Below, piece after piece: positions 1 to 64,000 of a DNA stretch of 64,000 nucleotides. How positions within the stretch are numbered: the stretch's first letter is position 1; every line of letters starts with the position of its first letter. The notes below the pieces were generated by a model, which had not been told where the DNA came from, searched no databases, and was given only the letters and a program-made list of their open reading frames with translations. The translations under genes and the position numbers were made by a program. Origin of the DNA: Malacoraja senta (lineage: Eukaryota); the NCBI GenBank assembly GCA_038087875.1, contig CM075993.1:5892001-5956000 (forward strand), written 5' to 3'.

Positions 1-969
1 AGATGCTGAGCTCCCTCGTCCGACTCCATCCGTGTGCTTAACATGTCGTTAACGTGTTACCGTGGCTTCCAGCTCTCTGAATGTTTCCCCGCAGCAGATC
101 AAATAAACTCCCCGTGATCCATCCACCGTAACATGGCTGTTTGTGGTCAGTTTATTGCTCACCTGACCGGCTCACCCGGTGACCACAACTGTGGACCAGT
201 GACCATGGAGGAGGGGGGGGGGGGTCAGACCCCTGTCCCATCACTAACTGGGTCACCCGACCAACCCCTGACTTTCTTTTCTCTTCATAAGTTCATAAGT
301 GCCAACACCATTGGAAAATAAGCCCATGATCATGCAAGAGGTGGGCTGTAGTATTCAGTTGCAGGGGTAGGATTGGATTCCATAGGTTCAGAAGTTCTAG
401 GAGCAGAATTAGGCCATTCGGCCCATCTGGTCTCCTCCACCATTCAATCATGGCTGATCTATCTCCCCCCCTCAACCCCATTCTCCTGCTTTCTCCCCAC
501 CACCCCTGACACCTGTAATAATCCATTAACAAGGAGTTATTATTGCACAATCACAGTGACAAAGTACAACGTGGATCAAAACTGACCTGATCTTTCTCAA
601 TAGCACTGTATCACAGGTACACCTGACAATAAAAAGCCAGTACCAATATACGCTGAGTAGCTTTATTCCACATTCACTACATTTGCAGTATTTTGGTTTT
701 AAGAATCACTAGACCAAGAGGGACCCGTTGGGTCCTGTCCCCTCAACGTGCGGTTGTGGGGGGAGGGGGCACCTTCTTCAAGTTCTGAATGGGGAGATGT
801 GTGAATGCGTGACCTACACGTCTCAGGTTGAGCTTATAATCAGTTACACAGTTAGGGCGTGTCTCCACTCACTCTCCAAAGAAAGTGACTCATATACCGC
901 GCCCAGGTAACTAGGTGACTGTTTACACACTGATGTTACAAAACCCGTGAAACAGAAGTGAGACTTATG

Positions 970-1452
970 TCAGACACAGGGAACTGAAAATGGGAGAGAA
1001 AGTGCCGAGAAACTCCGGCAAATACAATTAGGAGTTTGAATGTGGATCACGGAAATGTCTGAGACCTTACACTTGGAAAAAATTAGACTTGTCTTCATTG
1101 ACAAATCAGAACTATTTGCTAGAATATGGTCTCCATTTATTGATTCTCTAAAGGGGTAAACTGGTTCAACAAGGAAGCTGGACTGAAACTTACACTCTAT
1201 CATCTACAGACCTATCTCCAAAATTGTGTTATTGGTAATCCTCTTTATGAATTATTTGTTTCCCTCCCCTCTCTATTAGCTTATAGTTTCCTTTTTCTCT
1301 TCCCTTATTTCTTCTCTCTCGATAGCTCTATCTTTCAAAAAAAATTATATAAAATTAGAAGCTGTGTTTATATGTAACTGGTAAGCAAATCTTGTTTTGG
1401 TTATGATATGTATATGCTTCTAATAAAAATATTAAAAAAAATAAAAAATAAA
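970..1452 (+). mobile_element. L1/Tx1-like LINE 3' end
   Basis: Degenerate ORF2 C-terminus (..LHLEKIR..), T-rich 3' UTR, AATAAA and an A-rich tail at ~1420-1452. Confidence 0.55.
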
Positions 1453-2144
1453 GAAGCAGGAGTTTGAAGAGATTTTACGAAATAGCACTGGCAGGCAGGA
1501 TCGCGGGAAATCCAAAGACAGTTTTTGAGTATGTTATGGACAAGGGGGTAATCAAGGAAAGAGAAGGGTCAGGCACCATCTCTGGGTAGACGGAATGGGT
1601 GACTGCCATAGATGCTGCCTGTCCCACTGAATTACTCCAGCATATTGTGTCTATCTTTGGTGTAAACCAGCATCTGCAGTTCGTTCCTTCACAAAGAGAA
1701 GGGGACCATAGGACATAGAACCATGGACCATGTGCATTGACCCAAATGCCATAGGTTGAATCTTAAATAAAGACCTCCCATCTGTATTCTTTATGAGCAA
1801 GGATATGCAGTACCACTGAGCATAAGTTCATGTCATAGGAGCAGAATAAGGCCATTTGGCTCATTGAGTCCGCTATTCAATCATGGCTGATCTATCTTTC
1901 TCTTCCAACCCTATTCTCCGGCCTTCTTCCTGTATCCTTTGATGACCTTTCTACTCAAAAACATATCAATCACCCCTTTGAAAATACCCAATGGCACCGC
2001 CAGTAGCAATGAGTTCCACAGATTCACCACCCTCTGGCTATAGCCCTCATCTCTTTTCTAAAGGTATGTTATTTTATTCTGAGGATGTTCCCTCTGGTCC
2101 GAGGCTCTCCTCCCATAAGATCTCACCTCATCCTCCTGCTCTCC

Positions 2145-3330
2145 AAGGAGTAGAGACGCAGCCTACTCAACCTCTCCCTATAGATCAGACCCTCTAGTCC
2201 TGGCAACATCCTTGTAAATCATCTCTAAACCCTTTCAAGCTTGACAACGTCTTTCCTATAAAATGGGAACTGAACACTATACTCTAAATGTGGTCTCATC
2301 GACGTCTTATACAACTGCAACATGACCTCCCAACTTCTATACTCAATACTCTGACTGGTGAAGGCCAATGTGCCAAAAGCCTTTTTGACCAACTTATCTA
2401 CCTGCAACTCGACTTTCAAGGAACCATGCACCTGCACTCCTAGATCCCTCCACTCGACAACACTCCCCAGAGGCCGACCATTCGCTGCGTAGGTCCTGCC
2501 CTTGTTAGACGTCCCAAAACGCAACACCTCACATTTCTCTGTATTACATTCCATCAACCATTCCTCAGCCCACCTGGCCAATCAATCTAGATCCTGTTGC
2601 AATCTGTCACAACCATCTTCACTATCTGCAAAACCACTCACTTTTGTATCAACAGAAAACTTGCTAATCTTGCCCTGTATGTTCTCATCCAAATCATTGA
2701 TGTAGCTGACAAACAGTAACGGGCCCAGCACCCAACCCTGAGGCACACCACTAGTCGCAGACCTCCAGTCCAAGAAGCAACCTTCCACCATCACCCTCTG
2801 CTTCCTTCCATGAAGCCAATTTGTTATCCATTCAGCTATCTCTCCTTGGATCCCATGCGATCTTACCTTCCAGAGCAGCCTACCATGCGGAACCTTGTTG
2901 AATGCCTCACTGAAATCCATGTACACAACATCTACAGATCTGCCCTCATCGACCTTTTTGATCCTGTCTTCAGAAAAATCAATCAGCCTGTTCTGACCTT
3001 CACTAGCACGAGGTACTGGAAGCAATCCAGAGATAACTCTCCTGGAGGTCCTGCTTTTGAGCCTTTTACCTAATTCCCCAAAGCTCGTGTTGCAGAAACT
3101 CCTTCCTCTTCCTACCCATATCGTTTGTGCCAACATGCACAACAACCTTCAGCTGCTCCCCCTCCCTCTCGAGGATGCCATGTTGGAGTCTCGCCAGTTG
3201 CTGCAGAATCCCCTGCCCATACCTCTGACTATCGAGTCGCCCACCACTATGCCTCTACCTGATGCCACTCTTCCCAATTTGAGCCTCAGCACCAGGGTTG
3301 GAGTCACAGCCCTGGCTGCCACTGAAACTT
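2145..3330 (-). mobile_element. CR1-clade LINE fragment (ORF1 GDSL-esterase piece joined to ORF2 reverse transcriptase)
   Basis: IVVGDSIVRG (ORF1); VDVVYMDFSEAFNKVPH, SGVPQG.VLGPLLF..YINDL, F.VDTK, RPHLEY.VQF (RT); degenerate, with an internal deletion. Confidence 0.92.
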
Positions 3331-6300
3331 GACGCGTCGTCCGCCCCGACAGCTCCCAAGAGGGTATACCTGGTTTCGTTAGGTACAGTACAGCCACCGT
3401 ACTGCACTCCATGATTGAATGGCGGAGCAGACTCGATGGGCTGAATGGCCTAATACTGCTGTTGAGGTGTTGAGGTTTGTGTGGGAACCAGGGCCCAGGT
3501 AGTTTGAGGAGAGCGCAGGAACCAGGGTCCAGCTGAGTTTCTGGGGGAAGGTGGTAAACGCAGATGATCTGACCACCAAGCCATCAGGATTTCTGGAGAA
3601 GGGTCTCGACCCAAAACGTCACCCATTCCTTCTCTCCAGAGATGCTGCCTGTCCCGCTGAGTTACTCCAGTTTTTTGTGTCTATCTTCTGTTTAAACCAG
3701 CATCTGCAGTTCCTTGCTGCAGGATTTCTGAGTCATCGGACGGTCAGATTATCAGACAGAATGTGCAGGAGGGAACTGACGAAGGGTTTCTGAAGAAGGG
3801 TTTCGGCCCGAAACGTTGCCTATTTCCTTCGCTCCACAGATGCTGCTGCACCCGCTGAGTTTCTCCAGCATTTTGTGTGTACCTGGGAACTGACAGATGT
3901 TGGTTTCAACCGAAGATAGACACAAAATGCTTCAGGTCTGAAGAAGGGTCTCGACCCTGAAACATCACCTATTCCTTCTCCCCAGCAGATGATCAGAGTT
4001 TTGCGGCGGATGGAGTGGTTGGGCAGGGAGGGTTGTGGAATTGTGCATGGGGCAATTATGTCATGATGGTAAGATGTCCAATCTTCTTTTACTACTTCTT
4101 TAAAATCCCGAGGAAATAATGAATTGCTTCAACCACCAGGAGACACAAATGAAAGGGAGGAAAATAAATAATGAAACGAATAATTAATTGTTTAAAAAAC
4201 AGATCTGATTACCAACTCAAGTGTGGCTACGTAGGTGATACCAATGTCATTCTGATTGGAGCAAAGAGCACACGAACACCTCCACCCTGTTTCCCTTCCG
4301 CACTGATTTTTCGACTCAAGCCCAGTAGCAAACTGTGGACTCTTTCTTAAGGTGCAAAATTACCTTCGATCGATCAGTCATTCCTCAGTGTGAGTATTCG
4401 CTTTACTGTGTACGACGAACCCATTGATATATTTGCTTCTCTGGTCTTTTCAATTTTGTTCAATTGAATTCTGGTTATTTATTTCCTGGTCGGTGCCACT
4501 GTTTCACTTACACGCGATCTCCTGCAGCTTGAACTGTGATAGCGTCGGGTAGCAATGTGCATGTCTGAAAATGTACAAAGCAGAAAGAAACTGGAGATAG
4601 ACACAAAAATGTTGGAGTTACTCAGCGGGGCAGGCAGCGTCTCTGGAGAGAAGGAATGGGTGACGTTTCGGGTCGAGACCCTTCTTCAGACTGATGTCAG
4701 GGGAGAGGGAGATACATAGAAAATGAAGTGTAAGGAGTGAAAATAGGACAAAGGGAATGGAGATCAAGGAAACTATTCAGCATGTCACCATGTGTCATTT
4801 CTTTGAGAAGGAACTGCAGATGCTGGAAAAATCCAAGGTGGACAAAAATGCTGGAGTAACTCAGCGGGTGAGGCAGCATCTATGGAGGGAAGGAATAGGT
4901 GACGTATCGGGTCGAGACCCTTCTTCAGACTGATGAAGGGTCTCGACCCGAAAGGTCACCTATTCCTTTGCTCCATAGATGCTGCCTCACCCGCTGAGTT
5001 TCTCCGGTGCCATTTCTCAGTCAGGCTTCTCCAACTAATCCCACCGACACACTGTATTTTAAAGATGCAGCAAGGAAACGACCCCCTCGTCCCACCGAGC
5101 CCACTCCAACCGTCGATTACCTGTTCGCACTGAGTTAGTTTAATTTAGTTTATTATTGTCATGTGTACCGAGAGACAGTGAAAATATTTTGTTAGCGTGC
5201 TATCCAGTAAAGAAAAGATTCCATGATTACAATCAAGTGCAAAGTCAAAGGATAAAGGTTGCAACATTTAGTGCAAAGACATAAGATTGAAACCTTAGTT
5301 CAATGTTTATAGAAACATAGAAACATAGAAAATAGGTGCAGGAGGAGGCCATTCGGCCCTTCGAGTATTCAATATGATCATGGCTGCTCATCCAACTCGG
5401 TATCCTGTACCTGCTTTCTCTCCATACCCCCTGATCCCTTTAGCCACAAGGGCCACATCTAACTCCCTCTTAAATATAGCCAATGAACTGGCCTTAACTA
5501 CCTTCTGTGGCAGAGAATTCCAGAGATTCACCACTCTCTGTGTGAAAAATGTTGTTCTCATCTCGGTCCTAAAGGATTCCCCCCTAATCTTATTATGCCT
5601 TACTTTAAATCCCACAATTATTGTTTTAAGTAGATTTAGATTTTATTAACATTTTGAATCGGTTTAATTGCAGTTGAAACTGCACAGAACAGGCATCAAA
5701 AGGAGCTATCAGTTAAATTGGTTTGGGCTTGTTTTTAGAATGGAATGTCTGCTATTTGTCGAAGAAATGTATAATTAATGGAATTTTCATCCACTTTCTC
5801 CATAGTTTATAGAATCTAAAAGCTTGCTGTCCTTTCTAGAGCGATACAGTGTGGAAACAGGCCCTTTGGCCCAACTTGCCAACATGTCCCAGCTACACGA
5901 GTCCCACCTGCCTGCATTTGGCCCATATCCTTCCAAAGCTGTCCTATCCATGTATCTGTCTGACTGTTTCTTAAACGTTGGGAAAGTCCCAGCCCCCACT
6001 CCCTCCTCAGGCAGCTCGTTCCATACAACCACCACCCAGGTGAACTTTGTCACATTGCCGCACCCTAAGTGTACACTTATCCAATTGTGTTGTATCTGGG
6101 AGGGCGTAGTCTGTTTCTGCCACAGAATGTTCATTTGTTTTTGATAAGAGCTAGCTATTCCTCCCATTCAAAAAAAACATGTTAGTTATGTTTTGGAGCA
6201 TTGCAGCCACAAGGAGAGATTGGAAAGGGCTGGGTTTGTTTTCACTGGAGAGGAGAAAGCTTAAAGGCTGAGGAGGTGTCTGATGAAAGTGCACAGAACT

Positions 6301-7789
6301 ATCATGGAGATGAGGGCGGCACAATGGCACAGCGGTAGAGCTGGTGCCTCACAGCACCGGAGACCCGTGTTCGATCCTGACCACTGGTGCTGTCTGTACA
6401 GAGTTTGTACATTCTCCCTGTAACCGCGTGGGTTTCCTCCGGGTGCTCCGGTTTCCTCCCACATCCCAAGGACGTACATGTTTGTAGGTTCTGCAAATTG
6501 TCCCTAGTGTATAGGTGATCGCTGGTCAACATTGAAATGGTGGACTGAAGGGCCTGTTTCTACACTATATCTCTAAACAAATATAGAAGGTAGAGAGAAA
6601 AACATATTTTTCCCATGGTGAGGATGTCTAAAGCAAAAGGGTTAAGGTACCTGTCCAAATGTTTTTTAAATATTGTTATAGTACCTGCATTCTATTGATA
6701 CCTCACCCGTCCCTTCCACCAACATCCCTCCCTCCTGCTCTGCATTTCGCTCCTTATTTGACACCATTTTGTCTCCTTTTCCTCTTGGGCCTTTGTCACT
6801 TACTCCATCCATCTCCCAAAACTGAAGAAGGGCCTCGACCCGAAACGTCGCCCAATCCTTCTCTCCAGAGATGCTGCCTGTCCCGCTGAGTTACTCCGGC
6901 ATTTTGTGTCTACCTTCGGTTTTAACCAGCATCTGCAGTTCTTTCTTACACCCTTCACCTGTATCCACCTATCAATAGACAAATAGATAATAGACAATAG
7001 GTGCAGGACTAGGCCATTCGGCCCCGAGCCAGCACCGCCATTCAATGTGATCAAGGCTGATCATCCCCAATCGGTACCCCTGATCATCCCCAATCACTTG
7101 CCAGGCTTTGTACTACCCCCACCTCTCTTCCAGCTTTCACCCCCCCCCCCATTCCATCAATCATAAGAAAGGTCCCAACCCATCGCCTATCTGTTCCCTC
7201 CACAGATGCTGCCTGCCACAGTACTCCAGTACTTTGTGTTTTATTCCAGATTCTAACATCTACAGTTCTTTGTGTCTTAACTATTTATTGATGCTGGTAA
7301 CAGAAATTAGTTTGAAATCCTCCATGTTATGTGATACTTGTTTGGCAATCCCCATTGTGTCCAGCTTAATACAGAGTCAAAAGAAGCAGGAGAATTCAAT
7401 AGAAACAAACACTGCATCAGGTATTAAACAAATCTCTTCAACTTTGACAGGCCTTTACCATATAAGTGACGTTACTGATGATTGAAAGGAACATTTTCAG
7501 CAAACATATTGCCACATATAAGCATTGTGGACGCCTTAGTTACACTCATCATGGACTGGTGTGGAGGGAGCAGGCCATTCGGACCAACAGTGCTGGTCAT
7601 CTTAATGCTCAACAAGAGCTCCTTCCACCTTATATCAAGGGCCTGAGCGGTATGGAGAGGTTGAGCAAGCCTCAATTCCTGGGACTAGTAGGAACGCAGG
7701 ATAAGGGACGATCTCAAAAAGGTGTACAATGTCATTAAAGGAATAGATCGGTTAGACGCACAGAGGTTTATCCCAGGAATGAGCAAGGA

Positions 7790-8945
7790 TGAGAGGTGAT
7801 CTCATTGAAACATGTAACATCGTTAAGGGTTTGGACACGCTAGAGGCAGGAAACATGTTCCCGATGTTGGGGGAGTCCAGAACCAGGGGCCACACAGTTT
7901 AAGAATAAGGAGTAAGCCATTTAGAACGGAGACGAGGAAACACTTTTTCTCACAGAGAGTGGTGAGTCTGTGGAATTCTCTGCCTCAGAGGGCGGTGGAG
8001 GCAGGTTCTCTGGATGCTTTCAAGAGAGAGCTGGATAGGGCTCTTAAAAATAGCGGAGTCAGGGGATATGGGGGAAGGCAGGAACGGGGTACTGATTGGG
8101 GATGATCAGCCATGATCATATTGAATAGCGGTGCTGGCTCGAAGGGCCGAATGGCCTACTCCTGCACCTATTGTCTATTGTCTATTTGTTGGCACTGGGC
8201 CTGCACTCACTGGAGTTTTGAAGAATGAGGGGGGACCTCATTGAAACGTACCGAATAATGTATGTTGGATAGACTCTTGGATAGAGTGGATGTGGAGAGG
8301 GTGTTTCCACTAGTGGGAGAGTCTAGGACTAGAGGGTCACAGCCTCAGAATTAAAGGACGTTCTTTTAGGAAGGAGATGAGGAGAAATGTCTTCAGTCAG
8401 AGGGCGGTGAATCTGTGGAATTTATTGCCACAGAAAGCTCTGGAGGCCAAGTCAGTGGATATTTTTAAGGCAGAGATAGATAGATTCTTGATTAGTGCGG
8501 GTGTCAGGGGCTATGGGGAGAAGGCAGGAGAATGGGGTTAGGAGGGAGAGATAGATCAGCCATGATTCAATGGCAGAGTAGACTTGATGGGCCGAATAGC
8601 CTAATTCTACTCCTATCCCTTGTGACCTATGACCTTATGAGTCTCTTGCCCAGAGTAAGGGAATCAAGAACCAGAGGACAAAGGTTTAAGGTGAGGGGGG
8701 AAAGGTTGAATAGGAACCTGAGGGGTAACTTTTTCACACAAAGGGTGGTGGGTATATGGAACGAGCTGCCGGAGAGGTAGTTGAGGCAGGAACTATCACA
8801 GTGTTTAAGAAACATTCAGGCAGGTGCATGGACAGGACAGGTTTAGAGGTATATGGGCCTAACACCGGCAGGTGGGACTAGTGTAGATGGGGCATGGGCA
8901 GGTTGGGCCGAAGGGCTTATTTCCACGCTGTATCACGCTATGACC
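7790..8945 (+). mobile_element. Three tandem CR1-type LINE 3' ends (different subfamilies)
   Basis: Repeated ESRTRGH..FFSQRVV.LWN.LP coding remnants, each followed by a 3' UTR stem-loop (gggccgaatggcc / gggccgaagggc) and a short tandem-repeat tail such as ctattgt. Confidence 0.9.
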
Positions 8946-9914
8946 ATGACGCTATATTAGCCAATGCACCTGCATTCTCCTTCTCTTCCTTTCTCCCTCT
9001 CCCTCTCCCTCACTCACAGACAGACACACACACACTCACACGTTGCTTCGAGTGTCTCCCGAAACGCATCCTCCCCGCGTTGGTTTGGTGGAGTTGGGTG
9101 ATGAGTACACTGGGCTATTCAGCTCGACCTCTCCCAATGGGAGGGAGTTCCTTCTTGTCATCACCACCCCGGTGAAACCATTCTCCTGATTCAGAGAACC
9201 GACCCGATTTCGACCAGTGTGTTGTGGCTGTTTCTGGAGATGAGGGGGCGCTGGTAAAAGGTTTATACATGTATTATTCAACCTGATGGGGGGGGGGGGG
9301 TCTGAGGAGATGAATATTTAGTGAAGGACGTTTAGACTAAGGCGCATGATGCAGCATGAATTAGACAACAACCTTGCGTTAGGTTGGGAGAAAGCGTGCT
9401 GGCGAGACACTGCGTTCCGTTGTGTTCAGAGTACATTCACATCTTGTAATGTTGGCAGAGGGGGCTGTGGGGGACAGAGGGGAGAGCGGGGTAGTGGTGC
9501 ACGTTTATTCTGTCAGTGTTGAGTGGGATTTGCCCGTTGGCCGTTGCTCCTCCGCACCGCGCAAGTTTGCATTGGTTGCAAAGGTCAGAGGCGTGTTCGA
9601 GTCTGCAACAATCGTGCTGTTTGTTTGTGGGGAGGAAAAACGAATAAAGTGCTCTCAAATATCGCTGCAGACTTTGGAATTGACATTGAGGGCGGGCCGA
9701 CCGACCTAATCAGACGCCGCAGCAGCCCTGGACCCATCCGTCTGTTCCCCAAAGATAGACACAGAAAATGCTGGGGTGACCGATGCTGCCAGACCCGGTG
9801 AATTGCTACACCTTTTTGTGCCTGTCTTTGGTTTTAGACACAAAATGCTGGAGCATCTCAGCGGGTCAGACAACATGTTCCTTCCTACATATTGTAGTAT
9901 AAGGCAGTTCCTTG

Positions 9915-10060
9915 TGACGGCTCCATTTCGCCCCAATCCCCGGGCAGCGGCGACCCGGCGCTGTCCCTCTGCCGCGGTGCTGAACCCGCAGCCCCGCTCC
10001 CCGCCCGCCCGCCTGCCTGCCTCGCCCAGCCCATAAAGAAAGCGACCCCGAGTTATTACA
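9915..10060. promoter_or_regulatory. GC/CpG-rich candidate promoter or first non-coding exon upstream of CKMT1
   Basis: CpG-rich unique patch with CCAAT (~9933) and GC boxes (ccccgcccgccc) about 1 kb upstream of the CKMT1 ATG; a further CpG-rich patch lies at 10845-10940. Confidence 0.4.
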
Positions 10061-10317
10061 TACACCCCCTCTTGCCTAGAATTCGTGCTATGCATGCACA
10101 CACACACTGACACACACATTTCCTTCGCTCCATGGATGCTGCTGCACCCGCTGAGTTTCTGCAGAATTTTTGTGTACCACTGACACACACACACACACAA
10201 CACACACACACACACACACACAATATGTGCAGGGAAAGGCAGAAATATGCAAAGCTATGTACGATTATTTTTGTTTGTCTTGTAATGGATTGATTGCATT
10301 AATTGCGAATGTGCAGT

Positions 10318-10812
10318 AGATGGGGAGGGGAGGTAGGGGTGGGGAGGTAGGGGTGGGGAGGTAGGGAGGGGAGAGGAGGTAGGGGTGGAGAGGTAGGGGT
10401 GGGGAGGTAGGGAGGGGAGATGGGGAGGGTAGGTAGGGGTGGGGAGGTAGGGGAGGGGAGGTAGGGGTGGGGAGGGTAGAGGAGGTGGGGAGGGGAGATG
10501 GGGAGGGTAGGTAGGGATGGGGAGTGGAGGTAGGGGAGGGGAGGGTAGAGGAGGTGGGGAGGGGAGATGGGGAAGGTAGGGGAGGGGAGGGAGGGGAGGG
10601 TAGGTAGGGGTGGGGAGTGGAGGTAGGGGAGGGGAGGGTAGAGGAGATGGGGAGGGGAGGTAGGGGTGGGGAGGGTAGAGGAGGTGGGGAGGGGAGGGGA
10701 GATGGGGAAGGTAGGTAGGGGTAGGGGTGGGGAGGGGGGAGGGGAGGTAGGGTAGGGGTGGGGAGGTAGAGTAGGGGTGGGGAGCGGAGGTATGGGTGGG
10801 GAGGGGAGGGGA
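10318..10812 (+). repeat. G-rich low-complexity tract (GGGGA/GGGGT/GGTA units)
   Basis: Directly visible. Confidence 0.95.
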
Positions 10813-11038
10813 GCGCTTCTAGTTCCTCAGTCTTTCCCTCACAGCTGCCGGCTACTGATTGCCGGGAGTTTCACTGCGGTATTTCTGCGCACAGATCGGG
10901 TTTACGCCGGCCTCTCGCATTGCATTCGCATCACGCCTCCCCTCCCCTCCCCTCCTCTTCCTCCGCCCCACACTACCACCGCCTCTCTCAACCTCTCGCC
11001 ACCCTTCTGCCCGCAGGTTCCTGGGACTCGCTCTCAAC

Positions 11039-11187
11039 ATGGCCAGCACCTTCTCACGGATCCTGGGCAACAGGAAGGCGAGCGGCATCCTGACCCTGGT
11101 GGGAGCCGGCTCCCTGGCGGCCGGTTACCTGCTGGCCAGGGACTGCGTGAAGGCTGGGTGCGAGCAGAGGAAACTCTACCCCGCCAG
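11039..11187 (+). CDS. CKMT1: Mitochondrial creatine kinase U-type, coding exon 1 (transit peptide)
   Basis: ATG at 11039; [49 protein letters not shown](S); donor AG|gtaaga at 11188. GAGSLAAG(Y/F)LL and LYP match CKMT1 better than CKMT2. Acceptor ccgcag| at 11016 implies an upstream non-coding exon. Confidence 0.92.
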
Positions 11188-13491
11188 GTAAGAAGCCAAT
11201 GTCACCTCTAGAGCCTGTGGAAGCGGCAGAGGGCGGGGAGGGCAGAATCGATACCAGCACCGAGCTAAGGTCATTCCTCCTGGGTGGACATATGGTCTGA
11301 AGAAGGGTTTCGGCCCGAAACGTTGCCTATTTCCTTCCCTCCATAGATGCTGCTGCACCCGCTGAGTTTCTCCAGCACTTTTGTCTACCTTCGTTTTTCC
11401 AGCATCTGCAGTTCCTTCTTAAACACATATGTTTATTGTTGGCTGAATATTCAGTTCCCACTACTAGTTTGTTCATGTCCTGGAATTTACTTGAGCGGCC
11501 AATCCTCCCCAACCTTCTCCTCGAGGTCACCTGAACCCAAGGACACAGCGGTAGAGTTGCTGCCTCGCAGCGCCGGAGACCCGGGTTCGATCCCGACTAC
11601 TGGCGCGGTCTGTACGGAGTTTGTACCTTCTCCCCGTGACCATGTAGGTTTTCTCCGAAGTCGATTTCCTCCCACACTCCGTGCAGGTTTGTAGCTTAAT
11701 TGGCTTGGTATGGATGTAAATTGACCCCAGTGTGTGTAGGCAAGATGGTGTTAATGTGCGGTGCGGACTCGGTGGGCCGAAGGGCCTGTTTCCGCGCTGT
11801 ATCTCTAAACTGAACTGCACCAGTGCTGACTGGGACCCTCGCCCCCTCCTCAATGTGGAATTCATGTCATTGGGGGATCTTTAAGGCGCAGGTTGGCAGA
11901 TTGTTGATTAGTGCGGGTGTGTGGACAGAAGGAGGGAGAGATAGATCAGCCGTGATTGAATGGTGGAGTAGACTCGATGGGCCGAATGGCCTAATTCCGA
12001 ATTGGTCATCCCCTTCCCGGGTCGCCGCGTTTCCAAATCTAATGTCGTCGCATTGAACAGTTTAAATCGCTTGATGGCATTCTCGTCACCTCCCCCTCAG
12101 CTAAATATGAACCATTCTACGTTCTCCTTGACCAACGTTCCCTTTGATCTGTGTTTTCACACCTTACCCTTCCATATCTTTATGTCTCCCCCTCCCCCGA
12201 CTCTCAGTCCGAAGAAGGGTCTCGACCCATTCCTTCTCTCCAGAGATGCTGCCTGTCCCGTTGAGTTACTCCAGCATTTTCCAGCATCTGCAGTTCTCTC
12301 TTGAACATTGTGTCTATCTTAAGTCATTTCCAAATGGGTTTACAGAACGGCTGTGAGTGAATGTTAATTAAGACTCCAACGTCTATAGCATCCACCCCCC
12401 CCCCCTCTCCACCCCCTCCCCTCACCCAGTGAGAACTACCGCCGCTGAATAAAACCATTTTGACCCCCTGCCTGCCTGTGTTCATTTGTCCCACTACAAC
12501 TCTGCACGGTCCACTTGGTAGCGATTGTTAGCTGTGCCAGTGTTGCCGTGGAGCCGTGACAAAGTCCGGCAAGGACAAACGAGATGGCTGGAATGTAATT
12601 CTGTGCTGAAATACTGGCGAGAAAACAAAAACTGTGGGACTGTATCACCCACGTGGCACTAGCTTCTCGTTTTCACCCTACAAACAGCCAACAACAGCCT
12701 GTTTCCTTTATCATCCTTAATTTTTTTTGCATAATGGTATTCATGGTGATTTATCTCTCCACATCATCGTCTATATCTCTCGTTCCCCTTATCCCTAACC
12801 AGTCTGAAGAAGGGTCTCGACCCGAACGTCACCCATTCCGTCTCTCCAGAGATGCTGCCTGTCCCGCTGAGTTACTCCAGCTTTTTGTGTCTATCTTCGG
12901 TTTAAAAGCAGCATCTGTAGTTCCCTCCTACACATTGCACATTGGGAAGGCGCCGGTCCTTATTGACAGCAAGCCCATCTGTTCTCCGGCGTGCGTCAAA
13001 TCCGAGGCGCTTTAACCTGGGATTAGACTCTGTAATCCGGTGGGAATCTCGGGCCAAGATTACGGCTGTAGTTGTTCAAGAAATGAAACAACCCAGTCAG
13101 GTTCCAAATACACAGTGCTGGAGGAACTCAGTGGGCGAGGCAGCGTCTGCCATGGAAATGGGCAGACGGTGTTGGGGGTCGGGCTCAAACAATGTAGGAA
13201 GGAACTGCAGATGCTGGTTTAAATTGAAGATAGACACCGAATGCAGGAGTAACTCAGCGGGATAGGCAGCATCTCTGGAGAGAACGAATGAATGGGTGAC
13301 ATTTCGGGTCGGGATCCATCTTCAGACTCAAACTGGTTGTTGAGTGTAGAGTAACAGATTATTAGCTCCCTAGGTACAGGGCATCTTTCACCATATGTCT
13401 TTTAGCATTTTGCTTTCCGATTCTAGACATGGTTGAAATGGAATTTTTTTTTAGAAGGTCTCACTTTGCAGGTTGCTAATTGATTTTCACG

Positions 13492-13720
13492 CTTATACAT
13501 ACACACACACACAAACACACATACACATATACATATACACACACATATATATATACACGCACACCTATACACACACATACGCACACATATACATATACAC
13601 ACATGCACATACACATATACACACACACATATACACACACACATATGCACACACACACACATATGCACACACACATACACATACACACACATATATATAT
13701 ACACACACATATACGCACAC

Positions 13721-13763
<43 letters not shown>

Positions 13764-13827
13764 CATACACACACACATATATATATACACACACACACAC
13801 ACACATATACAGACACACACATATAAA

Positions 13828-13867
<40 letters not shown>

Positions 13868-13952
13868 CACGCATACATACACACATACACATACACACAA
13901 ACACACACATATATATATACACACATACATACACACATACACATACACACAA

Positions 13953-13992
<40 letters not shown>
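13492..13992. repeat. Compound (CA)n/(TA)n microsatellite
   Basis: Directly visible. Confidence 0.98.
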
Positions 13993-13993
<1 letters not shown>

Positions 13994-15746
13994 GGTTTTT
14001 TCTTGTTTATTATGGGTCTGACAGAGTACTATGTTTACATATCTGTCGTGCTGCTGCCAGTAAGAATTTCATAGTTCTGGTTTGGAATAAACGACAATAA
14101 AACATCCTTGACCCTTGACTAAAAGAGTGATGTGTCTTAGGTGGACCTTGGCCTGGGCATGACTATAAAGTGCAGGCAATGATCTGAGCAAGGCAGATAA
14201 AGCAAGGACACAGGCTGGGATTGAAGTCCACAGGAAAGAGAATGATTCTCTCTTACACGACAGATCCTTATTTCTTAGCAAAGAATTGGCAGCTATTCAA
14301 CCTTGGACCAGCTTTATTTAATTGAACTGAGTTCCCATGTGAAATAGGGTACGACATAAGGTAGGAGACTGACCTCTGGTGACACAGGAGGTATACGAGA
14401 TCAATGGAATTAGTAAGGCTGTCAGACTTGAGAGGAGGCATCTGTTACCCAGTCTTCTGCTAGGATTGATACCTTTGGATAAATATAAGAAACAAGAATG
14501 ACTTTACTTAATAAACAGGCATGGGCAAGGAGAAGGTCCCATGCTGTAGCTATTACACTTGCAGGCAGTATGGGTAGCAGGCGGTCAGGAAGGGCTGGAT
14601 GAAACAGTATTCAGCCCAGAACCCACTCTGTCCCTCCTATTCTATCAACATCTCATTCTGCCCCTTGTCATCTACAAGGAAGGTGGTGCAGCGGTAGAGT
14701 TGCTGCCTTACAGCGGCAGAGACCCCGGTTCGATCCTGACCTCGGATGCTGTCTGTACAGAGTTTGTACGTTCTCCGCGCGGGTTTTCTCCAGTTTCCTC
14801 CCACACTCCAAAGACGTACATGTTTGTAGATCACTTGACTTTGGTAAAATTGTAAATTGTCCCTAATGTGTGGGATAGTGCCAGTGTACGGGGTGAACAC
14901 TGGTTAGCGCAGTCTTGATGGACCGAACGGCCTGGTTCCGTACAGCATTTCTATTCTAAAGGTGTACCATAGATTCATTAATCAGATGTCTGATCAATAT
15001 CGCTATACCAATTGCTTAGCAAGCATCCACATACATTGCCTGTTGCGTTCCTATTTTGACTCTAAAGTATTTTCGTGCAAACAGAAAGATATCTGTAAGG
15101 CGCGTTAGAAATGACCATCTGACAGTCATTTCAGTCTCGCCAATAACAGTATCACACTGACAAGTATTACACTGCAATGCTGACCTATGCGTGTTTTCCA
15201 GTTGGATGCTAAATCTTGTTAAAATGGATAGATACAAGGGGCTGCAGATGCTGGTGTACAAAACCCCCCCACAAAGTGCTGGAGTCACTCAGCGGGTCAG
15301 GCAACATCTCTGGAGGTTTAATTGCCTTCAAAAAAGTCTAAAGAGAGGAGATTGGATAATGGATCAATCAATATGGATTTGAGATCAGTATTCATGTTTC
15401 GCACATGACAAATGGTCATACATTTGATATTAGTAATTAGGCCAACTAAAGCATTTGCTTTTCTATAGCATCTTTCAGATCTCCAATCATCCAAAAGCAC
15501 TTTACAGCTAAATACAGTCATTTGTTAAAGTATCATTAATGCTGTAGTTGCCTGATTTACACACACCCAATTCCCACAACTAGCGATCTGTAATTGGCCA
15601 GTTAATCTGTGTTGCTGTCCGCTGAATGAATATTGCAAAGCTGTTCCCACTGTCAGTTTACACGGTCCACTGTCGGAACCCATTGTCCACTTTCACCACC
15701 GGCACCCATTATCAGTGCCCATTGTCCACTTACACTCCACTGGATC

Positions 15747-15803
<57 letters not shown>

Positions 15804-16348
15804 ATCTGTTTGTGCTGGAAGACTGCAAGTGCTGGTTTAATCTGAAGATACACACAAAATGCTGGAGTAACTCAGCGGGGCAGGCAGGATCTCTGGAGAG
15901 AAGGAATGGGTGACGTTTCGGGTCATTCCCGTTCTCATCCCTTCTCTCCCGAGATGCTGCCTGCCCCGCTGAGTATCTGTTTGTGCACGTGTGTGTCTCT
16001 GTCATTGCACATTAATTTGGGGTCTCGGGCAGCTTTAATTGACCATCCCAAAGTGGGTTGAGCAAGGCCCTGAGAACACAACAATTCTGAATGGACCCCA
16101 ATAATAATTTCAATTCTTAGTTCTTATGAGCATCCATGGCAATGTATAAAATGCATCATCCCCCAGGCACTACAATCCTCTCTCGACATCTCCCTCCTCC
16201 TCTCAGACACCTAGTTCTAACACCTCCTTCATCGATTCATTGTTGATTTTCACTATCTATGTTCCTGGGGAGAACCTTGAGCATCTTTGCCATTGAAAGT
16301 CCTACATAAACGTTGTGGTTGTGCCTCTGTTCCTCTTTATATTCTCAG

Positions 16349-16547
16349 TGCTGACTATCCCGATCTCCGAAAGCACAACAACTGCATGTCCTCCAGCATG
16401 ACCCCTGGAATTTATGCCAGACTTCGGGATAAGGCCACACGTAGTGGCTGGACTCTGGATCAGAGCATCCAGACTGGAGTGGACAACCCTGGACACCCTT
16501 TCATCAAGACCGTCGGCATGGTGGCAGGCGATGAGGAATCCTACGAG
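16349..16547 (+). CDS. CKMT1: Mitochondrial creatine kinase, coding exon 2
   Basis: ctcag|[26 protein letters not shown]...[24 protein letters not shown]; donor gtaaag; 199 bp, phase-compatible with exon 1. Confidence 0.95.
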
Positions 16548-17980
16548 GTAAAGGAAGAATCATCTTCCACTGGATCACTGGGCAGGGAGAGTGGTGACAG
16601 AACAAACACAAGTGGGTTTGATTGGTACGGGTGTCAGGGGTTATGGGGAGAAGGCAGGTAGTTGAGGCTGGTACAATTGCAATGTTTAAGAAACATTTAG
16701 AAAGGTACATGAATAGGACAGGTTTAGAGGGATATGGGCCAAACAGGCTGGTGGGACTAAAATGGGGCACGTTGGGCGATGTGGGCAAATGGACTGAAAT
16801 CCACGCTGTAAGATTTTATGACTCTATAATGGGATTGAGAGGGAAAGATAGATCAGCCATGATTGAATGGTGGAGTAGACTTGATGGGCCGAATGGCCTA
16901 AGTCTGCTTCTATGATTTATGAACTTGTGGACTCACTTAATGATCGATTTATGTTTGCCCAACGCTCTACGTCAGCTTGGGACATCCCAAAGTATCTCAC
17001 AATCAATGAGGCACCACGTGATCACTGCTGTAATAAACTAAGTAATAAAAACATCAAGAGGGGATACAGGGCAGAGATTTTCTTGAGCTGTATCTGCTCA
17101 CAGCTGGTCCAATCTTGTCCTCGGCACCACGTTCCTACTCTGTCCCCATACTCCTCGACCTCCTTGTTCTCTCTGCCTTGAATGATTCCACATCCATAGC
17201 GTTCCTGGGTGGAGGATTCCAAAGATTCTCATCCGTCTAAGTGAAGGAATTCCTCATACTTTCTGTCAGATTCGAACTTTAGTTCTAGATACTCCAGCTG
17301 GGAGAAACATTCTCTCTGCGTCACCCACAGTCTTTATGCTTTAGTCCGTTCAGCCCCTCATCCTTCTACGCTCCAATAAAGGGTGCCAAGGGTTATGGGG
17401 AGAAGGCAGGAAAATGGGATTAGGAGCCAGAGATCAGCCGTGATTGAATGGTGGAGTGGACTCGATGGGCCGAATGGCCTAATTCTACTCATATGGCTTG
17501 TGAACTTGTGAGTATAGGTCAAACGTGACCAACCACTTTTTGTATGAAAGTGTCTTCATCGCAGGGAGCGAATCCCCCTGCACTGCCTCCAAAGTCCAAC
17601 TTAGTTAAGTTTAGAGATACAGGGTGGATCACCAAATCCACACCGACCATCGATCACCCATATACTTGGTCTATCCGACACGCTAGGGGCAATTTACAGA
17701 AACCAATTATCCTACAAACCTGCATGGACTATGGGAGGAAACCGGAGCACCCGGAGAAAACCCATGCGGTCACAGGAAGAATGTGCAAACTTCATACAGA
17801 CATCACCCATAGTCAGGATCAAACCCAGGTCTCTAGTGTTGTAAGGCAGCAACTCTACCACTGTTTCCTAATGCTGTCTTCTATAATGATGCAGTGAATG
17901 TTTCCTCTTGAACCCCTGTCCCACGATGCGAGTTCACCCAAGAGTTCTCCCGAGTTTTAAAAAAAAATCTAACTCGTGGT

Positions 17981-18467
17981 CAATAGACAATAGACAATAG
18001 ACAATAGGTGCAGGAGTAGGCCATTCGGCCCTTCGAGCCAGCACCGCCATTCAATGTGATCATGGCTGATCATCCCCAATCAGTACCCCGTTCCTGCCTT
18101 CCCCCCATATCCCCCAACTCCACTATCTTTAAGAGCCCTATCTAGCTCTCTCTTGAAAGCATCCAGAGAACCTGCCTCCACCGCCCTCTGAGGCAGAGAA
18201 TTCCACAGACTCACAACTCTCTGTGAGAAAAAGTGTTTCCTCGTCTCCATTCTAAATGGCTTACCCCTTATTCTTAAACTGTGGCCCCTGGTTCTGGACT
18301 CCCCCAACATCGGGAACATGTTTTCTGCCTCCAGCGTGTCCAAACCCTTAACAATCTTATATGTTTCAATAAGATCTCCTCTCATCCTTCTAAACTCCAG
18401 AGTGTACAAGCCCAGCTGCTTCATTCTCTCAGCATATGACAGTCCCGCCATCCTGGGAATTAACCTT
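17981..18467 (-). mobile_element. CR1 LINE 3' end nested inside a Harbinger-like MITE
   Basis: ORF MAGLSYAERMKQLGLYTLEFRRMRGDLIETYK...FFSQRVVSLWNSLP; tail (ctattgt)n. Confidence 0.92.
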
Positions 18468-18725
18468 GTGGTACCTCATCACGAGTATTTTTTTACTCTT
18501 GGAAATTTTTCACACTGTTGAAAAAACTTCACGAGTTCCGCGTTTCCCGAGTACCTTCCGTAAACATTACGAGCCGCTACGAGACATCCACGAGCTCCGA
18601 CGTAGCCACTACGTACATTCTACGTACTTATCACGAGTTTGATTTTTTTTTTTTACTCGGGAGAGCTCTTGGGTGAACTCGCATCGTGGGACAGGCCATT
18701 AACACTGTCTTCTGCAATGATCCAG

Positions 18726-18820
18726 GTTTTGCTGACATTTTTGACCCAGTGATTATGGAAAGGCACAATGGATACAACCCAAAGGTCATGAGACACCCAA
18801 CTGACTTGGACGCAAGTAAA
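18726..18820 (+). CDS. CKMT1: Mitochondrial creatine kinase, coding exon 3 (apparent 1-nt deletion at its start)
   Basis: ccag|GTTTT GCT GAC...; (V)[31 protein letters not shown]; donor gtgagt. It is 95 bp but both flanking introns are phase 0, so one base is missing in the GTTTT run. Confidence 0.9.
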
Positions 18821-19674
18821 GTGAGTATAAATATGAATTACTGGAAGATATTATTGTTAACTTGGGGCTTCTAAGGTAGAAAATTGCTTCCAGGTGCTTC
18901 ACAGGGACACAATCAAACAAAATGTCACACTGCGCTAACTTGCAATGTCAGTGTCAATAACAACTTGGCCAAAGAGGTTGGTTTTACAATTGGGGGAGGA
19001 GGAATGTGAAGGAATTCATTTAGTTTAGAGGTCCCTTCGGACCACCGAGCCAGCGCCAACCAGCGATTCCCGTACACTTTCACTATCCTACCCACGAGGG
19101 AACAACTTACAATTTTTTTTACCTCAACCAATTAACCTACAAACCTGCACACCTTTTGGAATGTGGGAGGAAACCTGAGCACCCAGAGAAAACCCACACG
19201 GTCGCGGGGGAGAACATACAAATTCCGTCCAGACAGCACCCGTAGACAGGATCGAACCCGTCTCTGGCGCTGTGAGGCAGTAACGTTGGCTCTGCGCCAC
19301 CGCTTTTTTACGCAGGAAGTTGCAGTTTAGGGACAGTGAGGGGGAGGGGTTGTTGAGGGCGGCATCACAGGAGTCCATCAGTTGGGGAGGGTAGATTTCA
19401 TGTTGCAGGATTGCTCCCGATGGATACAATAATAATTATCAATGAACTTTCGTCAGGAGATCTAACAGGGGAGGAGAGGCAAAGTGTCCATTTACAGTGA
19501 AGGGTCCATGGGATGGAGGTGGTGAGATTCAATGGGAGAGTCAGTCTATGAAAGGGACGTGTCCTTGAAATGTGGAATGAGATTGAGTGGGTGGAGAATT
19601 GAACTTGTTTTACATAGATATCATCTCTCTATTACCTGCACTTCTGCTCTCTTCTCCGTCTCCATTTGCAACAA

Positions 19675-20135
19675 TGATCCCAGGAATGAGTGGGCTAACA
19701 TATGACGAGCATTTGACAGCACTGGGCCTGCACTCGCTGGAATTTAGAACGATGAGGGGGGACCTCATTGAAACTTACCCAGTAGTGAAAGGCCTGGATA
19801 GAGTGGTTGTGGAGAGGATGTTTCCACTAGTGGGAGAGTCAAGGGCCAGAGGTCACAGCCTCAGAATTATAGGACGTTCCTTTAGGAAGGAAATGAGGAG
19901 GAATTTCTTTATTCAGAGGGTGGTGAATCTGTAGAATTCATTGCCACAGAAGGCTGTGGCGGGCAATGTCAGTGGATATATTTAAGGCAGAGATAGAAAG
20001 ATTCTTGATTAGTAAGGCTGTCAGGGGTTATGGGGAGAAGGTAGGATAATGGGGTTAGGAGGGAGAGATAGATCAGCCATGATTGCATGGCAGAGTAGAC
20101 TTGATGGGCCGAATGTCCTAATTCTGCTCGTAGAA
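19675..20135 (+). mobile_element. CR1 LINE 3' end
   Basis: IPGMSGLTYDEHLTALGLHSLEFR..RGDLIETY..FFIQRVVNL plus 3' UTR. Confidence 0.9.
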
Positions 20136-21680
20136 CTTATGATCTCGTCCCACCCAGAGATGGACCACAGCTTACAATGGAACACCATCCATGACCTTGA
20201 AGCCTTGCATAGGAGTCCACACAGCAGAAACACCTCTTCTCTCTCACACCTCTCCATGCTTTTTCACCTTCAACAATCATTCACTTCATACCGTATCTGG
20301 ATAGGAAGGGCTCAGAGTGATTTGGGCCAAATGCAGACAAGTGGGATTACCCTGGCATGCCAACTCAGTCAGTATGGACATGGTGGGCCGAAGGGCCTGT
20401 TTCTGTGCGGTATAGGTCTATGACTCATGGCACCACTGCATGCAAGCACTAGAAATGCAACACCTGCCCTTTGATCACTTCCCTTCCGGACAAACAGTCC
20501 TTCCATCAACCATCATCTATTGCAACAAGTGATGGCTCCCACTGATTGTCGCCGGAAGCTTGCGTCCTTTTCAGCACGGACGATGACAGCGAAACATGGA
20601 AGATGGACAGGAAAGAAGAAGAAATCTGCAATAATAACCACAAGTTTCCAATTGCCTGTCACTTCAATTCTCATCTCACTCTTATTCTCGGTCTTTCTAA
20701 TATTTCTCATTCTGCTCCAAACTACAGACCAAAAAAAAACCCATCCTCCATCTGGGCAGTTTGCATCTCTTATTAAACTCCACAATTTCAGATAACCAGC
20801 CTTTCCAGTTTGAGTCTGAAATGAGCAAAACACTGCTGGAGGAACTCAGTGGAAGAATAGACAGACGATGTTTCCGGTTTGGATTCTTCTTCAGATTCCT
20901 CCTTCTTCAAGAACCATTTTCTTGAGTCTGAAGGGTCCCGATCCACAAGGTCATCTGTCCGTTTCCTCCACAGATGCTGAGTTCCTCCAGCACTTTGTGT
21001 TTTGCTTGATATTCCATGATCTGCAGTTCCTTATGTCTACCTTGTGTACTGTTCAACTGCAAAATCTCCTCAAAGTACAACCTACTTTGAAGACTTGTTT
21101 AAGAAGGAACTGCAGATGCTGGAAAAATCGAAGGTAGACAAAAATGCTGGAGAAGCTCAGCGGGTGAGGCAGCATCATAGATGCTGCCTCACCCGCTGAG
21201 TTTCTCCAGCATTTTTGTCTACCTACTTTGAAGACCTCCTCTCTCCATCGAGGGTTCCATGAGATCCTCTCTCACTCTCCTGATTCCTACCATGTTCTGA
21301 CCCAGATTGCGTATCTTTCCTCAGTCTGAAGAAGGTTCCGAACCGAAATGTCACATGATCATTTCCCTTTTAGATGCTGCCTGACCCACACTTAGTTTCT
21401 CTAGCACTTTGTGTTTAGCTCAAGATTTCAACATCTGCAGTCTCTTGTATCTTCACCTTGTGTCTGAGGTGACCCGCTCTGATGCTTCCTAGCTTATCTA
21501 TAAGATACAGCATGGAAATGGGGTCCTTTGGCCCACCCAGTCCATGCCGACCATAGATCACCTGTTCCCACTAGTTCTACGTCACCCCACTTTCTCATCC
21601 ACTCCCTACACACTAGGGGTAATTTACTGAGGTTAATTAAACTACAAACCTATTTTGACTTTTCCGTTTCCTAATTGCAG

Positions 21681-21902
21681 ATCAAGAACGGGCAGTTTGA
21701 TGACAAGTACGTTCTGTCTTCCCGAGTGAGAACAGGCCGCAATATCCGTGGGCTAAGCATGCCCCCCGCCTGCACCCGTGCTGAGAGGAGGGAGGTGGAG
21801 AGGGTGACTGTGGACGCCCTGGCCGGGCTGAAGGGCGACCTGGCGGGAAGATACTACAGCCTGTCCAACATGACGGAGAAGGAGCAGCAGCAACTCATTG
21901 AT
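21681..21902 (+). CDS. CKMT1: Mitochondrial creatine kinase, coding exon 4
   Basis: ttgcag|[40 protein letters not shown]...EKEQQQLID|gtaagg; 222 bp. Confidence 0.96.
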
Positions 21903-22731
21903 GTAAGGCGTGGAACCAATGTCTCATCTTCAGCAAGGGAGAGGACACTGTCCCATCACACTGTCTCAGGGCAGGGACAGCAGGAGATGGACATAGGGGA
22001 CAATTCCCTCAACACTGTCCCGTCACACACTCCCACGGCTGGGGCAGCAGGGGTCACAGAGACAGTTCAGAGGGCACAGGTTGCGATGGGGACAGATTTC
22101 TCTTGCAGTCGTGGGACTGAGTCACATTGCTCGGGCAATAGACAATAGACAATAGACAATAGGTGCAGGAGTAGGCCATTCGGCCCTTCGAGCCAGCACC
22201 GCCATCCAATGTGATCATGGCTGATCATCCCCAATCAGTACCCCGTTCCTGCCTTTTCCCCATATCCCCTGACTCCGCTACCTTTAAGAGATAGCGGAGT
22301 CATTTCCCTTTTAGGCAGAGGGAGGTCCACATTATATCCGACCCTCGCCGTCGCAGCCATGATGTATGTGGTGGGATAGTGTGGAAGCAGCACCACTCTA
22401 TACCCGGTCCACACTGCTCCCTATCCTGGGTGCTTGATGAGGCAGTGTAGAGGGAGATTTACTGCACATCTAGACAGTGCTCTCCCTAGTCTGGGAGAAC
22501 ACGAGTCTAGTGAGCTATCACTCTTCACCCGAAACATCACCCGTTCCTTCTCTCCAGAGATGCTGCCTGTCCCGCTGAGTTACTCCAGCATTTCGTGTCT
22601 ACCTTCGGTGTAAACCAGCATCGGCAGCTCCTTCCTACGCATGGGTTGCTACACAATGCTAGTTTTGCTACGATGATATCTTGCTCCTGTGAATAAGCAG
22701 GGGTAACAACCGTAGACTTTTCCTCCCTTAG

Positions 22732-22817
22732 GATCATTTCTTGTTCGACAAGCCGGTGTCTCCTTTGCTGATCTCTGCCGGGATGGCGAGAGATTGGCCT
22801 GATGCCCGTGGGATCTG
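22732..22817 (+). CDS. CKMT1: Mitochondrial creatine kinase, coding exon 5
   Basis: cttag|DHFLFDKPVSPLLISAGMARDWPDARGI(W)|gtaagt; 86 bp; too short for the ORF track. Confidence 0.96.
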
Positions 22818-23627
22818 GTAAGTCCATCCATCCACCTGTCCCGTCCACCTCTGCTAGTTATGGTCAACCAAGACCTTGGAAAACCTGCTCCGATTTCCCT
22901 CTCTCTCTCTCAACCCTTTCTCCAGATGACCACCCGCTTGCTTCTTCTTGTCTCGGCCCATCTCCACCTCCCATCTTTCTTCTCTCCCACACTTCCTTCT
23001 CCGGTCGTAACTCTCCCCTGGCCTGGTGGCCATCTCCTGACTTGGACAAGGCTTGCTACCTACCTTGTAACCAGAAGCCAAGATGCTCAACCACACAGGA
23101 CTCCCTCTTGCCCTTGATAAACCCAATGACATTTGTACCATTCGTGCGATCAGGCAGGTTCAGTGTCGGGGGAATGGAAGGGGGATGGAGGGGGAGGTGG
23201 GTGTTAATGGAGGGAGGGATAGGGTTCAGCAGAGGGCAGATTGAAGCTTGAAGCTGGTAAATCTAAATTCATTGCATTCACACGGAGGGTGATGGGTATA
23301 TGGAACGAGCTGTTAGAGCAGATAGTTGAGGCAGGCACTATAACAACATACAAGGCATTTGGAAAGGTACATGGATAAGGAAAGGTTTAGAGGGATATGG
23401 GCCAAATCCAGGCAGGTGGGACTAGCGTTGTTGGGTCGGCATGGGCAAGTTGGGCCGAAGGGCCTGTTTCCCTGCTGTATGACTCTATTTGGATTTGATA
23501 ATGAAACAACACATGTCAACGGTGGGGATGGAGCAGATATGGAGGGGTGGATATTTCTGGGTGTGGATACAGCTGAAGCGAGGCCTCTGTTTACCGTGAA
23601 CGTTGCCCGGCTCCCTCTCACTCACAG

Positions 23628-23751
23628 GCACAACAATGACAAGACGTTCCTCATCTGGGTCAACGAGGAGGACCACACTCGAGTCATTGCCATGGAGAAG
23701 GGGGGCAACATGAAGAGGGTGTTTGAGACGTTCTGCCGAGGTCTCAAAGAG
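23628..23751 (+). CDS. CKMT1: Mitochondrial creatine kinase, coding exon 6
   Basis: cacag|(W)[41 protein letters not shown]|gtgggt; contains the NEED catalytic motif; 124 bp. Confidence 0.96.
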
Positions 23752-25464
23752 GTGGGTGAGATTCTGTGTAACAACCAGAGCACAGGAACTGGCCTGGTGC
23801 AGTGGTGGAGGCCATTGGGCCCATCATGCTAGTGTTAGTTCTCAGGTGGACTCATCCATTCAGTCCCAATCCCAAGCACTGGAAACACTTACCCTTCATT
23901 ATTGATACCATATGGATGTCGCTGGCATTTATTGCCCATCTTAAATTGCCCTTGACCAAGTCGCCTTCTTGGACCACTGCCCGCTACGGGATGAAAGTGT
24001 TCCCTTACAGTTGCCAGGAATGGTGAAAGGTTTAGACTTGATAATGAAGGAACAGTTAGATAATTCCGAGACGCAAGGAACTGCAGATGCTGGAATCTTG
24101 ATCAAAATACGAAGCCCTGGAGGAACTCTGGAGGTCAGGAAATGGACGCGATCTTTCAGGTTGGGAGTGGTGATCGGTGGTTGGTTCTAGACTCGGGCCA
24201 AAGGGCCTGTTTCCATGCTGTGTCTTTCAATCAACCAGCCATGTTGGTTCAGTTGAGGTTCTGGCCAATGTTGCCATCAATATCCTGGAGGTCAGGGAAC
24301 TTGGGGATGGTGATGTCATTGAATGCCAGCATGTCCCTAGTTGGAGACGACTTGCGAAGGGCGAATGTCACCCCTCACCTGCAGATGAAATGTGTCCTGA
24401 TCTTAATTCAACTCTACAAAGGTTTTGATTGATTGAGAAGTACAACTTTGAAACAGGCCCTTCAGCCCACCAATATCAATCACTTTGTTCTATGTTATCC
24501 CACTTTCATATCCAATCCCTACACACTAGTAGAAATGTACCAGAGGCCAATTGACATGTTCATAATTTATAGGAGCAGAATTAGGCCATTTGGCCCATCG
24601 CGTCTACTCCGCCATTCAATCATGGCTGACCTATCATTCCCTCTCAACCCCGTTCTGCTGCCTTCACCCCAGACCCAATCAATCTCTGCTTTAAAAATAC
24701 CCATGACTTGGCCTCCACAACCATCTGTGGCAATGAATTCCACAGATTCTCCACCCTCTGGCCAAAGACATTCCTCCTCATCTCCTTTTCTAAAGGTACA
24801 TCATACAAGCCTGCGCGTCTGTGGGATGTGGGATGTGGGAGAAACCGGAGCACCCGGAGGAAACCCACGTGGTCACAGGAAGAAGGTAGAAGCTCCCAAG
24901 GTCAAGATCGAGCCCAGATCTCTGGCGCGGTGAGGCGGCAACTTCGCCAGCTGTGTCTCTGTGCCGCCCAAAGAATCAAGTTCCCAAAGGAATTTTTACT
25001 CCTTTGTTTTAAAGTGGCGGTTGGATTCCACGTCTAGAAGCTCAACAACTCGTGGTGTAAAAATAACTCCTTCTCTCCCCACTGGTTCCTTTGTCAATCA
25101 CGGCATTTGAAACCTGCGTTGCTCTGGTTACCAGCTCTCCTGCCCCGGCAACCGCAGCCTCTGCCTTCCCTCGTGACTGTGGGCTTTATGCTTCTATTCT
25201 GTGTGTGGTTCCTTTTGTTCTATTATATTCGCTTCGCCCAACCCCCCACCTCGACCCCCTACCCGCCAACCCGGGCATTACGGTGGCGCAGCGGTAGAGT
25301 TGCTGCCTCACAGCGCCAGAGACCCGGGTTCGATGCTGACTGCGTCTGCTGTCTTACGGAGTTTGTACGTTCTCCCCGAGACCTGCGTGGGTTTTCTCCG
25401 GGTGCTCCGGGTGCTCCGGTTTCCCCCACACTCCAAAGACGTACAGGGGGGGGTGTGTGGGTGG

Positions 25465-26058
<594 letters not shown>

Positions 26059-28717
26059 TCGCTGGTCGGCGCGGACTCAGTGGGCCGAAGGGCCTGTTTC
26101 TGCGCTGTATCTCTAAGCTAAAACCTAATTAAACAAAACCACTCCAAGCTCCCACATCCTCTTCTTTGTAAGAGAATCTCCCCTTGGTTCTTGCCCGTCT
26201 TGCCCCTGAGTGAATGCAATCTCACACTCCCTCCATCTGGCATCAGAATTGTTAGTTTACCCGTTTGAGCTCGATAACCAAGCCAGCACCGTGTTCAAGT
26301 GAAAGAGCAACAACTAGGCTCAAAGTACTGGAGTAACACACCAGGTCAGGCACCATCTATGGAGAACATGGGGAGGTTTGGGGTCGGGACCCTTCTTCAG
26401 GCATCAAATGGGAGCATCACGGTGGCACAGCTGCAGAGGTTCGATCCTGACCTCGGGTGCTGTCTGTGTGAAGTTTATATGTTCTCATTGTGACTGCGTG
26501 GGTTTCCTCCGGGTGCTCCGGTTTCCTCCACATCCCAAGGACGAGCGAGTTTGTAGGTTAATTGGCCTTCTGTGAACTGCCCCTGGTGTGTAGGGAGTGG
26601 ATGAGAAATTATGAGCGGGTGATCGATGGTCGGCATGGCCTCAGTGGGCTGAAGCCTCGGTTGGACAGGGTGGGGGAGAGGGGGTGAGGCAGGGATGAGG
26701 AATCAGGGTGGGAGGGGGGGGGGTGAGGGGAGGAAACTGTCAACTCCTGTGCATATGGAACCCTCCTCTGCAGTCCCTCTGCCCCACAAGTGTGACTGGG
26801 AGAGGGCCACAGCCAGTGTGGGACTTCCTCAGCTGAGCGGGTCTCTGCTCCGAGTAGAGCCTGCCCCTCACACCAGCCATTCCCCGAGAAGCCCGCGCTC
26901 ACTCTGGGCTCCTCGCTACACTGACCTTCCCTTCACCCCATGTCTGAAGCTCTGCAGAGCAGCACAGGGGACTCCGAGCTGTTTCTGGAGTACCTCAAAC
27001 TACTGGAGTACCTGGAGTACCCGGAACACCACAATTAATAAAAGTGATGAGCGAGAGGAAACCAATAAGTCTTTATGTGACTTATCAATCCAATAATATC
27101 ATGGGAACTGGTTGGTAAGTACAGGTGTCCATTGTTGTAGGAAGGAACTGCAGATGCTGGTTGAAACCGAATATAGACGCAAAATGCTGGAGCAACTCAG
27201 CGGGACAGACAGCATCTCTGGAGAGAAGGAATAGGTGACGTTTCGTGTCGAGACTCTGCTTCAGAGTCTGAGTTACTCCAGCTTTTTGTGTCTATCTGAA
27301 TCTCTTGTCCAGCTCTGACTCGGACATGTATTGGATCTTTTTGGAAGTGCAATCCTGTCACCCATTCCTTCTATCCACAGGTGAACATTGGTTGGGTGTC
27401 TGTAGACAACCTATACTGAGAATATAGGTGGAGGCAAGGCTAAATGGAGGCAAGGCAGGTTACAACGTTATTAGGCCAGGGAGAGCCTGTTCCTGTGCTG
27501 GACTGGTGGTCTTGGGCGATTGGGGACCAGAGCAGAATGGGATAATGGCAGATGATAGCATCAAGTGGGGAGAGAATGGTGATGTCATGGTAGAAGGCCA
27601 TTTGGCCCGTCGTGTCTGTACCAGCGCTACAGAAGAGGGATTTGACTCCCCATCCCATGGCCCTTCCATTCAGCTGACTTCCAGCACCACTGTTCAATCT
27701 GTCACCACTACTCGCCCAGCACCACATTCCAACCCAAACACTCACTGCTTTTCACACAAAGACACTCTTCATCTCGGTTTTGCTTGCAATGCTTTGCCAA
27801 CCACCCTCAGTCTCTGACCCCTGGTTCTGGATTCCCTCTGACAATGGGAACCGTTTCTATCGACTCCGCACCATTGAGAATATTGAACCCTCTCACTGAT
27901 CTCCCTACAACCGCCTTTGTTCACTGAACGACAATCCCGACTTTGTCAGTCTTACGTTGAGAACTAAAGCCTCTCGGCCCTGCAGTCATCTTGTGAAATC
28001 CCACCTGCCAAACCCTTCCTTGTCCTCCTGAAATCCTTGTTCCCTGTGGTTTTGAACATTCCAGATTCCCGGGGCGGCAGGGAGACACCCCGCGTCACGA
28101 CCCGACCACAACGGGACAACCTCTTTTCAGGCTGTCGCCGAAAATGTCGACCAAGTGGGACAGGCCCTTAAGGTGTACCATGACTCAGTCATGATCAAAG
28201 GGAGGAGCAGACTCGATGGGCTGAATGGCCTAATTCAGCTCCTATGCCTCAAGGTCTTAAAACCATCGTATTAGTTGGATACAATTTGCCTTCAAGATTA
28301 TGTATGCTGCCATTCACTAATCTTGTAGGAAGGAACAGCAGGAACACTGAAGATAGACAAAAAATGTTGGAATAACTCAGCAGGACAGGCAGCATCTCTG
28401 GAGAGAAGGAATGGGTGGCGTCTCAGGTCGAGACCCCTCTTCAGACTCCTCTTCAGTTTGAAGAAAGGACTCGACCCGAAACGTCACCCATTCCTTCTCT
28501 CCAGAGATGCTGCCTGTCCCGCTGAGTTACTCCGGCATTTTGTGTCTGTCATTCTCTAATCTTCCCTTACTGAAGAATCCAGCATCTGCAGTTCCTTTGG
28601 GGCCCAATGGCCTGTTCTGTGCTGTACGTTCCATGCAACTTTACATTTTTCACCAATGTCGTGAGCGTCGGATGTTTGGATGGAAGCCGAGTGCTCATGT
28701 GAACCATGTTCCCCCAG

Positions 28718-28852
28718 GTGGAGAGACTGATCTCGGAGAAAGGCTGGGAGTTTATGTGGAACGAGCATCTGGGCTACATCCTGTCCTGCCCGTCCAACCT
28801 GGGCACTGGACTGCGGGCCGGGGTGCACATGAAACTGCCCATGCTCAGCAAG
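28718..28852 (+). CDS. CKMT1: Mitochondrial creatine kinase, coding exon 7
   Basis: cccag|[45 protein letters not shown]|gtaccg; phosphagen-kinase active-site CPSNLGT; 135 bp. Confidence 0.96.
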
Positions 28853-29559
28853 GTACCGTAACCCCGAGAGGCACCGAGCCTCACCGCACAGCGCACAGAG
28901 GCCATCTCCGCACCCTAGACTGATACAAAGTGGTGGAGTAACTCAGTGGGTCAGGCAGCATCTCTGGAGAAAGATAAAATGTGACGTTTTGGGTCGAGAC
29001 CTTTTCTTCAGACTGAGACTCAGGGGAGAGGGAAACTAGAAGTATGAAAAGGTTCAGAACAAATTAGAGCCGGCACCGATGACCAAGGAAAGGTGGAGCC
29101 CACAATGGTCCATTGTTGACTGTGGAAGGGGTGATAACAAAGGGATATCTGGATGCGAACAGTGGAACTAGCAGGACGACTAGGGTGGGGGAGGGATGGA
29201 GAGAGAGGGAATGCAAGGGTTACTTGAAATTGGAGAAATCAATATTCATACCGCTGGGTTGTAAGCTGCCTGTCTGGTGTTGAAACAGGGGACCCTAACA
29301 CCACTTCTCTGTATCTGACTCACATTTGCCCCTGCCCTGGGAGTGAATGACGGCACACTCGAGAGGAAGATATACTTTGTGTCTTGTCCTAACTTATCAA
29401 ATTGTGCTTCTGATTCTGACGGATTCTGGCAACTTGGCAAATTGAATTTCACTACACCAATTGGTGTATGACAATAAATGAACCTTTGAACCTTTGAGAT
29501 GTTAAATGTTCAGAGCCAAGAGGCACACATCTGCAACTTGTATTATCCAGGGCATGGGA

Positions 29560-30022
29560 GCATGTAATGGATCAATGTGGAGGGAGCTTTACCTTGTGTC
29601 TAGTCGTGCTGTCAATGTCTTGGCAGCGTTCAGTGGGACAGAGTAAAGGGAGCTTCAGTATGTATCTCCCAGTTCGAACCCAACCCAGACTATAGGTTCC
29701 GACACTTACACATTGTATCTAACGCATCCATGCCCTGGGTCTGTTTGCTGGGATAGTGTAGAGGGAGCTTCACTCTGTGTCTAATATGTGCATTCAATGC
29801 CTTGACAGTGTTTTATGGGATGGTGCAGAGGGAGTTTCATTCTGTATCTAACACATCCATGCCCTAGGTTGGTTTGTAGGGACAGTGTAGAGGGAGCTTT
29901 TATCTAACCTCGTCAGTCAATGCCTTGTCAGTGTTTGGCGGGGCAGTATCGATGGAGTTTTTATACTGAGTCTAATGCATCCCTGCACTAGAATTGTTTG
30001 TGAGGCAGTGTCGAGGCAGCTT
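29560..30022. repeat. Degenerate ~59-bp tandem minisatellite (gggacagtgtagagggagcttt..tgtatctaac); related units at ~22370-22500
   Basis: Core agggagcttt/agggagcttc/agggagtttc recurs at ~29581, 29648, 29762, 29828, 29890, 29953. Confidence 0.75.
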
Positions 30023-30094
30023 AAAGGGCCTGTCCCACGAGCACGCGACTGCATGCGGCAAGCACGACCTAACGTGGTCGCTTGAGCCGTGCGG

Positions 30095-30294
30095 NNNNNN
30101 NNNNNNNNNNNNNNNNNNNNNNNNNNNNNNNNNNNNNNNNNNNNNNNNNNNNNNNNNNNNNNNNNNNNNNNNNNNNNNNNNNNNNNNNNNNNNNNNNNNN
30201 NNNNNNNNNNNNNNNNNNNNNNNNNNNNNNNNNNNNNNNNNNNNNNNNNNNNNNNNNNNNNNNNNNNNNNNNNNNNNNNNNNNNNNNNNNNNNN
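30095..30294. other. Assembly gap (200 N)
   Basis: Run of N. The true gap size is unknown. It truncates the GPCR C-terminus and probably hides the CKMT1 3' exons. Confidence 1.
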
Positions 30295-31499
30295 GCTGTA
30301 TCTCCAACGTACCTTGGGTGATGGAGAAGGGAGTTGGGCTCCGTGCGATGTCGGATCTGCTCACGTCCCGGGTCGGACCCCGGCCCGCCCGCCTCAGGGC
30401 CTCCTCCGAGACTGGCTGGGCCTTGAGACCGAACCACAGGCCCAGCAGCTCCCTGGCCTGGCGCCTGATCTGGCGGTTCAGCAAGGCGTAGAGGAGCGGG
30501 TCCAGCACGCAGTTGGTGAAGGTGAGCCAGGTGGCGAGGAAGTCCAGCATCCTGCCCGTGCCGTCCCGGGAGAGCGCGTGGCGGCAGCAGAGGTTGGAGA
30601 TGAAGTACGGCAGCCAGGTGACTAGGAAGGTGGCCACCACCCCAAGGATGGTCTTGGCTGTCTTGGCTTCCATCGCCACGTCCAACGGCCCCGTCCCACT
30701 CAGGTTAAAGTTGGAACTGGAGACATCAGACCTGCCCACATTCGAGGGAAGCTGGCGTGTCTGAATGTCTTGGGCTCCTGGAGTACCAGGGTCCCATTGT
30801 GGTCAGAGGATAGGCTGAGGGGGGAGCGTCGGGCTTTGGCCAAGAGGCGTTGCCTCGTCACTTGGTATATCAAGTAATAGGAGGTGGTCACCACCACCAC
30901 AGATGTCAGGTAGACCCAGATAAAGAGGTAGAGGCCGTAGGCCAGGCTCGAACCTCCGTCTGGCCAACTGTAGTCACACAAACACTTGGAAGGGGAAAAC
31001 CTGTAGAGACCAACGCCAAAGAGTGGGGGCAGTCCACACAGGAGACCGGTCCACCACAGGAAGGCCATCATCCTCTTTGCTCTGGCCCTGGTCACGGTGA
31101 GTATGAAGGGCCGGGCGATCAGGTAGTACCTGTCCACAGCGATGCCCGCCACGCACAGGATGGAGACCAGCCTGAGGGAGAAGGTCAGGAAGCCCGTGAC
31201 CTGGCAGGAGGTCGGGCCAGCGGCCAGGCCCCGGCGACGGTCGCCACGACGACGAAGGGGAGGCCCAGCAGGAGGAGGAGCAGGTCGGCCACGGCCAGGG
31301 ACGCCACGAACATGTTGGCGACGCTCCTCAGAGAGCGCGTCCGGGAGATCAGCGCCAGCACGAGAACATTGAGCGGGAGCCCGAGGACGAGGACGAGCAG
31401 GTAGAGGAACGCCCTGGCGACCGTCTCTACCGGCGACTGCTCTGGTCCAGTGCCGTTGGGTCCTAGACCCCCTGAGGCCCAGGTGGGAAGACCCTCCAT
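30295..31499 (-). CDS. Class A (rhodopsin-like) orphan GPCR, GPR161/GPR101-like; intronless CDS with two 1-nt frameshifts; 3' end runs into the gap
   Basis: gacATGg at 31499; N-terminal NGT sequon; TM1 LGLPLNVLV; TM2 NMFVASLAVADLL; ECL1 WPL(G)PTSC; TM3 IAVDRYY; TM4 W..LPPLFG; ECL2 CLC; TM6 FLVTWLPYF; TM7 WLTFTNCVLDPLLY; helix 8 NRQIRRQ. Stitched from three overlapping ORFs (31185-31577, 30700-31152, 29972-30739). Confidence 0.9.
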
Positions 31500-32877
31500 G
31501 TCACCGGAGCGATGGAGGCCAACCTTTCCCTCGGCTCCTGAATGCCCATTGGGTCTGGGCTTCAGGGTCTCAGTCACTCAGAGGGCGGTGGGTGCATGGA
31601 ATGAGGGAGTTCAGACAGGTGCTGTAACGTGTTTAAAAGACACTAGGACATGGATGGGAAAGGTTTAGAGAGATATGGGCCAAACACGGGCAAATGGGAC
31701 TAGCATCGTGCTAGTAGGGCAGCATGGTGGAGCAGTGGTAGAGTTGCAACACCAGGGACCCACTTTCAATCCTAACTGCTGGTGCTGTCTATACGGAGTT
31801 TGTATGTTCTCCCATGACCTATGTGAGGTTTCCTCCGGGTGCTCTGGTTTCCTCCCGCACTCCAAAGATCTACAGGGTTGTAGGCTAATTGGCTTGGTAA
31901 AATTGTCACTAGTGTGTGTAGGATAGTGTTAGTGTGTGTGGATCGCAGTTCGCCCGGGACTCGGTGGGCTGAAGGGCCTGTTTCCGTGCTATCTCCAAGC
32001 TAAACTAAACATAGATGGGACATCTTGGTTGGCATGGACGAATTATGCTGAAGGTTCTGTTTCCACACTGGATAACGATATCAGTCCTCCGTTAGGTTTA
32101 ACCCTTTGATGTCTGGTGATTCCTCCACATGGCTACAATGGTAAGGCCTTGACTCCAGGATTTCCCACTGACACCGTGGTCTATCGACACTGGCCGGCCC
32201 TCTTAGTGTTGGGGTCACCTGGAAACAAAAAAGAAACGCAGCACACTTTAGTACTTTAGAGATACAGCGTAGAGAAACAGGCCCTTCGGCCCACCAAGTC
32301 AATGCTGAGCAGTGAGTACCCTGTACACTAACACTATCCTACACATTAGGGACAATTTGCAATGAACAGAAGCCAATGAACCTGCAGACCTGCACGTCTT
32401 TGGAGTGTGGGGGGAAACCGGAGCACCCGGAGAAAACCCACGCAGTCTCTGAGAGAATGTACAAACTCTGTACCAACAGCAGCCGAGGTCAGGATCGAAC
32501 CTGGGTCTCTGGCGCTGTGAGGCAGCAACTCTACCGCTGCGCCTTAGAAACTTGGTAATTATTACCGTGACTGTGACTGTGCGTGAGTGAGTGCATTATC
32601 ACATTGCAGAAGGTGGACAAAAATGCAAAAAACGTTTCTCCAGCATTTTTGTCTACCTTTGATTTTCCAGCATCTGCAGTTCCTTCCTAATCACATTGAA
32701 GAGGTTGTCTCCACGCTGCAATTTCGGGGCATTTCTGGATCGAGCTTTACGTGATAGATTTGTATGTGGATTGTTGGATGATCAGAATTACTGAACACAC
32801 CAAGCCCTCACCATTGATCCAGAGTTAACGTCACAGGTGGATGACGTTAAGATTCAACATTCAAGATTCAATTTAAT

Positions 32878-33410
32878 TGGAAGGACATTATTGCCATAGA
32901 GGGAGTGCAGAGAAGGTTCACCAGACTGATTCCTGGGATGTCAGGACTGTCTTATGAAGAAAGACTGGATAGACTTGGTTTATACTCTCTAGAATTTAGG
33001 AGATTGAGAGGGGATCTTATAGAAACTTACAAAATTCTTAAGGGGTTGGACAGGCTAGATGCAGGAAGATTGCTCCCGATGTTGGGGAAGTCCAGGACAA
33101 GGGGTCACAGCTTAAGGATAAGGGGGAAATCCTTTAAAACCGAGATGAGAAGAACTTTTTTCACACAGAGAGTGGGTGCATCTCTGGAACTCTCTGCCAC
33201 AGAGGGTAGTTGAGGCCAGTTCATTGGCTATATTAAGAGGGAGCTAGATGTGGCCCTTGTGGCTAAAGGGATCAGGGGGTATGGAGAGAAGGCAGGTACG
33301 GGATACTGAGTTGGATGATCAGCCATGATCATATTGAATGGCGGTGCAGGCTCGAAGGGCCGAATGGCCTACTCCTGCACCTAATTTCTATGTTTCTATG
33401 TTTCTATGTC
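32878..33410 (+). mobile_element. CR1 LINE 3' end
   Basis: VQRRFTRLIPGMSGLSYEERLDRLGLYSLEFRRLRGDLIETYK; tail (tttctatg)n. Confidence 0.93.
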
Positions 33411-34500
33411 ACATGTACCAATTAAGGTGGAGTGAAATTTGAGTTACCATACAGCCATACCAAGTGAAAAGCGAAATACACACAGCTCATAAAATAAACA
33501 TTAACATAAACATCCGCCACAGTGGAATCAACATTCCTCACTGTCACTCTGTTGGTTTACAAACACTGCAGCAGGCAAGGGCCGTTTTGCACAGACATGT
33601 TATCAAAATCCACAAAAATCCACTCTCAAGATAATCAAAATCATTATTTTTTGCACAATGTCATAAGACATCTACATTATCTATATTTTGTGTAATTGTC
33701 TATCCATGATCAATATTTTCATACTAAATATCTGACTAAAAACTATGTGCTGTGGAAGTTTTTAGTCAGATATTTACTATGAAAATATTGATCATGGATA
33801 GACAATGGATGACTATGATGGAAGGCAATAAAGTTCAATCATCTTCCTCCTTTGTTCACCCGTGGTCGGGGCCTTGAACTCTCAGTACTTGTCGTTGCCG
33901 ACAGCCGCAGTTCAAGCCCGAAATGTGCCATGGAATCATTTAAATCTACCTGGATTTTTAGACCCACGTACCTGACCTTCCATCTACCTCACTGGAGACC
34001 TTTCAACCATCTTTAATCAGACTTTAATGTTATATCTTGCACGAAACGCTGTACCCTTTATCTGTGCACTGTGGATCACCTGAGTGTAATCATATACGGT
34101 CTTTTCTTTGACTGGATAGCATGCAATCAAATGCTTTTCACCGTGACAATAAGAAAACTAAACTATCTCAGGATTTCTAACCCCTGCCCTTTAGGCTCAA
34201 TTAATTCGTTTTTGTAGTGCAGAACACAAAATGCTGGAGTAACTCAGCGGGACAGGCAACAAAGGCTGACTTATTCCAGCACTGTGTGTTCAATGCAAGG
34301 TTCCAGCATCTGCAGTTCCTTTGTGCAGGAAAGAACCGTAGATGCTGGTTTAAATCGAAGGTAGACACAAATGCTGGAGTAACTCAGCGGGACAGGCAGC
34401 GTCTCTGGAGAAAAGGGATGGGTGAGGTTTTCGGGTCGAGACCCTTCTTCAGGCTGATCCTTGTGCACCTATTTTTAAAGTGTTGATACTTTAACATATC

Positions 34501-34775
34501 GGGCGGCACGGTGGCGCAGCGGTAGAGATGCTGCCTTACAGCGCCAGAGACCCTTGTTCGATCCTGACTACGGGTGCTTGTCTGTACGTTCTCCCCATGA
34601 CCTGCGTGGGTTTTCTCCGAGATCCTGGGTTTCCTCCCACACTCAAAGACGTACAGGTTTGTAGGTTAATTGGCTCGGTAAATGTAAACGTAAATTGTCC
34701 CTGATGTGGTAGGGATAGAGTTAATGTGCGGGGATCACTGGTCGGCGCGGACTCAGTGGGATGTATCTCTAAACA
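34501..34775 (+). mobile_element. tRNA-derived V-SINE (HE1-type); representative of about 20 copies
   Basis: A box TGGCGCAGCGG, B box GTTCGATCC, V-domain core (gttctccccgtgac..gggttttctcc..gtttcctcccacactccaaagac), LINE-like tail. Other copies at ~6314, 11542, 14682, 17600(-), 19020(-), 24820(-), 25280, 26415, 31717, 32255(-), 43000, 47520(-), 51567, 52759, 54840(-), 55626, 57440(-), 58490, 62485. Confidence 0.9.
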
Positions 34776-34816
34776 AAAAACCTCACCCCCAATAGCACTG
34801 TAACCTCTCCCCCTCA

Positions 34817-35706
34817 AGAGAGGAGGGGAGTGAAGAAGAGGGGAGGGGAGGAGGGGAGGGGAGGGGAGGGAGGGGAGGGGAGGGAGGGGAAGGGAGGGGA
34901 GTGGAGGAGTGGGGAGAGGGGGGAGGGGAGGGGAGAGGAGGGGAGGGGAGGGGACAGGAGGAAGGAGAGGGGAGAGGAGGGGAGGGAGGAAGGAGAGGGA
35001 GAGGAGAGGAGGGGAGGGGAGGGAGAGGGGAGGGAGGGAGGGAGGGAGGGGAAAGGAGGGGAAGGGGAGGGAAGGAGAGGGGGAGAGGAGGGGACAGGAG
35101 GAAGGAGAGGGGAGGGGAAGGGAAGAAGGGAGAGGGGAGAGGATGGGAGGGGAAGGGTGTGGAGGAGTGGGGAGAGGAGGGGAGGGGAGGGGAGAGGAGG
35201 GGAAGGGAGGGAGGGAGGAAGGAGGAAGAGGAGGGAGGATAGGGAGGGGAGGAGGAGAGGGGAGAGGAGGGGAGGGGAGGGGAGGGGAGGGGAGGGGAGG
35301 GGAGGGGAGGGGAGGGGGAGGGGAGGAGGGGTGGAGGAGTGGGGAGAGGGAGGGAGGGGAGGGAGGGGAGGGGAAGGGAGGGGAGTGGAGGAGTGGGGAG
35401 AGGAGGGGAGGGGAGAGGAGGGGAGGGAGGAAGGAGAGGGGAGAGGAGGGAGAGGGGAGGGAGGAAGGAGAGGGGAGGGGGAGGGGAGGGGAGGGAGGGG
35501 AGGGGAGGGAGGGGAGGGAGGGGAGGGGGATGAAGGAGAGGGGAGTGGAGGAGTGGGGAGAGGAGGGGAGGGAGGGGAAGGGAGGGGAGTGGAGGGGAGG
35601 GGAGAGGATGGGATGGGTTGGGAAGGGAGGGGAGGGGTGAGGAGGGAGGGGAGGGAGGGGAGGGGTGAGGAGGGAGGGGAGGGGAGGGGAGGGGATGGGA
35701 GGGGGT
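34817..35706. repeat. Polypurine (GGGGA/GGA)n tract
   Basis: Directly visible. Confidence 0.98.
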
Positions 35707-36530
35707 GAATTGTCAGCCAGAAGTAAATGAAGAGGTATATCAAACCATGACTTCCCGTCTAAGGGCAAGAGGCTAACAGGGTGAAGGGAACCAACTCATC
35801 CAAACCAGCCCAACACGATGACTTCATGGGCAAGCCACCAGGTCTCGGTCTTTAGAAGAAACTAAATTGGGAAAATTTGGTCCTAAACACCTCTGTGTCC
35901 TTGTGAATCAATGACAATCCCTCTTTTATTTCAAACACATACTTGCCCGAGAAAAGCTAAAGCCGGGCAAGTTAACACATGTTGCTCAACAGAAAATCTT
36001 ACATCACCTTGAGAAGAGAGAACAGCCCGACTATTGTTAACTCTAGTGTAGGGAAGGAACTTCAGATGCTGGTTTCAAACCGAATGCAGACACAAATAGC
36101 TGGGAGTAACTCAGCGGGTCAGGCAGCATCTCTGGGGAGAAGGAATGGGTGAAGGTTCGGGTTACATCAATCTCTGGTTTCTGGTTCTCTTTCCCTGACT
36201 CTCAGTCTAATGCCCTGTCTCACGGTGCGAGTCCATCCACGAGTGATCCGAGTTTAAAACAAATCAAACACGTAGAATTAACGTAGCAGGGGACGTCGGA
36301 ACTCTGAACGCCAACGGCAGGTACTCGGAAACTGTTAACTTGTGAAATCTTTCACACGATGAAAGATTTTCCACGAGTCAAATTGACTCTTGAAGTAAAC
36401 ATTTTCAACTTTAAAACTCGTTGTACGAACGTAAGTAGCCCGTGAGTTTACCGCAGTGACTCGTGAGTCTACCGTGGGCACTCTTTAACTCACCGGACAG
36501 GCAGATCCTATGCTCGCTGTTCGGATTTTT

Positions 36531-36565
36531 GGTCTGAAGAAGGGCCCCGACCCGAAACGTCACCC
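36531..36565 (+). ncRNA. Minimal hammerhead-ribozyme-like motif in the Penelope-derived repeat (representative copy)
   Basis: ggt-CTGAAGA-a-GGGcccc gaCCC-GAAAC-GTC-acc: both conserved core boxes, a stem II hairpin, palindromic ACGT stem III, GUC triplet and ggt/acc stem I. Confidence 0.6.
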
Positions 36566-38274
36566 ATTCCTTCTCTCCAGAGATGCTGCCAGTTACTCTA
36601 GTTATTTGTGTCTATATTAAGTTAACTTTGTGACCTTACCAGTCCTGCTCCACAGCCCCTGGTGCGAGTATTCCCCGGTGTGGGGAGTTTGTGGCCCCGA
36701 TCACAGGTCGGGGCAGTTTTTGACCCGGGCTTCGCCGCTGGTGATCTGTCCTCTGAGAGGGAGCGCTGTTCCTGGGGTTGGTGGTCCCTGGGGTGACATT
36801 CCTCCCCTACTGCTGAGGAAGCAGACCGTTTCCTGTTTCTGTCCCGTGTTCCTTTGTCCAATCCCTTTGGCATTCCCGCCTCCAGTCTGTGCACATTGTC
36901 AGAGCTGGGATAATGGGATGACAAACGTGGATCACCAGGCTTAAGAACAGCTTGTTTCAGAAGGAACTGCAGATGCTGGAAATCGAAGGTAGACTAAAAA
37001 TGCTGGAGAAACTCAGCGGGCGAGGCAGCATCTATGGAGCGAAAGGAATGGGTGATGTTTCCTATTTCCTTCGCTCCATAGATGAGTTGGTTCCCTTCAC
37101 CCTGTTAGCCTCTTGTCCATAGATGCTGCCTCGCCCGCTGAGTTTCTCAGCATTTTTGTCTACCTTCAAGAACAGCTTCTTACCCACAACCAGCAAGCTG
37201 CCCAACACTACCTCAGCTGTGAACCATGCACTGATTCACTTACTGATCTTTTCTTTTGTGTTTATTATATATTATTTTTTGGTGAATTGTGTTTAGTTTA
37301 TTGTCACGTGTGCCGAGGTACAGTGGAAGGCTTCGGTTGGTGTGCTAACCAGTCAGCGGAAAAAGACAATCACAAAATGCTGGAGTAACTCAGCGGGACA
37401 GTCAGCGTCTCTGGAGAGAAGGAATGGGTGACGTGGATAAATCCGTGGATATATCCGTGGATATATCGTAACGGCTCGTTATGCCAGCCGTGGGTACTCG
37501 GGGCATCAGGTAAGTCGGGGCGTTTTTTCCAGCGTGATGAAAAATGTCCACGAGTTTTAAAAAATAGCCCCGAGTACCTACGGCTGGCACAACGAGCCGC
37601 TACGATATATTCCACGGCCTCCTACGGCCTCGTTACGAACATTCTGCGAGTTTGAAAACTCGGGGGAATTCGCGAATAACTCGGGGAGAGTGGGACAGGC
37701 CCTTAATGGAGTGGAGAAAACCAGCGAGCAAAGAGAGAACAGGATGGAGAAACTAATGGAACAGCAGAGATGAGCTAGAGGGAGATCAGAGATCAGTGCG
37801 GTGCAGATGATCAGTGCAGGGGACCCGGCAACAAGAAGGCAGTGGAAGAGGCGAGCCATGATCACAATGAATGGCGGTGCTGGCTCGAAGGCCGAATGGC
37901 CTCCTCCTGCACTGATGTATACTTTCTATGTTTCTATGAAAGGAGAAATGAGAGGGTTAAGTTTCCGAGCTCTATTTCCTTGTTGCATTGCACATTGTCT
38001 TAAGGCAGTTCCGCTAATTGTTTTTATTAATCCATTGAGGGAGGGGGGTGGGGGCAGCCCAGCAACACGAGTTATTTCAAAGCAAATCTGAACAAGCCTC
38101 TTTCAACTTCCCCCAACTTTTAATTATAAAGAGAACATTCAAAGCATTTCATTCTGAGGTCAGATTCCAGGCTTGAAACAAGCAACTTCTCTGGGTAGCG
38201 TGAATGAGGAAGTGGTGGGGGAGAAGGAGACTGGGCTTCATGCTTACACCCACCACATGCACGGTTGAACAACT

Positions 38275-38343
38275 GAGAAGAGAAGAGAGAGGGAGAGAGG
38301 GGAGAGAGCGGAGAGAGAGGAGAGAGAGGAAGAGAGGAGAGAG

Positions 38344-38377
<34 letters not shown>

Positions 38378-38571
38378 GGGAGAGAGAGGAGAGAGGGGAG
38401 AGGAGAGGGGGGAGAGAGAGAGGAGAGAGAGAGAGAGAGAGAGAGGAGAGAGGAGAGAGAGAGAGGAGAGAGGGAGAGAGGGGAGAGAGGGGAGAGAGGG
38501 AGAGAGAGGGAGAGAGGGAGAGGAGAGGGGGGAGAGAGAGAGGAGAGGGAGAGAAGAGAGAGAGAGAGAGA

Positions 38572-38639
<68 letters not shown>

Positions 38640-38676
38640 GGAGAGAGGGAGAGAGGGAGAGAGGGAGAGAGGGAGA

Positions 38677-38765
<89 letters not shown>

Positions 38766-38996
38766 GGAGAGAGGGAGAGAGGGAGAGAGAGAGAGAGGGA
38801 GGAGGAGAGGGAAAGAGGGGAGATTCTTTCATGGAATGTGTGTGCATGTTGTGTGCACCACAGAAACACTGTGTGTGTGTGTGTGTGCGTGTGCAGGTGC
38901 ATGGTGTGCGTGTGCGTGTGCGTGTGCGTGTGCGTGTGCATGTGCGTGTGTGTGCGTGCGGGTGCGTGTGCATGTGCGTGTGCGTGTGTGTGTGTG
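38275..38996. repeat. (GA)n polypurine tract followed by (GT)/(GC) repeats
   Basis: Directly visible. Confidence 0.98.
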
Positions 38997-39533
38997 CCTC
39001 TACAGTGCATTCTGAAAGTGTTCAGACCACTTCACTTTTTCCACAGGGGTCTGAATACTTTCTGAATGCAAGTTCAAGTTCAAATTTAATGCACTATATG
39101 TTCCCCCTCCCCCCCCCCCCCCCCCCCCTCTCTCTCTCTGTCTGCTGTGCTTTGCATGCCTGCAATGCTCACAGTTGTTTACCAGCCCCGAGCCTCTCCC
39201 GAGTGTATTTCTGAGCTCTGGGATGAGCCCTGCCTCCCATCAGAGAGAGCTGTTTGCTTCCAGTATTTCCTGTGGGAAGTCGGGTGCTTGCATCAGTAAA
39301 CATCCTGGCCCAAGCCTGTTGTGGTGGGTTCCCTTCCCCTCCTGCGGCGTAAACAGAGCCCTCCAAACCTCTCCTCTCCACGTGCCTGAAGTTCCCACAG
39401 TCCTCTCAGCAAACACCCATCAAACCATGGTTGGATAAAATCAATCACCACTCATGTCTTGTCTAAAGATAAACAAAAAAATGCTGCAGTAACTCAGCAG
39501 GTCAGGCAGCATCTCTGGAGAAAAGGGATAGGT

Positions 39534-39761
39534 TGTAATGGCGCCTGTTGGCGTACGCAGAGGTCGTACCTGGCGTTCGGAAGCCGCAGTCACGTGCCTC
39601 GGCAGGGGCCGCTTGTTTCGCACGGTTTTTCACTTGCGCGCGTTAGTTCAGCGCTGACCACCGCTGTGGGCAGACGTGTCTGTAGAACCTGTATACTGGA
39701 TATCGAGCTTGTGAATAAAGATCTGTTGGAAACCCCAGTTGTCGTTCTTCAGACCGCCAAA
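39534..39761 (+). mobile_element. Probable solo LTR (Gypsy-like)
   Basis: Starts TGTA, contains AATAAA near its 3' end, is flanked by a 4-bp duplication AGGT, and interrupts the Penelope-tail motif ggataggtgacg; the 3' CA is not preserved. Confidence 0.55.
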
Positions 39762-40126
39762 AGGTGACGTTTCGGGTCGAGACCCTTCTTCAGTCTGAGA
39801 GTCAGGGGAATTATAAACAGGTTGGCCGCTTAGTTTAAAGATACCCCTGCCTGGGGAAAGAACAGCTCCCCCCGAAGAGTTTTGTAAAATCCAATGAGGG
39901 ATTACAGAGATAAGGAGGAAGGAGGACTATGGGATCCTATGTAAAATGGCGCTGAGGTAAAAGATTGGCCTCAGTCAGGGGTTCTGGGGAGAAGGCAGGA
40001 GAATGGGGTTGAGAGGGAAAGATAGATCAGCCATGAATGAATGGCAGAGTAGACTGGATGGGCTGAATGGTCTAATTCTGCTCCTAGAACATAAACATTT
40101 GAATGATAACGCAGGACCTGAAGGGC

Positions 40127-40632
40127 TGGGGTTGCCAACTTTCTCACTCCCAAATAAGGGACAAAAGGTGGCGTGTCCAGGGACAGTTTGGCAACCCTAC
40201 ATACAACTGATGCGCATAAGGGATGAGTGGATGACAGGTGAATCGCTAGCGAATGGCATCACAGCACATGCAACACGCACGCACGCACGCACGCACGCTG
40301 TTGTATCAGATCTAGGATCTGTCTGTAAGCGTGCCCTCTGGTGATTACAGAGTACAGTAGTAGCCAAATATATATAGGATCTTTGGTAGTAGCAGTCAAA
40401 ATACTGGACAAGGGCGGTCCCGTACGGGACCAACAATTTAACCGGGGTGGGAGATTGCAACCTTCACGTTGTCCGCCCTGTTTCGACGAATGCAATCAAC
40501 CTGGGCGTGCACAAACAAATAAGAACAAATAGAACAAGTTGTCTTACAACTTTAGGCTGTGCAGCCATAGGCAAGAAGAAGAACCCAATATATGGGATTT
40601 CCCAGCTAATACGGGACAGTTTGGCAACCCAA
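40127..40632. mobile_element. hAT-like non-autonomous element
   Basis: TIR GGGTTGCCAA / TTGGCAACCC; 8-bp TSD TGAAGGGC at 40119-40126 and 40633-40640. Confidence 0.82.
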
Positions 40633-40964
40633 TGAAGGGCCAAATGTCCTACTGAAATTTAGCGTTTTTATATTTGGCCCAGGAAGACCAAGACATTTCT
40701 GTTTCTCCAGATCTTCAGCCTCCTGGTTTTTAATCGCTCCACACATTGGCAGATCGCCTTCAGCTGCCCTGGGCCTCTGTCCTCACATCCTCACCCACTG
40801 AAACCTCACCCCAGTCTCTCCACAGACGCTGCTGATCCCATCCACATTTCCATGACCGATATTTTTTTTTAATGCATTTCTGATCAAACCTGCTGTAATG
40901 CAGAACGCAGAACAATACAGCCCAGGAACAGGCCCTTCGGCCCACAAGGTCTGTGCCAAACACT

Positions 40965-41400
40965 TTCTTCTTCTTTTAGGCCCCCTTCGGTCATGGCTGA
41001 CCATGGGTGTCTCCAGGGTTCTATTCCCTATATGGAGGACGCCTGTGCGTGACTTTGTTTACCGTGGGGAGACTGGTGCACAGACAGCCACCCCACGGTT
41101 CTTGACAGATCTGGGTCAGGATCCAGTGGCATGGAGTCCAAGACGACCGGAGACCCTTTTCTGCTGCAGCCTTCATCCGCCTTCCAGCCGTTGTGACGCC
41201 CCACTAAGGTCAGCCATCGTCCTCCGCCTGTTCCACCCTTGAGGTCTTGGTTGGATTGGCTCTTTGTCAGGGACCTCCCCCTCGACCGTACCGCCATGGG
41301 TGACCCTACCAGGAGCATAGCTCCAGACGACATCGCTCTCAAGGGATCTCAGGACCACACGAGCTTCTCCACCACGACAAGGTGACAATCCACGCCAAAC
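40965..41400. mobile_element. Probable RTE-clade (Expander/Rex3-like) non-autonomous fragment
   Basis: (ttc)n end and ccatgggtgaccctaccaggagcatagctcc..ccaccacgacaagg motif recalled from RTE 5' regions; recognition only. Confidence 0.4.
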
Positions 41401-42344
41401 ACCATGCCAGGATAAACTCGACATGATTCACATCCCTCCATTCCCAGTATCCATGTTCCCATCTAAAAGCCTCTTCTGTGCCCGTATATCTGTCTGCACC
41501 AGCACTCCTGGCAGTGCTTTCTAACCACCCACCACACTGTGTAAAATATACTTGCCCCCTCCACATCTCCATTAAAATCTACCCCTTTCGCAGGTGGTTG
41601 TCACTAGTAGTTTGCTGTTGAATCACATCTGATTTATGTCCCTGAAGCAGTGTAGAAATGCCCCTGGGGGAGTTTTACCTCTTTGATGCAATTTTTTTTC
41701 CGTATCGTATCTCTGCCTCGACCGCCCCCGATCGCAGGAGCTTCAACCGCCCCGACTGCGGACGGTTCGACTGCCCGGACCGCGGGAGAAAAGGAGGAAG
41801 AAGATAAGACTTTATTGCCTTCCATCACAGTGGGGAATGTGGTGGAGCCACTGTGGTGGAAGTTTATGTTAAATTTCATGTAATTGTGCATCTTGTTGCT
41901 AGTTTTGGTATGACTGTGTGGCAAATCAAATTCTTTATATGTTGCAAAACATACTTGGCTAATAAAATTACAAATATGACTAAAGATTGTGTTTCAATAG
42001 ACCCGGAGGTGGAGGGGGAACTAAAATAGACCGTAACACTGGCAGAGTGTTTCCGACATGCGCAGGCATGGTCTACACGCACACGCGAGCTCACAACATA
42101 CACACACAAACACGCACACACAAGCACAAACACGCACAGACGCAGTCCATGCTAGGGAGGACAGAAATGCTGGAGAAACTCAGCGGGTGAGGCAGCATCT
42201 ATGGAGCGAAGGAAATAGGGTTAGGGTTTCCTTTGCTCCATAGATGCTGCCTCACCCGCTGAGTTTCTCCAGCATTTTTGTCTACCTTCGATTTTCCAGC
42301 ATCTGCAGGTCCTTATTAAACAAAGTCCATGCTGGGGAATAGTT

Positions 42345-42583
42345 GACACAGACACACAGACAGACACACACAGACACACACAGACACACACAGACACACA
42401 CAGACACACACAGACACACACAGACACACACAGACACACACAGACACACACAGACACACACAGACACACACAGACACACAGACACACAGACACACAGACA
42501 CACAGACACACAGACACACAGACACACAGACACACAGGCACACAGGCACACAGGCACACAGGCACACAGACACACAGACACAC
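42345..42583. repeat. (CAGACACACA)n / (CAGACACA)n microsatellite
   Basis: Directly visible. Confidence 0.97.
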
Positions 42584-42763
42584 GGATAAGTTCACTAGCT
42601 GCACAAAAGGCCCATGGAATTGCAGATCAAAGCAGAAATCATGTCGGAGCAAACAGCACATTCCAACAGCATCCACTGAGAATAAACAGGATAACAATTT
42701 GAATGGTGGAGTGGTAATTTTCTACATCAGATTATTCACAATCAAAAGGATTCCAGTCCAAGT

Positions 42764-42769
42764 TTTATT
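42764..42769 (-). terminator. Probable STRC polyadenylation signal AATAAA
   Basis: tttatt on the + strand just downstream of the inferred stop codon. Confidence 0.55.
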
Positions 42770-42795
42770 CACTAATTGTACAAAAAAAAAAAAAA

Positions 42796-42929
42796 TCAGG
42801 ATCCAAATCGAATGCAAGCCCATTCCAGCTGACACCCACTCCAACGTTCCCCAAGAAAGCAGGCGACCGAGAGGCACAGGCTGAGGGCAGCAAGGTTGAA
42901 CGAGGCTGATAAGGGAGATGTATTCTTGC
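42796..42929 (-). CDS. STRC: Stereocilin probable terminal coding exon
   Basis: tttacag|(G)KNTSPLSASFNLAALSLCLSVACFLGERWSGCQLEWACIRFGS*; phase-1 compatible; hydrophobic stretch ending FLG; AATAAA about 30 nt after the stop. Confidence 0.72.
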
Positions 42930-43379
42930 CTGTAAATTTAAAGAGAAGTTGTACTTAGTAGACATTCAACGGTTATTCGCCTGCAGTTATAGGTGGAGCT
43001 GTGGTAGATTTGCTGCCTCACAGCGCCAGAGACCCGGGTTCGATCCTGACTACGGGTGCTGTCTGTACGGAGTTTGTACGTTCTCCCCGTGACCACGTGG
43101 GTTTTCTCCGGGATCTCAGGTTTCCTCCCACACTCCAAAGATGTACAGGTTTACAGGTTAATTGGCTTGGTGGAAATGTAAATTGTCCCTTGTGTGTGCA
43201 GGATAGTGTTAGTGGTCGGTGTGGACTCGGTGGGCCGAAGGGAATGTATCTCGGAACTAAAACTAAACTAGAGCGACTGTATCAGCAACAAACAGCTGGC
43301 GGACCTCAGCAGATCAGGCAGCATGGGTGAAGGGAAATGGACAGATTAATTTCTTAGCAATAGACTTGATGGGCGGGAA

Positions 43380-43565
43380 GAAGAAAGGAAGAGGAGGAGC
43401 CAGAGGGCTGAGGGGGAGTTGGGAAGGGGAGGAGACAGTAAGGGCTACCGGAAATTGGAGAAGTCAATGTTTATGCCGCTAGGGTGCAGACTGCCCAAGC
43501 GGAATATGAGGTGCTGCTCCTCCAATTTCCGGTGGGACTCACTCTGGCAATGGAGGAGGCCCAGG
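43380..43565 (-). mobile_element. Penelope-like element GIY-YIG C-terminal fragment (others at ~20520-20800(+), 28920-29270(-))
   Basis: LGLLHCQSESHRKLEEQHLIFRLGSLHPSGINIDFSNFR* matches the R..LE...I..L..L.P.G.N end of PLE endonucleases. Confidence 0.82.
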
Positions 43566-44170
43566 TGGAGTGCCATCTGTGGAACATTGTAGGCTGCTTT
43601 AAGGAGACCCTTGTGTATAAATTGTGTATCGGGGAAGTGAGGCTGGTGAGCGGTGAGATTCTGACCATCACCCGGCCCACTCTGGACAATAGGAATCTCC
43701 CACTAAAGGAAAGAATGCATAGGGACTCTGGCCGACCAGAGTCAGCGTGTGGCTGAGCCCTTGTTGGCGGTGACTGTGGTGGCCAGTGCAGACACCGGCC
43801 AGGGTTGGCCAAGATGGCCCGTTGTCATAAGATCACAAGTGATAATAGAATTAGGCCATTCAGCCCATCAAGTCTATTCTGCCATTCAATCTACAGGCTG
43901 ATCTATCTCTCCCTCCTAACCTCATTCTCCTGCCTTCTCCCCATAAACCCTAACACCCATACTAATCAAGTATCTGCCAATCTCTGCCTTAAAAATATTT
44001 CACTGACTTGGTCCCCACAGCCGTCTGTGGCAAAGAATTCCACAGATTCACCACCCTCTGACTCAAGAAATTTCTCCTTAACTCCTTCCGAAAAGAACAT
44101 CCTTTAATTCTGGGGCTGTGTCCTCTAGCCCTGGACTCTCCCATTCTCCATCGTTGGCGCACACACGTAC

Positions 44171-44318
44171 CCCTGGGCTCCTGGTGCAGCTCGCCGTCGT
44201 ACTGAGCGGTGGTGAGAGCGGCCCTCTGCTCCGGGCTCAGCCTCCTGTATTGTCCGCTGGTCACAGCCGAGGCCTGGGCTCCGGTGAAGGAGGACAGCTG
44301 ATCGGCGCTGAACACCAC
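44171..44318 (-). CDS. STRC: Stereocilin penultimate coding exon
   Basis: ggcag|VVFSADQLSSFTGAQASAVTSGQYRRLSPEQRAALTTAQYDGELHQEPR G|gtacgt; 148 bp. Confidence 0.94.
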
Positions 44319-44607
44319 CTGCCGTGAGAGCGGAGGGGGGTGGGGGGGTATTAGACACCACGTTCGCCCAGCGCACCGGACGCCGATGGGGTTACCCCGG
44401 CAACAGGCTTGGCTCGCCCACCCGCCCGCTGCGGAACTGGGGAAACCCCCCCGGGGGACCCCCAACCGGAGTGGGAATCTCATCTCCCCCTGATGACCGG
44501 GAACCGGAGAGGAGGGTGGGGGGGGAGTCGGCGACGGCGGTAACAACGGTAACCGGTAAAGAGAACCAGGGGCCTTGCACGAAGATAGGCACAAAAAGCT
44601 GGAGTAA

Positions 44608-44894
44608 AGGGCCTGTCCCACTTACGGGACCTTTACAGGTGACCGCCGGCACCCGGCGACCAGAAAGACGCCAGGACTCTTTGGAGACCTCTCAAGACCA
44701 TAGGAGACCTCTCACGACCACGGTTGTGAGAGGTCTCCTATGGTCGTGAGAGGTCTCCTATGGCCGTGAGAGGTCTCCAAAGAGTCGTGGCGTCTTTCTG
44801 GTCGTCGCTGAATTTTCAACATGTTGAAAATTTCGCCGACTTATCACGGGTGCCTGCAGTCGCCTGTGAAGGTCGCGAAAGTGGGACAGGCCCT
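44608..44894. mobile_element. PIF/Harbinger-like MITE
   Basis: TIR AGGGCCTGTCCCACT / AGTGGGACAGGCCCT; TAA duplicated on both sides; interrupts the host repeat motif ggagTAActc. Confidence 0.88.
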
Positions 44895-46334
44895 TAACTC
44901 GGCGGGTCAGGGCAGCATCTCTGGGTCTTGCCTTCCGCGCCCGTCAAGGTTGGCCGCGGGAGGCAAACCGCCGTCGCGAAGGCTGATGGTGGCTGGGCGA
45001 GGGCGAGGAGAGGAACGACGGCTCATGGGACAGAGGCGACGGCTGCAAAGGGTCTTTAAGGCCAATTGTAGCTGGGATCTTTGAAAATGGCGCCATGACC
45101 TGGCGACTCTTGCATATTAGGGGCATATCAGTGGGCTGTTTCTACGCATCATTGACTCAACCGCGAATTGCCCTTTTGTGCGGCAATAATCTTACTGATC
45201 TGTACGCAAAAAAGGAACTTCACTGCACCTTGGTACACGTGATAATAAAAAGCATCCAACCATTGTCGAGACCCTCACCCCCGCCGCCGAGTTTATTTTG
45301 GACAAAAGACAATAGGTGCAGGAGTAGGCCATTCGGCCCTTCGAGCCAGCACCGCCATTCAATGTGATCATGGTTGATCATCCCCAATCAGTACCCCGTT
45401 CCTGCCTTCTCCCCGTATCCCCTGACTCCGCTATCTTTAAGAGCCCTATCTAGCTCCCTCTTGAAAGTATCCAGCGAACCTGCCTCCACCGCCCTCTGAG
45501 GCAGAGAATTCCACAGACTCACCACTCTCTGTGAGAAAAAGTGTTTCCTCGTCTCCGTTCTAAATGGCTTACCCCTTATTCTTAAACTGTGGCTCTTGGT
45601 CTGGACTCCCCCAACATCAGGAACATGTTTCCTGCCTCTAGCGTGTCCAAACCTTTAACAATCTTATATGTTTCAATAAAACGTAGTTGCGTAGTCAGTG
45701 GGATCTTGCTGTGCTGAAGGGTCAGTGCGTTTCGCGGTGCCCAGGAGTGAAAAAGACTACAAAAAGTAGTAAACACTGCCCAGTCCATCGTCGGCTCTGA
45801 CCTCCCTCCATCGAGGGGATCTATCGCAGTCGCTGCCTCAAAAAGGCTGGCAGTATCATCAAGGACCCACACCATCCTGGCCACACACTCATCTCCCCGC
45901 TACCTTCAGGAAGAAGGTACAGGAGCCTGAAGACTGCAACGTCCAGGTTCAGGAATAGCTGCTTCCCCACAGCCATCAGGCTATTGAACTCAACTCAAAC
46001 AAAACTCTGAACATTAATAGCCCATTATCTGTTTATTTGCGCTTTATCTGCTTATTTATCGATGTGTGTATATATTTATACAATGGTGTATGGACACACT
46101 GATCTGTTCTGTATTCATGCCGTCTATGTTCTGTTGTGCTGAAGCAAAGCAAGAAAGTCATTGTCCTATCTGGGACACATGACAATAAACTCTCTTGAAT
46201 CGTGAATCTTGATTCTGACAGCATGGAGACCACATTGGCCGTGGAACACCTACACTTTACCAAGCCTCCCGCCTTAATTTCTTAAGCTATTGTTACTTCC
46301 ACCGAGGACGTCAGTTTACCAGTCGGGAACTCAC

Positions 46335-46432
46335 CGCGAACTTGCTGGGCGGGATGAGGGAGATGGCGGAAGGGGTCAGCCCTTCGATCTGTTCATCCAC
46401 CAGCGACGACAGTGCCATGTCAGACAAGCCAG
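46335..46432 (-). CDS. STRC: Stereocilin coding exon
   Basis: ggcag|(A)[32 protein letters not shown]|gtgagt; 98 bp. Confidence 0.95.
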
Positions 46433-46836
46433 CTGCCGGGGGGGGGGGGGGGGAAAGAGTCAGTCCAGCATGCCATGAAACCCAACAAACACTCCCTCAA
46501 AGCACATCCAAGATCCACCACCACACCAAGCCCTGTACAGCCCAGACTGGTCACCCATCCGTTCAGTTACTGCTCCCGGGTGCTCATTGTGTACACGCCA
46601 ACCTCCCCAGAGCAGTCAAAATATGTAGGAAGGAACTGCAGATGGTTCATCGCGACCCAAAACGTCACCAATTCCTTCTCTCCAGAGATGCTGCCTGTCC
46701 CGCTGAGTTACTCCAGCATTTTGTGTCTATCTTTGGTTTAAACCAGTGTCTGCAGTTCCTTCCTACAACACCACACTCCTGGGGTACAGGTTGGTTCACT
46801 TTAGTTTAGAGATGCAGCATGGAAACAGTCTCCTAA

Positions 46837-47523
46837 AGGGGCTGTCCCACTGCGGCGACCTAATTGGCGAGTTTAGAAGAGTTTGCCCTCGACTCATACT
46901 CGGAGCATGGTCGACACGAGGTCCTAGGAGGTCTTGGTAACTCTCCTTCATGCTCGAGAGCGGCCCCCGCGTACTCGAGGCCTCAGCTAGGTCGCGGCGT
47001 ATTTTTCAACATGCTGAAAATGCCCGCGAGTAAAAAAAGGTCGCCATGGAAATAAAATCGCTATTTTTTTACTCGTGGGTTTAGTCGAAGTAGGTCGTAA
47101 TGCTATCGTAGGTGATCGAAAGCAATCAAAGGCAATCGAAGGTAAAGCTCGTTGAGAAAAAAAAAGGGAAGTAAATCAACCGGTAATGTTAAATGCCCGC
47201 TAAACTTTATTAAACCTTGTCTGGCTTCTTAAAAGTGTCTCCACTCCTTCTTCCCCCACTTCTCCCCCTTCTCTCATCCCCCACCCCCCTCTCCGCACTC
47301 ACTAAAGGACTTACCATAACTGTGCCAGTGTCTTTTTCCTTCCTGTTCATCGTGGGTGTGAATTTCAGACAGCGCTCCCCCGCTTTCCCTGGCCCCCGCC
47401 TTTGCGATGTGTTTGCAGACGGTCGATCCGGCTCGTGGTTTCATCGCTGACTGTCAGGCGAGTGCCCTCGAGCTTGAAGGTCGAAGACAGTCGCTGAAAA
47501 GTCGCGTTAGTGGGACAGGCCCT
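46837..47523. mobile_element. PIF/Harbinger-like non-autonomous element
   Basis: TIR AGGGGCTGTCCCACT / AGTGGGACAGGCCCT; TAA/TTA flanks; splits a V-SINE tail. Confidence 0.82.
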
Positions 47524-47917
47524 TTAGGCCCACCGTCCACGCCGGCCATTCATCACCCGTTCACAGTAGTTCTATGTCATCCCACTTTCTCATCCACTCC
47601 CTACACACTAGGGGGGCAATTTACAGAGGGCCAATTAACCAGCAAAATCCGCACGTCTTTGGGATGTGGGAGGAAACCGGAACACTCAGAGGAACTCCAA
47701 ACGGAGAAGGTGCAAATTGTACACAGATGGAACCCGGGTCTCTGGCGCTGTGAGGCAGCAGCTCTACCAGCTGCTCAGGATAAATCTCTCCCGCATCATC
47801 CCATCACGTGAACACTATCAGGTGGTGCAAAGCTTTGAGCATTCCCCAGGGAGTGAGATCAAGATGCCACACACTGGCCAGTGGGCCCTGTAATCCCTCT
47901 CCTGTCAGTCCTTGTAC

Positions 47918-48066
47918 CTGCAACAGAGCCAATTTCAGTGAAGATTTCAGCCCCCCACGTATTAACGGGCCCAAAGGCCTGCGGGCGAATGGTCAGCTTG
48001 GCCAGGGCTTCGAGCTGGCTTTCAGAACATCGCAGCCCCAAGTTGCCTATGAACAGCACGGCTTTA
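47918..48066 (-). CDS. STRC: Stereocilin coding exon
   Basis: (ct)n-tag|[49 protein letters not shown]|gtacaa; WG.EIFTEIG signature; 149 bp. Confidence 0.95.
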
Positions 48067-48067
48067 C

Positions 48068-48106
<39 letters not shown>

Positions 48107-48232
48107 TGTGTTAGACAGCCCAGTGGGAAGACTCAGGGTACAGCTCAGTCATACTCAAAGGCGTTGCTGATAACTGGTTCAAACTTGGTCCAAATTTGGT
48201 GAACAGGGCTTGAAAAGCAGGACAGCTTCACT

Positions 48233-48979
48233 CAGGGGCGGAAATCGCTTTCAAAACATGGGGGGACACAATTCCTTGGTGGCCTCACGCACGAGCGCGC
48301 GCAAGGCTTCGGCCGTGGGCCCTGTGGACGATAACATCGGGAGCTGACCTGGTTGGTGATGACTGACTCCGAACTCCAGCAACAGCAGCTCCGTCTGCCC
48401 TGAATCGTGGGGCTTCAATCGGCCCGTTCGCGGGGCCTTTCATCGCCCGGCGCGGCTTAAAACCGTCCGCGGGATCTTCCATCGCCCGGCGGGGGCTTCA
48501 ACATCGGGTGCCTCGATCGCCTCGACGCAGCAATTTGACCATGGGGCGATGTTAGATCCCGCGGCCGAGCCGGGCGATGAAAGGCCCCGCGTACAGGCCA
48601 ATTCAAGCTCTGCTCTATGATCTTTGCTCCACCAGGACGTCTCCCTCCTCCAATCACCGCGCTCGATCCTCAGTCCCACCCCCTTACCTCCGCCTCTGAC
48701 CGACACCTCCCTCCTCCAATCATCGCGCTGAATCATCATGTCCCGCCCCCCCCACCCCCACCCACTGCCTGCTGACTGACGTCTCTCTCGTCCAATCGGC
48801 GCCCTCGATCATCAGTCCCACCCCCACTGTCCCGCGGAAAGCGGAGATTTTTAATAGATTTTTTTTTCCACCGAATTTCAAAATCCGGATTACAAAACAT
48901 GGGGGGGATTGTAACCCACCTCTCAAAAGAGGGAGGGGGGGCATGTCCCCCCTGTCCCCCCACTGGATTTCCACCCATG
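48233..48979. mobile_element. hAT-like non-autonomous element
   Basis: TIR CAGGGGCGGAAATC / GATTTCCACCCATG; degenerate 8-bp flanks gcttcact / ccttcatt; internal ~60-bp tandem repeats at ~48635-48830. Confidence 0.6.
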
Positions 48980-49179
48980 CCTTCATTCTCACATAGTTTG
49001 GTTTGACAACAGCTTTGCCAAAGACTACAAGGAATTGTAGAGAGTGATTGTGCAGGGGGGGGGGGGGGGGGTCAGAAAGATTTCCTTTGTTACCTGAATT
49101 CAGCTTTGCCCAAGACTACAAGGAATTGTAGAGAGTGATTGTGCAGGGGGGTGGGGGTCAGAAAAATTTCCTTTGTTAC

Positions 49180-49304
49180 CTGAATTCTTCGGGATGGATC
49201 CTTTCCATCTCCAAGACGGACATTCCACAGATGTGGTGTCCCAGGGCTACCAGCGTGGTGACGTCGAGTTGTGTTCCTTGCCATCTGCTAAACACTGCTT
49301 TTCT
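49180..49304 (-). CDS. STRC: Stereocilin coding exon
   Basis: ttgcag|RKAVFSRWQGTQLDVTTLVALGHHICGMSVLEMERIHPEEF(S)|gtaaca; 125 bp. Confidence 0.9.
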
Positions 49305-49387
49305 CTGCAAGACACGTTAAGAAGCAATTCACAAACAGAGGGCAGGGGTTTTGTCAAAATTAAAAGGTTTCACCCCGACGTAGATCC

Positions 49388-49800
49388 CCCATTGTCAGTG
49401 AGGCCCAGCGCAAAGTGGATGAACAACACCTCATATTTCGCTTGGGCAGCTCCCACCCCAGCGGTATGAATATTGTTTCTCTAACTACAAATAACTCTTG
49501 CTTTCCCTCTCTCCATCCCTCCCCCCTTCCCAGTTCTTCGACCAGTCTGACTGTCCTCGTTTACATTTTATCTGTTTGCTTTGTTGTCACCTTCACCAAA
49601 CTAACAATGATCTATTCTACATTTTCCTTGATCCCCGTCCCCTTTGTCTCATTTTCACACCTTACACTTCCTTATCTCTGTATTTCCGTCTCCCCTGACT
49701 CAGTCTGAAGAAGGGTCTCGACCCGAAACGTGCCCCATTCCTTCTATCCAGAGATTCTGCCTGTCCCGCTGAGTTACTCCAGCATTTTGTGTCTGTCTTC
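49388..49800 (+). mobile_element. Penelope-like retroelement 3' fragment: GIY-YIG endonuclease C-terminus, 3' UTR and hammerhead-like terminus
   Basis: QRKVDEQHLIFRLGSSHPSGMNI, then a pyrimidine-rich UTR, then CTGAAGAAGGGTCTCGACCCGAAACGT at 49705. Confidence 0.8.
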
Positions 49801-49920
49801 AAATTATGTCCACTGTATGTGACTGATACAATAAACCCTTTCCTTTTCGTCTGACCCAAAACATCACTTGCCCATTTCCTCCAGAGATGCTGCATGACCC
49901 GCTGAGTTACTCCAGCAATT

Positions 49921-50552
49921 TAAGTAAGTAAGTAAGTAAGTTTATTGGCCAAGTATTCACATACAAGGAATTTGCCTTGGTGCTCCGCCCACAAGTAACA
50001 ACATGACATACAGTGACAGTTACGAATGATTCAGAAAACACTAAACATTAATAATAAAATAATAAAACATTAATGATAAAACACCATTGATCAAGCATGT
50101 GAACCAACAAAATACCAGATCAAAGGGAGGCTACAGATTTTTGGCTGTTGAGTAGAGCAACTACTCGTGGATAAAAACTGTTTTTATATCTGGCTGTGGC
50201 AGCTTTGACAGTCCGGAGTCGCCTTCCAGAGGGAAGTGATTCAAACAGTTTGTGGCCAGGGTGAGAGGGGTCAGAGATGATCTTGCCCGCTCGCTTCCTG
50301 GCCCTTGCAGTGTACAGTTCATCAATGGAGGGAAGGTTGCAGCCAATAACCTTCTCTGCTGATCGGACGATTCGCTGCAGCCTCCAGGTGTCGTGCTTGG
50401 TGGCTGAGCCAAACCAGACCATGATGGAGGAGAGGACAGACTCTACGATGGCCGTGTAGAATTGGACCATCATTGCCTGTGGCAGATTGTGCTTCCTCAG
50501 CTGCCGCAGGAAGTACATCCTCTGTTGTGCCTTTTTGACTGTGGAGTCGACT
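49921..50552 (-). mobile_element. Rex1/Babar-like LINE 3' end (related pieces at ~45740-46205(+), 53020-53397(-), 59200-59420(+))
   Basis: VKKAQQRMYFLRQLRK..FYTAIVESVL..VWFG..LQRIVRSAEKVIG..DPSHPGH.LF..LPSGRR..SFYP; tail (ttac)n. Confidence 0.82.
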
Positions 50553-51970
50553 GTGTGTCTATCTTTGATATAAACCAGCATCTGCCATTCCTTTCCATTC
50601 CATATTCCCTTTCGCTCCCATTGCTTCATGGCCTGGTTCGGTAACTCAAACACACGGCGATTACAGAGACTGGTAAACAGAGCAGTCCTGAACTACGATC
50701 TACCTCATTGGAGACCCTCAGGCTATCTTTGATTGGACTTATTGGCTTTATCTTCCACCTAAACGTTATTCCCTTATCATGTATCCGTACACTGTGGACG
50801 GCTCGATTGTAATCATGTATTGTCTTTCCGCTGACTGGTTAGCACGCAGCAAAAGCTTTTCACTGTACCTCGGTACACGTGGCAAAAACTAAACTAAATC
50901 AAGGTTCAAACAATTACTCAATGTTTGAATCCCGTCCAATGCTATTTCCTGAGTCACTGACAACAGAAAAGGATTTGTATCTAAACAGAAGCTTAATCAC
51001 TTCTTATGTCTCTAAGCATTTTAAATCTGATGAATTAACCTTGGTGCATCATTACTGTTGTGTGGAAAGCCACAAACAGTTGTTCTGCACACACTCAGGC
51101 CCCACAAGCGACCACTGAATGAATCTGCGTTTGATTTGCAATGGGTGGGAATGGTGCCAGAACCTGCAGCAACCACACTACTGCGACACAACACTGCTGC
51201 AATGCACCGATCGAGGCAAACCATTCACGTCCCCAAGTTATAGGAGTAGACTTAGGCCATTCGGCCCATCGAGTCTACTCCGCCATTCAATCAAGGCGGG
51301 ATCTCTGCCTCCTAATCCCATTTTCCTGCCTTTCTCCCCGTAACCCTTGACACCCGTTCTAGTCAAGAATCTGCCTATCTCTGCCTTAACAATATCCACT
51401 GACTTGGACTCCACAGCCCTCTGTGGTAATGAGTTCCACAGATTAACTACCCTCTGACAAAAGAAGTTCCTCCTCACCTTTCGAGTGGTTGCCTTACAGC
51501 GCCAGAGACCCGAGTTCGATCCTGACTGCAAAAGGCTTGTGCTGTTTTATGTTCCATTAATAAAAGTGCGGCATGGTGGCGCAGTGGTGGAGTTGCTGCC
51601 TTACATCGCCCAGAGGGCCGGGTTCAATTCTGACCTCGGGTGCTGTCTGTGTGGAGTTTGCACATACGTTTTCCTCGTGACCGCGTGGGTTTTCTCCAGG
51701 TGCTCTGGTTTCCTCTCACTCCAAAGACGAGCAGGTTTGTAGGTTAATTGGCTTCTGTAAAATTGGCTTCCCTAGTATGTAGGGGATGGATAAGAAAGTG
51801 GGATAACATGGAACCGATGTGAATGGGTGGTCGATGGTTCAGTTGCACTCGGTGGCCAAAGGGCCTGTTTCCATGCTGTATCTTTCAATCAATGGAGTGT
51901 GGGAGGGGGGTGTGTGTGGGGGGGGAAATAAAACCAGGAATACTCAGACGAGGAGAAAGCCATGCAGTAC

Positions 51971-52126
51971 CTGTTTGGCGCTCCATTCATCGATTTGCCC
52001 CAGGAAGGACAGAAGGGAGAGGTCGGATTGATCCAGGGACTGGAGATCTCTCTCGGTGAGCTGGGAGGCTGCCCTGCCCAACCGCAGGAGCTGCCAGCGC
52101 TTCATGGAGCTGACGGGGCCGTACAG
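51971..52126 (-). CDS. STRC: Stereocilin coding exon
   Basis: gccag|LYGPVSSMKRWQLLRLGRAASQLTERDLQSLDQSDLSLLSFLGQIDEWSAKQ|gtactg; 156 bp. Confidence 0.93.
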
Positions 52127-53894
52127 CTGGCAACAGACAGACACATGTCAGCGAGACTACCTCCCCTAGTCCAAGAGTTCTCCCCACCCCGCAAGTCTCT
52201 CCCTCACATCTCAACGCAAACACCTCAGTGGTTCCTTCATACCCACTGATCACCCAATTCTCAAACCTACACCCAAGGCCATGCCTCCCAATTCTGTACA
52301 GCCATTTATTAAAGAGCTTCTGAAAGTCCAAATATATCAATTGATTCACTCCTACCTATTCTGCCTCTTTCAACCTTTAAAGTCTATAACAGATTCATCA
52401 AACCATAACTCTGCACAATTATATTCTTATGTTCCAAGTGCACTGTGACAACTTTTTTAATGATGGATTCCTTGTGGGTCAGGCTAACTGGTCTATCATT
52501 TCCTGCTTTCTGTCTCACTCCTTTTGCAAATGGCGGAGTCATATTTGTTACCTTGCAACGTGTGGGAACTGCTTTAGAGTCCACGGAAGTTTGGAGCGCG
52601 ATAACTTGTGCATCCACAATTTTCAGCACAGCCTTCTTCAAACCTCTGCAACTCAGTTCCCACTTGGCTCTCAGTTCCCACAATAATTTCCCCATTCATT
52701 TTTTTTTTACCAATTCTAATTTCTTTGAACTTATTTTACTTTAGACCTGTTGACCTGTGGGCGGCACAGCGGTAGAGTTTCTGCCTTACAGTGCCAGAGA
52801 CCCGAGTTTGATCCTGACTACGGGTGCTGTCTGTACAGAGTCTTCCTGTGACCTGCGTGGGTTTTGTCCCTTTCCTCCCACACTCCAAAGACGTATAGTT
52901 TTGTAGGTTAATTGGCCTCAGTAAAATTCTCCCTAGTGTGTAGCATTAGCGAACCTTACAGCGAATGCAGCGCCGGTGACCCGGGTTCAATCCCGACTAC
53001 GGGTGCTGTCTGTACGGAGTTCAAGTTTCTAGAGAGCTTATTGTCATGTGTCCCAGATAGGACAATGAAATTCTTGCTTTGCTTCAGCACAACAGAGCAT
53101 AGTAGGCATGAATACAGAACAGATCAGTGTGTCCATATACCATTATATAAATATATACACACATCAATAAATAAAAGATAAAGTGCAAATAAACAGATAA
53201 TGGGCTATTAAGGTTCAGAGTTTTGTTTGAGGAGTTCAATAGCCTGATGGCTGTGGGGAAGCAGCTATTCCTGAACCTGGACGTTGCAGTCTTCAGGCTC
53301 CTGTACCTTCTACCTGAAGGCAGCGGGGAGATGAGTGTGTGGCCAGGATGGTGTGGGTCCTTGATGATGCTGCCAGCCTTTTTGAGGCAGCGACTGCGTT
53401 TGTACGTTCTTCCCGTGACCTGCGCGGGTTTCCTCCGAGATTTCTCCTCCCACACTCCAAAGACGTACCGACAATTTATCGCCTAATTGCAGCAAATGGC
53501 TTCCTGTCATTTGGAGAGGTTGGCGTTCCTGCTGGTTTGCAGAAAGTGGACAACATTCACGGGAGCAGAAACTCTGACCCAGTCGGCGGGTGGAACTGGA
53601 GTAGATAGAGGAGGAAGGGTGGAGTCAAGGCGGGAAGGAACGAGTGAATGGGCTGAAGCAATGGGTCTGGCCCAAGATACCTGTGTGTGGACATTGGACA
53701 GGAGGGCAGGGGACCATGGGGGGTTGGAAGCCCACACGTTTGGGTTGGGAGCTGTGGAAGGACATCTCCCAATGAAATGATGTTCGTAACTGTCTGATGT
53801 TCGGGGGAGATAGGAGGTGGTGTTTGAGGAGGTACAGTATCGAAACAGACCCCTCAGGTCAGTTTGACCAAGTTGACATTCTGGGCTAGCCCCA

Positions 53895-54410
53895 GTTCCC
53901 AGGATGGTGGGACTGTCATATGCTGAGAGAATGGAGCAGCTGGGCTTGTACACTCTGGAGTTTAGAAGGATGAGAGGGCATCTCATTGAAACATGTAAGA
54001 TTGTTAAGGGCTTGGACACGCTAGAGGCAGGAAACATGTTCCCGATGTTGGGGGAGTAAAGAATTAGGGGCCACACAGTTTAAGAATAAGGGGTAAGCCA
54101 TTTAGAACGGAGACGAGGAAACAGTTTTTCTCACAGAGTGGTGAGTCTGTGGAATTCTCTGAGGCAGAGAATTCCACAGACTCACCATTCTCTTTGAGAA
54201 AAACTGTTTCCTCGTCTCCGAGGGCGGTGGAGGCAGATTCTCTGGATGCTTTCAAGAGAGAGCTAGATAGGGCTCTTAAAAAATAGCGGAGTCAGGGGAT
54301 ATGGGGAGAAGGCAGGAACGTGGTACTGATTGGGGATGATCAGCCATGATCACATTGAATGGCGGTGCTGGCTCAAAGGGCCGAATGGCCTACTCCTGCA
54401 CCTATTGTCA
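53895..54410 (+). mobile_element. CR1 LINE 3' end (same family also at ~45308-45678(-), 55958-56375, 56833-57207, 60346-60705(-), 60740-61118, 5310-5590(-))
   Basis: Near-identical to the 7790-8185 and 17981-18467 copies; includes a small internal inverted duplication at ~54160-54220. Confidence 0.9.
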
Positions 54411-54627
54411 GTTACCTGCAGTTGGCCCATAGCCCTCCAAACCCTCCTAATCTATGACTGTTCAAAGATATGGTGTCCAATGACCTAGGCCCCCCTCCCC
54501 AATGCCTCAGCCCCACCCCACACTCTCCCTTCCTCTCCCACCTCCATGGTTGGGCAGCAGACCACCCGTGGGCCTGGTGGCATGAACCCTAGGGTGCCCC
54601 AGGGTGCTTGTTGAGGCACTGACCCAC

Positions 54628-54797
54628 CTGCTTGGCCTTGGACACCAGGATCTTCAGATGCTCCATGGACAGGTCCTGGTCACTGCCCAGAATTTCCAGA
54701 CAGTCGGCAAACTGGTCGTCTGCCATCCCAGCGAGCTGGCTGCTGCTCCAGGCGGCGGGGAAGGTCGCCTTGATGTCAATGCAGTCGGGGCTGCCGT
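54628..54797 (-). CDS. STRC: Stereocilin coding exon
   Basis: tctag|(D)GSPDCIDIKATFPAAWSSSQLAGMADDQFADCLEILGSDQDLSMEHLKILVSKAKQ|gtgggt; TFPAAWS and KAKQ as in mammalian STRC; 170 bp. Confidence 0.93.
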
Positions 54798-56480
54798 CTA
54801 GACGGGGGGGCAAAGCAAACGTGAGGTTCACCTTTTTAGGCTTTAGAGATGCAGTGTGGAAACAGGCCCTACAGCCCACCGAGTCCACGCCAACCAGCGA
54901 TCACCCCCGCACACTAACACTGTCCTGCACACACATACACACTAGGGATAATTTACGATCTTTACCGAACCCAATTAACCGACAAACCTGGAGTGTGGGA
55001 GGAAACCTGAGCCCCCAGAGAAAGCCCACACGATCACAGGGAGAACGTACAAACTCCGTACGGACAGCACCCGCAGTCAGGATCGAACCCAGGTTTCAGG
55101 CCCTACAAGGCAGCAACTCTACTGCTGCGCCACAGTGCAGTCCCAGTACTTAGGAGACATTCAGCAGTTTGGATATCTTTCCTCGCCTAAACAAACAACA
55201 GCCACGGTATCAGCAACACCATTCCTGGAACGAGCTGCCAGAAGATGATATGGAAGCCACCACAATTATGACATTTACATAGATGCAGGAGGAGGCCATT
55301 TGGCCCTTCGAGCCAGCACCGCCATTCATTGTGATCATGGCTGATCGTCCCCTATCAATAACCCGTGCCTGCCTTCTCCCCATATCCTTTGACTCCACTA
55401 GCCCCTAGAGCTCTATCTAACTCTCTTAAATATCTAACTCTCTCTTTTAAAAGACATTTGGACAGATGTAGGGATAGGAAGGGTTTAGAGGGCTGTGGGC
55501 CAAATGCAGGCAAATGGGACAAGCCCTGTGTGCCAATCTGGTTGGCATGGCCAAGGTGGGTGCTTTACAGTGCTAGGACTAGGTGTGGCTTGATTGCCCA
55601 TGTGTGATGTGATTGGACTTACTGTGCGGCACAGTGGTGCAGCGGTAGAGTTGCTGTCTTACAGCTCCAGAGACCCGGGTTCGATCCTGACCACAGCTGC
55701 TGTCTGCACAGAGTTTGCACGTTCTCCCCGTGACCGCGTGGGTTTTCTCCGGGTGCTCAACTTTCCTCCCACACGCCAAAAACGTCCAGGTTTGTAGGTT
55801 CATTGGCTACGGCAAGTTGGAAAATAGTCCCTGGCATGTGTAGGATAGTGCTAGTGTGGTGGCTGGTCGGCACAGACTATGTGGGCCGAAGGGCCTGTTT
55901 CCACGTCATATCTCCAAAGTAGACTCTAAAGACTGGAAAGCAGACTTTAGATTTTATACTGTATACTCTGGAATTTAGAAGGATGAGAGGGCATCTTATT
56001 GAAACATAGAAGATTGTTAAGGGCTTGGACACGCTAGAGGCAGGAAACATGTTCCCGATGTTGGGGGAGTCCAGAACCAGGGGCCACAGTTTAAGAATAA
56101 GGGGTGGGCCATTTAGAATGGAAATGATGAAAAACTTTTTCACCCAGAGAGTTGTGAGTCTGTGGAATTCTCTGCCTCAGAGGGCAGTGGAGGCCAATTC
56201 TCTGGATGCTTCCAAGAGAGAGTTAGATAGAGCTCTTAAAGATAGCGGAGTCAGAGGATATGGGGAGAAGGCAGGAACAGGGTACTGATTGTGGATGATC
56301 AGTCATGATCATAGTGAATGGCGGTACTGGCTCGAAGGGCCGAATGGCCTGCTCCTGCACCTATTGTCTATTGTCACAAAGGTATTCCCGTAACAATAAC
56401 AAACCACAACCGATACCAAAACTCTTCCGCGCATCGCAGCCCCAACCCATTGCCAGCGCTGGATCCAGCTGCCCACTGAC

Positions 56481-56658
56481 CTCGGCGCCGTTTCACGATG
56501 CTCTTGATGGCGCTCACGGCCAGGCTCTGCTTCTTGCTGAGGAGGGAGGCACTCGCCGAGTGGCTCTGCTGCCCCCGGCAGAGTCTGCCCACCTCGCCTC
56601 GCCCCCACCGGCCCTCGCCACGCACCACCAGCTCCACCGTCTCCGGGATCAGCACCTC
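56481..56658 (-). CDS. STRC: Stereocilin coding exon
   Basis: ggcag|EVLIPETVELVVRGEGRWGRGEVGRLCRGQQ...KKQSLAVSAIKSIVKRRR G|gtcagt; 178 bp. Confidence 0.87.
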
Positions 56659-57989
56659 CTGCCGGGAGCAGGGAAAGGGGGAAGACAGTCACAGGGGGAG
56701 ACAATCCAAACGCGTACCACACCTGCCCACTGACTTCACAACGTCAGCGTGGACAGCATGGACAACGTGGGCCGAAGGGCCTGTCCGTGCTGCAGTTGGG
56801 TACCACCAAGACCTCAGAGGGCGAGGGAGTTTCATCTCATTGAAACATATAAGATTGTTAAGGGCTTGGACACGCTAGAGGCAGGAAACATGTTCCCGAT
56901 GTTGGGGGAGTCCAGAACCAGGGGCCACACAGTTTAAGAATAAGGAGTAAGCCATTTAGAACGGAGATGAGGAAACACTTTTTCTCACAGAGAGTGGTGA
57001 GTCTGTAGAATTCTCTGCCTCAGAGGGTGGTAGAGGCAGGTTCTCTGGATGCTTTCAAGAGAGAGATAGATAGGGCTCTTAAAAATAGTGGATATGGGGA
57101 GAAGGCAGGAATGGGGTACTGATTGGGGATGATTAGCCATGATCACATTGAATGGCGGTGCTGGCTCGAAGGGCCGAATGGCCTACTCCTGCACCTATTG
57201 TCTATTGAGTTGGAGGAGTTCACAGCAGCTGGGTCGGGGACAGTGGAACAACAGGGAAGCATTTAGAAACAGGGACAAGAATTTTTGACATGTTGCCATT
57301 CAAGAGCCACTCTCAGGCTAAACACCACTGCTGGCAAAGGAAGCATTTACTGACCATCCCAAGATACCCATGGCGAGCTAGTGGTGAGATACTTATTTGA
57401 ACCGCTGCATTCCCCCTGGGGAAGGTCACCCATGGTGTGGATTAGTTCAGTTTAGAGATACAGCATGGAATCAGGCCCTTCGGCCCATCGTGTCCACGCC
57501 AACCACCGATCACCCCTTCACACTGCTCCTATGTTATCCCACTCTCTCATCCACTCCCTACTCACTGAAGGGCCATTCGCAGAGGGCCAATTAACCTGCA
57601 AATGTGCACGTCTTTGGGACGTGGGAGGAAACCGGAGCACCCAGAGGAAACCCATGCGGTCACAGGGAGAACGTGCAAACTCCTCACAGACAGCACCCCG
57701 AGATCAGGGTGGAACCTGGGTCCCTGGCGCCGTAAGGCAGCAGCTCTACCCGCTGCGCCACCGTGCTGCTCTGTTCTAGGGCGGGGAGTTCTCCGATGTA
57801 GATCCAGTGACAATGAAGGAATCACATCAGGACGAAGGTTTCCGAAATGCCGCGGAAGATGTGCAGTTGCGTCTTGTGGAGGAAGCGGGTGGAATCCCAG
57901 ACAAGTCTACTCGATGTCCAGAGGTGGGATGCAGAAATGTGGCGGCCTTTCTCGCGTTCCTCACTGTCCCCGGTCTCCGAGACCCCTAC

Positions 57990-58080
57990 CTGTGGCAGTC
58001 TGTGTATGTCCTCGGGCAGGAGGGTGAAGGCAAGTCGGTCCACAAACTCCATCTGCTGCAGGTTCCAGCCAGAGGCATCC
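57990..58080 (-). CDS. STRC: Stereocilin coding exon
   Basis: ctgcag|G DASGWNLQQMEFVDRLAFTLLPEDIHRLPQ|gtaggg; 91 bp; phases fit both neighbours. Confidence 0.88.
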
Positions 58081-58122
58081 CTGCAGATCAAACAGCACAA
58101 CATTCACATTTCATCAGACCAA

Positions 58123-58349
58123 AGGGCCTGTCCCACTTTCACGACCTAATTCACAACCATTTTTACTCATGGACATTTTTCATCATGTTGAAAAAACGCC
58201 CCGACCTACTTGATGCCATGAGTACCTACGACCAGCATGACGGCCTGCTACGACCTACCTACGACCTCGTGACGACCATGCTGCGAGTATGAGTCAAGGG
58301 CAAACTCGGCAGAGGTCGTGAATTAGGTCGTGGAAGTAGGACAGGCCCT
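58123..58349. mobile_element. PIF/Harbinger-like MITE (also 59800-59977, 17912-18698, and partial copies near 28150, 30025, 36210, 37700)
   Basis: Extended TIR agggcctgtcccactttcacgacctaattcac / gtgaattaggtcgtggaagtaggacaggccct. Confidence 0.82.
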
Positions 58350-58787
58350 TAATCCCTCCATGATCGCACACTCGATCATTCCAATCTCCACCTGCCCTGC
58401 AACCTCAAGATCTCCCCCCAATTCTGGCCTCTTGTCCATCACCAAATGTAACCAAAACACAAAGTGTTGGAAGAACTCAGTGGGTCAGTGGGCGGCACGG
58501 TGGCGCAGCGGTAGAGTTGCTGCCTCACAGCGCCAGAGACCCCGGTTCGATCCTGATTATGGGTGCTGTCTGTACGGAGTCTGTATGTTCTCCCCGTGAC
58601 CTGCGTGGGTTTTCTCCGGGAGCTCCGGTTTCCACCCCCCACCCTTCAAAGACGTGCAGGTTTGTAGGTTGATTGGCTTCAATAAAAAATAGTAAATTGT
58701 CCCTCGTGTGTAGGACAGTGTTGGTGTGCAGGGGATCGCTGGTTGGCGCGGACTCGGTGTGAAGCCCCTTTATTACAGTGTGAAGAC

Positions 58788-59183
58788 CAAAGATCCTATA
58801 GCGAGCAAGATAGCCCACTCGACGAAAAAGACGTAGTACGGTCACGGGCAGATTCACGGGTAATTTCGGCCCCATTTACGTAACCGGCTTCCGTCTCCGC
58901 ACCAAAGATCCCGTCATAGCGGAGCAAAGATACTAGTGCGGAGACGGAAGCCGGTTACGGAAACATCCTCGTAAAAATAAAAGTTCTTTGGTAAAAATCT
59001 TCTCCTCATTTTCAGAATTATAATTTATTAACACAAACTGTTCCCCCGCAACGTTGATTACACTGCGGGTCGGGTCGGGTCAGGTCGGGTTACTGAAATG
59101 GATGAAAAAAAGGCCCACGTACTACACGACAGCCCGTTGCATGTAGAAGGAGTGGTCTATTTTGCTCCGCGATAGGATCTTTG
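58788..59183. mobile_element. Non-autonomous DNA transposon with 8-bp TSD (P or hAT superfamily)
   Basis: TIR CAAAGATCCTAT.GCG / CGC.ATAGGATCTTTG; perfect TSD GTGAAGAC at 58780-58787 and 59184-59191. Confidence 0.85.
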
Positions 59184-60061
59184 GTGAAGACTGCAATAAA
59201 TGGCAGAGAGTTGTGGATGCAGCCAAGTCCAGCACACAGAACAGCCTAAACAATGTCGACTCCCTCTACACTTCACGCTGCCTCGGGAAAGCAGCCAACA
59301 TAATCGAGGACCACTCCCACCCATTCATCCCATCTTCTCCCCGCTCCCATCGGCAGAAGATGCAGAAGCTTGAAAGCGCATACCACCAGATTCAGTGGCA
59401 ACTTCATCCCCACTGTAATCAGCCTACTCATCAGCTAGGGTGTAGTCCCAATCTTCCAACCTACCTCATTGCGCACCATGAACCTTTTTCTTTATAACTG
59501 TAACACTATATTTCTCACACTGACATTTTTCCCTTTGCATCAACTATTGTACATGGATGGCAAGATTGTACTCATGCATAGTATGATTAGCTAGCATGTA
59601 AACAAAGCTTCACTTTATCTTGGTATACATGGCATTAATAAACCAATACAGGAGGAAGGCTTTATTTAACGTCTGTGGTACTGCCTTGCCCTTCTCAATC
59701 CCAGCCCATTGTCTTTGAGACTGGGACCTGCTCTGATGTGGACATCAGCTGCATCAGGCTAGTCAGCCACGAGGGGGAGGGGTCACAGCCGAACTCTAAA
59801 GGGCCTGTCCCACTTAGGCAATTTTTTTAGGCGACTGCCGAAAAAAATGTCAACATGTTGAAAAAATTTCGGCAACAATTTTTGCTGTCGTAGGTTGTCG
59901 CCAGGTGTCGTAGGTGAATTCCATTGAAACTAGTCCCTGGCAGCCGCCTAAAGAGCCGCCTAAGTGGGACAGGCCCTTGATCTTCTTCAGGTGCAATGCA
60001 TTGGGGGTGGTGGGGTGAGACGCATTTAATTGCAATTCCACTCCTTATTTTGCGAACCTAC

Positions 60062-60261
60062 CCCAGAACATCCGTCTTGGTGAGCATCCAACCAAACGAC
60101 TTGCTGTTTTGCTCGGGGATGCAGTAAGCCTTGATCTCGTCCAGACGGAGCAGCAGATCAGGTTGATTGATTTGCCTGACCTTCCCTTCTTCGACGAAGG
60201 TGACAAGCGGCCCAAGGCTGTCCAGAACCTCACCCGAAACCTCACCCTCTTCTCCGACCCC
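60062..60261 (-). CDS. STRC: Stereocilin coding exon
   Basis: gatag|GVGEEGEVSGEVLDSLGPLVTFVEEGKVRQINQPDLLLRLDEIKAYCIPEQNSKSFGWMLTKTDVL(G)|gtaggt; resembles mammalian STRC VSGEVLETLGPLV; 200 bp. Confidence 0.9.
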
Positions 60262-61489
60262 CTATCAACAAGAACACAGCCACTTCAGTCAACAACTCTA
60301 TTACCTTTAGTAAGGGTTTAGTTTAGGGATACAGCATAGAAACAGACAATAGACAATAGACAATAGGTGCAGGAGTAGGCCATTCGGCCCTTCGAGCCAG
60401 CACCGCCATTCAATGTGATCATGGCTGATCATCCCCAATCAGTACCCCGTTCCTGCCTTCTCCCCATATCCCTTGACCGCTATCTTTAAGAGCCCTATCT
60501 AGCTCTCTCTTGAAAGCATCCAGAGAACCGGCCTCCACCGCCCTCTGAGGCAGAGAATTTCACAGACTCACCACTCTCTGTGAGAAATAGTGTTTCCTCA
60601 TCTCCGTTCTAAATGGCTTACTCCTTACTCTTAAACTGTGGCCCCTGGTTCTGGACTCCCCCAACATCGGGAACATGTTTCCTGCCTCTAGCGTGTCCAA
60701 GCCCTTTCGGCGACTGCCAGGGACTAGTTGTAACAGCATGGATCTTATAGAAACATATCATATTCTTAAAGGATTGGACAGGCTAGATGCAGGAAAAATG
60801 GTCCCCGATGTTGGGGGTGTCCTGAACCAGGGGTCACAGTTTAACAATAAGGGGTAGGCCATTTATGACAGATGAGGAAAAAGATTTTTACCCAGAGATC
60901 TGTGTGGATCTGTGGAATTCTTTGCCACAGAAGGCCGTGGAGGCCAATTCACTGTATGTTTTCAAGAGAGAGTTAGATTGGGCTAACGGAATCAAGGGAT
61001 ATGGGGATAAAGCAGGAATGGGGTACTGATTTTAGATGATCAGCCATGATCATATTGAATGGCGGTGCTGGTTCGAAGGGCCAAATGGCCTACTCCTGCA
61101 CCTATTTTTCTATGTTTCCAAACGGGCCCTTCGGCCCACTGAGTCCAGGCCGACTATTGATCATCTGTTCACACGAGTGAGTCATTGCACCTCCCATCAT
61201 TGGAAACCTCTGAGCTTTCTTTAGTCAGAAGATAGACACAAAGTGCTGGAATAACTCAGCAGGTCAGACAGCATCTCTGGAGAAAAGGAATAGGTGACGT
61301 TCGGTCATCTAAAAGACTTCTTTCAGTCGGAAGAAGAGGTTCCAACCCGAAACGTCACGGATCCATGTTCTCCAGACATGCTGCCTGACCCGCTGAGCTA
61401 CTCCAGCATGTTGCGTCTATCTTCAGTATAAACCAGCATCTGTAGTTCCTTCCTACACCTTTAGTTGGACTTTATTGGACTACAGTGTT

Positions 61490-62392
61490 ATAGGGAGGTT
61501 GCAGGGCAGTCGGGTCACGACACATGACCCACACTGTTGCTACGCTACGCCAACTGGAGTACACGCGAAGAACTGCAGGTAAGCACTGACCGTTGTTTCC
61601 AGCGTAGCGGGCCCGTTAAAACCCGCCGAAATTGTCCATTTTTGCGCTGTAAATAATTATGGAAATCGGGATAAGCGTGAGAGACATTTAGCCTACTTCA
61701 GAATTCCAAAAGTGGGGAGAAATGACGGTAGATAGAAGCGAGAGCTGAAGGGACAACAACAGCCAGAGTGCTTGGCGAACATTGGCCGTTTGCTCACTGC
61801 ATTTCATCAACAGAAATGTATTATTTGTGTTTTTTTTTTATTCCTTTGGCATCTAAAAAGTTTCAGAAGGGATAAATCTGGCTGTAACATTTTAAAATCG
61901 CCCATGGTTCTCAAGTGGGTTTTTACATACAAAAAGAAAACGTCGTTGAAGCAAAATTTACAGCCAGATTTATCACTTCTGAGACTTTTTAGATACCAAA
62001 GGAATCAAGAAAAAACCCAAATAATGGCTTACTGTTGATGAAATGCAGTGAGCAAACGCAATAAATCCCAATATTTTCAATTCCGATATCTGCACGGCCA
62101 ATGTTCACCAAGCACTTTAGCTGTTGTTGTCCCTTCAGCTCTCGCTTCTTTTTACCTTCATTTCGCTTCACTTTTGGCATTCTGAAGTTGGGTACATGTC
62201 TCTCACGCTTACCCCGACTTCCACAATTTTTACAGCACAAAAATTCAACATTTTGGCAGTTTTTAACAGGTAGGAAAATATGCGTTTCATGTATTAACGA
62301 CATATACCGGAAGCTGCAATGTCCTCCAGATGGATTGAGCGGGTCCGTGCGTCAAGCCCTATGACCCTGTGACCTTACGTGCAACCCCCTAT
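61490..62392. mobile_element. Foldback-type palindromic non-autonomous DNA element
   Basis: Termini (ata)GGGAGGTTGCA / TGCAACCCCC(tat) and several nested internal inverted blocks. Confidence 0.72.
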
Positions 62393-62892
62393 ATCTTTGC
62401 ACTAAATGTTGTGAAGGTTGTCTTTGCACTGTGGATGGATTGATTGTACAGTTCGTTTTAAACTGGAAAGCATGCAAACATAAGGGGCGGCATGGTGGCG
62501 CAGCGGTAGAGCTGCTGCCTTCCAGTACCAGAGACCTGGGTTCGATCCTGACTATGGGTGCTGTCTGTAAGGAGTTTGTACATTCTCCCCGTGACCTGTA
62601 TGGGATTTTTTTCCCAATATCTTCGGTTTCCTCCCACACTGCAAAGACCCACAGGTTTGTAAGTTAATTGGCTTGGTATAAATGTAAAATTGTCCCTAGT
62701 GTGCGTGTGTTGGATAGTGGTAACGTGCGGGGATCGCAGGTCGGTGCGGACACGGTGGGCCGAAGGGCCGCTGCATCTCAAAACGAAAGTAGAAAAACGA
62801 AAAGCTGTATCTCGGTGCACGTGACAATAATAAACAGACAAACATAAGTGGGAAGGAAGTTTCCAAGAAAGGACACGATGGGAGGACAGTAC

Positions 62893-63028
62893 CAGGAGCT
62901 GGAGGGCCCGCTCCGCCAGGTAGCCGCGTTTATGGGGCAGGAGAGCCAGCAGGTGAACGGCGTGTGTCGTCAAGTGATGGAGGACCGCTCTCATGGAGTC
63001 GTTGGGAAGAGCGTCCAAGATTCTCACA
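62893..63028 (-). CDS. STRC: Stereocilin coding exon (most 5' exon seen in the window; gene continues to the right)
   Basis: tttcag|T VRILDALPNDSMRAVLHHLTTHAVHLLALLPHKRGYLAERALQLL|gtactg; 136 bp; phase 0 into the next exon. Confidence 0.85.
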
Positions 63029-63299
63029 CTGAAAGCAAAAAGAAATGGGGAGGAGAGAGAATTAATCAGCTGTGGATGGAACGCCCAAGCAGGATCCACA
63101 GCAAACTGGGTGACCACCGAGATCAGATCAAACCCACAACCTCGGGCATTTTCCGATCCCAGGATTAGTGGGTCCACCTCGACCCGAGACACCAGCTCAC
63201 AGATCCGAGCATCCGTGCACAGACTTCACCAACCTAGTGACGCTCTCTCAGCACCACCAAGGAGTGTTGGCCGATTGGAGGCACCATCTGCCAGAACTG

Positions 63300-63818
63300 G
63301 TCTCCGTATACATTTAGAAAAAATCAGGAGTGACATTGTTGAACCCTTGGTTAAATTTGATAGGACTTGGGCAAGATTTATTCAACATTTTCACACAACA
63401 TAAATTGTCCCCTCTCCAACCGTTATAATAATTCTTTTACCTTTATACGGTGGAACGGACTTGATGACAAACAGGGACTTAAATTGTTGACATTTTTTGC
63501 AGCTCAGATTCTGTTTTGCTTTTTTTTTCTAGTTTAGGGGGGTTTTGTTTTTTCCTTTTTTCTCTTTTTTTTCTTTTTCTCTTTTTGTTTTTTTTATATA
63601 AGTTTTCTTTTAAACATTTACCTATATTTACATGGAGACCGGGATATTCATTGTGTATTTTGACACTGGACTCATATTTAGGTTATACCTGTTATTAATG
63701 TAATCCTGATCCCTATGTATCAATATCATTGTTATGTTTATCATTATTCCTTTTGTTGATGTTTTGTTTTTGTTTTTGAAAAAAAACTAATAAAAAGATT
63801 TTAAAAGAAAGAAAGAAT
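63300..63818 (+). mobile_element. L1/Tx1-like LINE 3' end
   Basis: IHLEKIRSDIVEPLVKFDRTWARFIQHF*, T-rich UTR, aataaa and A/(GAAA)n tail. Confidence 0.6.
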
Positions 63819-64000
63819 TGGTCTCACACTAGGCTGAGCTCCCAACTTCTCGATAGAGTTGGACTAAAAGATCCCATGGACCTATTTTACAGGGAGGCAC
63901 GGGGAGATTTCCGCCCACCAAAGACCCTGGTCGCAATCACTAGTTACATTGTTGTATTATTGATTATGGGAGCCTTCATGTGGGAATTTCCTGCCGAGCG

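What the first reader, a model, noticed from the sequence alone, without database searches (positions are those of the whole stretch)
3781..61360. High-copy hammerhead-ribozyme-like core in the dominant short repeat, linked to a Penelope-like element
Seen: the motif CTGA(A/T)GA-a-GGGTCTCGACCC-GAAAC-GT(C/T) recurs on both strands (+ at ~3790, 3938, 4930, 6822, 11297, 21326, 36534, 49705; - at ~4665-4692, 13300-13328, 28981-29012, 39764-39795). The stem II hairpin covaries (GGGTC/GACCC, GGGTT/GGCCC, GGTT/AACC). At 49388-49735 and 28980-29270 the motif lies just downstream of, and co-oriented with, a GIY-YIG C-terminus. Known: CUGANGA...GAAA-NUH is the hammerhead core, and Penelope-like elements carry minimal hammerheads with a palindromic stem III thought to act as dimers. 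Inference: this skate-type repeat is a PLE terminus with an atypical hammerhead (extra A after CUGANGA, very short stems I and III). Several copies are sense-oriented inside CKMT1 introns.
Basis: partly seen in the sequence, partly recalled or inferred. Interest (0 to 1): 0.7.

Follow-up and report, generated by a model that had tools for sequence, protein, structure and literature searches.

The report
Penelope retrotransposon ends with minimal hammerhead
These repeats are the short end pieces of a jumping gene (a Penelope-like element) and carry a known, stripped-down self-cutting RNA motif; most copies here are broken, and the one unexplained detail is that most begin right at the motif's first bases.

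Summary
The motif is real: 22 core-bearing copies lie in the window. A generic core search gives 12 hits against 0.15 in shuffles. It is the published minimal hammerhead of Penelope-like elements (PLEs; PMC4209133). The extra base after CUGANGA, short helix I and ACGU palindrome are that paper's consensus, not atypical.

PLE origin is well supported:
- three GIY-YIG C-terminal remnants, one 68% identical to a ray RT+GIY-YIG protein
- a ~35-nt tail
- 10 head-to-head inverted pairs
- 7-15-bp target duplications

- stem II is 4 bp plus a tetraloop, with no two-sided covariation
- only 2 of 22 copies are intact, and both GIY-YIG-linked copies cited are broken
- there is no sense bias in the creatine-kinase introns (12+/10-)

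Added observation: 17 of 22 copies start 0-7 nt before the core, not at the cleavage site. They were therefore probably copied from uncleaved RNA with a fixed 5' end. Cleavage was untestable, and RNA reads showed no pile-up of ends. This scan reported the same kind of element before in shark DNA. Verdict: new member of a known kind.

The parts
11295..11424 (+). Complete short unit (130 bp) in intron 1 of the mitochondrial creatine-kinase gene, flanked by a 7-bp target duplication (11288-11294, 11425-11431)
   Evidence: exon positions
11294..11327 (+). Intact minimal hammerhead: C3 at 11297, 4-bp stem II with UUCG loop, ACGU palindrome, cleavage predicted after 11324 (GUU). The outermost helix I base (11294) comes from the host duplication.
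4556..4772 (-). Longer copy with about 80 nt of upstream 3' region and the second intact hammerhead (4659-4692; C3 4689; GUC)
49397..49801 (+). 5'-truncated PLE: GIY-YIG C-terminal remnant (49397-~49490, frameshifted), pyrimidine-rich 3' region, hammerhead with GUG triplet (C3 49705), body; no tail
28917..29270 (-). 5'-truncated PLE of a diverged subfamily (71% to the 49397 copy): last 16 GIY-YIG codons, 3' region, hammerhead with G12 lost (C3 29011)
43288..43570 (-). Third and longest GIY-YIG C-terminal remnant (43440-43570, 41 codons and stop); hammerhead deleted internally, body remnant at 43288-43325.
12077..12307 (+). Longer copy with upstream region; hammerhead destroyed by an internal deletion
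3592..3721 (+). Short unit with tail and target duplication (128 bp); A6 and G12 mutated
3789..3991 (.). Compound of three pieces (3789+, 3876-, 3930+); core intact at 3790 but helix I only 1 bp
4802..5010 (.). Head-to-head inverted pair with 7-bp outer duplication; folds into one long hairpin that pairs both cores
6821..6951 (+). Short unit with tail; starts at C3, no helix I
12791..12940 (+). Short unit with tail; one A of GAAA deleted
13193..13332 (-). Short unit with tail and 7-bp target duplication (136 bp); palindrome mutated
15822..15978 (.). Head-to-head pair, 13-bp outer duplication
21096..21224 (.). Head-to-head pair, 15-bp outer duplication
21317..21441 (+). Decayed short unit, 7-bp target duplication (129 bp)
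27133..27297 (.). Head-to-head pair (6-bp outer match only)
28326..28597 (.). Head-to-head pair, both cores mutated
34322..34458 (-). Short unit with tail and 7-bp target duplication (133 bp)
36530..36618 (+). Short unit; core intact, stem II 3 of 4 pairs
36953..37169 (.). Head-to-head compound, 11-bp outer duplication
39759..39809 (-). Hammerhead-only fragment; core and stem II intact, helix I broken
42160..42322 (.). Head-to-head pair, 10-bp outer duplication
1566..1693 (.). Head-to-head pair, 11-bp outer duplication
61220..61461 (.). Head-to-head pair; core at 61328 mutated

Best explanation
The repeat is the terminal piece (pseudo-LTR end plus optional ~35-nt tail) of an endonuclease-bearing Penelope-like retrotransposon of the Neptune/Nematis type, in a skate- or ray-like genome. 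Shown: the anatomy, target duplications, inverted pairs and link to a GIY-YIG end. Inferred mechanism: the element's RT-endonuclease nicks the target, starts reverse transcription in the tail of the element RNA, and usually stops about 130 nt later at the 5' edge of the hammerhead. When both nicked strands are extended, the two cDNAs join head to head. In the element's own RNA the motif is a weak, dimer- or protein-dependent type I minimal hammerhead that would cut after GUC/GUU. The dispersed copies were made from uncleaved RNA, decay after insertion, and are passive passengers in host introns.
For: The motif fits the published consensus letter for letter (PMC4209133 Fig. S3). A 41-aa remnant is 26/38 identical to P0005 and 82% identical to a Leucoraja protein. 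The related proteins P0004 and P0008 carry RVT_1 and GIY-YIG. A CX2-5CXXC linker lies before the endonuclease in 9 of 10 relatives checked; this marks Neptune/Nematis in PMC8557442. A shark RT+GIY-YIG prediction, P0006, reads through into a peptide that matches the hammerhead frame. There are 10 head-to-head and 3 tail-to-tail junctions among 59 pieces. Outer duplications of 7-15 bp flank 6 of 9 head-to-head pairs tested. Duplications of at least 7 bp flank 5 of 11 tail-bearing copies, against 5% by chance. Inverted pLTRs, tails and such duplications are PLE hallmarks (PMC3846280; PMC8557442). Public runs show the same tail, inverted joints and head-to-tail joints at very high depth. In anole Poseidon, RT starts 111-118 nt after stem II, the hammerhead cleaves only with the protein present, and uncleaved RNA is the main template (PMC11167929). 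The units here end 121-135 nt after C3.
Against: No full-length element could be examined: no genome is held, and pattern scans of three collections found nothing. The RT link therefore rests on protein relatives. No cleavage evidence was found: table 6 lists no place where RNA molecules begin or end (poly(A) reads of a relative, about 6% of the run). Within 180 nt of context, stem II and helix I have pairing probability of 0.01 or less in both intact copies. Unconstrained co-folding of two 34-mers did not give the hammerhead dimer. Core positions are only weakly better kept than others: 16/242 against 45/440 changes, p=0.12; non-CpG 12/220 against 36/330, p=0.03. Copies were also picked by core similarity. 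No Rfam hammerhead family matched at E<=5.
Confidence: 0.88

Rival explanations
1. The motif is a catalytically dead relic even in the active element. It persists as a promoter, splice or protein-binding signal, and the hammerhead shape is incidental.
For: No read ends pile up at the cut site. The fold is not predicted in context. Copies keep the uncleaved core. PMC4209133 reports low activity and does not exclude other functions. Naiad PLEs spread without canonical hammerheads (PMC8557442).
Against: Differences of the second subfamily (3790, 11297) are all hammerhead-compatible: loop changes, U-A to U-G, GUC to GUU. The anole motif cleaves with protein and shows C3/G8 rescue (PMC11167929).
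Confidence: 0.2
2. The ~130-bp unit is an independent SINE-like or retrozyme-like element with its own master copies, mobilised in trans by the PLE, not a by-product of full-length element RNA.
For: Sharp 5' boundary: 17 of 22 copies. Insert length is uniform, 128-136 bp in 5 of 5 copies with duplications. Head-to-tail joints appear in contigs. Retrozymes are proposed to derive from pLTRs (bioRxiv 10.64898/2026.07.22.740005).
Against: 5 of 22 core copies run on into the element's 3' region with the same body sequence. The boundary is shared by more than one subfamily. No tandem array of intact units lies in the window.
Confidence: 0.25
3. Sense copies in the creatine-kinase introns were kept because they cut or regulate the host pre-mRNA.
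For: One intact sense copy lies about 110 nt after the exon 1 donor (11294-11327).
Against: No strand bias (12+/10-). 4 of 5 sense cores in the gene are broken. There is no intact partner for a dimer, and the fold is not predicted in context. The copy has an ordinary target duplication.
Confidence: 0.03

Closest known systems
Minimal hammerheads (min-HHR) of metazoan PLE pseudo-LTRs (Cervera & De la Pena 2014, PMC4209133)
   Same: CUGANGAH, G10.1-C11.1, GAAA, palindromic 15.2/16.2, NUH, short helix I, pyrimidine-rich upstream sequence, position after the GIY-YIG end, mostly single truncated copies.
   Different: Stem II is at the short end (4 bp plus tetraloop). No cartilaginous fish name was found in the supplementary file searched (file 1 not searchable).
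Anole Poseidon element PAc (Frangieh et al. 2024, PMC11167929)
   Same: Hammerhead about 120-130 nt upstream of the tail end; no read ends at the cut site; uncleaved RNA as template.
   Different: Relatives of this element carry the linker zinc finger that Penelope/Poseidon lack. The ORF start could not be placed here.
Neptune/Nematis EN+ PLEs (PMC8557442; structures in PMC3846280)
   Same: C-terminal GIY-YIG, linker motif in relatives, tail, inverted 5'-truncated partner, target duplications, solo pLTRs.
   Different: Only 16-41 C-terminal codons are in the window; the clade was not tested by an RT tree.
Non-LTR retrozymes (bioRxiv 10.64898/2026.07.22.740005)
   Same: Type I hammerhead in a short PLE-derived repeat; reported in the one chondrichthyan sampled.
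   Different: Retrozymes are tandem arrays with a hammerhead in consecutive units and avoid introns in Xenopus. Copies here are single or inverted, and many are intronic.

Membership tests
PLE minimal hammerhead | CUGANGA plus one extra nucleotide before stem II | tested here: met
   majority base at every position in 22 copies; consensus
PLE minimal hammerhead | stem II closed by G10.1-C11.1, followed by GAAA | tested here: met
   4 bp, 87.5% of cells paired in 10 selected copies; no two-sided change
PLE minimal hammerhead | palindromic 15.2-16.2, no stem III loop, NUH triplet | tested here: met
   ACGU then C (19 of 22) or U (2 of 22)
PLE minimal hammerhead | short helix I | tested here: met
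   2 bp in the long form, 3 bp in some copies through a flanking G
PLE minimal hammerhead | located in the pseudo-LTR downstream of the GIY-YIG end | tested here: met
   49705+ and 29011-; P0006 read-through
PLE minimal hammerhead | self-cleavage as dimer or with protein help | not testable with these tools
   no end pile-up in poly(A) reads; fold not predicted in context
PLE minimal hammerhead | core kept better than flanks across subfamilies | tested here: inconclusive
   6.6% against 10.2% changes, p=0.12; selection bias
EN+ PLE (Neptune/Nematis type) | RT followed by C-terminal GIY-YIG in one ORF flanked by two pLTRs | not testable with these tools
   no genome; only C-terminal remnants in the window; RT+EN in relatives
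EN+ PLE (Neptune/Nematis type) | CX2-5CXXC linker between RT and EN | tested here: inconclusive
   present in 9 of 10 relatives; region absent from the window
EN+ PLE (Neptune/Nematis type) | optional 30-40-bp tail | tested here: met
   11 of 22 core copies; loose ends after 49800 in all four runs
EN+ PLE (Neptune/Nematis type) | inverted 5'-truncated partner and target-site duplication | tested here: met
   10 head-to-head pairs; 6 of 9 tested have 7-15-bp duplications
Canonical type I hammerhead (Rfam models) | 6-bp helix I, looped helix III, tertiary contacts | tested here: not met
   no hammerhead family among 48 Rfam matches at E<=5; helix I 2-3 bp
Non-LTR retrozyme | at least two consecutive tandem units, each with a complete hammerhead | tested here: not met
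   none in the window; head-to-tail joints exist elsewhere, integrity unknown

The most novel reading that the evidence does not exclude
The hammerhead sits at the very 5' end of the element's transcript. The start lies at the initiator-like TCAGT that also forms the 5' strand of helix I. RT primed in the promoter-proximal tail runs off this end and mass-produces the ~130-bp units. The ribozyme would then not release or circularise the RNA but act as a protein-gated self-decapping switch that removes the capped first ~30 nt, a feedback brake. Support: 17 of 22 cores start within 0-7 nt of C3, against 1.3 expected (P about 4e-17). Depth rises 34- to 69-fold across this point in four public runs, with no such step at the cut site. 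No exon-like sequence is shared upstream. The distances match the anole element. The start site and the switch are inferred, not shown. A splice acceptor at the same CAG, as in D. virilis, or subfamily divergence upstream could explain part of the step.
Probability: 0.3. Interest if true: 0.5.

Novelty: new member of a known kind. Interest (0 to 1): 0.22.

Why it matters
As a class the motif has been known since 2014, so the finding mainly adds a very abundant batoid family. Its use is practical. What PLE hammerheads do is still open (PMC8557442), and a family with so many target-duplicated copies records which RNA ends were reverse transcribed. The window suggests uncleaved RNA with a fixed 5' end at helix I, which argues against cleavage or circle products as the main template and is cheap to test on a skate genome. 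The head-to-head pairs also put long hairpins into host introns.

Tried and rejected
Searches that gave nothing:
- No genome was available.
- Exact-pattern scans of viral, prokaryote-genome and metagenome contigs gave 0 loci each.
- Rfam gave only sub-threshold matches, the best mostly miRNA models; several lie on the inverted pairs.
- No RNA holder was listed on record among the indexed runs. One raw poly(A) run from the same study as a DNA holder was laid and showed no end pile-up. Its short-unit reads were about equal on both strands, and library strandedness is unknown.
- Earlier-findings look-ups by sequence, by place and by a second word set found nothing.

Ideas tested and not supported:
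- 5' ends made by cleavage: 8 of 37 copies at risk start at +26 to +34, against 2.5 expected (P=0.003 uncorrected, starts partly hand-curated). Only one starts exactly at +29, and several are inversion junctions; inconclusive.
- CpG-driven decay: 13/132 against 48/550 changes, p=0.73; rejected.
- Spliced-RNA origin of short units: no common upstream exon among 17 short copies (top similarities came only from inverted partners), and no GT..AG joint among the 15 of 518 joints shown; not supported, not excluded.
- Element ORF start: none of 220 proteins held showed the unit at an N-terminus.

Other dead ends:
- The last two creatine-kinase exons were not found by motif.
- The identity of the minus-strand gene near 54600-54900 stayed open.
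- The first duplication script under-reported copies and was replaced.
- Lunse et al. (PMC5785218) was not held.
Full report
OBSERVATION. A fuzzy search found the motif at every position listed. A stricter pass gave 23 hits, of which one (20894-) was dropped as spurious, leaving 22 core-bearing copies. Counting pieces without the core, the family has 59 merged pieces covering 4825 bp. A generic core with at least 3 of 4 stem II pairs occurs 12 times, against 0.15 on average in 60 shuffles. Rfam has no hammerhead match at E<=5, as expected for a motif without helix III. Only 2 of 22 copies keep core, stem II, palindrome, NUH and at least 2 bp of helix I: 4689(-) and 11297(+).

ANATOMY. A short unit runs from helix I through the hammerhead (about 31 nt) and a body of about 65 nt to an optional tail of about 35 nt. 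Five single copies have target duplications of at least 7 bp and measure 128-136 bp. That is 5 of 11 tail-bearing copies, against a chance rate of 5%. Ten junctions are head to head and three tail to tail. Six of 9 head-to-head pairs tested share an outer duplication of 7-15 bp, so each such pair is one insertion. Three pairs were folded, and each forms one long hairpin over most of its length. Five core copies extend upstream into a pyrimidine-rich region. Two of them reach a GIY-YIG C-terminus about 210 nt before C3, and a third remnant lies at 43440-43570(-).

RELATIVES. The 41-aa remnant finds a Leucoraja protein at 82%. That protein's endonuclease part finds shark and ray proteins. One of them, P0005, is 26/38 identical to the remnant. 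P0004 and P0008 carry RVT_1 and GIY-YIG. Full-length relatives of 750-1100 aa exist at up to 52% identity to P0005 (a wider search). Nine of 10 checked have the CX2-5CXXC linker, which PMC8557442 gives for Neptune and Nematis (passages). P0006 reads through its 3' region into a peptide matching the hammerhead frame. The host is thus most likely a skate or ray (inference from the named hits).

PUBLIC READS. Window 49330-49850 was laid with one raw poly(A) run and three contig sets (coded organisms, not necessarily this species). Depth covers 49384-49815. It rises 34-, 45-, 36- and 69-fold (X24, X23, X18, X1) between bins 49672-49689 and 49708-49725. It shows no comparable step at the predicted cut (49732/3). 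The tail, inverted joints and head-to-tail joints recur. No place with many molecule ends was listed. These depths are not copy numbers, the reference copy is itself diverged, and only part of each table was shown.

COMPARISON WITH THE LITERATURE. PMC4209133 (main text parts 1-2 of 4; supplementary file 2 parts 1-2 of 3; file 1 not searchable) defines the metazoan minimal hammerhead. Its features are an extra base between 9 and 10.1, G10.1-C11.1, palindromic 15.2-16.2 and a short helix I. Monomers were inactive and multimers weak. The window's motif is that consensus, so 'atypical' is wrong. PMC11167929 (parts 1-2 of 4) shows, for anole Poseidon, internal RT initiation at the tail, extension of both nicked strands, protein-dependent cleavage, uncleaved RNA as template, and no read ends at the cut site. 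PMC3846280 (passages) describes inverted pLTRs, tails, 8-10-bp duplications and solo pLTRs. PMC2377424 (passages) places the D. virilis promoter and a 75-bp intron in the pLTR; PMC4209133 says that intron ends at helix I. PMC6765202 was seen as passages. The retrozyme preprint was seen as part 1 of 5, passages and Discussion; its supplements were not seen and may list chondrichthyan families. Lunse et al. was seen only as a citation. No paper on this family in skates turned up: one search gave 0 papers, and none of the titles listed describes it (listings only). The library lacks most subscription journals, and Repbase could not be searched.

COVARIATION AND CONSERVATION. On 10 hand-picked near-intact copies, stem II is 4 bp and no pair changes on both sides. 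The variation is U-A to U-G in one subfamily plus loop changes. Core positions change in 6.6% of cells and others in 10.2% (p=0.12; non-CpG p=0.03), with a selection bias in favour of the core. Alone, the 34-mer of 11297 folds into helix I plus stem II. In 180 nt of context both helices have probability of 0.01 or less. In the shorter folds, the purine-rich core pairs with downstream pyrimidine tracts instead. This counts against free monomer activity and fits a gated ribozyme.

HOST GENE. Seven exons of a creatine kinase lie on + from 11039 to about 28850. One exon matches mitochondrial U-type slightly better than S-type, so CKMT1 is plausible but not proved. Repeat pieces in its introns are 12+ and 10-. 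One sense core is intact and has no intact partner.

THE 5' BOUNDARY. Seventeen of 22 cores match the long copies for at most 7 nt upstream of C3 (ungapped; 12804 may reach about 11 with a gap). The background rate of 5' ends in the body predicts 1.3. In the five duplicated copies the insert starts 1, 2, 1, 8 and 8 nt before C3. Cleaved RNA would give starts at +29; the excess there is small and smeared. I infer that the template was uncleaved and had a defined 5' end. My odds: a transcription start at the initiator-like TCAGT about 45% (initiator consensus recalled), a splicing-related end at the CAG about 20%, something else about 35%.

VERDICT. This is a new member of a known kind, interest 0.22. 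Three earlier AI notes from this scan reached the same class for shark DNA; they are not independent support.

Noticed in passing
window 29972-31577 (-): A rhodopsin-family GPCR gene (Pfam 7tm_1 on the 31188-31577 piece), apparently in several frames, lies just after creatine-kinase exon 7 on the opposite strand, next to the 200-N gap (30095-30294). It may be nested in an intron, because the last two kinase exons were not found.
   Followed up: partly
window ~36600-58100 (-), e.g. 54589-54900: Exon-like pieces of a large minus-strand gene; recalled synteny suggests stereocilin. Pfam gave only a sub-threshold DUF3741 match and the atlas nothing.
   Followed up: partly
P0003, P0010 (public proteins); P0011 hit only: Predicted skate host proteins (a DCC isoform, neuromedin-U receptor 1, a myocardin isoform) contain pieces of this GIY-YIG C-terminus: exonised repeat fragments or annotation errors.
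   Followed up: no
window 4802-5010, 15822-15978, 21096-21224, 28326-28597, 42160-42322, 61220-61461: Head-to-head pairs form long near-perfect hairpins, three of them inside creatine-kinase introns; possible editing or small-RNA substrates. They explain several weak Rfam miRNA matches.
   Followed up: partly
window 61825-62018: A separate AT-rich inverted repeat of about 190 bp (top Rfam score, MIR8007, far below threshold); possibly a MITE.
   Followed up: no
whole window, e.g. 11540-11796, 32255-32543, 7785-8616, 17982-18408, 50120-50692: A second abundant short repeat of about 270 bp with a tRNA-like head and many LINE-like 3' fragments (labels recalled; counts; ORFs).
   Followed up: partly
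window 49384-49689 in run X24: Reads on the upstream part of the element are about 2:1 or more by first-mate strand, while the short unit is 1:1; a hint of directional transcription of longer copies if the library is stranded.
   Followed up: no
window 11346-11424 (+): In the second subfamily an ATG in the body opens a frame that runs through the tail, as expected if body and tail are the start of the element ORF; no protein held confirmed it.
   Followed up: partly

What the first reader, a model, noticed from the sequence alone, without database searches (positions are those of the whole stretch)
30295..31499. Hidden orphan GPCR (GPR161/GPR101-like) between CKMT1 and STRC
Seen: three overlapping minus-strand ORFs join into a complete 7TM class-A receptor with all seven helices, an N-terminal NGT sequon, the TM3-ECL2 cysteines and helix 8. 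Known: in mammals CKMT1 and STRC are convergent neighbours and I know of no receptor gene between them; canonical GPR161 is multi-exon and lies elsewhere. Local motifs (LPFVV, IAVDRYY, LPPLFG, TIL.V...F.VTW.PY, ATWL.F) recall GPR161. Inference: a separate paralogue of the GPR161/GPR101 group retained in cartilaginous fish and lost in mammals, which annotation could miss or mislabel as a pseudogene because of the frameshifts and the gap.
Basis: partly seen in the sequence, partly recalled or inferred. Interest (0 to 1): 0.8.

Follow-up and report, generated by a model that had tools for sequence, protein, structure and literature searches.

The report
Ancient orphan receptor kept by sharks
This skate DNA encodes a seven-helix cell-surface receptor of an unnamed family found in sharks, rays, a chimaera, amphioxus and sea squirts and apparently lost in bony vertebrates; its two reading-frame breaks are likely assembly errors, and it likely signals without a ligand, as GPR161 does.

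Summary
The receptor is real. Three minus-strand frames give one class A GPCR. Contigs of a near-identical public run carry one extra base at both frameshifts, so the breaks are most likely assembly errors. The tail continues in a second exon hidden in the gap.

It is not hidden from databases: intact models exist in 21 cartilaginous-fish species, under nine conflicting automatic names. It is not a vertebrate duplicate of GPR161 (26% identity; AU test rejects). It forms its own clade with amphioxus and tunicate orthologues (100/99), sister to a clade that contains an octocoral protein. No bony-vertebrate member appeared in an exhaustive profile search, so the loss probably predates mammals.

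GPR161 is the nearest solved relative. The two share the ECL2 hairpin and its Trp, Tyr6.51 and Trp6.48. GPR161's ciliary motif, sterol-site Trp and tail are absent. The family has a buried Arg3.36 and no Pro5.50.

Most likely mechanism (inferred): ECL2-driven basal Gs/cAMP signalling. Rival: gating by an anionic ligand. Linkage to CKMT1 across the gap and the STRC identity were not confirmed with tools. GPR101, GPR135, GPR45/63 and GPR21/52 could not be put in the tree.

The parts
30313..31499 (-). Main coding exon of the receptor: N-terminus, TM1-TM7, helix 8 and most of the tail (about 396 codons)
   Evidence: Pfam 7tm_1 on three pieces; tblastn 86-95% to the Amblyraja orthologue; seven helices plus helix 8 in the AlphaFold model of that orthologue
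31216..31218 (-). Frameshift 1 (one base missing, ECL1 just before TM3), most likely an assembly error
   Evidence: Runs X1 and X2 show one inserted base here; orthologues are in frame
30721..30721 (-). Frameshift 2 (one base missing, ICL3), most likely an assembly error
   Evidence: 4 of 4 laid runs show one inserted base here
31449..31457 (-). N-terminal N-glycosylation sequon (Asn15)
   Evidence: Sequence; Asn15 is nearly invariant in alignment A1
31171..31173 (-). Arg3.36 (R110), a buried basic residue typical of this family
   Evidence: R in 18 of 20 chordate-clade rows and 0 of 5 sister-clade rows of A6; not R in the 4 GPR161 rows tabulated
30964..31008 (-). ECL2 beta-hairpin with Cys45.50 (30978) and the invariant Trp179 (30966-30964), in register with GPR161 C178/W182
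   Evidence: Predicted strands 166-169 and 174-177; gap-free alignment to GPR161 up to the Trp; W in 25 of 25 rows
31126..31134 (-). DRY motif, TM3
   Evidence: Sequence
30668..30670 (-). Glu6.30 (E278), partner of the ionic lock; GPR161 has Gln here
   Evidence: Acidic in 18 of 20 chordate-clade rows
30488..30502 (-). DPLLY (N/DPxxY) motif, TM7
   Evidence: Sequence
30311..30312 (-). GT splice donor of a conserved phase-1 intron in the tail
   Evidence: Donor context; RefSeq isoforms of Hypanus and Mobula diverge at this codon; contigs of X2, X21 and X22 stop matching at 30313 and run on for 344, 1136 and 1419 nt, while X1 continues to 30295
30095..30294 (.). 200-N scaffold gap; would hold the receptor's last exon and the last two creatine kinase exons (inferred)
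   Evidence: neither set of exons was found in the window
28718..28852 (+). Last visible exon of the creatine kinase gene (CKMT1-type), convergent with the receptor
   Evidence: Translation; upstream exons hit Pfam ATP-gua_Ptrans and ATP-gua_PtransN; the name CKMT1 is recalled
42799..42930 (-). Probable last exon of the right-hand gene (STRC by recalled resemblance): AG acceptor, hydrophobic C-terminus, stop, AATAAA; about 11.3 kb upstream of the receptor ATG, same strand, no gap between
   Evidence: identity not confirmed by Pfam or PDB

Best explanation
[quoted passage not shown] Shown: the 7TM anatomy, the missing bases in contigs of public runs, the clade, and the conserved ECL2 Cys/Trp, Tyr6.51 and Trp6.48. 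Inferred: the ECL2 Trp packs on Tyr6.51 above the Trp6.48 toggle and holds the receptor partly active; it couples to Gs and raises cAMP; output is set by expression and location, or tuned by an anionic small molecule or lipid at Arg3.36. It would not use GPR161's sterol site, ciliary motif or PKA-anchoring tail. My odds: intact gene 0.92; own family, not orthologous to a named human receptor 0.8; loss in bony vertebrates 0.7; ECL2-driven basal Gs signalling 0.45.
For: Intact: extra base at both breaks in X1; in-frame orthologues in 20 of 21 chondrichthyan species. Own family: clade of 11 rows at 100/99 in the LG+C20 tree and of 12 rows at 99 in the 150-row FastTree; AU rejections; 26% identity to GPR161 against 40% to amphioxus. 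Distribution: of the best 150 hits among 1.84 billion cluster representatives, those after the chondrichthyans are Branchiostoma (330 bits), four tunicates (206-268) and one unnamed ENA protein (244); two more word-index searches returned no bony-vertebrate member. Mechanism: the two best Foldseek hits are GPR161-Gs structures, rmsd 2.1-2.2; GPR161 is the best profile hit; ECL2 hairpin predicted; W179 in 25 of 25 rows, Y6.51 in 23 of 25, W6.48 in 20 of 20 chordate-clade rows. These are the residues described as the GPR161/GPR101 activating relay (PMC12444479, passages; bioRxiv 10.1101/2023.05.23.540554, passages). TM5 is predicted helical to residue 229 and 34.51 is Phe; that these go with Gs/Gq coupling is recalled knowledge.
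Against: The margin over ligand-gated receptors is thin: GPR161 126.8 bits against 5-HT1A 126.0 with the elasmobranch profile, and 201 against 196 with the wide one. The union with the GPR161 branch has only 53/86 support. The position matching GPR161 V179, one of three activating ECL2 residues, is Asp or Glu in 12 of 12 chondrichthyan rows. Asp2.50 (14 of 14 chondrichthyan and amphioxus rows) and acidic 6.30 (18 of 20) are kept, whereas GPR161 lacks both; these usually stabilise the inactive state (recalled). Trp7.56 of the sterol site that GPR161 needs for Gs coupling is absent in 25 of 25 rows. The same hairpin-plus-Trp loop occurs in the other clades of the tree, and opsins were the best PDB hits of the middle piece, so it may be only a lid. 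X1 may be the sample the window was assembled from. No functional or tissue data were found.
Confidence: 0.45

Rival explanations
1. Same family, but a conventional ligand-gated receptor for an anionic small molecule (a carboxylate, phosphate or sulfate metabolite or lipid) anchored by Arg3.36, with ECL2 as a lid.
For: R3.36 in 18 of 20 chordate-clade rows from amphioxus to skate. In HCA2, R3.36 binds the agonist carboxylate and is essential; that paper reports it otherwise only in HCA receptors, GPR35, OXER and GPR31 (PMC10516952, passages). Sodium-site D2.50, S3.39 and N7.45, DRY and E6.30 are retained in the five chondrichthyan rows tabulated.
Against: R3.36 is Gln in Callorhinchus and Ciona savignyi, and D2.50 is lost in tunicates. 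The HCA receptors are delta-branch and unrelated, so this would be convergence. The best structural match is GPR161.
Confidence: 0.33
2. It is the slowly evolving orthologue of a named human orphan that I could not place in the tree (for example GPR135, GPR45/63, GPR101, GPR21/52, GPR62, GPR26/78), or bony-vertebrate orthologues exist but escaped the searches.
For: Those families were not available as named sequences for the tree. Word-index searches are insensitive: one search missed even some of its own query rows. An orthologue above 50% identity to a shark protein would hide inside a cluster. P0055 is unnamed.
Against: The word search did recover Callorhinchus at 46% identity to skate. RefSeq gives nine different '-like' names and never a gene symbol. 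GPR101 scores 162 bits, and GPR21, GPR52 and GPR61 are not among the best 60 PDB hits. No row of the 150-row tree other than the 12 named falls in the clade.
Confidence: 0.15
3. The gene is a genuine pseudogene in this species and the frameshifts are real.
For: Two frameshifts in the assembly; the Rhinoraja model P0003 also leaves the frame in TM6.
Against: The near-identical run X1 (3 substitutions in 1111 nt) carries both missing bases; there are no in-frame stops, and identity to Amblyraja is 94-95% across TM1-TM5.
Confidence: 0.04
4. It is an aminergic receptor or an opsin, as several automatic names and the top hits of the middle piece suggest.
For: RefSeq names such as octopamine, tyramine, 5-HT1E and histamine H2 receptor-like; rhodopsins top the PDB search of the middle piece.
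Against: 3.32 is never Asp and 7.43 is never Lys in 25 of 25 rows; the amine clade is separate at 100/99.
Confidence: 0.03

Closest known systems
GPR161 (human; PDB 8KH4, 8SMV)
   Same: Best match by fold (rmsd 2.1-2.2) and by profile. Same ECL2 length and register with Cys and terminal Trp; Tyr6.51, Trp6.48, acid at 7.35, Thr7.39-Trp7.40, Phe7.43, Arg8.51.
   Different: 26% identity; separate clade, each with its own invertebrate orthologues. It has Asp2.50, acidic 6.30, Arg3.36, N/DPxxY and no Pro5.50. It lacks Trp7.56, the (V/I)KARK motif and any tail similarity. The 7TM region is in one exon.
GPR101 (PDB 8W8Q, 8W8R)
   Same: Type II beta-hairpin ECL2 with the Trp-Tyr6.51 contact (PMC12444479); rank 11 in Foldseek.
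   Different: Scores 40 bits below GPR161 and below 5-HT1A and CCKAR; rmsd 5.1; not placed in the tree.
Amphioxus and tunicate orphan receptors (Branchiostoma XP_066273413; Styela XP_039257460; Phallusia CAB3250712; Clavelina XP_076801275; Ciona savignyi H2Z3F8)
   Same: Same clade, 100/99; share Arg3.36 (not Ciona), the WxxGG motif after the ECL2 Cys, acidic 6.30 and loss of Pro5.50 (not Ciona).
   Different: 32-42% identity, longer tails; tunicates have lost Asp2.50. They carry only automatic names.
HCA1-3, GPR35, OXER1, GPR31 (Arg3.36 carboxylate receptors)
   Same: Arg at 3.36 beneath an ECL2 hairpin lid (PMC10516952).
   Different: Delta-branch receptors, unrelated; none is among the best profile or fold hits. 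A convergent hint only.

Membership tests
Class A (rhodopsin-like) GPCR | Pfam 7tm_1 above cut-off; seven TM helices plus helix 8 | tested here: met
Class A (rhodopsin-like) GPCR | N1.50, D2.50, DRY, W4.50, WxP, N/DPxxY, Cys3.25-Cys45.50 | tested here: met
   Pro5.50 is replaced in 19 of 20 chordate-clade rows
GPR161 | Phylogenetic grouping with GPR161 orthologues | tested here: not met
   Separate starred clades; AU p 3e-77 and 0.014
GPR161 | ECL2 hairpin with hydrophobic M177/V179/W182 entering the pocket | tested here: inconclusive
   Hairpin predicted; Leu and Trp match, but the V179 position is Asp/Glu; model coordinates could not be inspected
GPR161 | Sterol site I7.52/W7.56/R8.51 | tested here: not met
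   W7.56 in 0 of 25 rows; 8.51 basic in 25 of 25; site from bioRxiv 10.1101/2023.05.23.540554
GPR161 | (V/I)KARK ciliary motif in ICL3 (motif recalled) | tested here: not met
   Absent in 7 of 7 family proteins scanned, present in both vertebrate GPR161 rows
GPR161 | C-terminal PKA-RI-binding amphipathic helix | tested here: not met
   Tail 361-419 has no helix and pLDDT under 50; in the rows shown, BLAST alignments of chondrichthyan proteins to GPR161 end at helix 8
GPR161 | Constitutive Gs/cAMP activity and ciliary location | not testable with these tools
   Needs expression assays
GPR101 | Phylogenetic grouping with GPR101 | not tested
   No named GPR101 sequence was available for the tree; profile score only
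Aminergic receptors | Asp3.32 (recalled) | tested here: not met
   0 of 25 rows
Opsins | Lys7.43 (recalled) | tested here: not met
   0 of 25 rows
GPR135, GPR45/63, GPR21/52, GPR62, GPR26/78 | One-to-one orthology | not tested
   Named sequences could not be fetched; GPR61 was in the tree and is a separate clade

The most novel reading that the evidence does not exclude
An undescribed class A receptor lineage as old as the cnidarian-bilaterian split, kept as one gene in amphioxus, tunicates and all cartilaginous fish and deleted from the CKMT1-STRC interval in the ancestor of bony vertebrates. It combines a GPR161-type ECL2 lid with a convergent Arg3.36 anion site, and so senses an unknown acidic metabolite or lipid that marine chordates and sharks still signal with.
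Probability: 0.25. Interest if true: 0.7.

Novelty: new member of a known kind. Interest (0 to 1): 0.45.

Why it matters
It adds an unnamed, very old branch to the class A receptor tree, and one concrete case to the poorly known gene families that cartilaginous fish kept and bony vertebrates lost (208 such families in PMC8455134, section 35). As the nearest outgroup-like relative of GPR161 that lacks its Hedgehog-related parts, it offers a direct test of whether ECL2 self-activation is older than GPR161's sterol, ciliary and PKA-anchoring features. It also corrects nine misleading automatic names and an apparent pseudogene. It is not a new kind of system, and no phenotype or ligand is in hand, so interest is moderate.

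Tried and rejected
No whole genome is held for this window, so copy number, the species' own GPR161 and the gap contents could not be checked. No contig spans the gap. A scan of metagenome contigs gave 110 pattern matches and no relative. ESM Atlas listed only general 7tm_1 clusters for the shark and amphioxus proteins; its GPR26 and GPR45 rows are leads only. STRC identity: 0 of 16 ORFs and 0 of 8 exon pieces hit a stereocilin or mesothelin family, and the PDB search gave only a chance hit. The bacterial promoter scan does not apply to this organism. The planned tail-only comparison with GPR161 was cut at the wrong place and became a near full-length comparison. The skate sequence AKARR resembles GPR161's KARK but lies four residues off and is not conserved, so I rejected it as a ciliary motif. 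An Arg3.36-Asp45.51 salt bridge was considered, but the two do not co-vary (chimaera Q/E, amphioxus R/A). Literature: ten searches listed no paper on this family. The catshark paper's supplement could not be read. In the whale shark paper I searched 12 of 24 supplements plus file 19 without a hit; its orthogroup membership file is too large to read and may list this family. Earlier findings of this scan: none in three look-ups.

Full report
Observation. The minus strand carries one class A GPCR in three frames: 31499-31218, 31218-30721 and 30721 to the gap. Each piece hits Pfam 7tm_1 above its cut-off, and together they cover profile positions 2-260. tblastn with the Amblyraja radiata protein XP_032870953 gives 88/94, 157/166 and 117/136 identities over the three pieces, so the window is from a skate (inference). 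The region is GC-rich (0.66-0.68) with CpG observed/expected of 0.66-0.79, against 0.31-0.50 in the flanks.

The frameshifts. Both are single-base losses. Of 24 runs listed I laid 4. X1 shares 79% of the sampled words; its 1111-nt contig at depth about 30 differs by 3 letters and has one extra base behind 30721 and one behind 31216. All 4 runs show the first insertion. X1 and X2 show the second; no such row is listed for X21 and X22, and five rows of that table were not shown. X1 may be the sample the window was built from, which would still make the breaks assembly errors. I read the gene as intact.

Gene structure. The coding exon ends at 30313, before a GT donor. RefSeq isoforms of Hypanus and Mobula, and ab initio models of two sharks, diverge or stop at exactly this codon. 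Contigs of X2, X21 and X22 stop matching at 30313, without the GT, and run on for 344, 1136 and 1419 nt, while X1 continues into the intron. That pattern fits spliced transcripts in two related species. The tool marks their RNA status as a guess, so it is a hint of expression, not proof.

Neighbours. Left of the gap are creatine kinase exons (Pfam). The last visible one is 28718-28852, and the final two were not found with recalled motifs. The gap would therefore hold the 3' ends of both convergent genes. On the right, with no gap, a multi-exon minus-strand gene ends near 42800. I agree from memory that it resembles stereocilin, but no tool confirmed it. That CKMT1 and STRC are neighbours in mammals is recalled; it makes the join plausible, but no contig bridges it.

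Distribution. Orthologues are annotated in 21 chondrichthyan species (skates, rays, sharks, Callorhinchus) under nine automatic names. A profile of 14 elasmobranch sequences run over all 1.84 billion cluster representatives (best 150 listed) gave, after three chondrichthyan rows, Branchiostoma (330 bits), Styela, Phallusia, Clavelina and Ciona savignyi (206-268) and an unnamed ENA protein P0055 (244). I looked up 20 of the 147 new representatives by cluster and ran 4 against the PDB; the rest were placed only by tree. No bony vertebrate or cyclostome was identified in the clade. Limits: an orthologue above 50% identity to a shark protein would be hidden in a cluster; the word-index searches that should catch it found Callorhinchus but missed amphioxus; and P0055 has no known origin.

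Phylogeny. A FastTree of 150 rows (8 multi-domain, partial or redundant rows skipped and 3 dropped for lack of TM7) and an IQ-TREE LG+C20 tree of 43 of them both give a clade of chondrichthyans, amphioxus, tunicates and P0055 (100/99). Its sister (99/97 together) is a five-row clade whose only named member is the octocoral Xenia, so a pre-bilaterian origin rests on one name. GPR161 is a separate clade (100/99) with vertebrate rows, Saccoglossus and other invertebrate rows, and it has a different sister (96/88). The union of the two branches has 53/86 support. Forcing the shark genes with vertebrate GPR161 costs 108 log-likelihood units (p 3e-77); forcing the family with all GPR161 rows gives p 0.014. 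GPR101, GPR135, GPR45/63, GPR62 and GPR21/52 were not in the tree, because no named sequences were available.

Anatomy and mechanism. The AlphaFold model of the Amblyraja orthologue (mean pLDDT 72; helices mostly above 85) has seven helices, helix 8, an ECL2 hairpin at 166-177, a TM5 that runs to residue 229, and a disordered ICL3 and tail. Its two best Foldseek hits are GPR161-Gs structures (rmsd 2.1-2.2). In GPR161 and GPR101 a hairpin ECL2 acts as a built-in agonist, its last Trp packing on Tyr6.51 above the toggle residue (PMC12444479, passages). GPR161 M177, V179 and W182 mutants lose cAMP output, and I7.52/W7.56/R8.51 bind a sterol needed for Gs coupling (bioRxiv 10.1101/2023.05.23.540554, passages). 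Here the Trp is present in 25 of 25 rows, Tyr6.51 in 23 of 25 and Trp6.48 in 20 of 20 chordate-clade rows.

Against self-activation: the V179 position is acidic in chondrichthyans, Trp7.56 is absent, Asp2.50 and acidic 6.30 are kept, and the loop pattern is shared with unrelated clades. Arg3.36 (18 of 20 rows) recalls the carboxylate anchor of HCA2 (PMC10516952, passages). I commit to ECL2-driven basal Gs signalling at 0.45, with gating by an anionic ligand at 0.33; the two are not exclusive. Absence of Asp3.32 and Lys7.43 rules out the amine and opsin labels. All signalling steps are inferred.

Comparison and novelty. It probably works like GPR161 but fails the membership tests for it (tree, sterol Trp, ciliary motif, tail). 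The Ensembl-based survey of vertebrate class A receptors without human orthologues (PMC6504862; I read part 1 of 7 and passages) lists no cartilaginous fish in its species table and has no occurrence of 'shark' or 'GPR161'. The whale shark paper (PMC8455134; passages, section 35 and part of the supplements) counts 208 families lost in bony vertebrates and names no such receptor in what I saw; its membership file was unreadable. Of the catshark paper (PMC11979771) I saw only the search listing, and its supplement, which may hold expression data, could not be read. Ten searches listed no description of the family; subscription journals are not covered.

Verdict. A real and probably intact gene; a new, unnamed subfamily within a known kind; already modelled but misnamed in databases. 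Interest 0.45.

Noticed in passing
window 28853-30294: The creatine kinase gene lacks its last two exons in this assembly; they would lie in the 200-N gap, which is then much longer than 200 bases.
   Followed up: partly
P0003 (Rhinoraja longicauda XP_078285965): This RefSeq model leaves the frame in TM6 and ends at 320 aa: another assembly indel, or a real loss in that skate.
   Followed up: no
P0013-P0018 (Hypanus, Mobula): Three alternative last exons per species give different C-terminal tails from the same donor, suggesting regulated tail switching.
   Followed up: partly
P0028 and P0029 (Callorhinchus milii): The chimaera has Gln at 3.36 where all elasmobranchs have Arg; the shorter UniRef model P0029 leaves the family sequence within ICL3 and looks mis-spliced.
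   Followed up: no
P0058-P0060, P0062, P0150, P0192: The sister clade (one member named, from Xenia) has Leu at 6.48 and S/H/Y-R-Y in place of DRY: another unnamed orphan group.
   Followed up: partly
P0068, P0119, P0090, P0094 and nine related rows: An unnamed clade is sister to GPR161 (96/88); its best PDB hits are GPR161 (167 bits) and GPR101 (144).
   Followed up: partly
window 31632-31704 and 30014-30094: High-copy repeats (very high summed contig depth) flank the exon about 130 nt upstream of the ATG and at the left edge of the gap, a likely reason for the assembly break.
   Followed up: no
window 29714-30022: A degenerate tandem repeat of about 125-nt period (74% identity between offset copies) lies in the last visible creatine kinase intron.
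   Followed up: no
window 31500-42800: About 11 kb between the receptor ATG and the end of the right-hand gene, roughly half repeats, may hold a non-coding first exon or regulatory elements shared with that gene.
   Followed up: no
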